Source: Candidatus Saccharimonadota bacterium (GTDB lineage: Bacteria; Patescibacteriota; Gracilibacteria; BD1-5; UBA2023). Taken from it: a stretch of DNA of 32,000 nt. Of this stretch, positions 1 through 32,000 are shown piece by piece; the stretch's first letter is position 1; each line of letters opens with the position of its first letter. The stretch is from positions 1,170,001 through 1,202,000 of the forward strand of contig OY970170.1 of assembly GCA_963706795.1 (NCBI GenBank). The letters are read 5' to 3'. The notes under the pieces were generated by a model. The model worked only from the letters and a program-made list of their open reading frames with translations, had not been told where the DNA came from and did not search any database. The position numbers were made by a program, and so were the translations under genes.

Positions 1-90
1 GTACCTTACAACAGAAATAAAAGATTCTGTGTTTTTGAACAAGTGTTTCATATTGGATACAGTGAGTATTCAAGAATCTTCGATTTTGAT

Positions 91-3000
91 CTATTCAACT
101 TCGTCAATGAATTTTTTGCGTACGTAGCCAGTTCCTTTTTGTGATCGGATTTCAACCCATTCTGAACCATTAAGACGGTCGAGGATAACGATGAGCTCGC
201 CATGTTTGAGTGGGCTGAGTGATCGTACGATCGGAGAATCTCCATCTGGCTTTGAACGAATATTGAGGTATCGAGCTGCATTGACGCGTGCCCATGTAAC
301 CTCGTAGTTGAGTTCGTGACCTTGTGCAAAGAGGTATGGATCAGTGCGGGCAATATCCGAATCCTGAAGCGTTCGGAGATAGTCGAGATAGACCCAACCA
401 TCGACCCCGTCAAATGTTACATGCCCCCAAACTCCTTGTTCCCCAATGAGTTCAACACGGCTATTGCGTGGAAGTGTCGCGAGGAGATCGCCATCCATGC
501 TTGGTGTCAAGCGAACATTGACCGAGTTTGCAGCGCTGATAAATCGTGCACCACCTTCAAATGTATAGTCTACTGGATTTGTACCATTGGTAGCAGTTGG
601 AGTATCGACTGCGTCACCATTCTTTACAACATATCCAAGTCCTGGAGCATCAACTGCATGACCAATTGGAGTCTTTGGAACTGTAGGCTTTTTTATCGGA
701 GTGGTTGGCTTAACTGTTGGCTTTGTCGGTCTAACAATTGGTTTTGTTGTACCCTTCACTGGAGTAGTTGGTGGGTATGGGGTTTTAATTGTTGGAGTTC
801 CCATGTTACCGATTGCTCCTGTTCCGGTAGTGGTAGTACCGGTACCAGTAGTAGTTGTCCCTGTTCCCGTATTTACTGTAGGAGTAGAAGGTGTTGAAGG
901 AAATCCAATGAAGATGCTTCCTCCTCCACTTCCACCACCTCCGCTTGATCCAAATGATCCGCCGCCCCCTCCACCAGATGAACCTCCATTACTTCCGCCA
1001 TTTGTGCTTGCTACTGCGAAGAGTGCGGTACCAACTGGAGTATCTGTAATGTTTCCTGCTGCATCAACTGAGTGTACAAATACGTAATAGGTATTTGTTG
1101 GATCTACACCAACAATCGCACCTGAATGACTTGTACCAACTGTTGATCCGCTCCAAATTGTTGTCGCAACAACATTTGAGCCCGTTCCTACATAAAATGT
1201 TGAAGTCGTCGTTTCGTTCGTTGTAAATGTGTAATAACCCGTTGTCACTCCTGCATTAGTAACTCCTGAGAAGCTCTGAGCACTAATTGCGGGTGCGAGT
1301 GCGTCCTGAGTAATTACCACGTTCGTTCCAGTTGATACATTACCTGCGAGGTCAGTTGCCCGAACTACAAAGGTTGTTCCTGTATTTGTAACGAGTGGGA
1401 GAGTGAGCGTATATGCTCCAGTACCACTTGCGATTGTAGAGACCATTCCTGAAGATGTCGCTGTGACTGTTGCTCCTGTCTCAGTCGTACCTGTGAGAAC
1501 GTATGTAAGTGCATTTGTAATTGCTCCCGTTGCCGAGACCGTAAAGCTTGGTGCAACCGAATCTTGAATTACCGCAATCGATCCAGTAAGGGTCGCCGAA
1601 GTGTCAGTGGCCGTTACGAGGAAATTATTTGTCACATTTGCTGTGAGTGGAAGCGTAACACTATATGCCCCCGTTCCAGATACGGTAGTCGAGGCTGATG
1701 CTGTACCGCTGACTGCAATATTTGCATTTGCCTTTGAAGTTCCTGAAATCGTAAATGTATTTGCGCTCGTCGTAATTGGTCCGACCTGCGTAATAGTGAG
1801 TGTGAGTGGAATTGGATCCTGAGTAATTACTACAGATCCCGTTCCTACATTGCCTGCAAGATCAGTTGCAGTGACCAGAAGCGTATTTGCTGCACCAATC
1901 GAGAGTGGTACAACGAGGCTAAATGCTCCTGAACCATCTGCAACTCCACCGACTACTGCGCCAGAACCTCCAGAGATTACAATGCTCGCAAAGGCTTCTG
2001 TTGTACCGCTAAGTGTTGCGGCGAGTGCACTTGTTGTATGAGCTGCAGTAGCAATTACAACCGCAGGATTGATATCGTCATGCGTAATGCTTACAGAACC
2101 GGTAGCAACATGCATTGCCTGATCGGTTGATGTCAGACTAATCGTATTGAGGCTGTTTGGAAGAAGTGGAACTACGAAGCTATAATTCCCGCCTGCAGCA
2201 CTTCCTGTAAGAGTGAGTCCACCATTTCGAGTCAGTACGAGCGATGATCCAACCTTAGTAGATCCCGTAAGCGTGATGCTATTTGACGAAGTCGCTACTG
2301 GCTGAGGACTGATGAGAAGTGTATTAGCAACCGAGTCTTCGATGACCGTAATGGCGCTCGATGCTGTATTGGTTGCTGCGTCAGTTGCTGTTACTGTGAG
2401 GATATTTGTCGTATCCTGTAGAAGCGTTGCATTCGTACTAAATGCACCTGTAGATGATGCTGTGGCTGTACCTACCGTAGATCCAGACTGGTTGGTGATT
2501 ACGATATTTGCATTCGCTTCGGTGATTCCGTCGATCTGGAATGTATTTGCATCGACGATTGCTCCGCTTGCTGTAGAGAGGATGACCGTCGGTACGATGC
2601 TATCCTGGAGTACATTCATACTTCCAGTTCCTGCATTGCCTGCATTGTCTGTCGCAGTTACGAGGAGGGTATTGAGACTATTTGCTGTGAGCGATACCAC
2701 TCCTGAGAATGTACCATCCGATGCGGCAGTAACCAAGAGAGTTGCTGCTCCACCCGTGATGCTGATATTCGCATTTGCTTCTGTTGTACCTGTAAATGCT
2801 ACTGTTGCCTGATTTGTGACCGTAGTCGCAGGAGTAACAGAAACAACGGGATTAATATTGTCCTGAGTTACCGTGAGTGTTCGAGTAGAAGTATTTCCTG
2901 CTGCATCGGTTGCAGTCACAATGATTGTATTGTGAGCATTGAGCACGAGGGCAACATTGCCAGAGAATGCTCCATTACCGAGAGCAACAACATTGTCTGT

Positions 3001-6000
3001 TGATCCTGTATTACTGATGCTTACTGAGAGACCTGCTTCGGTTGTACCTGCAATATCAAAGCTTCCAGAATTTGTTGTCTGTCCTGAGGCAGTTGAGATC
3101 GTGAGAAGGGGAGGGGTGTTATCGATCGTAATTCCTGTTGCATGAATACCTGAGATATTACTTGAGGCATCAATTGCAATTGCGTCGTAATGCCCGTCTT
3201 GAACTCCTGCTGGAATTGTGAATGTATATGGAACATCCGCGAGTGCATTTGCCTTACCAAGGAATGCCTGACCACTCAGTAGGAGCGCTGTAAGATCACC
3301 TGTTGTTGCTACTGTTGAACCACTTTGTACAAAATAGATGCTTCCATTTTCGTCGATCGAAAGACTCGTTGTACTCGTAGAACCCGTTCGAAGGATTTCG
3401 TTAGTTGCTACAACATTTGTGATTGCCGGAGCTGTGAGATCGAGTGCAGCAGCTGAGTATGTAAATGGCGTACCTGGGATGCTTGCTGTAAGGATGAGAT
3501 TGGCACCAGATGCCGTTGCTGTGACTCCACTTGCTGTAATATTTCCTGCAAGTGCTGTGACTACTGAATTGTCAGTATCAAGGGCATTACTGAGATAGTC
3601 ATAATTTGTCGCATTGACCGTAACACGGAATGTCCATTTTTTAATCGTATTTGAAGGCGTCACCGTAACAATCTGTGAAACCGGTGGTACATTGATCGCT
3701 GTGATCGTTGCAGTCTGCGTATTGATTACTGAGAGTGTGCTTACTGAGAATGCCGTTCCTGCAACATTTGCCGTAAGAATAAGCGTCGATCCTGACATGC
3801 TTGTTGTTACGGGTCCGAGTCCATCGATGGCTGTTCGGAGATTTGTGAGGGTTGTTGCGCTGTCTGTTGCAAATGATGCCTGAGCTGTGAGGCTACCATT
3901 TACTGTAAGGCTTACGGCATCACCAGGGAGGAATGTTGGTACATTCACGCTCATAACCTGTGCGACTGGTGCAACATTGTTAACTGTGGTAGTTGGCGCT
4001 ACAGTATTGCTTACTGAGAGATTTCCGAGAGTAAATGGAATTCCTGCGACTTCTGCAGTAACCGTTACTACGAGCCCGCTTGCTGTCGCGCTCACTCCTG
4101 GTTGTGCGTCGATTGCTGCTGCAAAACCACTCATTGTGAGGGCTTCTGATCCTGAGAAACTCGTTGTAACACTTCCACTGCCTACTGGGAGCGTAAGTGT
4201 GTCACCCGCAACGAGATTTCGAGGCATAGTAACGTCCATAATCTGAGCCTGAGCTGGCACATTTGGCACGATATTCGTGTTTGGAACTGCGAGAGCAATA
4301 CCAAGAGCGCTGAGCGTGAATGGAATTCCTGCAACTTCTGCAGTAACCGTAATAGTAGATGCTCCGCCATTACTTACTGCGCTCACTCCTGGAAGTGCAT
4401 CGATTGCTGCTGCAAGATTTGCGAGAGTTGTTGCTGTGTCGGTTGCAAAACCTGCAGTTACCGTCTGTGCATTTACATCAACAGAAAGCGTCTCACCAAC
4501 CACGAGGGTTCGTGGAATTGTAAATTGATCAACCTGTGCTCCGCTTGCGACATTTGGTACGAGATTTACTGGGCTGATGGATTCGCCATCGAGCTTGAGG
4601 CTTCCAGTGTATCCAACACCTGCCGTCTTTGCTGTGAGTCGTAGAGTCTTTGTAGCTCCGCTATATGAAGCACTCGCAAATGTCCCGTTATCAATGAGTC
4701 CACCAAGAAGCGTCATCGTTGTAGGAGCATCCGTTGTAAATGCCTGATTAACACTTGCGCCTGAAAGTGTCGCAGTAACCGTCTGTCCAGAATGTACATC
4801 ATACAAAAGTGTATAATCATCCACCTGAGCTACCGGAGCTACATTTGCCTGAAGTGTTGTAGGAGTGCTTGAGTTATCTATTGCAATTGTTCCGATCACG
4901 AGACTTGCACCTGTTGCAGTCGATGCAACAATTACTGTATTTGATCCACTTGCTGTTGCGCTTACGCCTGGCTGAAGGGCAATATTCGATGCAACATTTA
5001 AAATCGTAGTTGCGTTGTCTGTTGCAAACGGTGTATTGACCGTTGTACCATTCACGTCTACCGCCACAGCATCACCTGCTACAAAATCCGTAGGGAAGGT
5101 GATCGACTGACGTGCTACCGCACCTGCCGAACTCGAGACTGACTGTGTTGGAGTTACTGTATTGGTAATGACGAGATTTCCAGTTGTAAATGCCGTACCT
5201 GCATCAGCTGCAGTAATCGTAATTACTGATCCGCTCGCAGTTGCATCGAGCTGAGGGAGGCTATCAATATTGCTCGCAAGATTTGCAATTGTCGTTGTCG
5301 AATCCGCAAGATATGTCTGTGTAAAGAGAGTTCCATCAATCGTTACTCCAACACTGTCGCCATTCACGAGCGTACGAGGAAGTGTATATGTATTTGATTG
5401 AGTAACTGCGACTACTGGCGTTGATTGAGTCGATGTAATATTTCCTGGTGTTGCTCCATTTACAAAATTGATCTGCGTTGTTCCTACCTGAGCAGTCTGA
5501 CGCGTAAAGATCGCATGTGTACCGGTTCCACCTGGTGTAATAACACCATTTACTGGATCGCTAATACCATTGAGTCCTCGTAGAAGTGCTGCAATAGTAC
5601 CGATATCAGTAGATGCGATATTGATCACTGCTGCATTATTACTACAGTCATAGTCTGGAAGTGTCACTGACGAAAATGTCACATTACATGAGCCAATCGT
5701 GAGAGTTTCACCTTCGAGTGGAGCGGATACCACATTCACATCGAGTGAAGCCTTCGTTTCAGGAGTATTTGTAGTCACTGAAGTTGATGCTACGCCAGTG
5801 CTGGTTGTTACAAAATTACCAGTAGTGAACGAGTTACCTGCCGTTGCTGCTGTTACTGTGAGTGTACGAGTTCCTGTATTCATCGTTGCATCTACTGCGC
5901 CAAGAGCATCTGTAGCCGTTCCAAAGCTATTTAAAGATGTTGCGTCATCTCCAGTAAATGCACCCGTAAGACTCTGTCCTGCAATCGTCCATGTCGTCTG

Positions 6001-7695
6001 ATCACCCGAAATAATCGTATTTGGAATGATATAACTCGAGATCTGTTTTACAGGATTTGCTGGATTTTGGAGAACCGTAGGTGAGACCTGATTGATCACA
6101 TTGAGGCTCGAAATGCTAAACGAAACTCCAGGTGTCGTTGCTGTTACGGTAATAGTACGAATCCCCAGAGAAACACTCGCATCTACGTTTGCAAGTCCGT
6201 CAATCGCTGCCGTCATAGCAGTAAGCGTCGCGTTTGAGCTTGTGATATATGACTGATTTACGGCTATTCCATTGATCACGATACTCGCATTGTCGCCAGC
6301 AACGAGATTACGTGCAAAAGTGATGGTTTCGCTTTGAGATTTTGCTACAACATTGGCAACGACAGAAGTTGTTGCTACTTGTGTTTGTATAGCGAATGCA
6401 CCAAGAGTAAACGGAGTACCTGCTGCTTCTGCTACCACAGTAACAGTTTTAAGTCCTGGATTGCTCGTCGCTGTAACCCCAGGAAGTGCGTCAATAGCAC
6501 TTGCAAGAGCTGCAAGCGTCGCTGCGCTTGATCCAGAATAGCTGAGATTTACAGGTGTTCCGTTCACGCTTCCTGAGAGCGTATCACCTGCAACGAAGTC
6601 ACGAGCAAAGCTCATAACATCCTGCTGAGCCACTGCAATCACATTTGGTGCCACATGTACCACTGCTACACTATTACCCGTAACCGCAAGTGTTCCAATC
6701 GCAAAGGGTGTGCCTGGAATTGCAGACGTAATAGTAATCGCTCCTCCACTACGAGAAGCATCAACTGCAGCAAGTGAATCAATCTGATTTACAAAGGCAT
6801 CGAGTGTTGCATTTGAGCTGCCTGTATAGCTCTGCACAATCGGCGTACCCGCAACTGTGAGAGCCATTTGCTCACCGGCATCAATCGTTCGTGGAAGCGT
6901 GATTGTATTGACCTGCGCAACTGGCACAACATTTGGCTGTACGACGCTTGGATTTACGCCACTCGACTGAATAACGAGATTTGAGAGGCTGAATGGAACT
7001 CCTGCCGTCTTTGCAATAAAGCTGATTTTATTTGTCGCACCCGAATAGCTCGCATTTACAATCGTCCCCGATGTAATTTGTGAAGCAAGAGCCGTAAGAG
7101 TTGTTGTCTTGTCAGTATTAAAGTTTTGAGTCACACCCGTACCTGCAACAGTGAGTCCTACAACATCACCAGCGATAAGGTTTGCGTTGATCTGATACTC
7201 AGCCTGCTGTGCAACCGCAACAACGTTATTAACGAGCGTATTAAAGTTATTTGGTGCATCTTGTACTACGAGTGTCGGGGTAGCAAAAGGCGTACCTGGA
7301 TTAGCACTCGTAATCGTGTAGGTTCGAGTAGGAGTATCTACAGTCGAGTTTACTTCGGTAAGTGCATCAATTTTTACATTGAGAAGCCCGAGTGTTACCG
7401 TGCTCGAAGTATCGAATGCCTGTGAGACAGTCGTACCGCTGAGAGTAAATACCAAATTATCTCATGGAACAAGGTCATGAGGTACACTCACTTGCACAAT
7501 TTCTGCTCCTGCTGGAACATTAGACTGTGTAAGCGTGGCTGTAAGTGCTGGATTCGCTGCATATGCGAGTCCAGGCATCACAATCTGTGCGATGAGGAGA
7601 ACAATGGAAAGGCCTGCTACTTTCCGACGAAGGTACTGCGACATAAAAGACAGATTAAAAATGATTACTCTTTGAGTGATAGTTTGGCGTGACAT
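91..7695 (-). CDS. giant secreted/cell-surface repeat protein, 2534 aa with TGA 7462-7464 read as Gly; putative adhesin or envelope protein
   Basis: ORF-track pieces 91..7455 and 7462..7695 share a frame and are separated only by TGA. AGGAG lies 4 nt upstream of the ATG at 7695. The N-terminus has a basic region, a hydrophobic core and AYA|A (signal/anchor). Downstream come ~14 repeats of ~97 aa, 7 Ig-like repeats, an FN3-like module, Gly-rich and Thr/Pro-rich linkers, and 2 SH3b-like domains. Stop is TAG at 91-93. Confidence 0.9.
94..560 (-). other. two C-terminal SH3b-like (bacterial SH3, cell-wall binding type) domains of the giant protein
   Basis: First: ARFISAANSVNVRLTPSMDGDLLATLPRNSRVELIGEQGVWGHVTFDGVDGWVYLDYL. 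Second: ARYLNIRSKPDGDSPIVRSLSPLKHGELIVILDRLNGSEWVEIRSQKGTGYVRKKFI. Both fit the (V/L)N(V/I)R..P......(I/L)..L..G..(V/L).......(G/W)W..(V/I).....GW(V/I)...(Y/F)(L/I) pattern. Confidence 0.7.
690..1005 (-). repeat. low-complexity linkers: a Gly/Ser-rich tract followed by a Thr/Gly and Pro/Thr/Lys-rich tract
   Basis: The protein reads GGSNGGSSGGGGGGSFGSSGGGGSGGGS, then TGTGTTTTGTGTTTTGTG, then PTTPVKGTTKPIVRPTKPTVKPTTPIKKPTVPKTP. The corresponding DNA is visibly low-complexity. Confidence 0.9.
1300..3125 (-). repeat. 7 tandem Ig-like (bacterial Ig / Big-type) coding repeats of ~87 aa
   Basis: Each unit has the form DxxxPxxxxxxxxxxTNxxxxxxxGTTEAxAxxxxxxxxxxxxxxxxxGxFSxxxxLxxxxxNxxxVTATDxAGNxxTGSxxxxQD. 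Unit ends are TVTQD, NVLQD, TVIED, SITHD, VITQD, AVIQD and VITQD. Confidence 0.75.
3440..7455 (-). repeat. about 14 tandem coding repeats of ~285-291 bp (~95-100 aa) inside the giant gene, interrupted by one unique insert
   Basis: Recurring pattern: (V/A)AQ(V/I)xx(V/I)T(L/F/M)PRxLVAGDxxxVxVNGxxVxxxFxxDxATTLxxLAxAIDALPGVSAxxSGxxxTITVTAExAGxPFTLxxL. At the DNA level, the 32-mer aatggaattcctgcRacttctgcagtaaccgt occurs at 4034-4065 and 4319-4350 (31/32 identical, 285 bp apart). Confidence 0.85.
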
Positions 7696-7944
7696 GGGAC
7701 TCCTGTATTGATATCCGCTGTTGTGTTTTTATCTTGCAATAAACTTATCTCCGCTGCAAGTATTGTCAAATGACTAAAATCTTGTTTCGTATAAATAATT
7801 TATACGGAATTCATCCCTTGGGCAAAGGGATTTGATATCTTTTTTTGGCAAAACTTCCTCAAAAGCAGAAATATTCAAAAAACAACTTTTAAAAATCGTC
7901 AATTTGCACAAATTCGACGAAATATTTCTTGAAATCGCAAATAA

Positions 7945-7963
7945 ATATGTACTATGTACATAT
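7945..7963. promoter_or_regulatory. candidate LexA operator (SOS box) upstream of umuD-umuC
   Basis: Perfect 19-bp palindrome ATATGTAC-TAT-GTACATAT, ending 15 nt before the umuD ATG. The same ATATGTAC / GTACATAT arms flank the lexA upstream region at 27621-27651. Confidence 0.55.
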
Positions 7964-7978
7964 AAATAATCAAAACAT

Positions 7979-8329
7979 ATGTACAATCATCCACGTTTTG
8001 TCACAGAACGCCAAGAATGAGAGGGGAGCCTCTCTGATTATCTCGTCGAACACCCCGCAACTGCGATGTTCCATACCATGAAGGGCTCGAGTATGTGCGA
8101 TGTTGGCATATTTGAAGGCGACACTGTCGTAATTGAGAAGGGGAGAGTGCCAAAAGCAGGGGATGTTGTGCTTGCTATTGTGGATGATAGTTATGTGATT
8201 CGCATTTTTGATTTTCATGGGAACAGGCCGATGCTCAGATCTTGAAATCCCGAATATGCTTCGATTATCCCAAGCGAATCCCTCGAGATCCGCTGAGTAG
8301 CCGTCTCTCTGATGCGAAAATATCACTAA
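7979..8329 (+). CDS. umuD: UmuD-like S24 peptidase-fold protein, 116 aa, 3 in-frame TGA
   Basis: Hand translation: ...LSDYLVEHPATAMFHTMKGSSMCDVGIFEGDTVVIEKGRVPKAGDVVLAIVDDSYVIRIFDFHGNRPMLRSGNPEYASIIPSESLEIRGVAVSLMRKYH. This aligns by eye with the E. coli UmuD core (GDSM Ser motif present). TGAs are at 8018, 8243 and 8294. Stop is TAA at 8327-8329. The ORF-track entry on the opposite strand (7970..8341) is an antisense shadow. Confidence 0.8.
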
Positions 8330-8339
8330 ACTCGCTCGC

Positions 8340-9530
8340 ATGATACTTCGAACTTCGACAAAACTCTATGCACATGTCGATTGTAATTGTTTCTTTGTAT
8401 CATGCGAAATACTCCGCGATCCTTCGCTCAGGAATAAATGCGTTGTGGTCTGAGGCGACATTATCATCGCGGCATCTTACGAAGCACGTAAATATGGCAT
8501 CCGAGTCGGTACTCCAAAATGGGAAGCAGAACAAATGCTCGCAGGCAAGCTTATAATTCTACCGCCAGATCTCGGATATTATCGCAGAATTTCCGACGAG
8601 TTTCTCTGATTTTTAGGTGAAAGAAGTCTCTCAGTTGAGCCATTTTCTATTGATGAAGCCTTTTTGGATATTACATGACTTCCAGATCGTTTTACTGAAG
8701 GAGATGTCACCAAATTTACCACTCAGTTACGAGAAGAGGTCAAAAATCGCATCGGGATACCAGTATCAATCTGAGTCGCCAATACTCGCATTAAAGCAAA
8801 AATTTTCTCAGATATTCATAAACCAAATGGTCAGTTTGTGGGTCTCGATGCGAGCGACGAAGCTGAAGTTTTTACAGAGCTTCCGGTACGAGACATTCCA
8901 TTTGTGGGACGTAATACTGAGATCAAGCTTGGTAAGAGTGTTCGAACAATACTAGACTTCAAACAGTTTGGCTTTTTTGAACTTGATCGACTTATCGGTA
9001 AGAATGCAACAACTCTTTGGCTCGAGCTTCATGGTGTTGATGTCTGGCATATGGATCATGGCCGAGGCGGGCGACAGAAGAGTATTTTGAGGTCTCGATC
9101 CTTCAATCACTTCATGACAGATAACAAGCATATTCTCTGGCGATATTTCCTCGCTAATTTTGAAAATGCCTACCGTGAACTCATGGAGCTCGAATGCGAA
9201 ATTGGAGAGGTGAGTGTGCTTTTGCGCTCAAGAGAGCTCGTGAGATCCCGAGCTTCACGAATTTTTGATAGCAGCACCGCAGACAAGCACCAAATCCTCG
9301 AAACCTGCAAAGAACTCATGACAGAAGTCTTTACACCTGGAATATTCTATAGAACCACGGGGATTCTGTTTTCGGGCCTAACGATTGCTAATCCGCGCCA
9401 ACTCTCAGTATTCGATGTCGATAACACTCGATATGAACGCACAATCCGACTCGAGCAAACTCTTGCACAGGTCAATCAAAGATATGGCAAATGATCTGTG
9501 AAGCTTTGAGGAACACTTATTAGTGGATAG
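8340..9530 (+). CDS. umuC: Y-family (translesion) DNA polymerase, UmuC/DinB-like, 396 aa, 6 in-frame TGA
   Basis: Motifs YAHVDCNCFFVSCE, SIDEAFLDIT[TGA=G] and PVSI[TGA=G]VANTRIKAKIFSDIHKPNG. It is in frame with ORF-track 8838..9494. I checked every codon from 8340 to 8838 and found no TAA/TAG. It starts 11 nt after the umuD stop. The first true stop is TAG at 9528-9530. Confidence 0.88.
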
Positions 9531-9656
9531 ATAAATTGTTTATAAGTACATGAATCAATCACACGAAATATTTATATTATGCACAGAGAGCACTTAGATA
9601 GCGACCTATACGAATTCACGGAAATCCCTTGTATTCTCATATTTTTATATAAAATG

Positions 9657-9682
9657 CATTACATAAGTTACATTATGTAATG
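9657..9682. promoter_or_regulatory. 9-bp inverted repeat (CATTACATA-N8-TATGTAATG) in the AT-rich region upstream of the recombinase gene
   Basis: CATTACATA at 9657-9665 is the exact reverse complement of TATGTAATG at 9674-9682. It lies 76 nt upstream of the ATG at 9758. Its function (operator or recombination site) is unknown. Confidence 0.35.
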
Positions 9683-9757
9683 TAGTTTTTGTTTGTGCTT
9701 TTCCCTCACTCTTCCTGTGTGGATAAATAAAATCATTCATTCATAAATATACTACCT

Positions 9758-10804
9758 ATGAAATATATCAGCGCTCTCGAGGAATTCATCACATATTTGC
9801 GACTACACCGAAATGCGAGTCCAAAGACTATCGAGCAATACGAATTACATATATGGAAGTTTTTAGAGTTCGTAGATCCAAAAACCACAGGTCATCCTGA
9901 TCTCGATCTTCCCCATCATGCTATTTTTGTAGAAACTTCGGAAGATCCTGAAAAACGAGCTAAAAAGATGCAGACAAAGATGTTTTTACGAGGATTATGT
10001 CGTCTCGAGATCGAAAACGTGAATTTAGAGGATTTAAATGAATTTCGCCTATTTTTGGCAGATAAATGACTCGCTGTGAAGTCTGCAAATGCCTATATGA
10101 TCACGTTTCGGACGTTTTTTAAGTTTTTGAAGAAAAAATGAATCCAATGTATCGATCCAACCACCATTGATCTCATTAAAGAAAAGGATCGCCAAGTGAC
10201 ATTTTTAACAACTGAGGAAGTCATGAAGCTTTTTGCGAGTGTCTGAAATGATCGAATCCAGGACAAACGTGATCTCGCAATCCTCGAATGTATCTATTCA
10301 ACTGGACTGCGTATCTCTGAACTCACAAATCTCAACCGTAACAGTATCAATCTCGATACCATGGAATTCATCGTCCGCGGTAAGGGTTCCAAAGTCCGAA
10401 TTGTCTACCTGACAGAACGCGCAAAATGAGCAATTGTAGACTATCTCGAAGCGCGAAATGATCATTTTAACCCACTCTTTATACGCCATAATTACGACGC
10501 AGAGAGTATTAATTCGGCATCTTTAGATGATGAACATGTGCGTTTAACGCGTCAGTTTATCACGGATATGGTCGGCAAGCGCGCTATGAAGGCAGGGATT
10601 CTCAAGGATGTTTCGGCTCATACGCTCAGGCACTCGTTTGCGACGACACTTTTGGAGCATGGTGCAGATATACGATCGATTCAAGAACTTCTTGGTCATT
10701 CGTCAATTACGACGACTCAGGTGTATACACATGTCACGAATCCACGCCTCAAAGAAATCCATCGAAACTTCCATTCGCCTTTACAAAAAGATGGCGACCT
10801 ATAG
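9758..10804 (+). CDS. xerC: tyrosine recombinase/integrase, XerC/XerD family, 348 aa, 4 in-frame TGA
   Basis: ORF-track pieces 9758..10069 and 10538..10804 are in the same frame. The gap translates without TAA/TAG. Motifs: [54 protein letters not shown] (catalytic R..K..HxxR..H..Y set). TGAs are at 10067, 10139, 10244 and 10427. Confidence 0.88.
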
Positions 10805-10853
10805 AGTATTCCTGCTTCACCCGTGATTAAACTTCAGAAAGAGGAAAGCAAAA

Positions 10854-10958
10854 ATGACTATCGAACCTGTAGCACCGATCTTTTCACCGCAAGGCGATGA
10901 AGTATGCATTACAGTAGACGACGGCCGTAAGCGCGGCGATCGTGTAAAATTGGGCTAG
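10854..10958 (+). CDS. possible micro-protein, 34 aa (MTIEPVAPIFSPQGDEVCITVDDGRKRGDRVKLG)
   Basis: GAGGA lies 8 nt upstream of the ATG. The ORF sits between the recombinase stop and a strong terminator at 10988. I recognise no similarity. Confidence 0.3.
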   Translation: MTIEPVAPIFSPQGDEVCITVDDGRKRGDRVKLG

Positions 10959-10987
10959 CTTCCCACTAGCACTGATTCAAATCAACC

Positions 10988-11020
10988 ATGCCATGAGATA
11001 TTCTCTCATGGCATTTTTTG
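10988..11020 (+). terminator. rho-independent terminator
   Basis: An 11-bp perfect stem (ATGCCATGAGA / TCTCATGGCAT) with loop TATTC, followed by TTTTTGTG. Confidence 0.8.
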
Positions 11021-11114
11021 TGTCTCGGTTTCAATTGTCTTTACAAAATAAGGACGATATATAAAGTATTGGCGCTTCAATGTGATTCATATAAACACTA
11101 CTGGAGGTAGCAAA

Positions 11115-11234
11115 ATGTCTACACAACAAAAACCTATACCATCCAATTTTTGGGATGACGACTGGCTGTCCGACGAAGTACATACTGGTGCAAAACAACT
11201 GCCACCATATGTCTCTCAAACACCAGATGACTAA
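11115..11234 (+). CDS. possible micro-protein, 39 aa (MSTQQKPIPSNFWDDDWLSDEVHTGAKQLPPYVSQTPDD)
   Basis: GGAGG lies 7 nt upstream of the ATG, and a terminator hairpin follows at 11254-11286. The overlapping minus-strand ORF 11031..11219 has no such signals. Confidence 0.4.
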   Translation: MSTQQKPIPSNFWDDDWLSDEVHTGAKQLPPYVSQTPDD

Positions 11235-11253
11235 AAGTCGAGTAATACTGCTT

Positions 11254-11286
11254 AACTGAGGATCTCTTAGATTCTCAGTTTTTTTA
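11254..11286. terminator. hairpin with T-run between convergent genes
   Basis: AACTGAG at 11254-11260 pairs with CTCAGTT at 11274-11280, followed by TTTTTTT. It overlaps the last codons of the minus-strand gene ending at 11284. Confidence 0.5.
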
Positions 11287-12075
11287 TGTCTTCATAGTGA
11301 GGAAACAGCCAGCTCATTCCATACGAATAATATCAACCGTGTCGCGGTACAATGACTCATATCAGAGCTCTTTACTCATTTCGCGAAGTCGGTTGATGGA
11401 CGAGATGTATCGCATGTTTACGAGCATTCCGAGTAATGCTCTGTCGAGAGAAGTCGCATAACGCTCAAGGAATTTACGAACCAAATAGCCATCTGGATAG
11501 AGTCAGCCAACATGTACAAGAAGCGCGTCTAACAGAGCTGCTTCTAATCCGAGAATTTTAAATTTTTCTCACTGAATCATGTCGATTCGCACGGTCATTT
11601 TTGCAAGTTTTGGGAAGAGATTTCCGCTCGTACGTTTCCCCGCCTCAATAGTTTTGAATACGATTTTGTGCCGTGGAGAGACCTTGAGTATTTTATTAGT
11701 AGACTTTGTATATACAATGAGTATATTGGAAGTAGACATATCTCAGATGTGCATTTCCAGAGCCTTAGGTCAGGCAATGATATATTCAGAATGCACTTCA
11801 CGACGAATAAAGGCGCTCGCAATTTGCCAGTAGTGTGACTCAATAAGTCCAATTGCATCCTTGTTTGATTCGGGTATTCAAATCAAAAAAAGCCCGCTTC
11901 GAAGAGCGAAGATTTGATTCTCAGCCTTGAGTCGGTAGATGGTTTTATATACTTCGCGCTTACCAACCGGACCACGAGTGTTTTCGGGATCAATGATCTC
12001 GAGCATATCCTCCAAAAGTAGAATTTTACTCGGTCTTGCTCACAATTTCTTTACAATTTTGTGAAATTCGATCAT
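11284..12075 (-). CDS. AbiEi-like (type IV toxin-antitoxin antitoxin / wHTH regulator family) protein, 263 aa, 8 in-frame TGA
   Basis: I checked all 264 codons by hand: no TAA/TAG until 11284-11286. The layout resembles AbiEi: N-terminal ...YRLKAENQIFALRSGLFLIG, central YIIAGPKALEMHIGD, and C-terminal KILGLEAALLDALLV. The ORF track shows only an out-of-frame 87-aa piece here. Confidence 0.5.
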
Positions 12076-12150
12076 TGAATTTATATAGTAATATACAGAG
12101 TCTTTTATCTATAAATATATTATAGTTTTTACTATAAGAATCAAGTATTT

Positions 12151-13950
12151 TTACTTTTTATCTATTGTGTCTCGATAGGTCTTCCCTTTCTGATAATCAA
12201 TTTTATCCAGAATATTCTCATCCTTACTTCCCTGCCCTAACTCAAACACACTCGCTTTGGAGTTCATATATTCACCAAGTGCAGAAATACTCTCACTTGC
12301 GACGAGTGTACTCGCATTGATAGTCGTGCGGAAATTGCGGTAAACAATAGACATGTTGTCTTCCCTACCGAATGTGAGACCAAACGAGAGACTAATGACT
12401 CAAATGAGTACCAAATAGCTCGCGATCTGAAAATTAGATGTAAGTGCAATTTCTGGGAATTTTTGCTCAGCAAAGCGTTTTCCAAATCGCAGAAGATGAA
12501 GTCCAAGAAGTGCGAGAAAAGTACCAAGTGGCGCTATAAAGAAGAGGATTCCTGCAAGGATAAGCAGCCAACCAAATTGGATTGATCTTAAAAACCAACC
12601 GTATAAACCAGACTTCCCAAAGGCCTCGAGCGAAAGGAAAAATCTCGAAAGCATCTTGTATTCGCTATATCCATTGGATTCATGGATAGTGAGAATAAAC
12701 TTGATGAAGTAGTATAGGTCCGAATTTTTGTTAAATACGCGCGCAAGTCTTGCAATCAAAAATGGACGCAAAAATCTGAGGAAGAGTGATGAATCCAGCA
12801 TATTCGCGAGCGTTTTTACACGCTCAAGATGTTCGAATGAAACACTGAGTTCCTTCCGTGCAAATGATCGTCGCTTAATCTCATAAAATGCCTGTCGAGA
12901 GAGAAAGCTAATACCCAAAATTGCATCAAGTAAATCAATCGAATTATCATACATAAGCCCCTTACGAAGAACACCCTGAAACTGCTCACGCTTCATGGGA
13001 TCGCTTCCCATTGCATCGTGGGTATCTGCAATGAAATCGAGTTTTTCGACAACAGATCCTTGAGCAATGGATTTTGAACGTGCAATAAACTGCTGGAATA
13101 TATTATCTTCGGTGAGCGCGATATTATATTTAGGAGTCTTCAGGAGCTTCATTCGCAAAAATCGGAAGCAATCAAAGACGCCTTCGGCTTCGATCGTTTC
13201 GAGAAGCTGGCGTGTGATAGAGAATTCACCGAGGAAATATTTTTCCCAAAATGTCACTCGTGGGCCTGATCGATCGGCGATCATTTCGAGATAGAGATCG
13301 CGAGCAATTCGACGTCCATAGTTTTTCCAAGACTTTGAGAGGTTTGAGATTTTGCGGTCAGGTTTTGCAGCGAGTTCAACAACGAGTACCTTAAAAAACT
13401 CGATACAAGAGGGTGTACGAACAAAGTCCACTGCATGTAAATCCATGTCTTTTTCGAGCGCAGCAAGGTAGTCTCCCCTTCCCTCGTCAGTGGTGAGACC
13501 GAGGAACACTTGCTGAGCATCTCGATTTTCGTAGAAGTAACGCAGTATCTCAAACTGCATGCGATACTGCGGATGCTTTTCAAGAACATAGAAATAAAAA
13601 TCCACATCTCGCCAATAACTCTCCTCAAAATAGCGATCGAGATAGGCTTTTTGAGCTGGAAGCTGACCACTCCCCTCATAAAAAGCATAGATGATCTTAA
13701 AAAATCCACTTTTCTCGTACCCTTCGATCAGTTCGATAAAAAGCGCGGAAGTATTCTCATAATAGGCTTTTTCGATGCCGTTCATGAGTCCATCTGCAAA
13801 TTCTTCAACAAGCTCACGCGCCTTTGCTATAGAGAAAAGTAAGGCAATTGGATTCTTTGAAGAAACGAGGGTTTCGAGCTGATTTTGGATAGTAGGTGTG
13901 TCCATGGGATTATTTTGACACACTTTGTCTATTCCTCCAAAAAACCTCAC
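12151..13950 (-). CDS. hypothetical membrane protein, 599 aa (large helical N-terminal domain, C-terminal TM helices, soluble tail), 1 in-frame TGA
   Basis: ORF-track 12400..13950 ends in TGA (12400-12402) and is in frame with 12151..12354. TM-like stretches are FGWLLILAGILFFIAPLGTFLALLGLHLL and IASYLVLIGVISLSFGL. The start is uncertain: GTG at 13950, or ATG at 13905. Stop is TAA. Confidence 0.7.
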
Positions 13951-13964
13951 GTTTCTTGCGTCTT

Positions 13965-14002
13965 AAAAAAACCTGGAAATCTTGAGGGATTTCCAGGTTT
14001 TT
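13965..14002 (-). terminator. rho-independent terminator after valS (symmetric, could act in both directions)
   Basis: AAAAAAACCTGGAAATC-ttgagg-GATTTCCAGGTTTTT, immediately downstream of the valS stop (TAA 14005-14007). Confidence 0.8.
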
Positions 14003-14004
14003 GT

Positions 14005-16656
14005 TTATGCATCGAGTTTGGAGAATTTTTCGAGAAGTTTTTCGAGCTGTTCTTCGGCTTGGTGCTTTTTTTCTTGTTCGATGCGGACGATCTTTTCGGG
14101 CGCATTTTTTACGAAGTCCTTATTCGTGAGCTTGATATCAACGATGCGAATGTATTCTTTTTTGTTCTCAATTTCGCTTCTGAGGCGGATTTTTTCAGCT
14201 TCGGTATCAATGTGCGCAGAGGTGTTGAGATACATTTCAACGTCTTTGACGACCGCATATGAAAACTCTGCGTATTCATCACCCGCCTTTTTAATGATTT
14301 GGAATTCCGAGAGTTTAGCGAGCCCACGGAGGATAGTACGATTAGCCTCGAGGATATCTGTAGATTTTTTACCAGTTACGAAGATAGCCTCAACGAGATC
14401 TCCTGGCTTTACGCCCTTGCTTGCTCGGACATTTCGGACTTCACGGATTACCTCATAGAGGAGAATGAAATCTTTTTCGAGCGATTCATCTCGTAAAAAT
14501 TTACATACTGGCCACTTAGAAACAATGAGATGCTTACCATTGGTAAGACGTCCGTAGAGCTCATCAGTCACAAATGGAATATATGGATGGAGAAGCGCGA
14601 GAGTCGTAAGTACTGCGTAACTCATGATATCGCTTCCATGAGGGGAAGTTGTCTTGGTGAGCTTGTATTCTTCAACTGCAAAGTCAGCGAGTTCATCTCG
14701 GAGGAAGGCGATGAGTTCTTGCCCCTTTTCGGAGAAATTAAGTTTCTCCATTCCTTCTGTGATAGAATCAACAGTCGCTCTGAGTCGAGAAAGAATCCAT
14801 TTTTCATGTGGCAGAAGCGAATCATAGTTCGCCATGAGTCGATCATGAATTGTTTCTGGCTCCTCTCAGGTTGTTTCGATATTTGTAGCAATGAATCGAG
14901 CAACATTCCAGAGCTTATTTAAAAGCATCAGGTTGTTGTCTGTCGTCTTCATTGAAAAGTTGAGATTCGTTCCTGGAGTATTTCCAAGTACGAGAGAGAG
15001 CCGAAGCGCATCAGCCGAATGACTCTCAATTACATCGAGGGGATTAATGACTGTACCACTCGATTTGCTCATCTTTTTTCCGGATTCGGTGAGGATGAGT
15101 CCATGGAGATAGACCGTCTTAAATGGTGTCTGACCGGTGTACTCATAGCCCAACAAAAACATACGAATAACCCAAAAGAAGAGTATATCGTGTCCCGTTT
15201 CGAGAACATTTGCTGGGTAGAATTTTTTAAAGAATTCTCCAGGATTTTCAGGTGTCCAGTCGAGGACAGCATATGGCCAAAGAGCAGAAGAAAACCAAGT
15301 ATCGAGGACGTCTTCGTCTCGTCGAACATTTTCTTTGCCGAACTGAGCATAAACTTCCTCAGGGTTGAGGCTTACAGCGACGAGCTCTCCAGTTTTGATG
15401 TCATAATATGCTGGAATTTGATGTCCCCACCAAAGCTGACGCGAAATACACCAATCACGAAGATTATAAATCCAGTCTTCAAAAGTCTTATTAAAGCGCG
15501 AAGGGAGGATTTCAAATTCTTTCTTTTCATAGCCCTTAATTACTTTTTTGGCCATATCTGAAGCCTTGACGAACCACTGAGTTGAGACGATGGACTCGAC
15601 ACGACCTCCGCTTCGCTCACAATAGGCAACTTTGTGAGTATATGGTTCAATTTTTTTGAGATTTCCTTTGGCTTTGAGGAGTTCAACGATATTTTCGCGG
15701 GCAGTTGTTGCTGCATCTTGGCCAGCAAAAATTCCGGCTTCAGCATTCATCTTACCATTACGGTCGATAACTGAGTAGTCGAGGCGGAGATTGTGGCGCT
15801 TTCCGGCTTCAAAGTCTACTGGATCGTGTGCAGGAGTGATTTTGAGTGCTCCGGTACCAAATTCACGGTCGACCATTTCGTCCGCGATGATGGGAATCTC
15901 TTTATTAACGATCGGGAGAATAACCTTGCGGCCAATGATCTTTTTAAATCGCTTGTCTTTTGGATGTACTGCAATCGCCTGGTCACCAAGGAGTGTTTCT
16001 GGACGAGTTGTTGCAATGGTGAGCTCGTTATCAGAGCCAGATACAAAATATGTAATGTAGTACATTTTTGCCTCTTCTTCACGGTATTCGACTTCGATAT
16101 CAGAGATAACGGATTCGAGGCGTGGAGAATAATTTACCATATATTCTCCACGGTAGATGAGACCTTTTTTATAGAGATCCACAAAGGTGTGTTCAACGAG
16201 TTTGTTAACACTCGCATCCATCGTGAATTTTTCGCGTGACCAGTCAATCGATGCACCCATTTGGCGAACCTGATTGTTGATATTCGCGGCATACTCATCT
16301 TTCCACTTGAGGGTTTCTTCGAGGAATTTTTCGCGACCGATATCGATGCGACGTCGCCCTTCAGCTGCAAGGCGCTGCTCTACTTTTACCTGCGTCGAAA
16401 TACCCGCATGATCCGTTCCTGGAACCCAGAGAGTTGAATCTCCAATCATTCGATGGTAGCGCACCATAATATCCTCAAGTACGAGCATGAGAGAATGTCC
16501 TATATGAAGATTACCCGTAACATTTGGAGGCGGAAGAGGCACGTAAAAGGTCTTCCCTGTTCGGGATTCCTGTGGCTGGAAATAGCCTAATTCTTCATCG
16601 CGCTTGGCGATAATTTTCTCGAATGATTTCGGATCGTACTGTTTTGGGAACTCCAT
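14005..16656 (-). CDS. valS: valyl-tRNA synthetase, 883 aa, 1 in-frame TGA
   Basis: ORF-track 14866..16845 and 14005..14835 are in the same frame and join across TGA 14866-14868 (...NIETT-G-EEPETIHDRLMANYD...). Motifs: PPPNVTGNLHIGH, KMSKS, WWGHQIP. The start is taken at MEFPKQYDPKSFE (ATG 16656). The upstream 63 codons of the ORF-track entry overlap a terminator and the previous gene. Confidence 0.93.
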
Positions 16657-16670
16657 GGCAACGGCAAGGC

Positions 16671-16706
16671 AAAAAATAGCCCCAGAAATATAACTATTTC
16701 GGGGGC
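16671..16706 (-). terminator. terminator-like hairpin between the 282-aa gene and valS
   Basis: On the minus strand: CCCCCGAAATA-gtta-TATTTCTGGGG (one internal mismatch), followed by CTATTTTTTG. It lies 20 nt after the stop at 16727 and 15 nt before the valS ATG. Confidence 0.55.
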
Positions 16707-16726
16707 GAATGCAACTCGTTTGACGA

Positions 16727-17575
16727 CTACAGAGGTCCGTACCTAGTGAGATATGGACTAATATCAAAGGGTTTGTACATATTTTTGAGATTGTACCAAT
16801 ACCGAAGGCGATAAATGAGCTCCATTTCTTCGAGCAAAAATTCACTCAAAAGCTCATAAACACGATTATCCGATATTTGATGCGTGATGGATATCTCAAA
16901 AATATGCCTTCAAAGATCTGGTCAGGTGAAATCTCAAGTGGGTAAATCAGGTTTACGCACTACGAGGGATGGATGCTTTACACTTGCTTCATCTTTACTT
17001 AGTTTTCAGAGAATGGGATGTCTTCTCATTTGCCAATATTCTCCATATTCTTGTATGTCTTGTGATATGCGCTTGAGCACTCCATCACACTCTTGAATAA
17101 CTTCTTTTATCTGCGGAAAGACCTTATTTATGGCAATATCTCGCTCTTCGCGGGCAATTTCTAGAAGCTCAATGGCTTCTTCGTATGCGATATCGGTAGC
17201 CACATCGATCGCCTCCATCGCAGCAAAAGTCTCTGTAAAATACTGTGAATACTGAGAACTATAGCGAAGTCTTGATATGAGATCTTTTTTTACACCTTCT
17301 TCCTCGACCATCACAAAATTGACCATTTCATCAAATTGATCCTCTTGAATGTTCGCGACCGTGTGCTTAATATAGTCCGAAAGATCGCTTGCAGTGGTGA
17401 CTCCTTCATCAAATGCCGCTGTCAGCGCAGAAATATCAGTGGCAGTGAGCGGTGTACCAAGCGGGGATTCTCATGCAGCAAAGCTGGCAAGATTGTGCTT
17501 GAGAGGCGCGTATGCTTGAACAATATGGTTTTCGAATTCTTTTGTATCAAAAGATCCGGCTACTGAATTTTTCAT
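16727..17575 (-). CDS. hypothetical protein, 282 aa, 5 in-frame TGA
   Basis: ORF-track 17006..17326 extends in frame in both directions once TGA is read as sense. I hand-checked from ATG 17575 to TAG 16727-16729. TGAs are at 17471, 17006, 16934, 16922 and 16910. It is acidic and helical, with no recognisable family. Confidence 0.65.
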
Positions 17576-18066
17576 TTCGAGGAAGAGATTCTCGAATTTA
17601 TACGTCTATATTTCACAAAGTCAAACGTCTTGAGTTGCTTTTCATAGAATGGCTCAAATCTATTCTCATAATAAGGAAAATATACATCGCCTTCAAACGT
17701 ACCAGGTACATGGCTTATCCATATCTCATCTGCAAGGTCTTGCTCAATAAATTGAGCATATGTCCGTGCTCAACCAACCACAAATACTCGCCCAATATCG
17801 AGGCTTTCAAAAGAGGCATAGCATGCCTCGATACTCTCAAATACTTTAGCTCATTTGAGGGATTCGATATTTTGAGACAAAACGATATTGCGACGATGTG
17901 GAAGTGGTTTACCAAGGGATTCAAAGGTTTTTCGACCCATGATGACTACATGATCTTTGGTTACCTCGTCAAAATGCTTGCGCTCGTCTTTGTTCGTCCA
18001 TGCGAATTGGCCATCTTTTCAGAGACAGCGAGATTCGTCCATTGCAACTATGAGCGTCGTAATCAT
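17560..18066 (-). CDS. folA: dihydrofolate reductase, 168 aa, 4 in-frame TGA
   Basis: Hand translation: MITTLIVAMDESRCLGKDGQFAWTNKDERKHFDEVTKDHVVIMGRKTFESLGKPLPHRRNIVLSQ...VFVVG[TGA=G]ARTYAQFIEQDLADEIWISHVPGTFEGDVYFP. All codons checked. The plus-strand 201-aa ORF 17512..18117 is its antisense shadow. Confidence 0.88.
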
Positions 18067-18075
18067 AACAAAAAA

Positions 18076-18846
18076 TTAAAGTCCGAATGCAAATGCCCGT
18101 CTACTAATGGTCCCTAATTCGTATCCTTCATATATCCAAGAAACCTTTTCTGAATCCTGAGCCATTCCCAAAATACTGAGTGCTGGCAAATAGTGCTCTG
18201 GAGTCGGAACTGAGAGTCGGCCTCATGAGAGATTCCATGGCTCAACAAGGCTCATATAGTCTTTTTGCTTCACTGCTTTTTTAAAAGCGGTATCAAATTC
18301 ATGGCCAAAAGTAAGGGTTTTTTGACCAGAAAAATCAAGAAGCGAGAGATTATGGACGATATTCCCCATTCCAATAACGAGGATTCCTTCATCTCTCAAT
18401 TTTTGAAGCTGTGCTCCGAGCTCGAAGTGTTTTGTATTACTATCATTCCTATCGAGCGAAATCGAAAAGACAGGAATATCTGCCTTAGGAAATATATGCA
18501 TCAGTGTCGTCCAAATTCCGTGATCAAATCAGCGTTCCACTGCTATAAACTGAGTATTTGGAAGTGTTTTTGCAAGAAGAGCAGCGCCTTCTGGATAGCC
18601 TGGCGCAGGATATTTTATAGAAGACAGCTGATCAGGAAAACCTCAAAAATCATAGATGGTCTCAGGGTGAGCTACAACATCCACAAATTTTCATTTCGTA
18701 TACCAATGCGCACTCACTGCAAGAATTGCCTTCGGTTTTGGTAGGGTTTTTCCAAGCTCATGAAGCACTGCAACATACTCATCTGTTTCAGGAGTTGCAA
18801 GCGCCATCATCGGTGAACCATGCGAAAGAAAAAGTATCGGGAGCAT
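18076..18846 (-). CDS. ygiD: class III extradiol dioxygenase, YgiD/LigB family (4,5-DOPA dioxygenase-like), 256 aa, 4 in-frame TGA
   Basis: MLPILFLSHGSPMMAL...TIYDF[TGA=G]GFPDQLSSIKYPAPG...HGIWTTLMHIFPKADIPVFSISLD...GILVIGMGNIVHNL...PTPEHYLPAL. All codons from 18481 to 18846 checked. Confidence 0.8.
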
Positions 18847-19236
18847 TTACGCGAGATAGTATTTAGCAAATAGGATTCGAAGCTCATCTGAAGTGAGCAC
18901 GCAGTCTTTACGAAGCACTAGTTCGGCAAGGAGTTCGCGTACCATTTCTGACGTCAGTGGAGTTGCAATACGTATAAGTCCTTCGCTCACATGGCGCACT
19001 GCGTCACTTCGGAGTAATCACTTATCCTGAAGCGCCTGTAAATCAGTAATAAGCTCAAGTTCAAAAGGCGTAAGTGTGTCTCTCAGTATAGGATCTTGGT
19101 GATTATGTTGATAGATCGCTGCCTCTTTTTGTGGAGAGGGATCCTTATTAAAATCATTGATTTTAATAACAACTGCCTGAGCCACTTCAGTGCTAATAGT
19201 TTGAGCAAGCAAGAGCATCACCACTGAGGCAAACAT
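18847..19236 (-). CDS. small secreted/membrane-anchored hypothetical protein, 129 aa, 1 in-frame TGA
   Basis: ORF-track 19018..19257 reads through TGA 19018-19020 to TAA 18847-18849. The start is taken at ATG 19236 (MFASVVMLLLAQTISTEVAQA, signal-like). Upstream in-frame starts at 19257 and 19332 overlap a hairpin. Confidence 0.6.
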
Positions 19237-19275
19237 TACTCTGGCTTTCGCGCACAAACGTCACTCAATATTAGT

Positions 19276-19301
19276 CAGAAGCTCTGCTTTGAGAGCTTCT
19301 G
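19276..19301. other. 10-bp perfect-stem hairpin between nrdB and the next gene
   Basis: CAGAAGCTCT-gctttg-AGAGCTTCTG. There is no T-run on either strand. Confidence 0.4.
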
Positions 19302-19364
19302 CATCTACGTGATTACCCTCAGATTGGCGCATGTAATGCTTTGTTTAGCTATAAAAAAGAGGGA

Positions 19365-20420
19365 TTAAAAATCCCAACTTCCCTTCATGCTTGATGACTG
19401 TGTGTAGTTGATAACCGTAGTTTCAAAGAAATTTCCCTTGTCGCCATTGGTGTCCTGGAGACGATCAAGATGCTTGTACGGATTAGTAATCGCTTCTGGG
19501 TAGAGCGGCGCAACTCCGAGCATTGCGAGACGCTGATTAGCAAGCCATTTTGTGTAGCCTTCGGTCATTTCACCATTGATCCCGATAATGCGATTACCGA
19601 GGATATGATTTGACCATGTAATCTCTTGATCAACGGCTTCTTTCATCATCTCAAATAGGACTGCCTCGTCATAAATATCTGGGAATTCCTTGCGGATTTC
19701 GCGGATAATATTGGCAAAAAGTGTTACATGTGTGAGTTCATCACGGCGAATATACGCAATCATTCGTCCAGTCGCCGGCATTCTCATCGAATCAACGAGC
19801 GTATCAAAGAACGCAAATCCGTTGTAGAAATAAAGCCCTTCAAGTAGATAATTTGCTACGATTGCGCGGAAGAAATTTTTGTCATTTGGAGCATCTTTAA
19901 AATCTTGATAGATTGCACCAATATGTTTGTTTCGCTCGAGCAAAATAGCGTCATCACGCCAAAAATAGTAGATTTCGTCACGTTCTTCGGGAGAAACAAC
20001 CGACTCCAAAATTGTCGCGTACGACTGAGAATGAATCGCCTCCTGATATGCTTGAATCGAGAGAATGAGATTCACTTCAGGAGACGTAATGTAATCTGAC
20101 AAATTTGGCAGATTGACCGTCTGGATCGAATCCAAAAATATCAAAAAAGAGAGAATTCCCTTATATGCTCGCTGCTCATCCTTTGAAAGCACAGCAGTAA
20201 AATCACGCTGATCGTCCTTGAGTCCAGAAACCTTTTCAGGAAGCCAAAAATTTCCAACCATCACCTGGTATAGCGATTTCGCCCATGGATATTTTACTGC
20301 ATTGAGATTAAAAAGTCCGGTCGTTGAACCCTTGATAATCGTGCGATGATCAATATCGTCGTTCCCTAGTGGGTTAAAGAGTGCAGACTTTTGAATAATA
20401 TCGTTGGTTCCTGGGGTCAT
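19365..20420 (-). CDS. nrdB: ribonucleotide reductase class I small (beta) subunit, 351 aa, no TGA
   Basis: Intact ORF. The iron/radical site region is QAYQEAIHSQSYATILE (E..H...Y, radical Tyr present). A second site is ELTHVTLF. Confidence 0.9.
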   Translation of the reverse strand: MTPGTNDIIQKSALFNPLGNDDIDHRTIIKGSTTGLFNLNAVKYPWAKSLYQVMVGNFWLPEKVSGLKDDQRDFTAVLSKDEQRAYKGILSFLIFLDSIQTVNLPNLSDYITSPEVNLILSIQAYQEAIHSQSYATILESVVSPEERDEIYYFWRDDAILLERNKHIGAIYQDFKDAPNDKNFFRAIVANYLLEGLYFYNGFAFFDTLVDSMRMPATGRMIAYIRRDELTHVTLFANIIREIRKEFPDIYDEAVLFEMMKEAVDQEITWSNHILGNRIIGINGEMTEGYTKWLANQRLAMLGVAPLYPEAITNPYKHLDRLQDTNGDKGNFFETTVINYTQSSSMKGSWDF

Positions 20421-20429
20421 ATTGGGTAA

Positions 20430-21056
20430 TTATTTTTTGGCTAAAATCCTGAGAAACTCCTTTCTGTATTTTTCTTCTAGAAGCTGTCCAAATTGGGCGA
20501 TGTAATAGGCGTTGTTATACGTATCGAGCTTGAATTCATTACGTATAACTTCCAGATCATCTGGTTCAATGAAACACGTTGCCATGCGGACGCTATTGAT
20601 TTCTTCGAGATTGAGAGTCTTAAATCCTATGTTCTGTGATTCAGAGAATCCACTCATCTGAAAAAGATCGAGCTTAAGATGATGATAGGGGCGTTCTGTT
20701 TTTATGCTTTTCGCTGAATGGCGTAAATAGATCTCATCACCTGGAACAGTAAACTTTTCGTAAAGCGCGAGTGGAATTACGCGCCTAGCCATAGAATTAC
20801 CAAGTTTTCGTTCTGGGTGATCACTTGGGATTCGATATTCAATCGTGAGTGGCTTTTTCAGGAGAATTGCCTCAATGATAAGCTCAGAATACTGCTCAGA
20901 AAGTTTTACATCTCAGTGAAAATTCAGTGTATGGATAACATTTCCAACCTGTTCCTTGATTGAAGCCATGTAGAGATCAACTCCATTTTTAGTTACCACA
21001 ACACCTGCTGGTGCATCTGGAAGAGTAGAAATTTTTTCGGAAGAATTGCGTGACAT
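20430..21056 (-). CDS. hypothetical protein encoded between nrdA and nrdB, 208 aa, 1 in-frame TGA
   Basis: ORF-track 20913..21113 and 20430..20792 are in the same frame. All codons from 20763 to 20915 were checked, and TGA at 20913-20915 is the only interruption. The start is taken at ATG 21056 (MSRNSSEK...). I recognise no family. Confidence 0.6.
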
Positions 21057-21113
21057 AAATAGATTTTTAAGACACATGCAATGTAGGGACAGTGACTCCG
21101 ATGTCAATGTCAA

Positions 21114-23732
21114 CTATCCACTACAACTCACACATGCTTCTTTCGCCTCGAGTGAGAGCGAACGTACGTAGTAGACGGTCTTGATTCCTTGACTCCATGA
21201 CTTCATGTAGTAGTCAGAGAGATCCTTCGGAGTAACGCGAGCTGGGTCGATCATCCATTCGAAACTGATAGACTGGTCGATCCATTTGTAGATCACACTG
21301 ATCATGTCGATGACGTCGTTCATATCCATATTTGTGTACTCCTTGTAGAGCCAGAAATTCTTGGCATTGAGCTTTGGAGCGATACGGATCGTAGGAGATG
21401 CGAGGTTGGTTTCTACGAAGTACTTCTTGTAGATCGGAAGAAGTGCAGCAGTCGTACCAACGATACCAGCGGTTGAAGTATTGGGTGCTGGCCCCATGTG
21501 GTAACCAAATCGTACACCGTAGTTCTTCATCGCATCGAAGAGCCCCTTCCAGTCGAGATGCGCGTGTTGCTTCTTTGCTTCGAATTCTCCTGCTGTTCGA
21601 CCGAGGAGGATTCCCTTGTCGTATTCTGAACCCTTGTAGAGCTGGAATGTTCCGCGCTCCTTCGCGAGGTCGATAGAAGCCTGGTATGTGTAGTAGGTAT
21701 AGAGTTCGAAGAGTTCATCCACGTGCTTGCGAGCCTCTGGAGTATCGTAGGCATACCCGTTTGTTGCGAGATATTCTGCGAGTCCGAGGTAACCAAGAGC
21801 GACTGAACGGTAGCGCTGAGCTGTACGCTCTGCTGCCTTCACTGGGAATCGATTGAGGATGATGATGTTGTCGAGAAGGCGCATAACTACTGGGTAAACG
21901 CGCTTGATCTCGTCTTCCGTATTTACCTTTGCAACGTTGATCGATGAGAGGTTACATGTCACGACATCACCTGGCTCGTAGCGGATCACGATCTTTCCGT
22001 CTTCGATGGTTTCTTCGATGAACTTACAAGACGATGTATTCTGACAGATTTCAGTACAGAGCTGTGTCGAGTAGACATTTCCTGCGTGCTTATTTGGATT
22101 GAGGCGGTTCACAGTGTCTCGGAAGAATACGTATGGCATACCGGTTTCAACGGTTGTCTTGAGGAATGTCTTGTAGAGATCCTTTGCTTTGATCGTCTTC
22201 TTCATGATAAGAGTGTCATCCTGCTCAAGTTGAGTGTAGAATGTTTCGAATTCTTCACAGAAGAGATCCTGAAGTCGCTTACCGTACTTAGTTTCGATCT
22301 CGTATGGATCGAAAAGATTCCAATCTGCATCCTCCTGAACGCGCTTCATGAAAATATCCGGCATCGTCACTGCTGGGAAAATATCGAACGCTTTTGATCG
22401 AACGTCACCCGTCTCCGTCTGGAGTTCGAGGAAGTCATAAATATCACGGTGCCAGATATCGAGCGTCACAGAAACCGCACCAAGTCGCTGACCGAGCTGG
22501 TTTACTGCAACGGCCGTATCGTTGATAACCTTGATCCAAGGATTTACACCTCCGGCAGCACCCTTGATCCCACGGATCGAAGCGCCCTGAGCACGGATGT
22601 TTCCGAGGTAAACTCCGAGTCCACCTCCGAACTTTGAGATCTGAGCGATGTCCTCAACTGCATGGTAGATCGCGCGAAGATCGTCTTCGACATTGATCTT
22701 GAAACAGCTTGAGAGCTGGTGCCAGTTGGTTCGTGGATTATTGAGTGCAGGAGTTGCAAGAGAGATTTTCTGCTCTGAACAGTACTCGTACACCTTTTGT
22801 GCGAATGCGAGACGATTCTCCGGAGCTTCTGGGATCGCGTAGAAGAGTGCGACTGAGAGGTAGAGTTCCTGAGGAAGTTCGTGGACTACCTTGTTTGGAT
22901 TGAGGAGGTAGCGCTTTGCGAGTGAGAGGATAGTAGTGTATCCGTACTCCATATCCGTTGATCGCTTAAGCCACTTCCCTGCCTCGAGGAGGTCTGCTTC
23001 AGTGTAGTAATCAAAGAACTTCGTGTAATAGAGCCCTCGATTTACATAGTCCTTGAAGAATGCGAGATATGCCTCTGGAGTATAGAGCTGATCCATTGTC
23101 ATATTGCGGTTCTTGCAGGCCTGTTTGTACAGGTTCATGAGCGCAAATCGTCCAGCGATGTGCTCCCACGCAATGTTTTCTACTGAGACGAGGTCGATAC
23201 ACGTTTTCGTAAGGAGACGGTTGATATCCGAAGTCTTGATGTCTTCTACGATATTCTTTTTGAAGGCCTCCATGAGGTCCTCGAACGTACACTTATCCTC
23301 GTAGCCCTGTGATGCGAGCTTGAATGCTGCTTTGATTTTGTCGGCATCAAAATATTCTTTTGAACCATCGCTCTTGGTAACCTTGAGCTTGTTTTTTTCG
23401 AATTGTTCGACGAGCTTTTCTTGCTTTTCTTCGCGCTCTTCGCTACGAGCAGCACGGTAGATGATATATTTTTTTGCGACCTCAAATTTATTAAATTTCA
23501 TGAGGTTTCGCTCCACAATATCTTGGATATCTTCAACCGATGGAATACGGTTAATAAAGATTTCACCATAGACATGATCGAGGTCTTTGACGATGAAGTC
23601 AGTAACTACGACTACAAAACTACGATCGGGCTCCCCTACTGCTTCGGCAGCTAGGATGATAGCATTTTCGATGCGAGTTCGGTCGAAATCTACCAATTCT
23701 CCATCTCTTCGGCGAAGTTGCAATACTGGCAT
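21114..23732 (-). CDS. nrdA: ribonucleotide reductase class I large (alpha) subunit with N-terminal ATP-cone, 872 aa, no TGA
   Basis: Intact ORF. The ATP-cone start is VLQLRRRDGELVDFDRTRIENAI. Catalytic core motifs are NLSSCF/CNLSSIN and PNTST. The C-terminal redox pair is CVSCSG. Confidence 0.93.
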   Translation of the reverse strand: MPVLQLRRRDGELVDFDRTRIENAIILAAEAVGEPDRSFVVVVTDFIVKDLDHVYGEIFINRIPSVEDIQDIVERNLMKFNKFEVAKKYIIYRAARSEEREEKQEKLVEQFEKNKLKVTKSDGSKEYFDADKIKAAFKLASQGYEDKCTFEDLMEAFKKNIVEDIKTSDINRLLTKTCIDLVSVENIAWEHIAGRFALMNLYKQACKNRNMTMDQLYTPEAYLAFFKDYVNRGLYYTKFFDYYTEADLLEAGKWLKRSTDMEYGYTTILSLAKRYLLNPNKVVHELPQELYLSVALFYAIPEAPENRLAFAQKVYEYCSEQKISLATPALNNPRTNWHQLSSCFKINVEDDLRAIYHAVEDIAQISKFGGGLGVYLGNIRAQGASIRGIKGAAGGVNPWIKVINDTAVAVNQLGQRLGAVSVTLDIWHRDIYDFLELQTETGDVRSKAFDIFPAVTMPDIFMKRVQEDADWNLFDPYEIETKYGKRLQDLFCEEFETFYTQLEQDDTLIMKKTIKAKDLYKTFLKTTVETGMPYVFFRDTVNRLNPNKHAGNVYSTQLCTEICQNTSSCKFIEETIEDGKIVIRYEPGDVVTCNLSSINVAKVNTEDEIKRVYPVVMRLLDNIIILNRFPVKAAERTAQRYRSVALGYLGLAEYLATNGYAYDTPEARKHVDELFELYTYYTYQASIDLAKERGTFQLYKGSEYDKGILLGRTAGEFEAKKQHAHLDWKGLFDAMKNYGVRFGYHMGPAPNTSTAGIVGTTAALLPIYKKYFVETNLASPTIRIAPKLNAKNFWLYKEYTNMDMNDVIDMISVIYKWIDQSISFEWMIDPARVTPKDLSDYYMKSWSQGIKTVYYVRSLSLEAKEACVSCSG

Positions 23733-23814
23733 TTCTGTCTGAAATTAGAACGTAAATGGTTCAAAAATGGCTTTGGAAAGCGGTTATCGTGGGAGTGTGC
23801 ATTTATTCCCGTAA

Positions 23815-23863
23815 ACACTACATTTTGTGTTGAGACATATTCGCGAAACACTAGATATTGTCA
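23815..23863. promoter_or_regulatory. two NrdR-box-like 16-bp palindromes upstream of nrdA
   Basis: Box 1 is ACACTACATTTTGTGT (23815-23830). Box 2 is ACACTAGATATTGTCA (23848-23863). Their centres are 33 bp apart. Box 2 overlaps a minus-strand TTGACA (23859-23864). Confidence 0.55.
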
Positions 23864-23955
23864 AACAAAATTATAAAAAATTTGATCAATTTTTCGGTTT
23901 TTGATCTACGGAGAGCATCACAAAGAGCTTTCAATTTTGAATAATTGAAATAGAC

Positions 23956-24303
23956 ATGCTTCTTCATATACTTCCAGTAAATTTATCCATACCTATGAAA
24001 GTCGCCATTTTTGGACTGGGAGCAATGATTATCGCCTGTCTTTTTGGAATATCTTTTAGTGCGGTACACGCCGCAGAAGAAATCGATTCCGTTCAGGTTC
24101 CAAAATCTACCTACACAGAACAAATCCAAAAAGCGAGCAATATTTATCACGAAAAAAAGACCGCATTCCAGTTATGGTATACGGCCAACAATAAACGCGT
24201 GACTCTGATTCCTGATCTTATGAATGTCCGTATTCTGGACTTTCTTTTGCTCTGTTTGACTATTGCAACCCTCGCATGGGTCTGCATTCGATGGCTTATA
24301 TAG
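23956..24303 (+). CDS. small membrane protein, 115 aa (or 102 aa from ATG 23995)
   Basis: An N-terminal hydrophobic segment (KVAIFGLGAMIIACLFGISFSAVHA) and a C-terminal TM (ILDFLLLCLTIATLAWVCI). Stop is TAG. Confidence 0.55.
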   Translation: MLLHILPVNLSIPMKVAIFGLGAMIIACLFGISFSAVHAAEEIDSVQVPKSTYTEQIQKASNIYHEKKTAFQLWYTANNKRVTLIPDLMNVRILDFLLLCLTIATLAWVCIRWLI

Positions 24304-24304
24304 T

Positions 24305-24808
24305 CTATTGAAGTGTCGGACTTGATACTTCCTCGGCATCAAAAAGATCAAGCTGACCTAGCACTCCCATTGCTCTATTACGGAAAATGGTTGGTAGCAT
24401 ATATTCACCATTCCCAATAAGAAGGCGGAGCGAGTATAGCGCAATAATGAGCATATTTGAGAATATCTGTCTATTTGATTCAGTATTGAGATATTCAGGA
24501 GTACTGATACAGCGAATTACTTCTTCGAGTGAGGTGATGAGCGCCTGATATTCGGAAACATCTATGGGTTCTGCAAAATTCTGTGGCTCGCCAGCAAAAT
24601 CAGTATAGGTCTCAAGGAGAAGCGCTAGATTTTTGCGATCCTGGCCATCTAGTGACGCCATATGAGTTCCTGCTGAAGCAAATTGAATAGATTCGAGTAT
24701 GCTCATGGCCATAGCGGTCTTTGCAGCGGTTTCATCTTCCTTGAGGAGATCGCACAAAAATCCGCCCTCTGGCTGAGTACTAAATCCTTGGGAAAGACTT
24801 GTTTGCAT
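24305..24808 (-). CDS. hypothetical protein, 167 aa
   Basis: Intact ORF ending in TAG. Its ATG follows directly after the T-run of the rluD terminator. I recognise no motifs. Confidence 0.55.
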   Translation of the reverse strand: MQTSLSQGFSTQPEGGFLCDLLKEDETAAKTAMAMSILESIQFASAGTHMASLDGQDRKNLALLLETYTDFAGEPQNFAEPIDVSEYQALITSLEEVIRCISTPEYLNTESNRQIFSNMLIIALYSLRLLIGNGEYMLPTIFRNRAMGVLGQLDLFDAEEVSSPTLQ

Positions 24809-24850
24809 AAAAAAATGATGAGATAGCGTCAGCCTACCTCATCATTTTTT
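24809..24850 (-). terminator. hairpin with flanking A/T runs downstream of rluD
   Basis: AAAAAATGATGAG-N15-CTCATCATTTTTT. The 8-bp stem spans 24815-24822 and 24838-24845. Confidence 0.6.
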
Positions 24851-24868
24851 AAAATTCAAATACATGAC

Positions 24869-25837
24869 CTATTTTGTGTCTTTTAAAAATTCAAAAGGCA
24901 ACGCAAGTAAATCCTGTTTAATCGGAGCCTTAAATTTATAATCGATGCCAAAGAGACAAAATTCGAGTCGGTAGGCATGGAGCCACTGTCTTTTGAGTGC
25001 ATATTTATCCATGATTTCCTTGTTGATTTTTTCGCGACCATAGACGTTATCGCCAATGATCGGAAAGCCAATGGAGGCCAAATGTACACGAATTTGATGG
25101 GTTCGACCCGTGAGAAGTTCGACCTCAATGAGCGAGAGTCCATTCATTCTTTCGAGTACGCGAAATTTAGTCTTTGCGAGCTTTGGATTAATTGGATTAT
25201 CAACGGTCATTTTTTTGCGATCTTGGGGATCACGACCAATGTAGGACTCAATATATCCAAGGTCATCCCGCGGGCCACCAATGACGACCGCAAGATAAAA
25301 CTTATCAATCGTACGCTTCTCGATTTTGCGTTGGAGAGCGCGCATTGCGACATCATTTTTCGCAATCATAATGAGGCCACTCGTATCCTTGTCGAGACGA
25401 TGCACTAATCCAGGTCGCTCAGTTCCATTGATGACCGAGAGCTCACCAAAATGATGAAGCAAACCATTCACTAAGGTTCCCGTTTTGCCAGCCTCTCCAC
25501 CAGGAGGATGCACATTGACACCAGCATCCTTGTTTATGATCGCAAATTGCTCGTTTTCAAAGACAATATCAAGATCCATCTCTTCTGCTTCAAACCTCAT
25601 TTTATCTATTCGCCACTCGACTTTAATGACATTACCACGATAGATTTTTGAATTTTTTTTGAGTTGTGCCCCATTGACCCATACATCTCAGCGATCAATA
25701 AGACGCTGTATATATGATCGTGAAAAATCGGAAAAAAGGACCGACAGAAATGTGTCGATCCTTTTACTCTCTCGGTCTTTTACCCAGACTGAGAATTCTA
25801 CTATCGATTTAATCGTTGAGTTCACGAGTGTATGCAA
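24869..25837 (-). CDS. rluD: 23S rRNA pseudouridine synthase, RluD-like (S4 domain + RluA-family catalytic domain), ~322 aa, 1 in-frame TGA
   Basis: ORF-track 24869..25600 carries HRLDKDTSGL and the catalytic core. In frame upstream, across TGA 25688-25690, lies an S4-like segment RIDTFLSVLFSDFSRSYIQRLIDR-G-DVWVNGAQ. There is no in-frame ATG. The best start is TTG 25837 (AAGGAAGGTGA 5 nt upstream) or GTG 25825. Either overlaps the ndk 3' end. Confidence 0.8.
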
Positions 25838-26246
25838 AGATTTCACCTTCCTTAAAGAATCGTGCAAGCTCCGCAGCTGCTGATTCTTCGCTGTCTGAAG
25901 AGTGGATAATATTGTTGTCGATATTCTTTGCGAAGTCACCACGGATAGTACCTGGAAGTGCATCAGCTGGATTCGTTGCTCCAGCAAGAGTGCGAACTAC
26001 ACGGATTGCTTCATGTCCTTCAACGGCGATCGCAACGATCGGACCAGAAGTCATAAACGCAAGAACGAACTTGTAGAATCCCTTTGTAACGTGCTCAGCA
26101 TAGTGACTATCACAAAGTGCCTGATCCATCTGAAGCATCTTGAGACCAACGATCTTGAGACCCTTCTGTTCGAGACGAGCTGTAATAGTACCGATAATAG
26201 ACTTCTGAACGGCATCTGGCTTGAGGAGAATGAGCGTACGCTGCAT
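25809..26246 (-). CDS. ndk: nucleoside diphosphate kinase, 145 aa
   Basis: MQRTLILLKPDAV...GATNP...GTIRGDF...NIIHSSDS (active-site His). Confidence 0.93.
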   Translation of the reverse strand: MQRTLILLKPDAVQKSIIGTITARLEQKGLKIVGLKMLQMDQALCDSHYAEHVTKGFYKFVLAFMTSGPIVAIAVEGHEAIRVVRTLAGATNPADALPGTIRGDFAKNIDNNIIHSSDSEESAAAELARFFKEGEIFAYTRELND

Positions 26247-26475
26247 AATACAAATGTGTTATAAATTTGGGCCATCATAAAAAACTTGTCTAAAAAGGCA
26301 AGTTAACTTGCTATATTGACGACTTTAATCAATCGCATATTGCATCTTTCATTGATTTATATGACTCCTTGTAATTTTTATGAAATAAATAATATACAGG
26401 AACTCATAGCAATGAGTTGTCAAAAATATGACACCCATACAAATACCTATCCAAATACGACAAAAGGAGCTAAAA

Positions 26476-26856
26476 ATGAAAGTGCAATCATTGAAAACGA
26501 TCTACAAAGCTACCCCTGGAGATGATGCATACATTCCAAAGACATCAGACAATCAACACTTCTATGTTGATTTCAGCATCCTTCCGCCGGGCGACTACAT
26601 ACTCACAAGTGAATCAGAAGATGGTAATGTGGTGACATTTTCTCAGAATGATGCGCCTACAGTTCCGGTTTGGAGCACAATGGGGTGTCAGCTCGCCTAT
26701 CTGCTTCAAGAAGGTTTGCTCACAATCACCCAAGGCGGCATCGAGGATTTCGAGGAAAATCCGGAAGTAATTGCATACTTCCACGAAGAAGCAGAAGCTA
26801 GCGAAGCCCCTACTCTCGAGGGGATGCGTCTAAAATTCCAGTTTGGGGCGCAATAA
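26476..26856 (+). CDS. hypothetical protein, 126 aa
   Basis: AAGGAG lies 6 nt upstream of ATG 26476 (the ORF-track entry starts earlier, at 26428). Stop is TAA, followed by a terminator at 26877. Confidence 0.6.
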   Translation: MKVQSLKTIYKATPGDDAYIPKTSDNQHFYVDFSILPPGDYILTSESEDGNVVTFSQNDAPTVPVWSTMGCQLAYLLQEGLLTITQGGIEDFEENPEVIAYFHEEAEASEAPTLEGMRLKFQFGAQ

Positions 26857-26876
26857 CGCTACCACAACAATATTTG

Positions 26877-26902
26877 AGAAGTCTACGGACTTCTCTTTTT
26901 TA
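26877..26902 (+). terminator. rho-independent terminator
   Basis: GAGAAGTC-tacg-GACTTCTC followed by TTTTTT. Confidence 0.8.
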
Positions 26903-26917
26903 TGTAAAAATCACATA

Positions 26918-26945
26918 AAAAGCGAGATGATCATCTCGCTTTTTA
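26918..26945 (-). terminator. symmetric terminator downstream of lexA
   Basis: AAAAAGCGAGATGATCATCTCGCTTTTT is a perfect palindrome with A/T runs on both sides. Confidence 0.75.
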
Positions 26946-26970
26946 TTATGAAGACTCACCTTGAAAGTGA

Positions 26971-27615
26971 TTAATCAAAATTAAATACATCCACTACCTT
27001 TCCATTAATCTCAATCGAATCCGAATCTGAAAGCACAATCGGTGAGTGCTGTGAATCCTTTGAGTCTGGAAGGAGATAAATACTCTCCCCTTCTTGTTTT
27101 ACTTTTTTGACTGTCGCTGCGCCATTAACGATACAGAGATACGCCCCGAATGGATTATCAACCGCTTTTACACTCGAGTCTACGAGTACATAGGCTCCAT
27201 CCTCAAGCATTTTTCCGCGGATACTAAATGCGTTCATTGATGTACCTTGGAGCTTCACGCAGAAATACTTTTTTTCGTCACCATTGAGTGCACTCTTTGA
27301 GATCAGCAGCTTACCTGCGTCAGCTTCTTCTGCATAGAGAAGTGGTCGACCAGCATTAGCAACCCCAAGAATAGGAATTGGAATTGCAATCTGTGAAGCG
27401 ACAATACGATCTCCGAGGCGGATCGAACGATAGCCTCTTCCACGAGAGATATAGCCCTTGCGTTCGAGGTAGTCCAAAAATTGTACAACCGAGTGCTTGC
27501 TGCGTGCACCGAGAACTTCTTGAATTTCTTCGAGCGTTGGGGATTCACCGTGATTTTCGATGTAGCCCTTCACAATATCAAAGACCTTTTGTTGTTTAGG
27601 AGTGAGCATAGACAT
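26971..27615 (-). CDS. lexA: LexA repressor, 214 aa, no TGA
   Basis: N-terminal wHTH (LTPKQQKVFDIVKGYIENHGESPTLEEIQEVLGARSKHSVVQFLDYLERKGYI). Cleavage-site-like VANAG|RPLL. S24 catalytic Ser in QGTSM and Lys in ATVKKV. Confidence 0.9.
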   Translation of the reverse strand: MSMLTPKQQKVFDIVKGYIENHGESPTLEEIQEVLGARSKHSVVQFLDYLERKGYISRGRGYRSIRLGDRIVASQIAIPIPILGVANAGRPLLYAEEADAGKLLISKSALNGDEKKYFCVKLQGTSMNAFSIRGKMLEDGAYVLVDSSVKAVDNPFGAYLCIVNGAATVKKVKQEGESIYLLPDSKDSQHSPIVLSDSDSIEINGKVVDVFNFD

Positions 27616-27620
27616 AGGTT

Positions 27621-27651
27621 ATATGTACTGAGTATATATACCTGTACATAT
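27621..27651. promoter_or_regulatory. candidate LexA auto-operator: 31-bp near-palindrome directly upstream of lexA
   Basis: ATATGTAC-TGA-GTATATATAC-CT-GTACATAT. The outer arms are identical to those of the umuD palindrome, and the centre GTATATATAC is itself palindromic. It overlaps a possible minus-strand promoter, TTGCAC-N16-TATACT. Confidence 0.5.
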
Positions 27652-27681
27652 AGTGCAAATTTTTATGCACACTTCGCTCTG

Positions 27682-28662
27682 CTACTTACCAAGATAGCTT
27701 CTGCGATTTGCATTATGCTCCTCATTGGTTCGCGCATAGTGGATATCCCCCCGATCATCATGGAGATAAAAAAGATAATCCGAAGACTCAGGATTGAGTG
27801 CTGCGAGCCACGTATCTTTTGAAGGATTTGAAATCGGCGTTGGCGGCAGTCCTATCTTTTTGCGTGTATTGTAGGGACTCTGACTATCGAGATGATCAAC
27901 GATATATGACGGTGTGCAATCACGAGTCGACATAACCTCCACATAACAGAGCGTTGCATCAGCACCGAGCGCCATTCCGATACGAATACGTTTGAGAAGT
28001 ATCCCCGCAACTGTCGGTTTGTTATCAGGATTACGTTCTTCTTTTTCGAGAATCGATGCGAGAATGAGTGTATCTTTAAAGTCTTTTTTGCGATTTGCTG
28101 GGATCTTGTCATAAATACGTGACTGAAACGTATTTAAAAGCGTTGTAAGAACATCCTGCAGCTTCCCATCTGGTCGTATACGGTAGGTATCAGGATAGAG
28201 CACTCATTCAAGAGTATCGAGTCCAGTCAAGAAAGCATACTTTTGCTTAAGTGTCTTCATATTTGCAGCATCCATATCTCTGAGCGCACCAGACTCCGAA
28301 AGTCAGAGTCCTGTAAGATACGCATCTACATCAGCAATATTCCAGCCTGGTAAAATCGTAATTGTGAGATCTTTGGTAGAAGGCTTCGCTAGAGCGGTTT
28401 GCAGTGCTGAAGCAAAGGTTACAGACTCAGGTATTGAATACGTACCACTTTGAAGCTTAAAACTTGCCTGATTGAGTCGCATATAGGCTTTAAATCGCCA
28501 ATTTGCGATCGGCATGTCGAGTTTTTCGTAGAGACTCGCTGCAGTATCACCTTGAGTTACGGTAATCCGCTTTGGGCCAACCATAACATTAGCTACCGAC
28601 GAAATCAGATAATATACACTGATCACCAAAACGACTACAATAATTCCAAGAAGTTTTTTCAT
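27682..28662 (-). CDS. mltG: endolytic murein transglycosylase MltG/YceG, 326 aa, 2 in-frame TGA
   Basis: ORF-track 28303..28662 (N-terminal TM anchor) and 27682..28203 are in the same frame. They join as ...AYLTGL-G-LSESGALRDMDAANMKTLKQKYAFLTGLDTLE-G-VLYPDTYRI.... Also present: ILASILEKEE and YNTRKKIGLPPTPISNP. Confidence 0.88.
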
Positions 28663-28671
28663 GAAGATATT

Positions 28672-29130
28672 TTAAGGATTCGAGCCAGTAGAAGTGACTC
28701 CTGAGCTATTTGCACCTGACCGAATGTTGCCACTTGCTGATCCTGAAGCAGTAACACCGCTAAAGCTTGCGAGATCACTGACATTTGATTTAAATTCACT
28801 GATCGCTTCCGTAGTTTTTTGGGCAGAATCATATACTTTTTTTGCCTGCTCTACCTTGTTTTCAAGCGTTGATTTGGTTGTGTCAACGGTTGTTCGAGCC
28901 TGATCGATGATATTTTTGGCATTATCAAGGATCCCACCAGTAGCATTTTTGGATTCAATGAGTTTTTCGGAAATTGTATCGGCTCCCGCCTTCCATGCAC
29001 GCATTTGGATATTGGCATTTTGGATACCAAACAGATCCCCAAGTTCATCCGCCTGAGAAGGCAAAAGAAAGACCGCCAGGCAATAGAGCACAGCGATCAC
29101 AACCATTGCAGAGAGAATTCTCACGATCAT
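28672..29130 (-). CDS. membrane-anchored hypothetical protein, 152 aa
   Basis: N-terminal TM (ILSAMVVIAVLYCLAVFLL), a helical middle, and a Ser/Gly-rich tail. Stop is TAA. Confidence 0.6.
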   Translation of the reverse strand: MIVRILSAMVVIAVLYCLAVFLLPSQADELGDLFGIQNANIQMRAWKAGADTISEKLIESKNATGGILDNAKNIIDQARTTVDTTKSTLENKVEQAKKVYDSAQKTTEAISEFKSNVSDLASFSGVTASGSASGNIRSGANSSGVTSTGSNP

Positions 29131-29131
29131 A

Positions 29132-29506
29132 TTACGAAAGAAGATCTGCTATAGAATCCGAATGTTTGAGCTTTTCACGAAGCGCAAGAATGTCATCATC
29201 CTTAATCGCAGGAGTCTGTGAAATAATCGGAGCTTCCATCTGAAAAATGGTTTCTCCACTGAGATTTTGGAGTTTTTGGATGTCAGAAGCGTTTCACATG
29301 ACATTAATTTCAGCCTTGATGACGCCAGAAGCCTTGCAATGAGGACAAAACACTTCCATGTTTACTAATTGACCCGAAGTACCAAGAATCTGGACATCAC
29401 GATCGGTGATCTTCCCTCCGCAACTCTTGCACGCAAAGTGGGCAATCGTGGCTTCGATGATACTTTTCATGATGAGGTAATTCATATGAGGAGAGTTAGT
29501 GATCAA
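29132..29506 (-). CDS. zinc-ribbon-containing hypothetical protein, up to 124 aa, 1 in-frame TGA
   Basis: CKSCGG...N24...CPHCKASG (CxxC...CxxC). ORF-track 29294..29506 reads through TGA 29294-29296 to TAA 29132-29134. The start is uncertain: TTG 29506, ATG 29485 or ATG 29470. Confidence 0.55.
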
Positions 29507-29621
29507 GATGCATTGTACGATGACTCTGTCATTTTCTCAAGGATTCTGTAAGAGGAATGCCTTGACACTTTTGCTACATTCATCTCAGATCTCGTATCTT
29601 TGCTTGTAGAAGAGGCGGAAT

Positions 29622-31091
29622 TTAGATACTCTGGATAAGTCTTTTTACTCGAGTCTTTGCAGTCTCGAGCCCAAGAATACTTGCGAGTTCGAATGCTCCA
29701 GGCGAGAATTCTTCGCCAGAGAGTGCGATACGAAGTGGCCAGAGAACCTGCCCATTTTTTAGTCCTGCCTCAGCAATATGTGCCAAGTAGCCAGTCTTAA
29801 AGGTTTCAAAATCAGAAATATCACTCTGTTTTTCGAGATACGCGAGTGCAATTTCGAGACCATTTTTTGCGGTAGCAAGGTCTTCGATCTTCATCTTTGG
29901 ATTGACGAGAATATCTGATCTTACAGCGCTATCGCCATAGAAAAAAGTCGTGAGAGATTTGTACTCATCGAATCTCTTAAGGCGAGTTTTGAGCTCGTGG
30001 ATGATCGCGAGATTGAGTTTTTCTCCTGCAGGAATAAAAGTAGCAGCATAGAACTCAGGATCGAACTCAGCGAGATGAGCACTGAGTCGAGCATAGAGAT
30101 CAGCGTCATCGAGTTTGCTGATATATTGCGCATTCATCCAGTCAAGCTTTACAGGATCGAGGATCGGACCAGATTTATTCATCCCACTGACATCGAACGC
30201 AGCAATGAGCTCATCCATGCTAAAAATTTCTTGTGTAGTTTTTGGGTTCCAACCAAGAAAGGCGATAAAATTGAGAAGTGCCTCGGGCAAATACCCCTTT
30301 GTAAGATAGCTCTCAACTGCCGTATCCCCTGTACGCTTGGAGAGTTTTTTACCGTCAGCGCCCATAATATTTGGCATGTGCGCAAATTCTGGGAGAGTCA
30401 TACCAAGGCCTCGAGCTACGAGTACCTGCTTAGGGATAGAAGAAATCCATTCTTCTCCGCGGAAAGCATGAGTTACTCACATGAGATAGTCATCGATAAC
30501 GACTGCGCCATGATATGAAGGAAAGCCATCGGACTTAAGAAGAACTTGATCATCTACAACGCTCGAACTCCATTCCATACGCCCCCTGAGAAGATCATGA
30601 AAAACAATAGTCTCCGCCTTTGGAACTTTGAGACGGATTGTATACGATTCGCCGCTTGCAACGCGAGCCTTAGAATCCTCAAGAAGGAGATCCCGACAAC
30701 ATCCATCGTATTTTGTAGGGAGCTTCAAAGCTTCCTGCTCTTCACGAAGGGTTGTAAGACGCTCGCTCGAGCAAAAACAATAATACGCACTTCCATTTTC
30801 TACGAGGGTATGGAGATGCTTTTGATAGATTGGAAGTCGTTGAGACTGAACATACGGACCGTTTCATCCGTCCATATTTGGACCTTCGTCAGGCGCGAGA
30901 CCAAATTTAGCGAGCACTGAGAGGAGATTTTCGGTTGCTCATTCTACAAGTCGCCCCTGATCAGTGTCTTCGACACGAAGCAAGAATGTACCGTTATTCT
31001 TGCGAGCATAGAGATAACAATACAGTGCAGTTCGGAGTCCACCGATATGAACATACCCTGTAGGTGAGGGTGCGAATCGAGTTTTTACCAT
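29622..31091 (-). CDS. gltX: glutamyl-tRNA synthetase, 489 aa, 3 in-frame TGA
   Basis: [23 protein letters not shown]..., KLSKR. The pieces 29622..30401 and 30477..30728 plus the N-terminus join in one frame. TGAs are at 30477 ([16 protein letters not shown]), 30864 (NMDG-G-NGPYVQS) and 30939 (LVE-G-ATE). Confidence 0.93.
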
Positions 31092-31092
31092 A

Positions 31093-31127
31093 GAAAAAAG
31101 AGAGTTCTCAGTATAGCGAGAACTCAG
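31093..31127 (-). terminator. rho-independent terminator between the PKD-protein gene and gltX
   Basis: On the minus strand: GAGTTCTC-gctatact-GAGAACTC followed by TCTTTTTTCT, then the gltX ATG. Confidence 0.7.
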
Positions 31128-31139
31128 GAAACTCCAAGT

Positions 31140-32000
31140 TTAGAATCGAATCTCAAATACTCGTCCGCGAGAATAGATTGCAGATTTATCAGGCGACAAA
31201 ATAGTTGGCACAACTACGTCACAGCTTCGAGCTTCTGCAAGATACTCTGTACTATATGCACACGGACAGCTTGTACAGCTTGCCGCTCCAAAAATCGCAC
31301 CTGTACTCTTCGCACGATCAAAATAACATTGACCACCAACTCAAGTCTGAGTGAGTGCAAAATCATTCCCTTGATAGACATCAACAAAAGGACATCATCC
31401 ATTGGTTTTTGGTCCGGCAACGAGCGGACAGCGATCATCCGAATTAAGTACTCCATCGCCATCCGTATCGATGGACTCTGTAAAGAGAAGCGTGAGATCT
31501 GCAATAGCAGTAGACCCCTGAGAATCACGCACTGTCAGAGAAACTGGAGTTACACCTGGTCGCAAAAATGTATGTACGGGCGAAATCTCAGTCGAAAAGC
31601 TTCCATCCGAAAAATCCCATCGATAGGTATATGGTCCAACTCAACCACTCACCACACCAGTGAATTTTATATCTTGCGGAACCAAACCTGAGAGTTTATT
31701 GGCAGTTGCGGTAACTGAGAGCCCGCGCAGCTGATTTTTTGGAATAGCTGCATCATCACGAATCTCAACTGTAGCAATTGCAGTCGCTGTACGTCCAGTG
31801 TCTTTATCGCGAATAGTGAGGCGCACGAGCCAAGTTCCAGAGCCATCAAGCGCAAATGACTTGAGACAGGCGCCAGATGCAGTCATTTTTTTACCATCTT
31901 GGATTCTCACAAATTCCCAAGAGTATTCGAGATTGCCAGTCGCTTCAGTAATCGCCGAAAATGTGTAATTGGTTTCTTTTTTATCAGGGAAGGTCGTCAC
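31140..32000 (-). CDS. secreted PKD-domain / thrombospondin-type-3-repeat protein, C-terminal 286 aa (5' end lies outside the window), 3 in-frame TGA
   Basis: In frame with ORF-track 31641..32000. All codons from 31140 to 31643 were checked. PKD-like units (YSWEF..DG, PYTYRWDFSDGS) are followed by [27 protein letters not shown] (a TSP3 Ca-binding motif) and a Cys-rich tail. TGAs are at 31641, 31395 and 31341. Stop is TAA at 31140-31142. Confidence 0.75.

Follow-up and report, generated by a model that had tools for sequence, protein, structure and literature searches.

The window, meaning the whole 32-kb stretch of DNA that was analysed, is best read as chromosomal DNA of a Gracilibacteria-type bacterium (BD1-5/GN02-type, CPR/Patescibacteria) using translation table 25, in which UGA encodes glycine (probability about 0.97). 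Under this code, UAA and UAG would be the sole stop codons, UGG would be the sole tryptophan codon, and the remaining codons would keep their standard meanings. Glycine as the best-fitting meaning of UGA, proposed earlier in a sequence-only reading, is supported by three independent tests: the codons of related loci, solved-structure homologs, and the retention of TGG for tryptophan. The recoding is known biology, as that reading had stated, and is useful mainly for annotation. It is textbook for Gracilibacteria (PMC8629427, PMC4032931). Proteomics has proved it in BD1-5, with 97 peptides unique to the glycine translation against 3 unique to the tryptophan translation (PMC4032931).

Amino acid encoded by UGA

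The window was compared at codon level with 79 related loci. Glycine in the relatives was counted only when encoded by GGN, and consequently no genetic code was presupposed. In 31 of the 46 alignable TGA columns, the relatives most often have glycine (GGN) or TGA. The same plurality is found in 76% of the columns in which the window has GGN, in 0.9% of those with other codons, and in none of the TGG columns. Over about 220 aligned cells, the codon opposite a TGA of the window is GGN in 72 cases, TGA in 18 and TGG in one. The reciprocal comparison agrees: of 1,241 TGA codons in the relatives, 784 lie opposite GGN of the window. In a likelihood ranking of amino acids for UGA, glycine is best, with alanine following at 25 log units below it. 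The tabulation of TGA columns against homologs, suggested in the sequence-only reading, thus points mainly to glycine and not to tryptophan.

The comparison with the relative L001 alone (ValRS 83% identical) gives the same picture, as 25 of 38 TGA codons of the window are opposite GGN and 4 are opposite TGA. Under table 25, these exchanges are synonymous. The relatives have residues other than glycine in 13 of the 46 alignable columns. Such columns are expected at variable sites, since 20% of the GGN columns behave likewise.

In solved-structure homologs from organisms with the standard code, most TGA sites also correspond to glycine. This applies to sites 16, 72 and 99 of DHFR, 38 and 145 of DinB, 153 of MltG, 52, 68, 106 and 208 of YgiD (E. 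coli YgiD), and 205 of GluRS (Thermus). Eight TGA codons had previously been described as falling on family-invariant glycines. All eight are in-frame TGA codons (8676 and 8772 on the plus strand; 17770, 18643, 30864, 30477, 28204 and 25688 on the minus strand), but invariance does not hold for three of them. At 8676 of DinB, solved homologs have H or D, though two relatives have G; position 30864 of GluRS is D or P in solved homologs and E or D in relatives; position 25688 of RluD is Q in E. coli RluD, though G or TGA in relatives.

Stop codons and gene structure

Counting the umuD-like S24 peptidase, which was absent from the earlier gene list, the window contains 52 in-frame TGA codons in 18 of 25 CDS. 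The earlier count of 49 in 17 CDS is reproduced exactly with the same gene set. The 25 CDS end in TAA (15) or TAG (10) and never in TGA, as had been observed before, and their ends coincide with the C-termini of orthologs in the relatives. There are 526 off-frame TGA triplets inside the CDS. Reading UGA as sense raises the coding density from 76% (table 11) to 92% and the median ORF from 168 to 260 aa; a comparison of ORF lengths between tables had been suggested in the earlier reading. As a control, reassigning TAG or TAA instead gives just 81-82%. Pfam matches are full-length only when TGA is read through, and they span the TGA sites. The read-through lengths proposed earlier for valS, gltX, mltG and the xerC-like gene (Table 1) are confirmed by full-length Pfam matches, and Pfam likewise confirms a full-length Y-family polymerase, DHFR and YgiD/LigB protein.

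Table 1. Coding sequences of the window, their in-frame TGA codons and the residues found at these sites in relatives or solved homologs
Product	Coordinates	Strand	Support	In-frame TGA
Giant surface protein, 2534 aa	91-7695	-	Pfam: 6 Big_6 Ig domains, 2 SH3_3	1 (7462) vs 232 GGN
umuD-like S24 peptidase, 116 aa	7979-8329	+	PF00717 E=9e-16	3 (8018, 8243, 8294); G at two of three sites in each of the L001 and L003 orthologs
Y-family DNA polymerase (dinB/umuC type), 396 aa	8340-9530	+	Pfam IMS, IMS_C; homolog in DinB PDB alignments extends to residue 394	6 (8451, 8607, 8676, 8772, 9492, 9507); PDB: sites 38, 145 Gly, site 113 H/D
XerC-like tyrosine recombinase, 348 aa	9758-10804	+	Pfam Phage_integrase, SAM-like domain	4 (10067, 10139, 10244, 10427); two columns Gly/TGA plurality, two variable
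Conserved hypothetical, 263 aa	11284-12075	-	Orthologs in 6 loci	8 (42% of its Gly codons); Gly/TGA plurality in 6/8 columns
Conserved hypothetical membrane protein, 599 aa	12151-13950	-	Orthologs in 5 loci	1 (12400); column A4/G1
valS, 883 aa	14005-16656	-	Pfam tRNA-synt_1, Anticodon_1, Val_tRNA-synt_C; 79 orthologs	1 (14866), variable column; Trp codons of WWGHQIP are TGG
Hypothetical, 282 aa	16727-17575	-		5; L001 ortholog G at 3/4 aligned sites
folA (DHFR), 168 aa	17560-18066	-	Pfam DHFR_1	4 (18019, 17851, 17770, 17572); three alignable sites Gly in 5/5 PDB homologs shown, G/TGA in relatives
ygiD / LigB-family dioxygenase, 256 aa	18076-18846	-	Pfam LigB	4 (18691, 18643, 18529, 18223); 4/4 Gly in E. 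coli YgiD 2pw6 and in L001
Hypothetical, 161 aa	18847-19332	-		2; L001 ortholog TGA at one, G at the other
nrdB	19365-20420	-	Pfam Ribonuc_red_sm	0
Hypothetical	20430-21077	-		1 (20913)
nrdA	21114-23732	-	Pfam Ribonuc_red_lgC, ATP-cone	0
Hypothetical, 186 aa	24305-24865	-	N-terminal region conserved in L001	Tandem TGA-TGA (24842, 24839) near N-terminus; L001 TGA two codons upstream
rluD-type pseudouridine synthase	24869-25987	-	Pfam PseudoU_synth_2, S4	1 (25688), in S4 domain; relatives TGA x2, G x1
ndk	25809-26246	-	Pfam NDK	0
Hypothetical	26428-26856	+		0
lexA	26971-27615	-	Pfam LexA_DNA_bind, Peptidase_S24	0
mltG/YceG, 326 aa	27682-28662	-	Pfam YceG	2 (28303, 28204); site 153 Gly in 4iiw and 8yq7; relatives' columns G3/E1 and G4
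Cys-rich small protein	29132-29506	-	Orthologs in L003, L004, L079	1 (29294), variable column
gltX, 489 aa	29622-31091	-	PDB GluRS matches E=1e-104	3 (30939, 30864, 30477); PDB: site 205 G in Thermus, K in Borrelia; 51 G/E; 76 D/P
PKD-domain surface protein, cut by window end	31140-32000	-	Pfam PKD; runs on in L081	3 (31641, 31395, 31341); Gly plurality in relatives at 3/3 columns

The true start of rluD probably lies downstream of the overlap with ndk. An ORF at 10827-11360 on the minus strand, with 4 TGA codons, was regarded as spurious and left uncounted; it has no Pfam match and no ortholog, and on the plus strand it overlaps two small ORFs with a terminator-like hairpin between them. Neighbouring genes in the same frame are in excess (11 of 19, p=0.024), which is too weak to interpret. 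Each of these neighbours is a gene in its own right, with orthologs of its own, and consequently there is no sign of read-through at TAA or TAG.

Alternative readings and decoding apparatus

An extended code, in which UGA is glycine and CGA and/or CGG is tryptophan, needed testing, since it has been predicted in related lineages: CGA/CGG as tryptophan in Absconditabacteria, and CGG as tryptophan in some Gracilibacteria (Shulgina & Eddy 2021, PMC8629427). In the window, however, arginine is the best-fitting amino acid for CGA (106 columns) and CGG (14 columns), ahead by 1,403 and 160 log units respectively. Their columns mostly face AGA, CGT, CGC or AAA, and CGA is common here rather than rare. 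This extension is therefore very improbable. Codon inference over the window assigns the standard meaning to 60 of 62 observed codons. The exceptions are TGA, assigned to glycine, and CTG, whose call is marginal between Leu and Met and is read as noise. As all other codons, including CGA and CGG, are standard, the result corresponds to plain table 25.

The window could also belong to a phage or mobile element of a code-25 host rather than to a chromosome. Phages of Gracilibacteria with UGA as glycine are known (PMC10746230), and several genes of the window also occur on phages, namely nrdAB, folA, an integrase-family gene, umuDC and lexA. Against this origin, it also contains two aminoacyl-tRNA synthetases, mltG, rluD and ndk, and Pfam found no structural genes of phages in the window. 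Moreover, MAG contigs as long as 1.28 Mb share its gene order, and the exact proteins are located on a contig of 1,267,896 bp. A phage or mobile element is thus hardly a credible source, and a chromosomal origin is preferred.

Still less probable is the view that TGA remains a stop codon and that the interrupted genes reflect pseudogenes, assembly errors, selenocysteine or programmed read-through. Public gene calls on Logan contigs identical to the window do split gltX (50 + 259 aa), mltG (119 + 173 aa) and rluD; the identical contigs bearing NrdA/LexA measure 7.3 kb and 10.2 kb. However, the 25 CDS contain 52 TGA and not a single in-frame TAA or TAG. Sequence conservation persists across and beyond every TGA, and the relatives exchange TGA with GGN. 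Two assemblies made independently match the window at 100% identity. As for selenocysteine, TGA codons of the relatives stand opposite cysteine codons of the window in just 13 of 1,241 cases, and Rfam reports no family at gathering score in the window, neither a SECIS nor any other element.

Table 4, in which UGA encodes tryptophan, is used by the Mycoplasmatales, several insect endosymbionts and some Eggerthellaceae; Hodgkinia, Zinderia and Nasuia are among its users. There, the loss of UGA as a stop goes together with the loss of RF2 and a tRNA with anticodon UCA. Because this code likewise removes the UGA stop, the ORF lengths and coding density fit it just as well, and the one window TGA opposite TGG, at position 24839 in L001, agrees with it. 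It is nevertheless refuted by the column statistics: none of the 1,241 TGA codons in the relatives, and just that one of about 220 cells of the window, pairs with TGG; tryptophan ranks 693 log units below glycine; and no TGA site is opposite Trp in the PDB alignments. The earlier argument that conserved tryptophans remain TGG is borne out by 68 TGG columns of the window, which stand opposite TGG 1,188 times. As TGG is still tryptophan, table 4 is ruled out.

In the glycine code favoured here, a dedicated tRNA-Gly with anticodon UCA would read UGA, as is known in the clade, and glycyl-tRNA synthetase would charge it through G1:C72, C2:G71, G3:C70 and U73. By analogy with the same clade, release factor 2 would have been lost, so that termination would not occur at UGA, and RF1 would serve UAA and UAG. 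A search of the window and two identical Logan contigs (L080/L081) yielded no tRNA gene, and no release-factor gene is present in the 32-kb window plus 5 kb on L081, out of a 1.27-Mb genome. The relative L006 (ValRS 68% identical) does carry a tRNA(UCA) of 79 nt at 7374-7452 with the glycine identity elements G1:C72, C2:G71, G3:C70 and U73. These elements are the criteria for tRNA-Gly(UCA) of Shulgina & Eddy (PMC8629427). UGA may also be decoded ambiguously at a low level.

Lineage, codon usage and consequences for annotation

The lineage was placed by ValRS similarity, without a tree. In the GTDB species set, the 79 ValRS relatives are without exception MAGs of Gracilibacteria, 'Peribacteria' or Patescibacteria, with 83% identity in the best case. 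This supports the sequence-only reading, which had assigned the contig to an uncultured CPR lineage. The relatives include GN02-873 and HOT-871, and all have in-frame TGA opposite glycine. The nearest carry the label Gracilibacteria (GTDB class JAEDAM01, order BD1-5). The window shares with Gracilibacteria the in-frame UGA at glycine positions, the UAA/UAG stops and UGG as tryptophan; there is no difference in kind. The location of its proteins on a 1.27-Mb contig fits the small genomes of the group, for which a closed genome (BD1-5/GN02) is available (PMC6851277). Table 25 in Gracilibacteria is credited to Rinke et al. 2013, as cited in PMC8629427. Absconditabacteria (SR1), a sister order in the same class, also use UGA for glycine (Campbell et al. 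2013, as cited in PMC8629427 and the gTranslate preprint). The window differs from them in that CGA/CGG is arginine and its closest ValRS relatives are labelled Gracilibacteria.

At 44% GC, the window lies within the reported range of 0.21-0.53, toward its upper part (PMC8629427). UGA is a minor glycine codon, with 7.6% of glycine codons, compared with a median of about 46% in other ORFs from the related loci, a value inflated by spurious ORFs. Its share is 0-2% in nrdA, nrdB, ndk, lexA, valS and the giant surface protein and 29-50% in poorly conserved genes of the window, and in 51 of 55 related loci UGA is used less in valS than in the neighbouring genes. A tentative explanation, with somewhat less than even odds, is that UGA is a disfavoured glycine codon under purging selection in a higher-GC branch of the code-25 clade. 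Purging may be strongest in conserved, probably highly expressed genes. If so, decoding of UGA by tRNA-Gly(UCA) would still be slow or error-prone, possibly because UGG/Trp decoding competes with it or because some termination persists, and the reassignment would still cost fitness long after its origin.

The choice of code has direct consequences for annotation. Table 11 would truncate or split 18 of the 25 genes, and table 4 would insert tryptophan at 52 glycine positions. Several close relatives are deposited merely as 'Patescibacteria group bacterium' or 'bacterium'. At NCBI, table 11 can be the default for such generic labels (gTranslate preprint), and consequently a check of the code is worthwhile for these relatives. 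The present result leaves knowledge of how the code was reassigned unchanged, and its value is practical rather than conceptual: with table 25, the proteome is read correctly and the organism can be recognised as a CPR bacterium of the Gracilibacteria type.

In-frame TGA codons and the amino acid they encode

The sequence-only reading had reported 49 in-frame TGA codons in 17 CDS, a count that was reproduced exactly with its own gene set. Adding a umuD-like gene, absent from its gene list, raises the total to 52 in 18 of 25 CDS. All eight positions that it had quoted as family-invariant glycines are in-frame TGA on the strand it gave. With TAA and TAG as the sole stops, the 25 CDS cover more than 91% of the window; none ends in TGA (15 end in TAA, 10 in TAG), and the C-termini set in this way match those of orthologs in related genomes. 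In a greedy ORF call, coding density and median ORF were 76% and 168 aa with the stops of table 11 (standard), and 92% and 260 aa with TGA as sense; the controls gave 81% and 189 aa for TAG as sense and 82% and 174 aa for TAA as sense. The gain in density is modest because TGA is used sparingly in this genome: in the window CDS it accounts for 0.5% of all codons and 7.6% of those for glycine.

Relatives were obtained by scanning GTDB species-representative genomes with the ValRS protein, which yielded 79 related loci (1.14 Mb). These were translated with TGA masked, so that every G stands for GGN without any code being presupposed. Window TGA is aligned in the relatives with GGN (72 cases), TGA (18) and TGG (1); opposite the relatives' own TGA, the window has GGN in 784 of 1,241 cases, Ala in 107 and Trp in none. 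Gly or TGA forms the plurality in 31 of 46 alignable TGA columns (67%), compared with 76% of GGN columns, 0.9% of columns of other codons and 0% of TGG columns. With a substitution matrix estimated from these alignments, the maximum-likelihood meaning of TGA is Gly, Ala being 25 and Trp 693 log units worse. Table 4 (UGA as Trp) is excluded by these column statistics. In the closest relative alone (L001, ValRS 83% identical), 38 window TGA codons are aligned, 25 of them to GGN and 4 to TGA, and L001's own TGA codons mostly face GGN; such swaps are the pattern that synonymous exchange would give. One hypothetical protein has two consecutive TGA codons and then GGN close to its N-terminus, which would be read as Gly-Gly-Gly; at the two TGA positions the ortholog in L001 shows T-W, with a TGA of its own two codons before them.

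Solved-structure homologs, all from standard-code organisms, were also compared. Gly is found at DHFR sites 16, 72 and 99 in all five alignments shown, at DinB sites 38 and 145, at all four TGA sites of YgiD (in the E. coli protein), at MltG site 153 and, in Thermus, at GluRS site 205. The claim of family invariance fails for three of the eight quoted sites. At DinB LDIT-x (8676), solved homologs have H or D, yet both relatives have G; GluRS DG-x-NGPY (30864) is matched by D or P in the solved structures and by E or D in the relatives; at RluD R-x-DVWVNG (25688), E. coli RluD has Q, yet relatives have G or TGA. These three sites leave the assignment of UGA to Gly unaffected.

The remaining codons, rival readings and the decoder

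Because CGA/CGG as Trp has been predicted in Absconditabacteria, and CGG as Trp in some Gracilibacteria (Shulgina & Eddy, PMC8629427), all codons were inferred in the same way. The standard meaning was recovered for 60 of 62 observed codons, the exceptions being TGA (Gly) and CTG, whose Leu/Met call is marginal (2 log units) and is regarded as noise. CGA, which is common in the window (106 aligned columns), and CGG (14) are clearly Arg, which excludes an extended SR1-type code, and TGG columns have TGG opposite 1,188 times. Because the other codons are inferred as standard, CGA and CGG as Arg, and TGG faces TGG, the code of the window is plain table 25 (UGA as Gly).

The in-frame TGA codons cannot be put down to pseudogenes, sequencing errors, selenocysteine or read-through: TAA and TAG are never in frame, conservation carries on past every TGA, relatives swap TGA and GGN, and the window is matched exactly by two independent assemblies. 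The housekeeping gene content, together with synteny to MAG contigs of megabase scale, rules out a phage origin.

No tRNA genes were found in the window or in the two matching Logan contigs. In the related locus L006 (ValRS identity 68%) there is a tRNA of 79 nt whose anticodon is UCA; its acceptor stem is 7 bp long and includes G1:C72, C2:G71 and G3:C70, the discriminator base is U73, and the variable loop is short. With the standard code, ARAGORN calls this tRNA 'SeC', but it has neither the long variable arm of tRNA-Sec nor an extended acceptor stem, and it satisfies the glycine-identity criteria of PMC8629427. Loss of RF2 would accompany this decoding, a step drawn from the literature and not from this genome.

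Gene content and uneven use of UGA

The window (GC 43.7%) encodes, by Pfam, a Y-family polymerase, a XerC-like recombinase, valS, folA, a LigB/YgiD dioxygenase, nrdB and nrdA, a RluD-type pseudouridine synthase, ndk, lexA, mltG/YceG and a PKD-domain protein; gltX was assigned from PDB homologs (GluRS matches at E=1e-104). The umuD-like gene lies 10 bp upstream of the polymerase, giving a umuDC-type pair.

Coordinates of features in the window
Feature	Position	Strand	Remarks
Secreted or surface protein, 2,534 aa	91-7695	-	Pfam Big_6, SH3_3
umuD promoter region	7940-7990		inverted-repeat motifs
TATGTACATA	7953-7962		perfect palindrome
umuD-like S24 peptidase, 116 aa	7979-8329	+	Pfam PF00717; 3 in-frame TGA
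Hypothetical gene	11284-12075	-	UGA in 8/19 Gly codons
Hypothetical gene	18847-19332	-	ygiD ATG directly after its stop
L080 (Logan ERR12037365)	19629-26944		identical to window
nrdA	21114-23732	-	UGA in 0/43 Gly codons
Tandem TGA-TGA	24839-24844	-	followed by GGN
rluD/ndk overlap	25809-25987		179 nt, longest rluD frame
L081 (Logan ERR12037365)	26917-32000		identical to window; extends 5 kb past right end
lexA promoter region	27616-27660		inverted-repeat motifs

The 2,534-aa protein combines a hydrophobic N-terminal segment, about fifteen repeats of about 90 aa, six Big_6 Ig-like domains, a linker rich in Gly, Thr and Pro, and two SH3_3 domains at the C-terminus; its gene has a GC of 46.7%. 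L081 shows what lies beyond the right end of the window: the PKD protein runs on and carries an SLH domain, and after it come a MiaB-like radical-SAM enzyme and LepA. Since the N-terminal likeness of rluD to L001 is probably ndk conservation in another frame, the true start likely lies downstream of 25809. Among minus-strand genes (11284-32000), 11 of 19 same-strand neighbour pairs share one reading frame (binomial p=0.024), with gaps of 0, 3, 9, 9, 9, 36 and 48 nt, as in the hypothetical gene preceding ygiD; the signal is weak.

The umuD and lexA promoter regions have TATGTAC/GTACATA inverted-repeat motifs in common, including the palindrome before umuD and ATATGTAC-N15-GTACATAT upstream of lexA. 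TATGTACA occurs twice in the whole window, both times upstream of umuD. The motif is a candidate LexA operator (SOS box) for this lineage.

Genes differ strongly in how much of their Gly is encoded by TGA, from none to 50% of the Gly codons (chi-square p=1.5e-17). UGA is absent from nrdA, nrdB, ndk and lexA, occurs once among 233 Gly codons in the surface protein and once among 48 in valS, and makes up 29-50% in xerC, folA and three hypothetical genes. The share falls with increasing protein identity to the L001 ortholog (Spearman -0.77, p=8e-4). Across the related loci, it is lower in valS than in the rest of the locus in 51 of 55 cases, the rest-of-locus figures being inflated by spurious ORFs, and the locus-wide share drops steeply as GC rises (rho -0.90). 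The closest relatives (L001-L004, L079) have a GC of 41-57%, against a median of 35% over the 79 code-25 loci, and very sparse TGA (0-3 in valS). Among the papers searched, none treats gene-to-gene unevenness of UGA. The pattern in this 32-kb sample is compatible with selection against UGA, which may act in conserved or highly expressed genes.

Lineage and consequences for annotation

Every one of the 79 ValRS relatives is a MAG that bears the name Gracilibacteria, 'Peribacteria' or Patescibacteria, GN02-873 and HOT-871 among them, and gene order is common to the window, L001, L003, L004 and L079. The exact proteins of the window are also on record in an NCBI/ENA contig of 1,267,896 bp. The recoding of UGA in this lineage is established knowledge: GTDB class JAEDAM01, with the orders BD1-5 and Absconditabacterales, has table 25 as its accepted code (gTranslate preprint, 10.64898/2026.05.24.727570), and proteomics has proved UGA as Gly in a BD1-5 bacterium (PMC4032931). 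The observation made from the sequence is confirmed and its interpretation supported. On the two Logan contigs, which are 100% identical to the window, public gene calls end reading frames at TGA and so break genes into pieces: gltX is split into 50 and 259 aa, mltG into 119 and 173 aa, and rluD is shortened to 243 aa. The use of the finding lies in the right annotation of such sequences and in their taxonomic flagging.

Follow-up and report, generated by a model that had tools for sequence, protein, structure and literature searches.

The minus strand of the window, the 32,000-nucleotide stretch of DNA analysed here, carries one very long gene (Table 1). Read with table 11, its ORF spans positions 91..7455 and encodes 2,454 aa. 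When the frame is continued through a single in-frame TGA, it meets no further internal stop and spans 91..7695, or 2,534 aa; the single protein of this length proposed in the first-pass annotation is thus recovered when that TGA is read as glycine. The ATG at 7695 is preceded, at a distance of 4 nt, by an AGGAG sequence. The mature protein is about 248 kDa, with a pI of 4.3. The identical protein is on record in a table-11-truncated form (P0001), on a contig of 1,267,896 bp.

The in-frame TGA lies within the first copy of the repeat described below, at 'LVP[G]D'. The same column holds a glycine in 11/11 other aligned repeats. Elsewhere in the window, the GluRS gene has an in-frame TGA at 'LM[G]VTH' and the DHFR gene has TGA at 'VVG[G]' and 'CL[G]'; we take these positions to be conserved glycines. 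Under table 25, the fragments of valS and of gltX merge into full-length ORFs. This table also more than doubles the ORF coverage of the window, from 7,784 aa (table 11) to 17,872 aa (raw totals for ORFs of at least 150 aa, overlapping ORFs counted in). The source organism is confirmed as a member of a code 25 lineage (UGA = Gly) of the Gracilibacteria type, and the code-25 context assumed in the first pass is borne out by the repeat-column glycine and by the Gracilibacteria orthologues. TGA makes up 1/233 glycine codons in the surface-protein gene versus 46/419 in the remaining genes of the window (Fisher p = 1.4e-8). The same avoidance is seen in nrdA, nrdB and valS, which hints at expression of the surface-protein gene.

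Table 1. Features of the surface-protein gene, with nucleotide positions counted in the window.
Feature	Protein (aa)	Position	Strand	Remarks
Whole gene		91..7695	(-)	2,534 codons + stop; TGA read as Gly
Start region and Sec-type signal peptide	1-46	7558..7695	(-)	MSRQ...RRK, VAGLSIVLLIAQIVM, PGLAYA/A (slash, predicted cut)
Single in-frame TGA	codon 78	7462..7464	(-)	read as Gly; repeat-column Gly
Repeats r1-r6	54-639	5779..7536	(-)	beta-beta-beta-alpha-beta-beta-beta domain; HMM matches 100-116 bits each
Insert module, 115 aa	640-754	5434..5778	(-)	C670 + C684
Repeats r7-r13	755-1427	3415..5433	(-)	r13 divergent, 22.6 bits
'Unique' module	1428-1528	3112..3414	(-)	Ig-like beta-sandwich with one inserted helix (AF2, Foldseek)
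Seven Big_6 Ig-like domains	1529-2134	1294..3111	(-)	Pfam PF17936, 7 stretches
Conserved module, first called 'FN3-like'	2135-2232	1000..1293	(-)	probably a beta-sandwich
Low-complexity spacer	2233-2385	541..999	(-)	composition
Two SH3b (SH3_3) domains	2386-2447 and 2467-2534	94..540	(-)	Pfam PF08239

The repeat array and its kin

The N-terminal half of the protein is built from 12 clear copies and 1 divergent copy of a repeat of about 97 aa, spanning aa 54-1427. About 1,340 aa of such a repeat had been noted from the first pass. The repeat is indeed present, in 13 copies, but the array is split: the copies are grouped 6 + 7 around a 115-aa insert that had not been mentioned. The two cysteines of the insert are the only ones in the whole protein, and both are invariant in 16 sequences. 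The insert is found at the same place in all orthologues spanning that region and has no match in Pfam, the PDB or the repeat profile. In the AF2 model of r10+r11 (pLDDT 92.8, pTM 0.79), two well-packed domains are seen with beta structure through the junction. The copies are 22-50% identical to each other at the protein level, exact DNA repeats do not exceed 17 nt, and no concerted evolution is apparent.

The repeat had been called unrecognised. A profile search and Foldseek show instead that its domain type is widespread and occurs in phage tail sheaths and giant adhesins as well as in flagellins and hooks. The profile search retrieved 817 representative proteins at E <= 1e-3. In flagellins, the matches lie in the exposed central part of the chain, flanked by Flagellin_N and Flagellin_C; DUF3383 proteins were also retrieved, as were FlgE hooks, again with their exposed central part, and whole-protein E values for these groups were about 1e-15 to 1e-66. 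Residue-level alignment of two flagellins (P0050 and P0060) reveals 5-8 tandem copies with the motif of the window repeat, avaQvD..l..agDt..ltinG..v..F.tD.atT...La.aIna..vtA..g..lt.tA..aGt.F. Foldseek superimposes one repeat on the sheath of cyanophage A-1(L) (8kee_C) with 2.3 A over 88 columns; further matches are another phage sheath chain (9cuy_A), portal-tail chain 8i4m and flagellin 2zbi (2zbi_A), and those in BFVD are sheath, baseplate and tail-fibre models. The repeat is also present within giant cadherin/VCBS adhesins, with 28 matched stretches in P0029 and 24 in P0037.

Pfam barely detects this relationship. The best single repeat of the window protein scores 13.2 bits (E = 0.1) against Flagellin_IN (PF07196), below its threshold of 22.7 bits, and 4/45 two-repeat units match it (best E = 8.7e-4). 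Two giant cadherin/VCBS proteins, P0059 and P0177, do reach the Flagellin_IN cutoff. Judged from profiles and predicted models, the repeat is a member of the flagellin, hook and tail-sheath outer-domain family, which lacks a curated model. The new element here is a repeat that folds confidently and is kin to the flagellin/hook/sheath domain. Pfam shows no Flagellin_N, Flagellin_C, hook or sheath core domain in the window protein, which is therefore not a flagellin proper.

Ig-like modules, termini and orthologues

Structure prediction followed by Foldseek, suggested in the first pass as a check, gave confident beta-rich folds for the Ig-like part as well as for the repeat. The module of about 100 aa following the array had been described as unique. 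It is present at aa ~1428-1528 but is not unique, since its Ig-like sandwich also occurs in adhesins of other phyla; it has a weak Big_13 match (E = 0.004). The AF2 model of aa 1415-1625 (pLDDT 90.8) consists of tandem Ig-like sandwiches, and its top Foldseek matches are tandem Ig structures, namely titin Z1Z2, MpIBP 4p99 and SiiE 2yn3. The seven Ig-like repeats announced next were all recovered as Big_6 domains, at 96.9 bits versus a Pfam gathering threshold of 27.6. For the module after them, presence and conservation stand but the FN3 assignment is not established: the window copy has no Pfam match, and sub-threshold Ig/FN3-type matches were obtained only with orthologue copies (Ig_J_second, 1.4e-4; Pur_ac_phosph_N, 4e-3). 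Weak matches with antibody V domains were also seen, and the module is probably a beta-sandwich.

The composition of the spacer agrees with the Gly and Thr/Pro character given to it earlier. A Gly run (53% G) is followed by a Thr/Gly segment and by a basic Pro/Thr/Lys segment that adjoins the SH3b pair. The pI of the spacer is 9.85, versus about 4 for the rod. The two C-terminal SH3b-type domains already recognised in the first pass score above the Pfam cutoff, with 66.1 bits for SH3_3 on the whole protein, in 2 stretches (gathering threshold 27), and 75.3 bits (E = 4e-21) on the C-terminal 190 aa. The nearest solved chains (2kt8, 2kyb, 2kq8 and 2krs) come from a surface protein, an enterotoxin-like protein and cell-wall hydrolases, and the pair most closely resembles the modules with which surface proteins of Firmicutes and cell-wall hydrolases bind the wall. 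In other bacteria, SH3b domains bind peptidoglycan, and a basic Pro/Thr/Lys segment beside an anchor is typical of wall-spanning regions. A homologue of mltG within the window indicates that the organism handles peptidoglycan.

At the other end, a basic RRK, a hydrophobic core and PGLAYA/A follow each other. The signal/anchor N-terminus proposed in the first pass thus takes the form of a predicted Sec-type signal peptide, which would be cleaved after AYA by an SPase-I type enzyme. The hydropathy maximum of the whole protein is at aa 25-45, its sole strongly hydrophobic stretch, and a P-x-L-x-[FY]-A ending of the signal peptide recurs in orthologues. A Cys lipobox, an LPXTG-type motif and a prepilin-type motif are all absent from the protein sequence. 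The C-terminus is likewise unlike a sortase anchor, since it is an SH3b domain ending in ...KKFIDEVE and no hydrophobic segment is found outside aa 25-45.

Full-length orthologues share 33-57% identity, and those with an organism name all belong to Gracilibacteria, Peribacteria or "gcode 4" bins. Comparing orthologues and copy numbers, another check put forward in the first pass, shows that the whole layout is kept within Gracilibacteria, with 13 repeats and 7 Big_6 domains in nearly all. The rod is colinear; conservation along it stays level at 32-50%, and no tip of higher variability is seen. The C-terminal end varies: 0, 1 or 2 SH3b domains, as detected with a profile built from the two copies of the window, or a helical tail instead. 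From these comparisons, the anchor appears to be the exchangeable part of the protein. The genomes are deeply diverged, with GC contents of 27-60%, and colinearity across them is what vertical inheritance of a cellular gene would produce. The gene neighbourhood is not conserved at the orthologous loci, and no phage structural genes flank the gene there or in the window. In the window, an integrase-like gene is located 2 kb upstream. A 'VCBS' adhesion protein is present in the metaproteome of an orthologue-bearing MAG; it was not matched to the orthologue.

A candidate wall-anchored fibre

The reading we favour, with a probability of roughly 0.55, is that of a fibrillar protein on the surface of a Gracilibacteria-class bacterium, exported by Sec and held non-covalently at the wall. 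After removal of the signal peptide, the SH3b pair would bind peptidoglycan, most likely that of the bacterium itself. The basic Pro/Thr/Lys segment and the Gly-rich spacer would cross the wall. The acidic rod, made of about nine Ig-like beta-sandwiches and then of the 13 repeats with their Cys-bearing insert, would carry the N-terminus away from the cell and probably touch other cells or surfaces. A long stalk-like envelope protein tethered by its C-terminal SH3b domains had been proposed from the first pass; the signal peptide, the lack of another hydrophobic segment, the basic segment and the kin of the SH3b pair make it the best-supported reading of the sequence. We infer the polarity of the fibre, binding to its own wall and the rigidity and length of the rod, as well as a possible role in adhesion or in the relationship with a host, including that of an attachment or predation factor. 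Tandem stalk domains (13 repeats and about 9 Ig-like) and an SH3b surface anchor correspond to the layout of fibrillar adhesins. No known adhesive domain was matched that could stand for their ligand-binding domain, and no lectin-like, enzymatic/lytic or toxin domain was found in the protein. The fixed number of domains and the lack of concerted evolution are unlike typical repeat adhesins and fit a lattice or a ruler equally well.

A lattice is the first of the alternatives in rank, albeit an unlikely one. The protein would form an S-layer-like or sheath-like array protecting or shaping the cell, and would not be an adhesin; its repeats would make lateral contacts as in flagellin and sheath outer domains. 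Domain count and order are strictly conserved with each position diverged from its neighbours, homologous domains are found on the outside of polymeric assemblies (flagellar filaments, tail sheaths), and codon choice is like that of highly used genes. Moreover, an S-layer and large extracellular proteins were anticipated for Gracilibacteria (10.1101/595074). However, Pfam finds no SLH domain in the protein, no other known S-layer module is present, and about 24 small domains with a flexible spacer resemble a fibre and not a compact lattice subunit.

Next in rank, and also improbable, is the reverse polarity, with the N-terminal segment as a signal anchor in the bacterium's own membrane and the SH3b pair exposed at the far end of the rod, where it would hold on to host or prey peptidoglycan. 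Lysins that attack foreign walls use SH3b domains for targeting, hydrolase modules are among the nearest solved chains, and the hydrophobic region with its flank, about 20 residues, is long enough for a membrane anchor. In addition, the lineage is considered dependent on hosts (PMC11452946). On the other hand, the canonical helix-breaker and A-x-A site are kept in orthologues, and several orthologues without SH3b keep the rod, which would be odd if SH3b were the business end. The outer membrane of a Gram-negative host would block access to peptidoglycan, and the basic segment beside the anchor also favours wall crossing at this end.

Returning to the wall-anchored fibre, a more specific form of it is doubtful, more so than the two alternatives above. 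The constant number of 13 + 7 domains would set the reach from the wall of a 'spacer-and-sensor' fibre of fixed length, specific to Gracilibacteria, and the disulfide-capable insert, halfway along the distal rod, would be a ligand-binding module for host recognition, of a type not described before. A domain whose usual place is on flagella and phage tails would thereby have been recruited as an episymbiont contact organ.

Much less probable is a released factor, shed into the medium or phage-derived (tail-fibre-like or decoy), that binds the walls of other cells and does not reside in the envelope of its producer. Phage sheath, baseplate and fibre proteins share the fold of the repeat, SH3b anchoring is non-covalent and an integrase-like gene is close by, but the flanks lack phage structural genes, colinearity points to a cellular gene and a lytic or toxin domain is missing. 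Finally, a chimeric reading frame of collapsed or mis-joined repeats, named in the first pass as what would overturn its proposal, is ruled out in practice: the array is long, repetitive and from a metagenome-type source, but the divergence of the repeats and the shortness of exact DNA repeats exclude assembly collapse, the 6 + insert + 7 order recurs in independent assemblies and an independent Logan contig carries an identical 5' part of the locus.

Comparison with known surface proteins

The C-terminal tandem SH3_3 after a Pro/Thr/Lys-rich segment is shared with Gram-positive SH3b wall-bound surface proteins. In contrast to them, the window protein has no catalytic domain, its passenger is a rod of about 2,300 residues and it comes from a small-genome Patescibacteria/Gracilibacteria lineage using code 25. 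The long Ig-like rod recalls SiiE, MpIBP, BapA/LapF and VCBS/cadherin adhesins, and the model of aa 1415-1625 matches the extender domains of SiiE and MpIBP. Some giant cadherin/VCBS proteins also contain long arrays of the same flagellin-type repeat. Gram-negative giant adhesins are type I-secreted proteins that bear C-terminal signals and RTX repeats, have an N-terminal retention module and carry near-identical repeats in variable number, whereas the window protein carries a Sec signal at its N-terminus and an SH3b anchor at its C-terminus, lacks RTX motifs and has diverged repeats in fixed number. A type I-secreted RTX adhesin of the SiiE, LapA, MpIBP or BapA type was considered and rejected, as no RTX or HemolysinCabind match was found and a Sec-type N-terminus is present.

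Vampirococcus lugosii, an Absconditabacteria relative compared here by description, is a small-genome predator from a related lineage that also uses code 25. Its giant surface proteins, of 1,392-4,163 aa, were proposed to form a fibrous, host-binding surface and to act in host recognition (PMC8080830). Unlike the window protein, they are described with WD40, PKD, integrin, DUF11 and fibronectin domains (PMC8080830).

The outer domains of flagellins, FlgE and sheaths share motif, profile matches and fold with the window repeat, and partly overlap with Pfam PF07196, 'Flagellin hook IN motif'. In those proteins, the domain is inserted in a self-assembling helical core; in the window protein, it is strung 13 times in a chain predicted to be Sec-secreted and anchored by SH3b domains.

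Reading frame and surroundings of the giant gene

Translation showed that the frame of the giant gene continues upstream of the ORF obtained with the standard bacterial code, past one TGA and up to an ATG at 7695, giving 2,534 codons. The TGA is codon 78, in the first of the ~97-aa repeats, at 'LVP-G-D'. When the 12 clear repeats are aligned, glycine fills this column in the 11 others, so the giant gene itself indicates that UGA is read as Gly. Under table 25, the ORF-covered residues of the window more than double (raw total, overlapping ORFs included), and the fragments of valS and of gltX are each joined. Further TGAs in the window occupy what we take, from known motifs, to be conserved glycines of GluRS and DHFR. 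AGGAG is found 4 nt 5' of the ATG. Together, the TGA-Gly column, the table-25 gains, the other TGA glycines and the AGGAG confirm the coordinates, length and code that the first-pass annotation had assigned to an open frame at 91-7695.

In the giant gene, TGA accounts for 1 of 233 Gly codons, versus 46 of 419 in the other window genes (Fisher p = 1.4e-8). This avoidance may reflect the level of expression or a need for accuracy. nrdA, nrdB, valS, rluD and lexA are also TGA-poor, and the TGA share is 40-50% in small hypothetical genes.

An assembly artefact due to collapsed repeats is ruled out: pairwise identity among the repeats is only 22-50%, and no exact DNA repeat within the gene is longer than 17 nt. 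Module order is the same in independent assemblies. An identical protein, truncated by table 11, is on record on a 1,267,896-bp contig. A 10.6-kb Logan contig found via a DinB fragment has its end inside the giant gene.

Upstream of the giant gene, 645 bp are free of any convincing gene, Rfam match or strong promoter match; no called gene is recorded for the 123-aa ORF located there. Over the whole window, the Rfam scan gave no match, and the promoter and terminator scan gave fewer sites than in shuffles. Taken together, the DinB-like polymerase and lexA-like genes resemble a set of SOS type, carried by a small genome. At the end of the window, the partial protein shows by eye PKD-like repeats, then Asp-rich thrombospondin-type-3-like motifs (DTDGDGVLNSDDRCP).

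Features of the window (nucleotides) and of the giant protein (residues)
Feature	Position	Strand	Remarks
Giant gene	91-7695	-	2,534 codons, code 25
ORF under the standard bacterial code	91..7455	-	
Stretch upstream of the giant gene	7696-8339		645 bp
123-aa ORF	7970-8341	-	
DinB-like Y-family polymerase gene	8340-9530	+	6 TGA codons
XerC/D-type integrase-like gene	9758-10804	+	
lexA-like gene	26971-27615	-	
Second surface-type protein, partial	31140-32000	-	continues beyond the window end
N-terminus			MSRQ...RRK, VAGLSIVLLIAQIVM, PGLAYA-A; sole strongly hydrophobic stretch of the protein
~97-aa repeats	aa 54-1427		12 strong copies (90-116 bits) and 1 divergent (22.6 bits) with the repeat-derived profile
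Insert	aa 640-754		115 aa, between repeats 6 and 7
'Unique' module	aa 1428-1528		
'FN3-like' module	aa 2135-2232		
Spacer	aa 2233-2385		Gly run (53% G), Thr/Gly part and basic Pro/Thr/Lys segment (pI 9.85; rod ~4), in this order

Modules of the giant protein

The anatomy initially proposed for the protein was confirmed. Pfam identifies seven Big_6 Ig-like domains and, at aa 2386-2534, two SH3_3 (SH3b) domains, and has no match in the first ~1,500 residues. Judging from sequence, the N-terminus, whose ending is conserved among orthologues, looks like a cleavable Sec signal. Then come the repeats, six before and seven after the insert.

The AlphaFold2 model of repeats 10+11, computed from an alignment of 45 two-repeat units, is confident (pLDDT 92.8, pTM 0.79). 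In this model, the repeat unit has a beta-beta-beta-alpha-beta-beta-beta fold and strands cross the junction. Comparison with the PDB using Foldseek retrieved a sheath-tube chain of cyanophage A-1(L) (8kee_C, 2.3 A over 88 columns, probability 1.0). The further best local matches are with the portal-tail of cyanophage P-SCSP1u (8i4m_A), the extended baseplate of phage PhiTE (9cuy_A) and flagellin (2zbi_A). In BFVD, models of sheath, baseplate-J-like and tail-fibre proteins were matched. A PDB sequence search with the repeat profile returned only chance-level matches to superoxide dismutase.

Among 1.84 billion representative proteins, the repeat profile has 817 matches at E <= 1e-3. Ten mid-ranking non-orthologues were scanned; they include four flagellins, two FlgE hook proteins and one DUF3383 protein. 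In the four flagellins, the match follows the helical region at the N-terminus and precedes the C-terminal one in those cases where the latter was detected. Tandem copies, 5-8 in number, that bear the sequence motif of the window repeat make up the centres of two flagellins from the representative library, P0050 (1,392 aa) and P0060 (823 aa). Pfam annotation covers only the terminal helical regions of these two proteins and misses their centres; the ~97-aa domain family is therefore devoid of a curated model. Several giant cadherin/VCBS adhesins contain 11-28 stretches matching the profile, and two of these adhesins reach the Pfam Flagellin_IN cutoff. Because the window repeats score below this cutoff, we class them with the outer domain of flagellins, hooks and sheaths as homologues, and not as members of PF07196. 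Thus, the repeat described as unrecognised in the first-pass annotation has relatives in flagellins, hooks, phage sheaths and giant adhesins.

Region aa 1415-1625, which contains the 'unique' module, was modelled from an alignment of 20 orthologues (pLDDT 90.8). The model contains two successive beta-sandwiches, the first with an inserted helix, and matches titin Z1Z2, the MpIBP adhesin and SiiE. Related sequences occur in adhesins of Riflebacteria, Cytophagales and Enterobacteriaceae. Because of the modelled sandwich, the structural matches and these relatives, the module is an Ig-like domain also present in other proteins, and its supposed uniqueness is not upheld. For the 'FN3-like' module, matches of Ig/FN3 type do exist, but they are below threshold and found in orthologues only. 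The SH3b domains resemble wall-binding modules from Firmicutes surface proteins and hydrolases.

Orthologues and the two-cysteine insert

Full-length relatives are 33-57% identical to the giant protein and, where named, are labelled Candidatus Gracilibacteria, Peribacteria, Patescibacteria group or 'uncultured bacterium (gcode 4)'. The best locus among GTDB representatives is 55% identical. Nearly all orthologues keep 13 repeats and 7 Big_6 domains (12 repeats are detected where the thirteenth is sub-threshold). Identity to the window protein is flat over the rod (32-50%) and minimal in the anchor. The C-termini vary, with 0, 1 or 2 SH3b domains, as detectable by a profile derived from the window copies, or a helical tail. 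A 'CPxGDYSxSYYDxxC' motif, missing from the window protein, often precedes this variable end. 'DYCPSGDYSxSYYDxxCG' is conserved after the Gly run in many orthologues (P0005-P0009, P0013, P0020 and P0023; at aa ~2241 in P0006), where the window protein has IFIGFPSTPSTP.

Many database copies of the orthologues display W where G is expected, because TGA was translated as Trp with code 4 and not as Gly with code 25. Public translations such as P0014, P0018 and P0024 contain 5-7% Trp and 1.5-2% Gly. This misreading impairs both the annotation of domains in the family and searches for its homologues.

C670 and C684, both in the insert, are the sole cysteines of the giant protein and are invariant across 16 orthologues. 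The insert as a divergent repeat copy is unsupported: hhalign of its profile against the repeat profile gave a probability of 0.7% and aligned no more than the first 27 columns. The insert has no significant match to PDB sequences or Pfam. A word-index search with its alignment returned no homologue and also missed its own family.

The gene neighbourhood is not conserved and no conserved operon partner was found among the orthologous loci. A PilT-like ATPase or pilin-like gene adjoins the orthologue in some lineages only. In a Gracilibacteria MAG of 27% GC (L007, 13054-14517), the gene directly downstream encodes a protein of 487 aa whose N-terminus resembles that of type IV pilins (FTLVELIIVITILAILA). 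At Peribacteria-type loci (L002, L003, L006), genes for a PilT-like ATPase and for two small secreted proteins are found upstream, an association that is not universal.

Proposed architecture and comparison with known surface proteins

Most likely, the giant protein is a fibre whose C-terminus is fixed in peptidoglycan and whose N-terminal rod is directed outward. This reading is suggested because the signal peptide looks cleavable and no other membrane segment is present; because an exchangeable C-terminal module, predicted to bind the wall, adjoins a basic segment of wall-spanning type; and because small beta-rich domains would be strung into a long, acidic rod. The bacterium's own wall is a feasible target of the predicted SH3b anchor, since the window encodes an mltG homologue and peptidoglycan synthesis is complete in a closed Gracilibacteria genome (10.1101/595074). 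Reverse polarity, with the SH3b pair gripping a foreign wall, is a serious rival.

For the outward-directed fibre, giant adhesins offer an analogy that makes a role in contacting other cells plausible, as do the giant surface proteins of Vampirococcus, for which such a role was proposed (PMC8080830). The function suggested in the first-pass annotation, attachment or predation, is reasonable as a hypothesis. Neither a tip domain, using Pfam, nor a variable region, in the identity profile along the rod, was found. The metaproteome of an orthologue-carrying MAG contains a 'VCBS' adhesion protein that cannot be assigned to the orthologue because the supplement gives neither sequence nor contig identifier. 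The other serious rival is a length-defined or lattice-forming structure, which matches the fixed count of diverged domains no less well than a simple adhesin does.

Members of the Gracilibacteria are uncultivated and depend on hosts. For one giant surface protein that is conserved in this lineage and restricted to it, domain boundaries are now defined and two module types have confident models, which gives metaproteomics, antibodies and cryo-ET something concrete to aim at. A ~97-residue domain mostly unseen by Pfam connects flagellin hypervariable regions, hooks, phage tail sheaths and giant adhesins, and a curated model would bring annotation to hundreds of proteins.

Giant modular, wall-anchored fibrillar surface proteins are already known as a kind. 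The variant predicted here from sequence, a Sec-secreted, SH3b-anchored fibre, has no description in the literature searched. Its distal rod is distinguished by 13 flagellin/sheath-type outer domains, fixed in number and split by a conserved two-cysteine module. Its full-length orthologues, where the organism is named, come from Gracilibacteria-class bacteria only. Compared with typical repeat adhesins, a fixed number of domains with strongly diverged copies is unusual and hints at a length-defined or position-specific structure.

What the first reader, a model, noticed from the sequence alone, without database searches (positions are those of the whole stretch)
3440..7455. The ~95-100 aa repeat unit may be an undescribed domain family
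About 14 diverged copies share a clear consensus: AQV..(I/V)T(L/F)PR.LVAGD....V.VNG..V...F..D.ATTL..LA.AIDALPGVSA..SG...TITVTAE.AG.PFTL..L. I cannot assign it to any repeat class I know (not Ig/Big, FN3, PKD, cadherin, SLH, LRR or beta-helix signatures).

The pattern has two halves. One half is a variable strand region. The other is a conserved helix-like segment (ATTL..LA.AID) followed by a T(I/V)TVTA strand. This suggests a small alpha/beta module repeated as beads. Copies are diverged at the DNA level apart from short near-identical stretches (4034-4065 versus 4319-4350). The array therefore looks old and maintained rather than a recent expansion.
Basis: inference. Interest (0 to 1): 0.65.

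Follow-up and report, generated by a model that had tools for sequence, protein, structure and literature searches.

The report
Phage-sheath-like domain repeated in surface protein
The ~97-residue repeat is real and has no family model of its own, but it is not an unknown fold: it is a relative of the outer "D3/extension" domain of phage tail sheath proteins, strung 13 times along a giant secreted, wall-anchored surface protein of a Gracilibacteria bacterium that reads TGA as glycine.

Summary
A minus-strand gene carries 13 statistically clear ~97-aa units, 33% identical on average. A 117-aa Cys-containing insert sits between units 6 and 7.

The array spans window 3394-7512, slightly more than reported. 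Unit 1 runs across an in-frame TGA that encodes Gly (code 25). That TGA joins the ORF to an upstream signal peptide, so the gene is 91-7695 (2534 aa).

No Pfam or NCBIfam model covers the unit. It is nevertheless homologous to the external accessory domain of contractile-tail sheath proteins, called D3 in phiTE, "sheath extension domain" in Milano, and probably domain A in E217:
- A profile built only from window units finds bona fide sheath proteins (E down to 4e-16 in 1.8 billion proteins).
- One unit is 44% identical to such a sheath over 66 aa.
- A broader profile hits Milano gp20 inside its extension domain.
- The AlphaFold model (pLDDT 91) has the D3 topology, and its best PDB matches include sheaths.

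The same module forms arrays in other giant bacterial proteins.

The protein reads as signal peptide, 13 units, 7 Ig-like domains, low-complexity spacer and two SH3b domains. It is most likely a cell-wall-anchored fibril or adhesin.

Verdict: a new variant of a known kind, of moderate interest.

The parts
91..7695 (-). Whole gene under genetic code 25: 2534 aa, stop TAG at 91-93. The first ATG is at 7695. The more likely start is the ATG at 7644 (Met18), which directly precedes the signal peptide.
   Evidence: one in-frame TGA and a TAG stop. The code-11 ORF is only 91-7455. The orthologue N-termini P0004 and L001 start at the equivalent of Met18.
7462..7464 (-). In-frame TGA read as Gly (aa 78), inside unit 1, at the 'LV.GD' glycine.
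   Evidence: Orthologues have G at this position (P0004; L001). In the L001 orthologue, 19 of 26 in-frame TGA codons align with Gly of the window protein.
7558..7644 (-). Sec-type signal peptide (aa 18-46: MSQYLRRKVAGLSIVLLIAQIVMPGLAYA | ANP).
   Evidence: Read from the sequence. The n-h-c layout and the AYA/ANP site are conserved in P0004 and L001. No signal-peptide predictor was available.
5761..7512 (-). Sheath-D3-like units 1-6 (aa 62-645). Unit borders are at window 7219/7218, 6925/6924, 6637/6636, 6346/6345 and 6055/6054.
5410..5760 (-). 117-aa insert (aa 646-762) with two invariant cysteines and a unit-like helix (IAALLRGLNGISD). It is conserved in all orthologues and is not demonstrably a unit.
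   Evidence: hhalign E 0.11 against the unit profile.
3394..5409 (-). Sheath-D3-like units 7-13 (aa 763-1434). Unit borders are at window 5122/5121, 4837/4836, 4546/4545, 4255/4254, 3970/3969 and 3685/3684.
   Evidence: Unit 10 (4255-4545) was modelled. Units 10-12 were modelled.
3118..3393 (-). Connecting domain (aa 1435-1526), unassigned. A Glucodextran_B-like hit starts at its end.
1294..3117 (-). Seven Ig-like Big_6 domains (aa 1527-2134).
   Evidence: Pfam Big_6 E 6e-28 with 7 stretches. Self-profile boundaries.
1024..1281 (-). Beta-rich domain (aa 2139-2224), unassigned. There is only a weak OmpL47-type hit.
559..1023 (-). Low-complexity spacer with Gly/Ser-rich, Thr/Gly-rich and Pro/Thr/Lys-rich parts (aa ~2225-2379). 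It is a candidate wall-spanning segment.
   Evidence: Read from the sequence. The wall-spanning role is an inference.
94..558 (-). C-terminal region with two SH3b (SH3_3) domains (aa ~2380-2534).
   Evidence: Pfam SH3_3 E 2.8e-18, 66 bits against a cut-off of 27, 2 stretches.

Best explanation
Each ~97-aa unit is an independently folding beta-sandwich with one helix between strands 3 and 4. It is homologous to the external, non-essential accessory domain of contractile phage tail sheath proteins. That domain is called D3 in phiTE and 'sheath extension domain' in Milano, and is probably the domain A of E217.

Here the module is freed from the sheath core and repeated 13 times. The repeats form the distal two-thirds of the rod of a 2534-aa secreted protein in a Gracilibacteria-lineage bacterium that uses genetic code 25.

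Proposed working, shown versus inferred:
- Export through Sec via the N-terminal signal peptide. This is inferred from the sequence.
- Non-covalent anchoring to the cell's own peptidoglycan through the two C-terminal SH3b domains. The domains are shown; their role is inferred.
- A low-complexity Gly/Ser/Thr/Pro/Lys spacer that crosses the wall (inferred).
- Seven Ig-like Big_6 domains and then 13 D3-like beads that project outward as a fibril of roughly 70-100 nm (a geometric inference).
- The beads act as spacer and as a multivalent, weakly adhesive surface for contact with a host or partner cell, or with matrix. This parallels the accessory and adhesive roles proposed for the same domain on phage tails.

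Confidence differs by claim. That the unit is a sheath-D3 homologue: about 0.9. That the protein is a secreted, wall-anchored surface fibril: about 0.7. That its role is attachment to a host cell: about 0.45.
For: Homology to the sheath domain:
- The window-only profile A2, searched against 1.84e9 representatives, gives 433 hits at E<=1e-3. About 20 of the top 150 are proteins of 418-555 aa with a copy at about residues 88-188 (two of them, P0053 and P0110, have two copies). The best is P0069 at E 4e-16.
- P0069, P0084 and P0103 match PHROG 205 'tail sheath' at 1e-80 to 1e-120. P0069 and P0084 also match Pfam PF11863.
- P0084 lies between a tail terminator gene and a PhiTE-type tube gene.
- BLASTP of unit 10 against P0084 residues 99-164 gives 44% identity over 66 aa with no gaps, E 5e-14.
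- The broader profile A3 against PDB sequences hits Milano sheath gp20 at residues 93-168 (E 5.8e-5) and gp76 of entry 9zdk (E 8.6e-5). The Milano paper assigns residues 91-203 to the external sheath extension domain (PMC10811340).

Fold:
- The AF2 model has pLDDT 91.4 with the order b-b-b-helix-b-b-b.
- Foldseek probability-1.0 matches are the P-SCSP1u nozzle-size chain (rank 1) and the A-1(L) and phiTE sheaths (ranks 2-5). In BFVD they are uncharacterised phage proteins, tail sheath and tail tubular B or knob proteins.

Architecture: Big_6 x7 and SH3_3 x2 lie above Pfam cut-offs. The signal peptide is conserved in orthologues. The three-unit model gives separate beads.

Use as an adhesin building block elsewhere: P0021 (Methylophilaceae, 3353 aa, 23-28 copies) sits beside an ABC transporter and an OEP gene. 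P0029 (2906 aa, 14-22 copies) combines the units with Cadherin_5 and Big_9.

Context: the neighbouring genes are chromosomal housekeeping genes, with no phage genes, both in the window and at the orthologous locus L001.

Background: giant surface proteins of the sister lineage Absconditabacteria are held responsible for a fibrous surface and for host attachment (PMC8080830).
Against: - No experiment or binding-site prediction bears on function. The sheath D3 domain itself has no agreed function (PMC11972413).
- The structure is a prediction from a shallow alignment: 13 sequences for one unit and 5 for the triplet.
- Foldseek E-values against the PDB are modest (3e-3 to 4e-2, TM 0.55-0.64 normalised to the query).
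- The signal peptide was judged by eye.
- SH3b domains could in principle bind the wall of another cell rather than the producer's own. That would invert the proposed polarity.
- No partner genes (secretion, sortase, pili) flank the gene, so genomic context adds nothing on function.
Confidence: 0.7

Rival explanations
1. S-layer or cell-envelope coat. The protein is a structural part of the outer envelope, either a protective or sieving layer or a spacer between cells, and is not a host-directed adhesin. The D3-like beads would serve only as a rigid scaffold.
For: The anchoring logic is the same (SH3b x2, spacer, signal peptide). Unit number and order are conserved across orthologues that are only 28-50% identical, which suggests a length-constrained structural element. 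The PDB profile search gave a very weak S-layer protein hit (9f8f_C, E 8.3), which is not meaningful on its own.
Against: There are no SLH or known S-layer domains. The layout is a long single chain of beads, not a lattice-forming one. Related arrays elsewhere sit in adhesin-like contexts with T1SS neighbours and cadherin-like domains.
Confidence: 0.2
2. Phage-derived element. The gene would be part of a prophage, tailocin or contractile injection system, for example a fibre or decoration protein, and the repeats would function on a virion-like particle.
For: The closest relatives outside the orthologues are virion proteins: tail sheath, nozzle or tail tubular B, and baseplate proteins. JGI names P0029 'phage tail sheath gpL-like'.
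Against: No sheath core is present: there is no PF11863 or other sheath hit on the whole protein. The protein has an N-terminal Sec signal peptide and C-terminal SH3b anchors. The flanks carry DinB, a XerC-like recombinase, ValRS and RNR in the window, and unrelated housekeeping genes at L001, with no capsid, tube, terminase or baseplate genes. The orthologues sit in different neighbourhoods as a single gene.
Confidence: 0.05
3. Classification rival: the unit is a distant member of the Flagellin_IN (PF07196) module found in the variable domains of flagellin, FliD and hook-associated proteins, rather than specifically a sheath-D3 relative.
For: Flagellin_IN is the most frequent Pfam hit among 60 diverse relatives (3 of 60, best E 9.6e-4). 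NCBIfam flagellin and FliD models are hit weakly by 2 members each. Foldseek gives the Sphingomonas flagellin entries 2zbi and 3k8v at probability 0.66-0.80 and TM 0.43-0.45. The PDB profile search gives flagellin 6b5b_F at E 0.084. The motif shape is similar (...ING..., helix ending in IN/ID, GV.A., then L.LT...G).
Against: None of the 13 window units reaches E 10 on PF07196. Profile A3 does not score E. coli FliC or FliD significantly (best domain E 0.015 in a two-sequence search, negative full-sequence scores). The similarity to sheath D3 is orders of magnitude stronger.
Confidence: 0.15
4. One reading: a wholly new domain family with no described relatives.
For: No stand-alone model exists in Pfam-A (2025 copy) or NCBIfam 20.0. 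The window-only profile finds nothing below E 0.05 among PDB sequences.
Against: There is direct sequence homology to bona fide phage sheath proteins and to solved structures, and the topology matches.
Confidence: 0.03

Closest known systems
External accessory domain of contractile-tail sheath proteins: D3 of phage phiTE, 'sheath extension domain' (residues 91-203) of Agrobacterium phage Milano gp20, and probably domain A of Pseudomonas phage E217 gp31. It lies within the span of Pfam PF11863 (DUF3383 / E217_gp31_N).
   Same: Size is about 100 aa. The topology is a beta-sandwich with a single helix between strands 3 and 4. Sequence motifs are shared (44% identity over 66 aa to sheath protein P0084). 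It is solvent-exposed and not needed for the core function of its carrier.
   Different: In phages it is a single insertion (rarely two) inside the sheath core, displayed about 200 times by helical assembly of the tail. Here 13 copies are concatenated in one polypeptide. There is no sheath core, the protein is secreted by Sec, and it is tethered by SH3b domains.
Giant repetitive surface adhesins and fibrils of bacteria, built from tandem Ig-like or other small domains. Examples are RTX/T1SS adhesins with Big, cadherin-like or Ca-tandemer repeats, and Gram-positive wall-anchored rods.
   Same: The overall logic is the same: signal for export, a long rod of many diverged small domains, and a wall-binding anchor. 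The same D3-like unit is used in T1SS-associated giant proteins of Proteobacteria (P0021, P0029).
   Different: The repeat is not an Ig, cadherin or FN3 fold and carries a helix. The anchor is SH3b rather than LPXTG or an RTX/T1SS signal. The host is a code-25 Patescibacterium.
Flagellin_IN motif region (PF07196) of flagellin, FliD and hook-associated proteins.
   Same: The motif pattern is similar, and the placement is similar: a surface-exposed variable domain inserted in a helically assembling protein. Several independent weak hits point the same way.
   Different: No window unit passes any threshold, and E. coli FliC and FliD are not matched. Any relationship is unproven.
Ig-like decoration domains exchanged between phage virion proteins and bacterial surface proteins (Fraser et al., as cited in PMC9230969).
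   Same: The evolutionary pattern is the same: a small accessory virion-surface domain that also occurs in cellular surface proteins and is proposed to give weak adhesion.
   Different: The fold family differs, and this particular domain has not, to my knowledge, been listed among them.

Membership tests
Sheath external domain (D3 / SED / domain A) as a domain family | [quoted passage not shown] | tested here: met
   The AF2 model of unit 10 has pLDDT 91.4 with E5-9, E18-24, E27-32, H37-49, E54-59, E64-69 and E82-85. Units 11 and 12 in the triplet model show a seventh strand. This is a prediction, not an experiment.
Sheath external domain (D3 / SED / domain A) as a domain family | Significant sequence similarity to the domain in bona fide sheath proteins. 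| tested here: met
   The window-only profile hits sheath proteins at E 4e-16 to 1e-8 in 1.84e9 sequences. BLASTP gives 44% identity over 66 aa, E 5e-14. Milano gp20 residues 93-168 are hit at E 5.8e-5. The sheath identity of the hits is shown by PHROG 205, PF11863 and gene context.
Sheath external domain (D3 / SED / domain A) as a domain family | Structural match to solved D3 domains. | tested here: met
   Foldseek probability is 1.0 for A-1(L) sheath 8kee and phiTE sheath 9cuy_A, and 0.98 for 9cc7_I, with TM (query) 0.51-0.56. The E-values are modest (0.02-0.07).
Contractile tail sheath protein (PF11863 / PHROG 205) | A conserved sheath core (handshake and body domains formed by the N- and C-terminal parts), with a tube gene next door. 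| tested here: not met
   The whole-protein Pfam scan shows only Big_6, SH3_3, Glucodextran_B, Big_13 and a weak SH3_2 hit. No tube, terminator or baseplate genes flank the gene. The protein is therefore not a sheath protein. Only the domain is shared.
Flagellin_IN (PF07196) | A Pfam model match at or above the curated threshold. | tested here: not met
   0 of 13 window units match at E<=10. 3 of 60 relatives match with best E 9.6e-4. E. coli FliC and FliD are not matched by profile A3.
Ig-like/Big, FN3, PKD, cadherin, SLH, LRR and beta-helix repeats | A match of the unit to the corresponding Pfam or NCBIfam models. | tested here: not met
   Searches give only scattered sub-threshold noise. 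Big_6 hits lie downstream of the array.
Secreted, wall-anchored surface fibril/adhesin | An N-terminal export signal. | tested here: inconclusive
   The sequence has a typical n-h-c layout with AYA|A, conserved in two orthologues. No predictor was available, so this was judged by inspection.
Secreted, wall-anchored surface fibril/adhesin | A cell-wall-binding module. | tested here: met
   SH3_3 occurs twice at the C-terminus, 66 bits against a cut-off of 27. Actual binding was not tested.
Secreted, wall-anchored surface fibril/adhesin | Surface location and adhesive activity. | not testable with these tools
   This needs proteomics, microscopy or binding assays.
Genetic code 25 (Gracilibacteria/Absconditabacteria) | In-frame TGA at conserved Gly positions, with genes ending in TAA or TAG only. 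| tested here: met
   19 of 26 TGA codons in the L001 orthologue align with Gly, and the window's own TGA aligns with Gly. TGA falls at canonical Gly positions of DinB, GluRS and the dioxygenase, and 17 of 17 stops are TAA or TAG. RNR alpha is 97% identical to a Patescibacteria MAG and 70-74% identical to many Gracilibacteria MAGs.

The most novel reading that the evidence does not exclude
The D3-like module is a general-purpose, horizontally mobile 'surface-contact' domain shared between phage tails and cellular adhesins. On this reading the episymbiotic or predatory Gracilibacterium uses a 13-mer of it to bind the same kind of envelope ligand on its host cell that phages touch with their sheath surface. 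The array would then be a host-recognition organelle of a CPR bacterium built from a phage part. It would also give the so-far functionless sheath D3 domain a testable ligand-binding role.
Probability: 0.12. Interest if true: 0.7.

Novelty: new variant of a known kind. Interest (0 to 1): 0.42.

Why it matters
1. It defines a domain family that deserves its own model. There are at least 433 cluster representatives at 50% identity, in phage sheaths and in giant bacterial proteins. At present the domain is visible in databases only as an unlabelled part of PF11863 sheath proteins.

2. It links a structurally known but functionally unexplained phage tail decoration (D3 / sheath extension domain) to cellular surface fibrils. 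This supports the idea that D3 is an accessory contact or adhesion module, and it offers soluble tandem constructs on which to test that.

3. It annotates two-thirds of one of the largest proteins of an uncultured code-25 Patescibacterium. Such proteins are the prime candidates for host attachment in this group.

4. Practical point: code-11 or code-4 gene calling truncates or mistranslates this gene family. Orthologues appear in databases as 87-170-aa fragments or with W in place of G, which hides the family from word-based searches.

Tried and rejected
- TRF on the DNA found no tandem repeat in the array. The repeat is visible only at the protein level.
- Pfam and NCBIfam on the whole protein, on 13 units and on 60 relatives gave no family for the unit.
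- The window-only profile against PDB sequences gave nothing credible. The best hit was an ssRNA-phage coat protein at E 0.05. Broadening the profile was needed.
- The search for homologous proteins, which uses a word index, returned only four orthologue fragments with profile A1 and nothing with A3 at E<=1e-5. The family was found only by the exhaustive HMMER search.
- The genome-contig scan with the giant protein found nothing, and the eight-orthologue alignment was too divergent for pattern design. Taxonomy came from RNR alpha instead.
- A shifted-register alignment of overlapping unit triplets (A5) was useless because MAFFT aligned the identical segments out of register. It was replaced by A6.
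- The insert at aa 646-762 was tested as a 14th unit and is not supported.
- The Flagellin_IN relationship was tested against E. coli FliC and FliD and is not significant.
- The prophage or CIS origin of the gene was rejected on context.
- The promoter and terminator scan upstream of the gene was uninformative: 2 promoter-like sites against 1.8 expected.

Full report
**1. What is in the sequence**

The finding lies in a long minus-strand gene. With the standard bacterial code the ORF is 91-7455 (2454 aa). Directly upstream there is an in-frame TGA at 7462-7464. Beyond it the frame continues to an ATG at 7695 and encodes a signal-peptide-like N-terminus. Reading TGA as Gly gives one 2534-aa protein that ends in TAG.

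An iterated profile search of the protein against itself finds 13 units of 95-98 aa, at aa 62-645 and aa 763-1434, which is window 3394-7512. Mean pairwise identity between units is 33% for protein and 45% for DNA. The short DNA match 4034-4065 versus 4319-4350 is 31 of 32 bases. TRF finds nothing, so the array is diverged.

Between units 6 and 7 lies a 117-aa segment with two invariant cysteines. It has a unit-like helix but does not score as a unit (hhalign E 0.11). No unit occurs elsewhere in the window.

**2. Genetic code and organism**

The TGA of unit 1 falls in the nearly invariant Gly column of the 'LV.GD' motif. Two orthologues have Gly at that position.

A 254-kb Logan contig (L001) carries an orthologue that is 50% identical over 2490 aa and contains 26 in-frame TGA codons. 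Nineteen of them align with Gly in the window protein.

Elsewhere in the window TGA sits at canonical glycines of DinB, GluRS and an extradiol dioxygenase. All 17 well-supported genes end in TAA or TAG. Code-11 ORF calling leaves gaps that close under code 25.

RNR alpha is 97% identical to a Patescibacteria MAG and 70-74% identical to many Candidatus Gracilibacteria MAGs. The window is therefore a chromosomal segment of a Gracilibacteria-lineage bacterium that uses code 25.

**3. Is the unit a described family?**

Pfam-A and NCBIfam give nothing for the repeat region. This holds for the whole protein, for each of the 13 units at E<=10, and for 60 diverse relatives at E<=0.1.

The word-indexed protein search found only four short orthologue fragments. 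The reason is that this gene family is shredded by code-11 gene calling or mistranslated with code 4. Many database orthologues carry W where G belongs.

**4. What it is related to**

An exhaustive HMMER search with a profile built only from window units returned 433 cluster representatives at E<=1e-3 and 95 at E<=1e-10. They fall into four groups:
- Orthologous giant proteins with the same 6 + insert + 7 layout.
- Other giant multi-copy proteins. P0021 comes from a Methylophilaceae genome (3353 aa, 23-28 copies) and sits next to ABC-transporter and OEP genes. P0029 (2906 aa) has Cadherin_5 and Big_9 domains and is named 'phage tail sheath gpL-like' by JGI.
- About 20 proteins of 418-555 aa, most with a single copy at about residues 88-188 and two with a tandem pair.
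- Small proteins of 190-260 aa with one copy.

The third group are phage tail sheath proteins. P0069, P0084 and P0103 match PHROG 205 'tail sheath' at 1e-80 to 1e-120, and P0069 and P0084 also match Pfam PF11863. P0084 is encoded between a tail terminator and a PhiTE-type tube gene, downstream of a major capsid gene.

Unit 10 aligns to P0084 residues 99-164 with 44% identity, no gaps and E 5e-14. Used as a query, P0084 finds the window protein at E 4.6e-34 within the retrieved set.

A broader 60-sequence profile hits solved structures by sequence. These are Agrobacterium phage Milano sheath gp20 at residues 93-168 (E 5.8e-5), gp76 of entry 9zdk (E 8.6e-5) and a second sheath. The Milano paper defines residues 91-203 of gp20 as the external 'sheath extension domain' (PMC10811340).

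**5. Structure**

AlphaFold2 on the 13-unit alignment gives a confident model (pLDDT 91.4) with the order strand-strand-strand-helix-strand-strand-strand.

[quoted passage not shown] It reports D3 in phiTE, Milano, A-1(L), XM1, E217 and Pa193, and its absence from Pam3, pyocins and most contractile injection systems (PMC11972413). E217 gp31 has three globular domains; its domain A, which the smaller pyocin sheath lacks, is most likely the same domain (PMC10329688).

Foldseek against the PDB puts phage virion proteins on top with probability 0.98-1.0. The best single match is the 806-residue chain 8i4m_A of cyanophage P-SCSP1u (E 3e-3, TM 0.64), which I take to be the nozzle protein from its size. 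The A-1(L) sheath and the phiTE sheath follow at ranks 2-5, and a Bas63 baseplate chain (9ndy_L, probability 0.91) also appears. Against BFVD the top matches are uncharacterised cyanophage proteins, tail sheath, tail tubular B or knob, and baseplate-J-like proteins.

A three-unit model (pLDDT 83.9, pTM 0.55) shows three separate copies of the fold joined by linkers, one of which has pLDDT below 50. The only high-probability PDB matches are again the A-1(L) and phiTE sheaths, each covering one unit. The 'beads on a string' picture is therefore supported.

**6. A weaker, unproven link**

Several independent sub-threshold signals point to the Flagellin_IN region of flagellin and FliD:
- Pfam PF07196 is hit by 3 of 60 relatives, best E 9.6e-4.
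- NCBIfam flagellin and FliD models are hit weakly.
- Foldseek gives Sphingomonas flagellin at probability 0.66-0.8.
- A PDB flagellin is hit at E 0.084.

No window unit matches PF07196, and the profile does not score E. coli FliC or FliD significantly. I record this as a lead only.

**7. The whole protein and its likely role**

The architecture, is:
- signal peptide (aa 18-46);
- units 1-6;
- the Cys-containing insert;
- units 7-13;
- a 90-aa connector;
- seven Big_6 Ig-like domains (aa 1527-2134);
- one further beta domain;
- a Gly/Ser-, Thr/Gly- and Pro/Thr/Lys-rich spacer;
- two SH3_3 (SH3b) domains at the C-terminus.

This is the layout of a secreted rod tethered to peptidoglycan by its C-terminus, with the D3-like beads distal.

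Neighbouring genes are housekeeping genes (DinB, a XerC-like recombinase, ValRS, RNR, LexA, MltG, GluRS). They are not conserved between the window and L001, and neither locus has phage genes.

Orthologues that are 28-50% identical keep the unit number and order, and units match one-to-one: 52% identity on the diagonal against 33% off it for L001. The array is therefore ancient and each position is individually maintained.

In the sister lineage Absconditabacteria, giant envelope proteins are thought to form the fibrous surface and to mediate attachment to the prey cell (PMC8080830). For phage sheaths, the additional domains are proposed to aid adhesion or stability (PMC9230969). D3 contacts tail fibres in some phages and forms disulfide locks in Milano (PMC11972413).

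I therefore favour a wall-anchored surface fibril whose D3-like beads provide both reach and a multivalent contact surface. The homology and the architecture are shown. Secretion, polarity, fibril length and adhesion are inferred.

**8. Verdict**

There is no stand-alone family model, the unit is an alpha/beta bead, and the array is old. But the domain is a relative of a solved and described phage sheath accessory domain, so it is not an unknown kind.

What is new is the deployment of this domain as a tandem repeat in cellular giant surface proteins, in a CPR bacterium and in Proteobacteria. I found no description of this in the literature searched.

I rate it a new variant of a known kind, of moderate interest.

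Noticed in passing
whole window; e.g. 7462-7464, 8340-9530, 9758-10804, 11284-12075: The window uses genetic code 25 (TGA = Gly). All 17 well-supported genes stop at TAA or TAG. TGA sits at canonical glycines of DinB, GluRS and a dioxygenase. Code-11 ORF calling fragments several genes.
   Followed up: yes
window 5410-5760 (-), aa 646-762 of the giant protein: A 117-aa insert with two invariant cysteines splits the array 6 + 7 in every orthologue. It has a unit-like helix but is not detectably a unit. Its role (hinge, disulfide-stabilised knot or ligand site) is unknown.
   Followed up: partly
P0009-P0012, P0025, P0028 and others (database orthologues): Many public orthologues carry W where the family has G, for example 'SWAQVD' and 'AWIPF'. 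This shows they were translated with code 4 instead of code 25. Others exist only as 87-170-aa fragments from code-11 calling.
   Followed up: partly
P0053 (555 aa), P0110 (529 aa): Two phage tail sheath homologues carry two tandem copies of the D3-like domain instead of one. This could be an intermediate step towards arrays.
   Followed up: no
L087 8001-18062 (P0021, Methylophilaceae CP073759.1): This 3353-aa protein has 23-28 nearly identical D3-like copies, which indicates recent expansion, unlike the window's array. It is flanked by ABC transporter and OEP genes and by Big_12/SWM_repeat ORFs, so it looks like a T1SS giant adhesin.
   Followed up: partly
L085 2512-3219, L086 2630-3337 (P0100, 235 aa): A family of small single-copy D3-like proteins (a 12-member cluster that includes Tara Oceans sequences) is encoded directly after a 790-aa Por_Secre_tail (T9SS-signal) protein. 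Whether it is cellular or viral is unclear.
   Followed up: no
window 26971-27615 (-) and 8340-9530 (+): A LexA homologue and a DinB (Y-family polymerase) homologue are both present. This suggests an SOS-type response in this reduced genome.
   Followed up: no
window 31140-32000 (-): A partial ORF running off the window end has PKD-like repeat motifs and a Cys-rich C-terminal part. It is possibly another secreted surface protein. It sits immediately upstream of, and contiguous with, the GluRS gene on the same strand.
   Followed up: no
window 11284-12075 (-) and 12151-13905 (-): A 263-aa ORF with 8 in-frame TGA codons and a 584-aa predicted membrane protein were not given any family assignment here.
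   Followed up: no

What the first reader, a model, noticed from the sequence alone, without database searches (positions are those of the whole stretch)
7945..7963. A perfect palindrome upstream of umuDC shares its arms with the lexA upstream region: candidate lineage-specific SOS box
ATATGTAC-TAT-GTACATAT lies 15 nt before umuD. The only other place where both arms (ATATGTAC and GTACATAT) occur as a pair is 27621-27651, directly upstream of lexA. Co-occurrence in front of the two canonical SOS targets (lexA itself and a translesion polymerase operon) is the classic signature of a LexA operator.

The core, TGTAC-N3-GTACA, differs from the E. coli (CTGT-N8-ACAG) and Bacillus (CGAAC-N4-GTTCG) boxes. 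It loosely resembles GTAC-type boxes reported for some other phyla. I know of no description of a LexA motif for code-25 lineages.
Basis: partly seen in the sequence, partly recalled or inferred. Interest (0 to 1): 0.62.

Follow-up and report, generated by a model that had tools for sequence, protein, structure and literature searches.

The report
LexA operator of recoded Gracilibacteria
The palindrome in front of the error-prone polymerase genes is very probably where the DNA-damage repressor LexA binds in this uncultivated bacterium that reads TGA as glycine; the same short motif marks lexA, recA and other repair genes in its relatives, so it is a lineage-specific version of a well-known switch.

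Summary
ATATGTAC-TAT-GTACATAT sits at 7945-7963, 15 nt before umuD. Its 8-mer arm occurs 6 times in the window against 0.68 expected.

The LexA-operator reading holds up on comparative evidence. I built a weight matrix only from lexA promoters of other genera. Its three best hits in the whole 1.27-Mb genome are the lexA, recA and umuDC promoters. In five other genomes, six of seven exact matches lie before recA (twice), umuD, lexA, radA and a photolyase gene. recA promoters carry the motif in 19 of 26 genomes with this LexA and in 0 of 10 without it.

Two corrections:
- The lineage consensus is TATAC-N3-GTATA. TGTAC is a variant of this subclade.

The half-site resembles GTATAC repeats in lexA promoters of other Patescibacteria, which use other spacings. 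This scan had already noted those in Dojkabacteria, and had noted the recA repeats of this genome.

No binding experiment exists. The 2017 paper on the Patescibacteria LexA motif could not be read, so prior description is possible.

The parts
7945..7963 (.). LexA operator of the umuDC operon: perfect palindrome ATATGTAC-TAT-GTACATAT (core TGTAC-N3-GTACA)
   Evidence: It is the third best hit in the whole genome (18.1 bits) for a matrix built from lexA promoters of other genera. It is identical in the congener G001 and appears as ATATATAC-TTT-GTACATAT before umuD of G032.
7929..7958 (+). Inferred umuDC promoter: TTGAAA (7929-7934), 18 nt, TATGTA (7953-7958). The -10 guess lies inside the operator.
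   Evidence: Read from the sequence. TTGAAA is conserved in G001. The consensus scan did not call this promoter, so it is an inference.
7977..7984 (+). Third ATATGTAC half-site, overlapping the umuD start codon. Its role is unresolved.
   Evidence: The 13-nt gap to the operator is kept in G000, G001 and G032 although the gap sequence differs. As RNA it can pair with 7956-7964 (dG -7.2, z -2.1).
7979..8329 (+). umuD-like gene, 116 aa, co-linear with processed UmuD'
   Evidence: Peptidase_S24 9.2e-16. Residues 16-113 align to residues 14-112 of E. coli UmuD' (1I4V).
8340..9530 (+). umuC-like Y-family polymerase gene
   Evidence: IMS 1.5e-39 and IMS_C 4.5e-09.
27621..27639 (.). Main LexA operator of the lexA promoter. 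On the lexA sense strand it reads ATATATAC-TCA-GTACATAT and contains the -10 hexamer.
   Evidence: Best hit in the whole genome (22.2 bits). One mismatch from the umuD core. The same layout occurs in lexA promoters of relatives.
27631..27659 (-). lexA promoter: TTTGCA (27659-27654), 17 nt, TATACT (27636-27631)
   Evidence: Consensus scan. TTGCA/TTGACA followed by TATACT is conserved in relatives.
27644..27652 (.). Extra half-site TATATGTAC (sense strand) in the -35/-10 spacer.
   Evidence: The layout [TATAYAC]-N5-[TATATAC]-N3-[GTRYATA] recurs in lexA and recA promoters of family f1. Its function is unresolved.
26971..27615 (-). lexA gene (214 aa; the conserved start ML.. suggests the ATG at 27609)
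   Evidence: LexA_DNA_bind + Peptidase_S24. TIGR00498 aligns over the full length at 103 bits. The Ala-Gly site, Ser126 and Lys170 are invariant in 26 orthologues. Relatives start at ML.
11708..11726 (.). Borderline matrix hit GTATATACAATGAGTATAT inside a 263-aa ORF on the minus strand. Probably chance.
   Evidence: 16.9 bits, within the range of shuffle maxima (10.3-16.7). It is intragenic, and the ORF has no Pfam family.

Best explanation
The palindrome at 7945-7963 is the operator through which the LexA repressor of this Gracilibacterium, encoded 19 kb away at 26971-27615, shuts off umuDC. A LexA dimer would bind the two TRTAC/GTAYA half-sites, which are separated by 3 bp. The site lies over the likely -10 region, so bound LexA would block RNA polymerase. 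After DNA damage, RecA filaments would trigger LexA self-cleavage, because the Ala-Gly site and the Ser/Lys dyad are conserved. The promoters of lexA, recA and umuDC would then open. In this genome these three promoters form the core of the regulon. Shown here: the sequence, its rarity, its conservation at SOS promoters, and its co-occurrence with this LexA. Inferred: that LexA is the binder, that it represses, the umuD promoter position, and inducibility.
For: (1) A 19-nt matrix was made only from lexA promoters of other genera. Its hits in the 1,267,896-bp genome rank lexA upstream first (22.2), recA upstream second (20.7) and umuD upstream third (18.1). Ten Markov shuffles peak at 10.3-16.7. 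(2) An unseeded dyad count on 70 Gracilibacteria lexA promoters puts ATAC-N3-GTAT first: 11 observed against 0.2 expected. (3) Exact ATRTAC-N3-GTAYAT in five other genomes gives 7 sites. These are recA twice, umuD, lexA, radA (TIGR00416, 457 bits), a photolyase gene (PF00875 + PF03441) and one unknown. The reversed control pattern gave a single place. (4) recA promoters score at least 12 bits in 19 of 26 genomes with this LexA and in 0 of 10 without it. (5) Sites lie before umuD or umuC in G001, G032, G059, G057, G049 and G041, and before a lexA-umuC operon in G018. (6) The lexA site contains the predicted -10 TATACT. (7) LexA has the DNA-binding and S24 domains and invariant cleavage residues.
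Against: Relatives are not independent, and many are very AT-rich, which inflates TATA-type matrix scores. The matrix search was seeded with a consensus that I had seen in relatives. Seven genomes with this LexA have no recA site. G032 has sites, but no lexA was found in its 94%-complete assembly. Spacing classes N1 and N5 also occur in AT-rich relatives, so the exact geometry is settled only for the higher-GC subclade. Extra half-sites at all three promoters are unexplained. The umuD promoter is a guess.
Confidence: 0.85

Rival explanations
1. The motif is an operator, but for a different regulator that happens to control lexA, recA and umuDC, not for LexA itself.
For: No binding data exist. 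umuDC sits beside a tyrosine recombinase and is patchily distributed, in 18 of 61 relatives, so it could bring its own control. Some relatives pair umuC with a long LexA-like protein.
Against: The motif sits in the lexA promoter itself in dozens of species. It is absent from recA promoters in genomes that lack this LexA. The umuC cassettes that carry their own LexA-like partner do not have the motif. The targets in other genomes are the classic SOS set.
Confidence: 0.07
2. The repeats are only promoter material: -10-like TATACT/TATAAT elements and AT-rich spacers of strong promoters, with no repressor involved.
For: The left half-site plus T equals the -10 hexamer TATACT at lexA and in many relatives. 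TATA-rich sequence is common in these genomes.
Against: The right half-site lies downstream of the -10 and is conserved as an inverted copy. In G000 the halves are TGTAC, which is not -10-like. At recA the N3 site lies upstream of the -35. Genome-wide, the three best hits are confined to the three SOS promoters among the genome's roughly 1,100 predicted genes.
Confidence: 0.03
3. The arms act in RNA. The right arm (7956-7964) pairs with the third copy (7976-7984) to hide the umuD start codon, giving translational control rather than transcriptional control.
For: The minimum-energy fold pairs exactly these 9 nt (dG -7.2 kcal/mol, z -2.1). The 13-nt gap is kept in three genomes from two genera.
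Against: The same motif occurs at recA upstream of the -35, where it is not transcribed. Half-sites are conserved in sequence across unrelated genes rather than co-varying. With the -10 inside the operator, the right arm would not be in the transcript. Seven of 200 shuffles fold as well. This role could coexist with the operator.
Confidence: 0.03

Closest known systems
Bdellovibrio bacteriovorus LexA box TTAC-N3-GTAA (as listed in PMC8565304, introduction)
   Same: Short palindrome with a 3-bp spacer and the same inner core TAC-N3-GTA. It is bound by a canonical LexA (winged HTH + S24).
   Different: The outer bases differ (TTAC against TRTAC with ATA flanks). The organism is unrelated. According to the title of the original study, recalled from memory, canonical SOS genes are not under LexA in Bdellovibrio; here lexA, recA and umuDC are.
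GTATAC repeats in lexA promoters of other Patescibacteria (earlier scan note e1-1140321 on Dojkabacteria; possibly the motif of Sanchez-Osuna et al. 2017, which is cited for a direct-repeat LexA motif in PMC7739468)
   Same: Same half-site letters (TATAC/GTATA), and the same place in the lexA promoter at or after the -35/-10.
   Different: The spacing differs. In 30 other Patescibacteria, GTATAC-N7-GTATAC occurs in 7 and N4 in 4 (up to 1 mismatch), and none has N1, N3 or N5. Gracilibacteria of this order use N3, with N1 and N5 readings in AT-rich members. I could not read the 2017 paper, so whether it covers this motif is unknown.
Cyanobacterial and Gram-positive LexA boxes (AGT-N8-ACT / AGTAYR-type in PMC13416735; GAAC-N4-GTTC from own knowledge)
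   Same: GTAC/GAAC-like half-sites in inverted orientation, and canonical LexA.
   Different: The spacer is one or more bases longer. GAAC-N4-GTTC does not occur at the umuD or lexA promoters here.
E. coli umuDC and lexA SOS boxes (CTGT-N8-ACAG)
   Same: Same logic: an operator over the promoter of umuDC, recA and lexA, with more than one site at lexA.
   Different: The motif is absent here. The operator is 13-19 bp rather than 16-20 bp, with different half-sites. UmuD here is already UmuD'-length, so transcription may be the main brake.

Membership tests
LexA operator (SOS box), any motif type | Present in the promoter of lexA itself (autoregulation) | tested here: met
   27621-27639 is the best genome-wide hit and contains the predicted -10. 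Homologous sites occur in lexA promoters of relatives.
LexA operator (SOS box), any motif type | Present upstream of recA and of a translesion polymerase operon in the same genome | tested here: met
   recA upstream, genome 438107-438125, 20.7 bits; umuD upstream, 18.1 bits. These are ranks 2 and 3 of the genome.
LexA operator (SOS box), any motif type | Conserved at orthologous SOS promoters in other species, and tracks presence of the regulator | tested here: met
   recA: 19 of 26 genomes with this LexA and 0 of 10 without. umuD/umuC sites in six other genomes, plus the lexA-umuC operon of G018. Exact-pattern hits at recA, umuD, lexA, radA and a photolyase gene in five genomes.
LexA operator (SOS box), any motif type | Dyad symmetry fit for a dimer, overlapping promoter elements | tested here: met
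   Perfect 8+3+8 palindrome. Overlap with the -10 at lexA. At umuD the overlap rests on an inferred promoter (called none).
LexA operator (SOS box), any motif type | Bound by LexA in vitro or in vivo; target genes induced by DNA damage | not testable with these tools
   No experiment was possible.
Canonical LexA repressor (protein at 26971-27615) | N-terminal LexA winged-HTH plus C-terminal S24 domain, with Ala-Gly cleavage site and Ser/Lys dyad | tested here: met
   PF01726 1e-13 and PF00717 5.8e-16. A88-G89, S126 and K170 are invariant in 26 orthologues. TIGR00498 aligns over the full length at 103.1 bits, just under the 110.95 cut-off.
E. coli-type SOS box CTGT-N8-ACAG | CTGT and ACAG arms 8 bp apart at SOS promoters | tested here: not met
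   With up to 1 mismatch there are 5 matches in the window, none near 7900-7980 or 27616-27680, and fewer than chance.
Gram-positive (Cheo) box GAAC-N4-GTTC | GAAC and GTTC arms 4 bp apart at SOS promoters | tested here: not met
   6 matches with up to 1 mismatch, none at the umuD or lexA promoters.
Patescibacteria GTATAC-type lexA promoter repeats | GTATAC units spaced N7 or N4 | tested here: not met
   The half-site letters are shared, but in 70 Gracilibacteria promoters the TATAC..GTATA spacings peak at N1, N3 and N5, and the unambiguous GTAC-containing sites are all N3. In 30 other Patescibacteria the spacings are N4 and N7.

The most novel reading that the evidence does not exclude
Within one phylum, LexA kept its half-site (TATAC/GTATA) but changed the spacing of its operator: N7 or N4 in many Patescibacteria, N3 in this order of Gracilibacteria. 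In the window's own subclade it also widened its specificity to TGTAC. That change coincides with a Lys-His-Ser (rather than Lys-Arg-Gly/Ser) start of the recognition helix. Sister orders of the same class use an unrelated GGTGAG-N6-CTCACC palindrome. If so, these uncultivated lineages offer a stepwise natural series showing how a LexA motif is rebuilt. The N3 motif would also be an undescribed LexA-binding motif.
Probability: 0.35. Interest if true: 0.6.

Novelty: new variant of a known kind. Interest (0 to 1): 0.45.

Why it matters
LexA is the textbook case of a regulator whose binding motif has been rewritten many times, with 17 motifs counted in PMC8565304. A further motif in the recoded, uncultivated Gracilibacteria would add a data point that shares its half-site with other Patescibacteria but not its spacing. 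That bears on how such rewrites happen. In practice, the motif allows the DNA-damage regulon to be predicted in metagenome-assembled genomes that cannot be grown. Here the regulon is a minimal set of lexA, recA and umuDC, with radA or photolyase in relatives. It also suggests that error-prone polymerase V is controlled mainly at transcription in this organism, because its UmuD is already in the shortened form.

Tried and rejected
Relatives conserve the N3 site plus a separate upstream half-site.
(2) E. coli-type and Cheo-type boxes are absent at these promoters.
(3) LexA control of nrdAB in the window finds no support. The best matrix score near nrdA is below 5, and the upstream region carries NrdR-box-like repeats instead.
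(4) radA of G000 has no site, and no photolyase homologue was found. The radA and photolyase targets seen in G013 and G017 are therefore not shared.
(5) The other genome hits are either within shuffle range or lack a link to DNA repair. They are 409786, 549077, 1153278, 48463, 310909 and 618449.
(6) An RNA hairpin as the main function is unlikely (and the recA site geometry).
(7) I tried to read Sanchez-Osuna et al. 2017 by PubMed id and by DOI, and it is not held. Full-text searches for LexA with Gracilibacteria, Absconditabacteria or Candidate Phyla Radiation found nothing.
(9) The link between the recognition helix and the GTACA variant rests on a single clade that also has higher G+C. It is a lead, not evidence.

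Full report
**What is there**

The window is G000:C1:1170001-1202000 of a single-contig genome of 1,267,896 bp with 43.5% G+C. Genes read through only if TGA is a sense codon. Public records that encode close relatives of its LexA are titled Candidatus Gracilibacteria, Candidatus Peribacteria or Patescibacteria group.

The sequence ATATGTAC-TAT-GTACATAT lies exactly at 7945-7963, and the next ATG is at 7979. The ORFs behind it are a 116-aa Peptidase_S24 protein (UmuD-like) and a 396-aa IMS/IMS_C protein (UmuC-like). The ORF at 26971-27615 on the minus strand has the LexA DNA-binding domain and the S24 domain.

The 8-mer arm occurs six times in the window against 0.68 expected, and none of 100 shuffles reaches six:
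- three copies at umuD
- two copies before lexA
- one stray copy at 16775

**The unit at lexA**

A one-mismatch copy of the umuD box with the same 3-nt spacer, ATATGTAC-TGA-GTATATAT, lies at 27621-27639. On the lexA sense strand the region reads TTTGCA-N17-TATACT. The -10 hexamer sits inside this N3 site.

**Test with relatives: lexA promoters**

Twenty-six of 61 related genomes encode a clear orthologue of this LexA. In their alignment the Ala-Gly cleavage site, Ser126 and Lys170 are invariant. Their promoters show TTGCA or TTGACA, then TATATAC-N3-GTRTATA, usually about 30-45 nt before the start codon. The same holds in 70 species-level loci from named Gracilibacteria MAGs. An unseeded count of all 4-mer dyads in those 70 promoters puts ATAC-N3-GTAT first, with 11 observed against 0.2 expected.

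**Whole-genome scan of G000**

I built a palindromised 19-nt matrix from lexA promoters of other genera only and scanned the whole G000 genome. The three best hits were:

| Rank | Location | Score (bits) |
|---|---|---|
| 1 | lexA upstream | 22.2 |
| 2 | recA upstream, genome 438107-438125 | 20.7 |
| 3 | umuD upstream | 18.1 |

Ten Markov shuffles of the genome peaked at 10.3-16.7. The next real hits (15.8-16.9) fall in that range. Exact TRTAC-N3-GTAYA occurs 7 times against 1.3 expected, and three of the seven are these promoters.

**Other genes and other genomes**

- recA promoters score at least 12 bits in 19 of 26 genomes that have this LexA.
- They do so in none of 10 genomes that lack it or have only a distant LexA-like gene.
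- G032 is an exception: it has sites, but no lexA was found in its 94%-complete assembly.
- Sites lie before umuD in G001, G032 and G059, directly before umuC in G057, G049 and G041, and before a lexA-umuC operon in G018.
- umuC cassettes that come with their own long LexA-like partner have none.

A strict pattern, ATRTAC-N3-GTAYAT, searched in five other genomes gave seven sites: recA twice, umuD, lexA, radA (TIGR00416, 457 bits), a DNA photolyase gene (PF00875 + PF03441) and one unknown. The reversed control pattern gave one place.

In G000 itself radA has no site, and no photolyase was found. The regulon therefore varies between genera around a core of lexA, recA and the polymerase.

**How it most likely works**

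A LexA dimer binds the two half-sites 3 bp apart and covers the -10 region. This is predicted for lexA. For umuD it is inferred from TTGAAA-N18-TATGTA, which the scan did not call. RecA-stimulated self-cleavage would then lift repression.

At recA the N3 site lies 6 nt upstream of the -35, and two further TATATGTAC copies sit 11 bp apart between the -35 and the -10. Extra half-sites occur at all three promoters. At lexA, and in many family-f1 promoters, the layout is [TATAYAC]-N5-[TATATAC]-N3-[GTRYATA]. Whether these bind a second dimer is open.

The third copy at umuD overlaps the start codon, at a conserved 13-nt distance. It could also pair with the right arm as RNA. With the -10 inside the operator, however, that arm would not be transcribed.

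**Which lineage, and how it compares**

- A second, divergent LexA clade in the same order forms lexA-recA operons and also has TATAC-N3-GTATG in its promoter.
- Six genomes of the same class but of other orders instead show TTGAC-GGTGAG-N6-CTCACC-TATA.
- In thirty lexA promoters from other classes of the phylum, GTATAC units are spaced N7 (7 of 30) or N4 (4 of 30), and never N1, N3 or N5.

The half-site letters are therefore shared across the phylum, but the N3 arrangement is specific to this order.

The TGTAC/GTACA form is found almost only in the subclade whose recognition helix begins Lys-His-Ser. This is one clade with higher G+C, so it is a lead only.

The nearest published geometry I can cite is the Bdellovibrio box TTAC-N3-GTAA (PMC8565304). 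E. coli-type and Gram-positive-type boxes are absent from these promoters.

**Prior art and limits**

Sanchez-Osuna, Barbe and Erill 2017 analysed LexA in the Patescibacteria. PMC7739468 cites that paper for a direct-repeat motif. I could not read it. No held paper combines LexA with Gracilibacteria, Absconditabacteria or Candidate Phyla Radiation.

Earlier notes of this scan flagged the recA repeats of this genome, the double box at lexA, and a GTATAC array at lexA in Dojkabacteria. I re-derived the first two myself. I confirmed the third in outline on other Patescibacteria.

All evidence here is comparative. Relatives are not independent, and AT-rich genomes inflate TATA-type scores.

**Verdict**

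The feature is real and is very probably a LexA operator (0.85). It is a lineage-specific variant of a well-known kind of switch. Interest is moderate, with a real chance that the motif is already in print.

Noticed in passing
window 7979-8329: The UmuD-like protein is 116 aa and co-linear with processed E. coli UmuD' (residues 16-113 against 14-112 of 1I4V). It has no cleavable N-terminal tail. GSSM keeps the Ser, but the position of the catalytic Lys aligns to Arg (YVIRIF). Pol V may therefore be controlled only at transcription.
   Followed up: partly
genome 438120-438360 (outside the window), minus strand: A 77-aa ORF with two CxxC pairs lies directly upstream of recA on the same strand. 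Similar Cys-pair ORFs precede recA in G001, G012, G013, G033 and G020. It gives only a faint HypA-like zinc-ribbon match.
   Followed up: partly
From my own knowledge they look like NrdR boxes. There is no LexA site.
   Followed up: no
genome 604095-604113 (outside the window): TAATATAC-AAC-GTATATAC lies 8 nt before the ATG of a 97-aa ORF with a weak RelB/DinJ-antitoxin match (PF04221, E 2e-4, just under the cut-off). It scores 16.4 bits and is a possible fourth LexA target.
   Followed up: partly
genome 1023457-1023505 (outside the window): A cluster of three arms, GTACATAT-TGT-ATATGTAC plus GTACATATA, lies between a tyrosine-recombinase-like ORF and a small ORF. The spacing is everted (N11), not N3. 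Unexplained.
   Followed up: no
L209-L214 (G091, G117, G141, G163, G203, G062): lexA promoters of other orders of the same class carry TTGAC-GGTGAG-N6-CTCACC-TATA. This is a different conserved palindrome in the -35/-10 spacer and may be another LexA motif.
   Followed up: no
L034, L037, L038, L041-L044: In several relatives umuC follows a 194-243-aa LexA-like or UmuD-like ORF and has no TATAC-N3-GTATA site. These look like self-contained repressor-polymerase cassettes with their own control.
   Followed up: no
window 27609-27615: All orthologues start at ML.., so lexA probably begins at the ATG at 27609 rather than 27615. That leaves an untranslated leader of only about 15-20 nt with no obvious ribosome-binding site.
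   Followed up: partly
window 11697-11726: TAGTAGACTTTGTATATACAATGAGTATAT lies inside a 263-aa minus-strand ORF that has 8 in-frame TGA codons and no Pfam family. It scores 16.9 bits, within chance range.
   Followed up: partly
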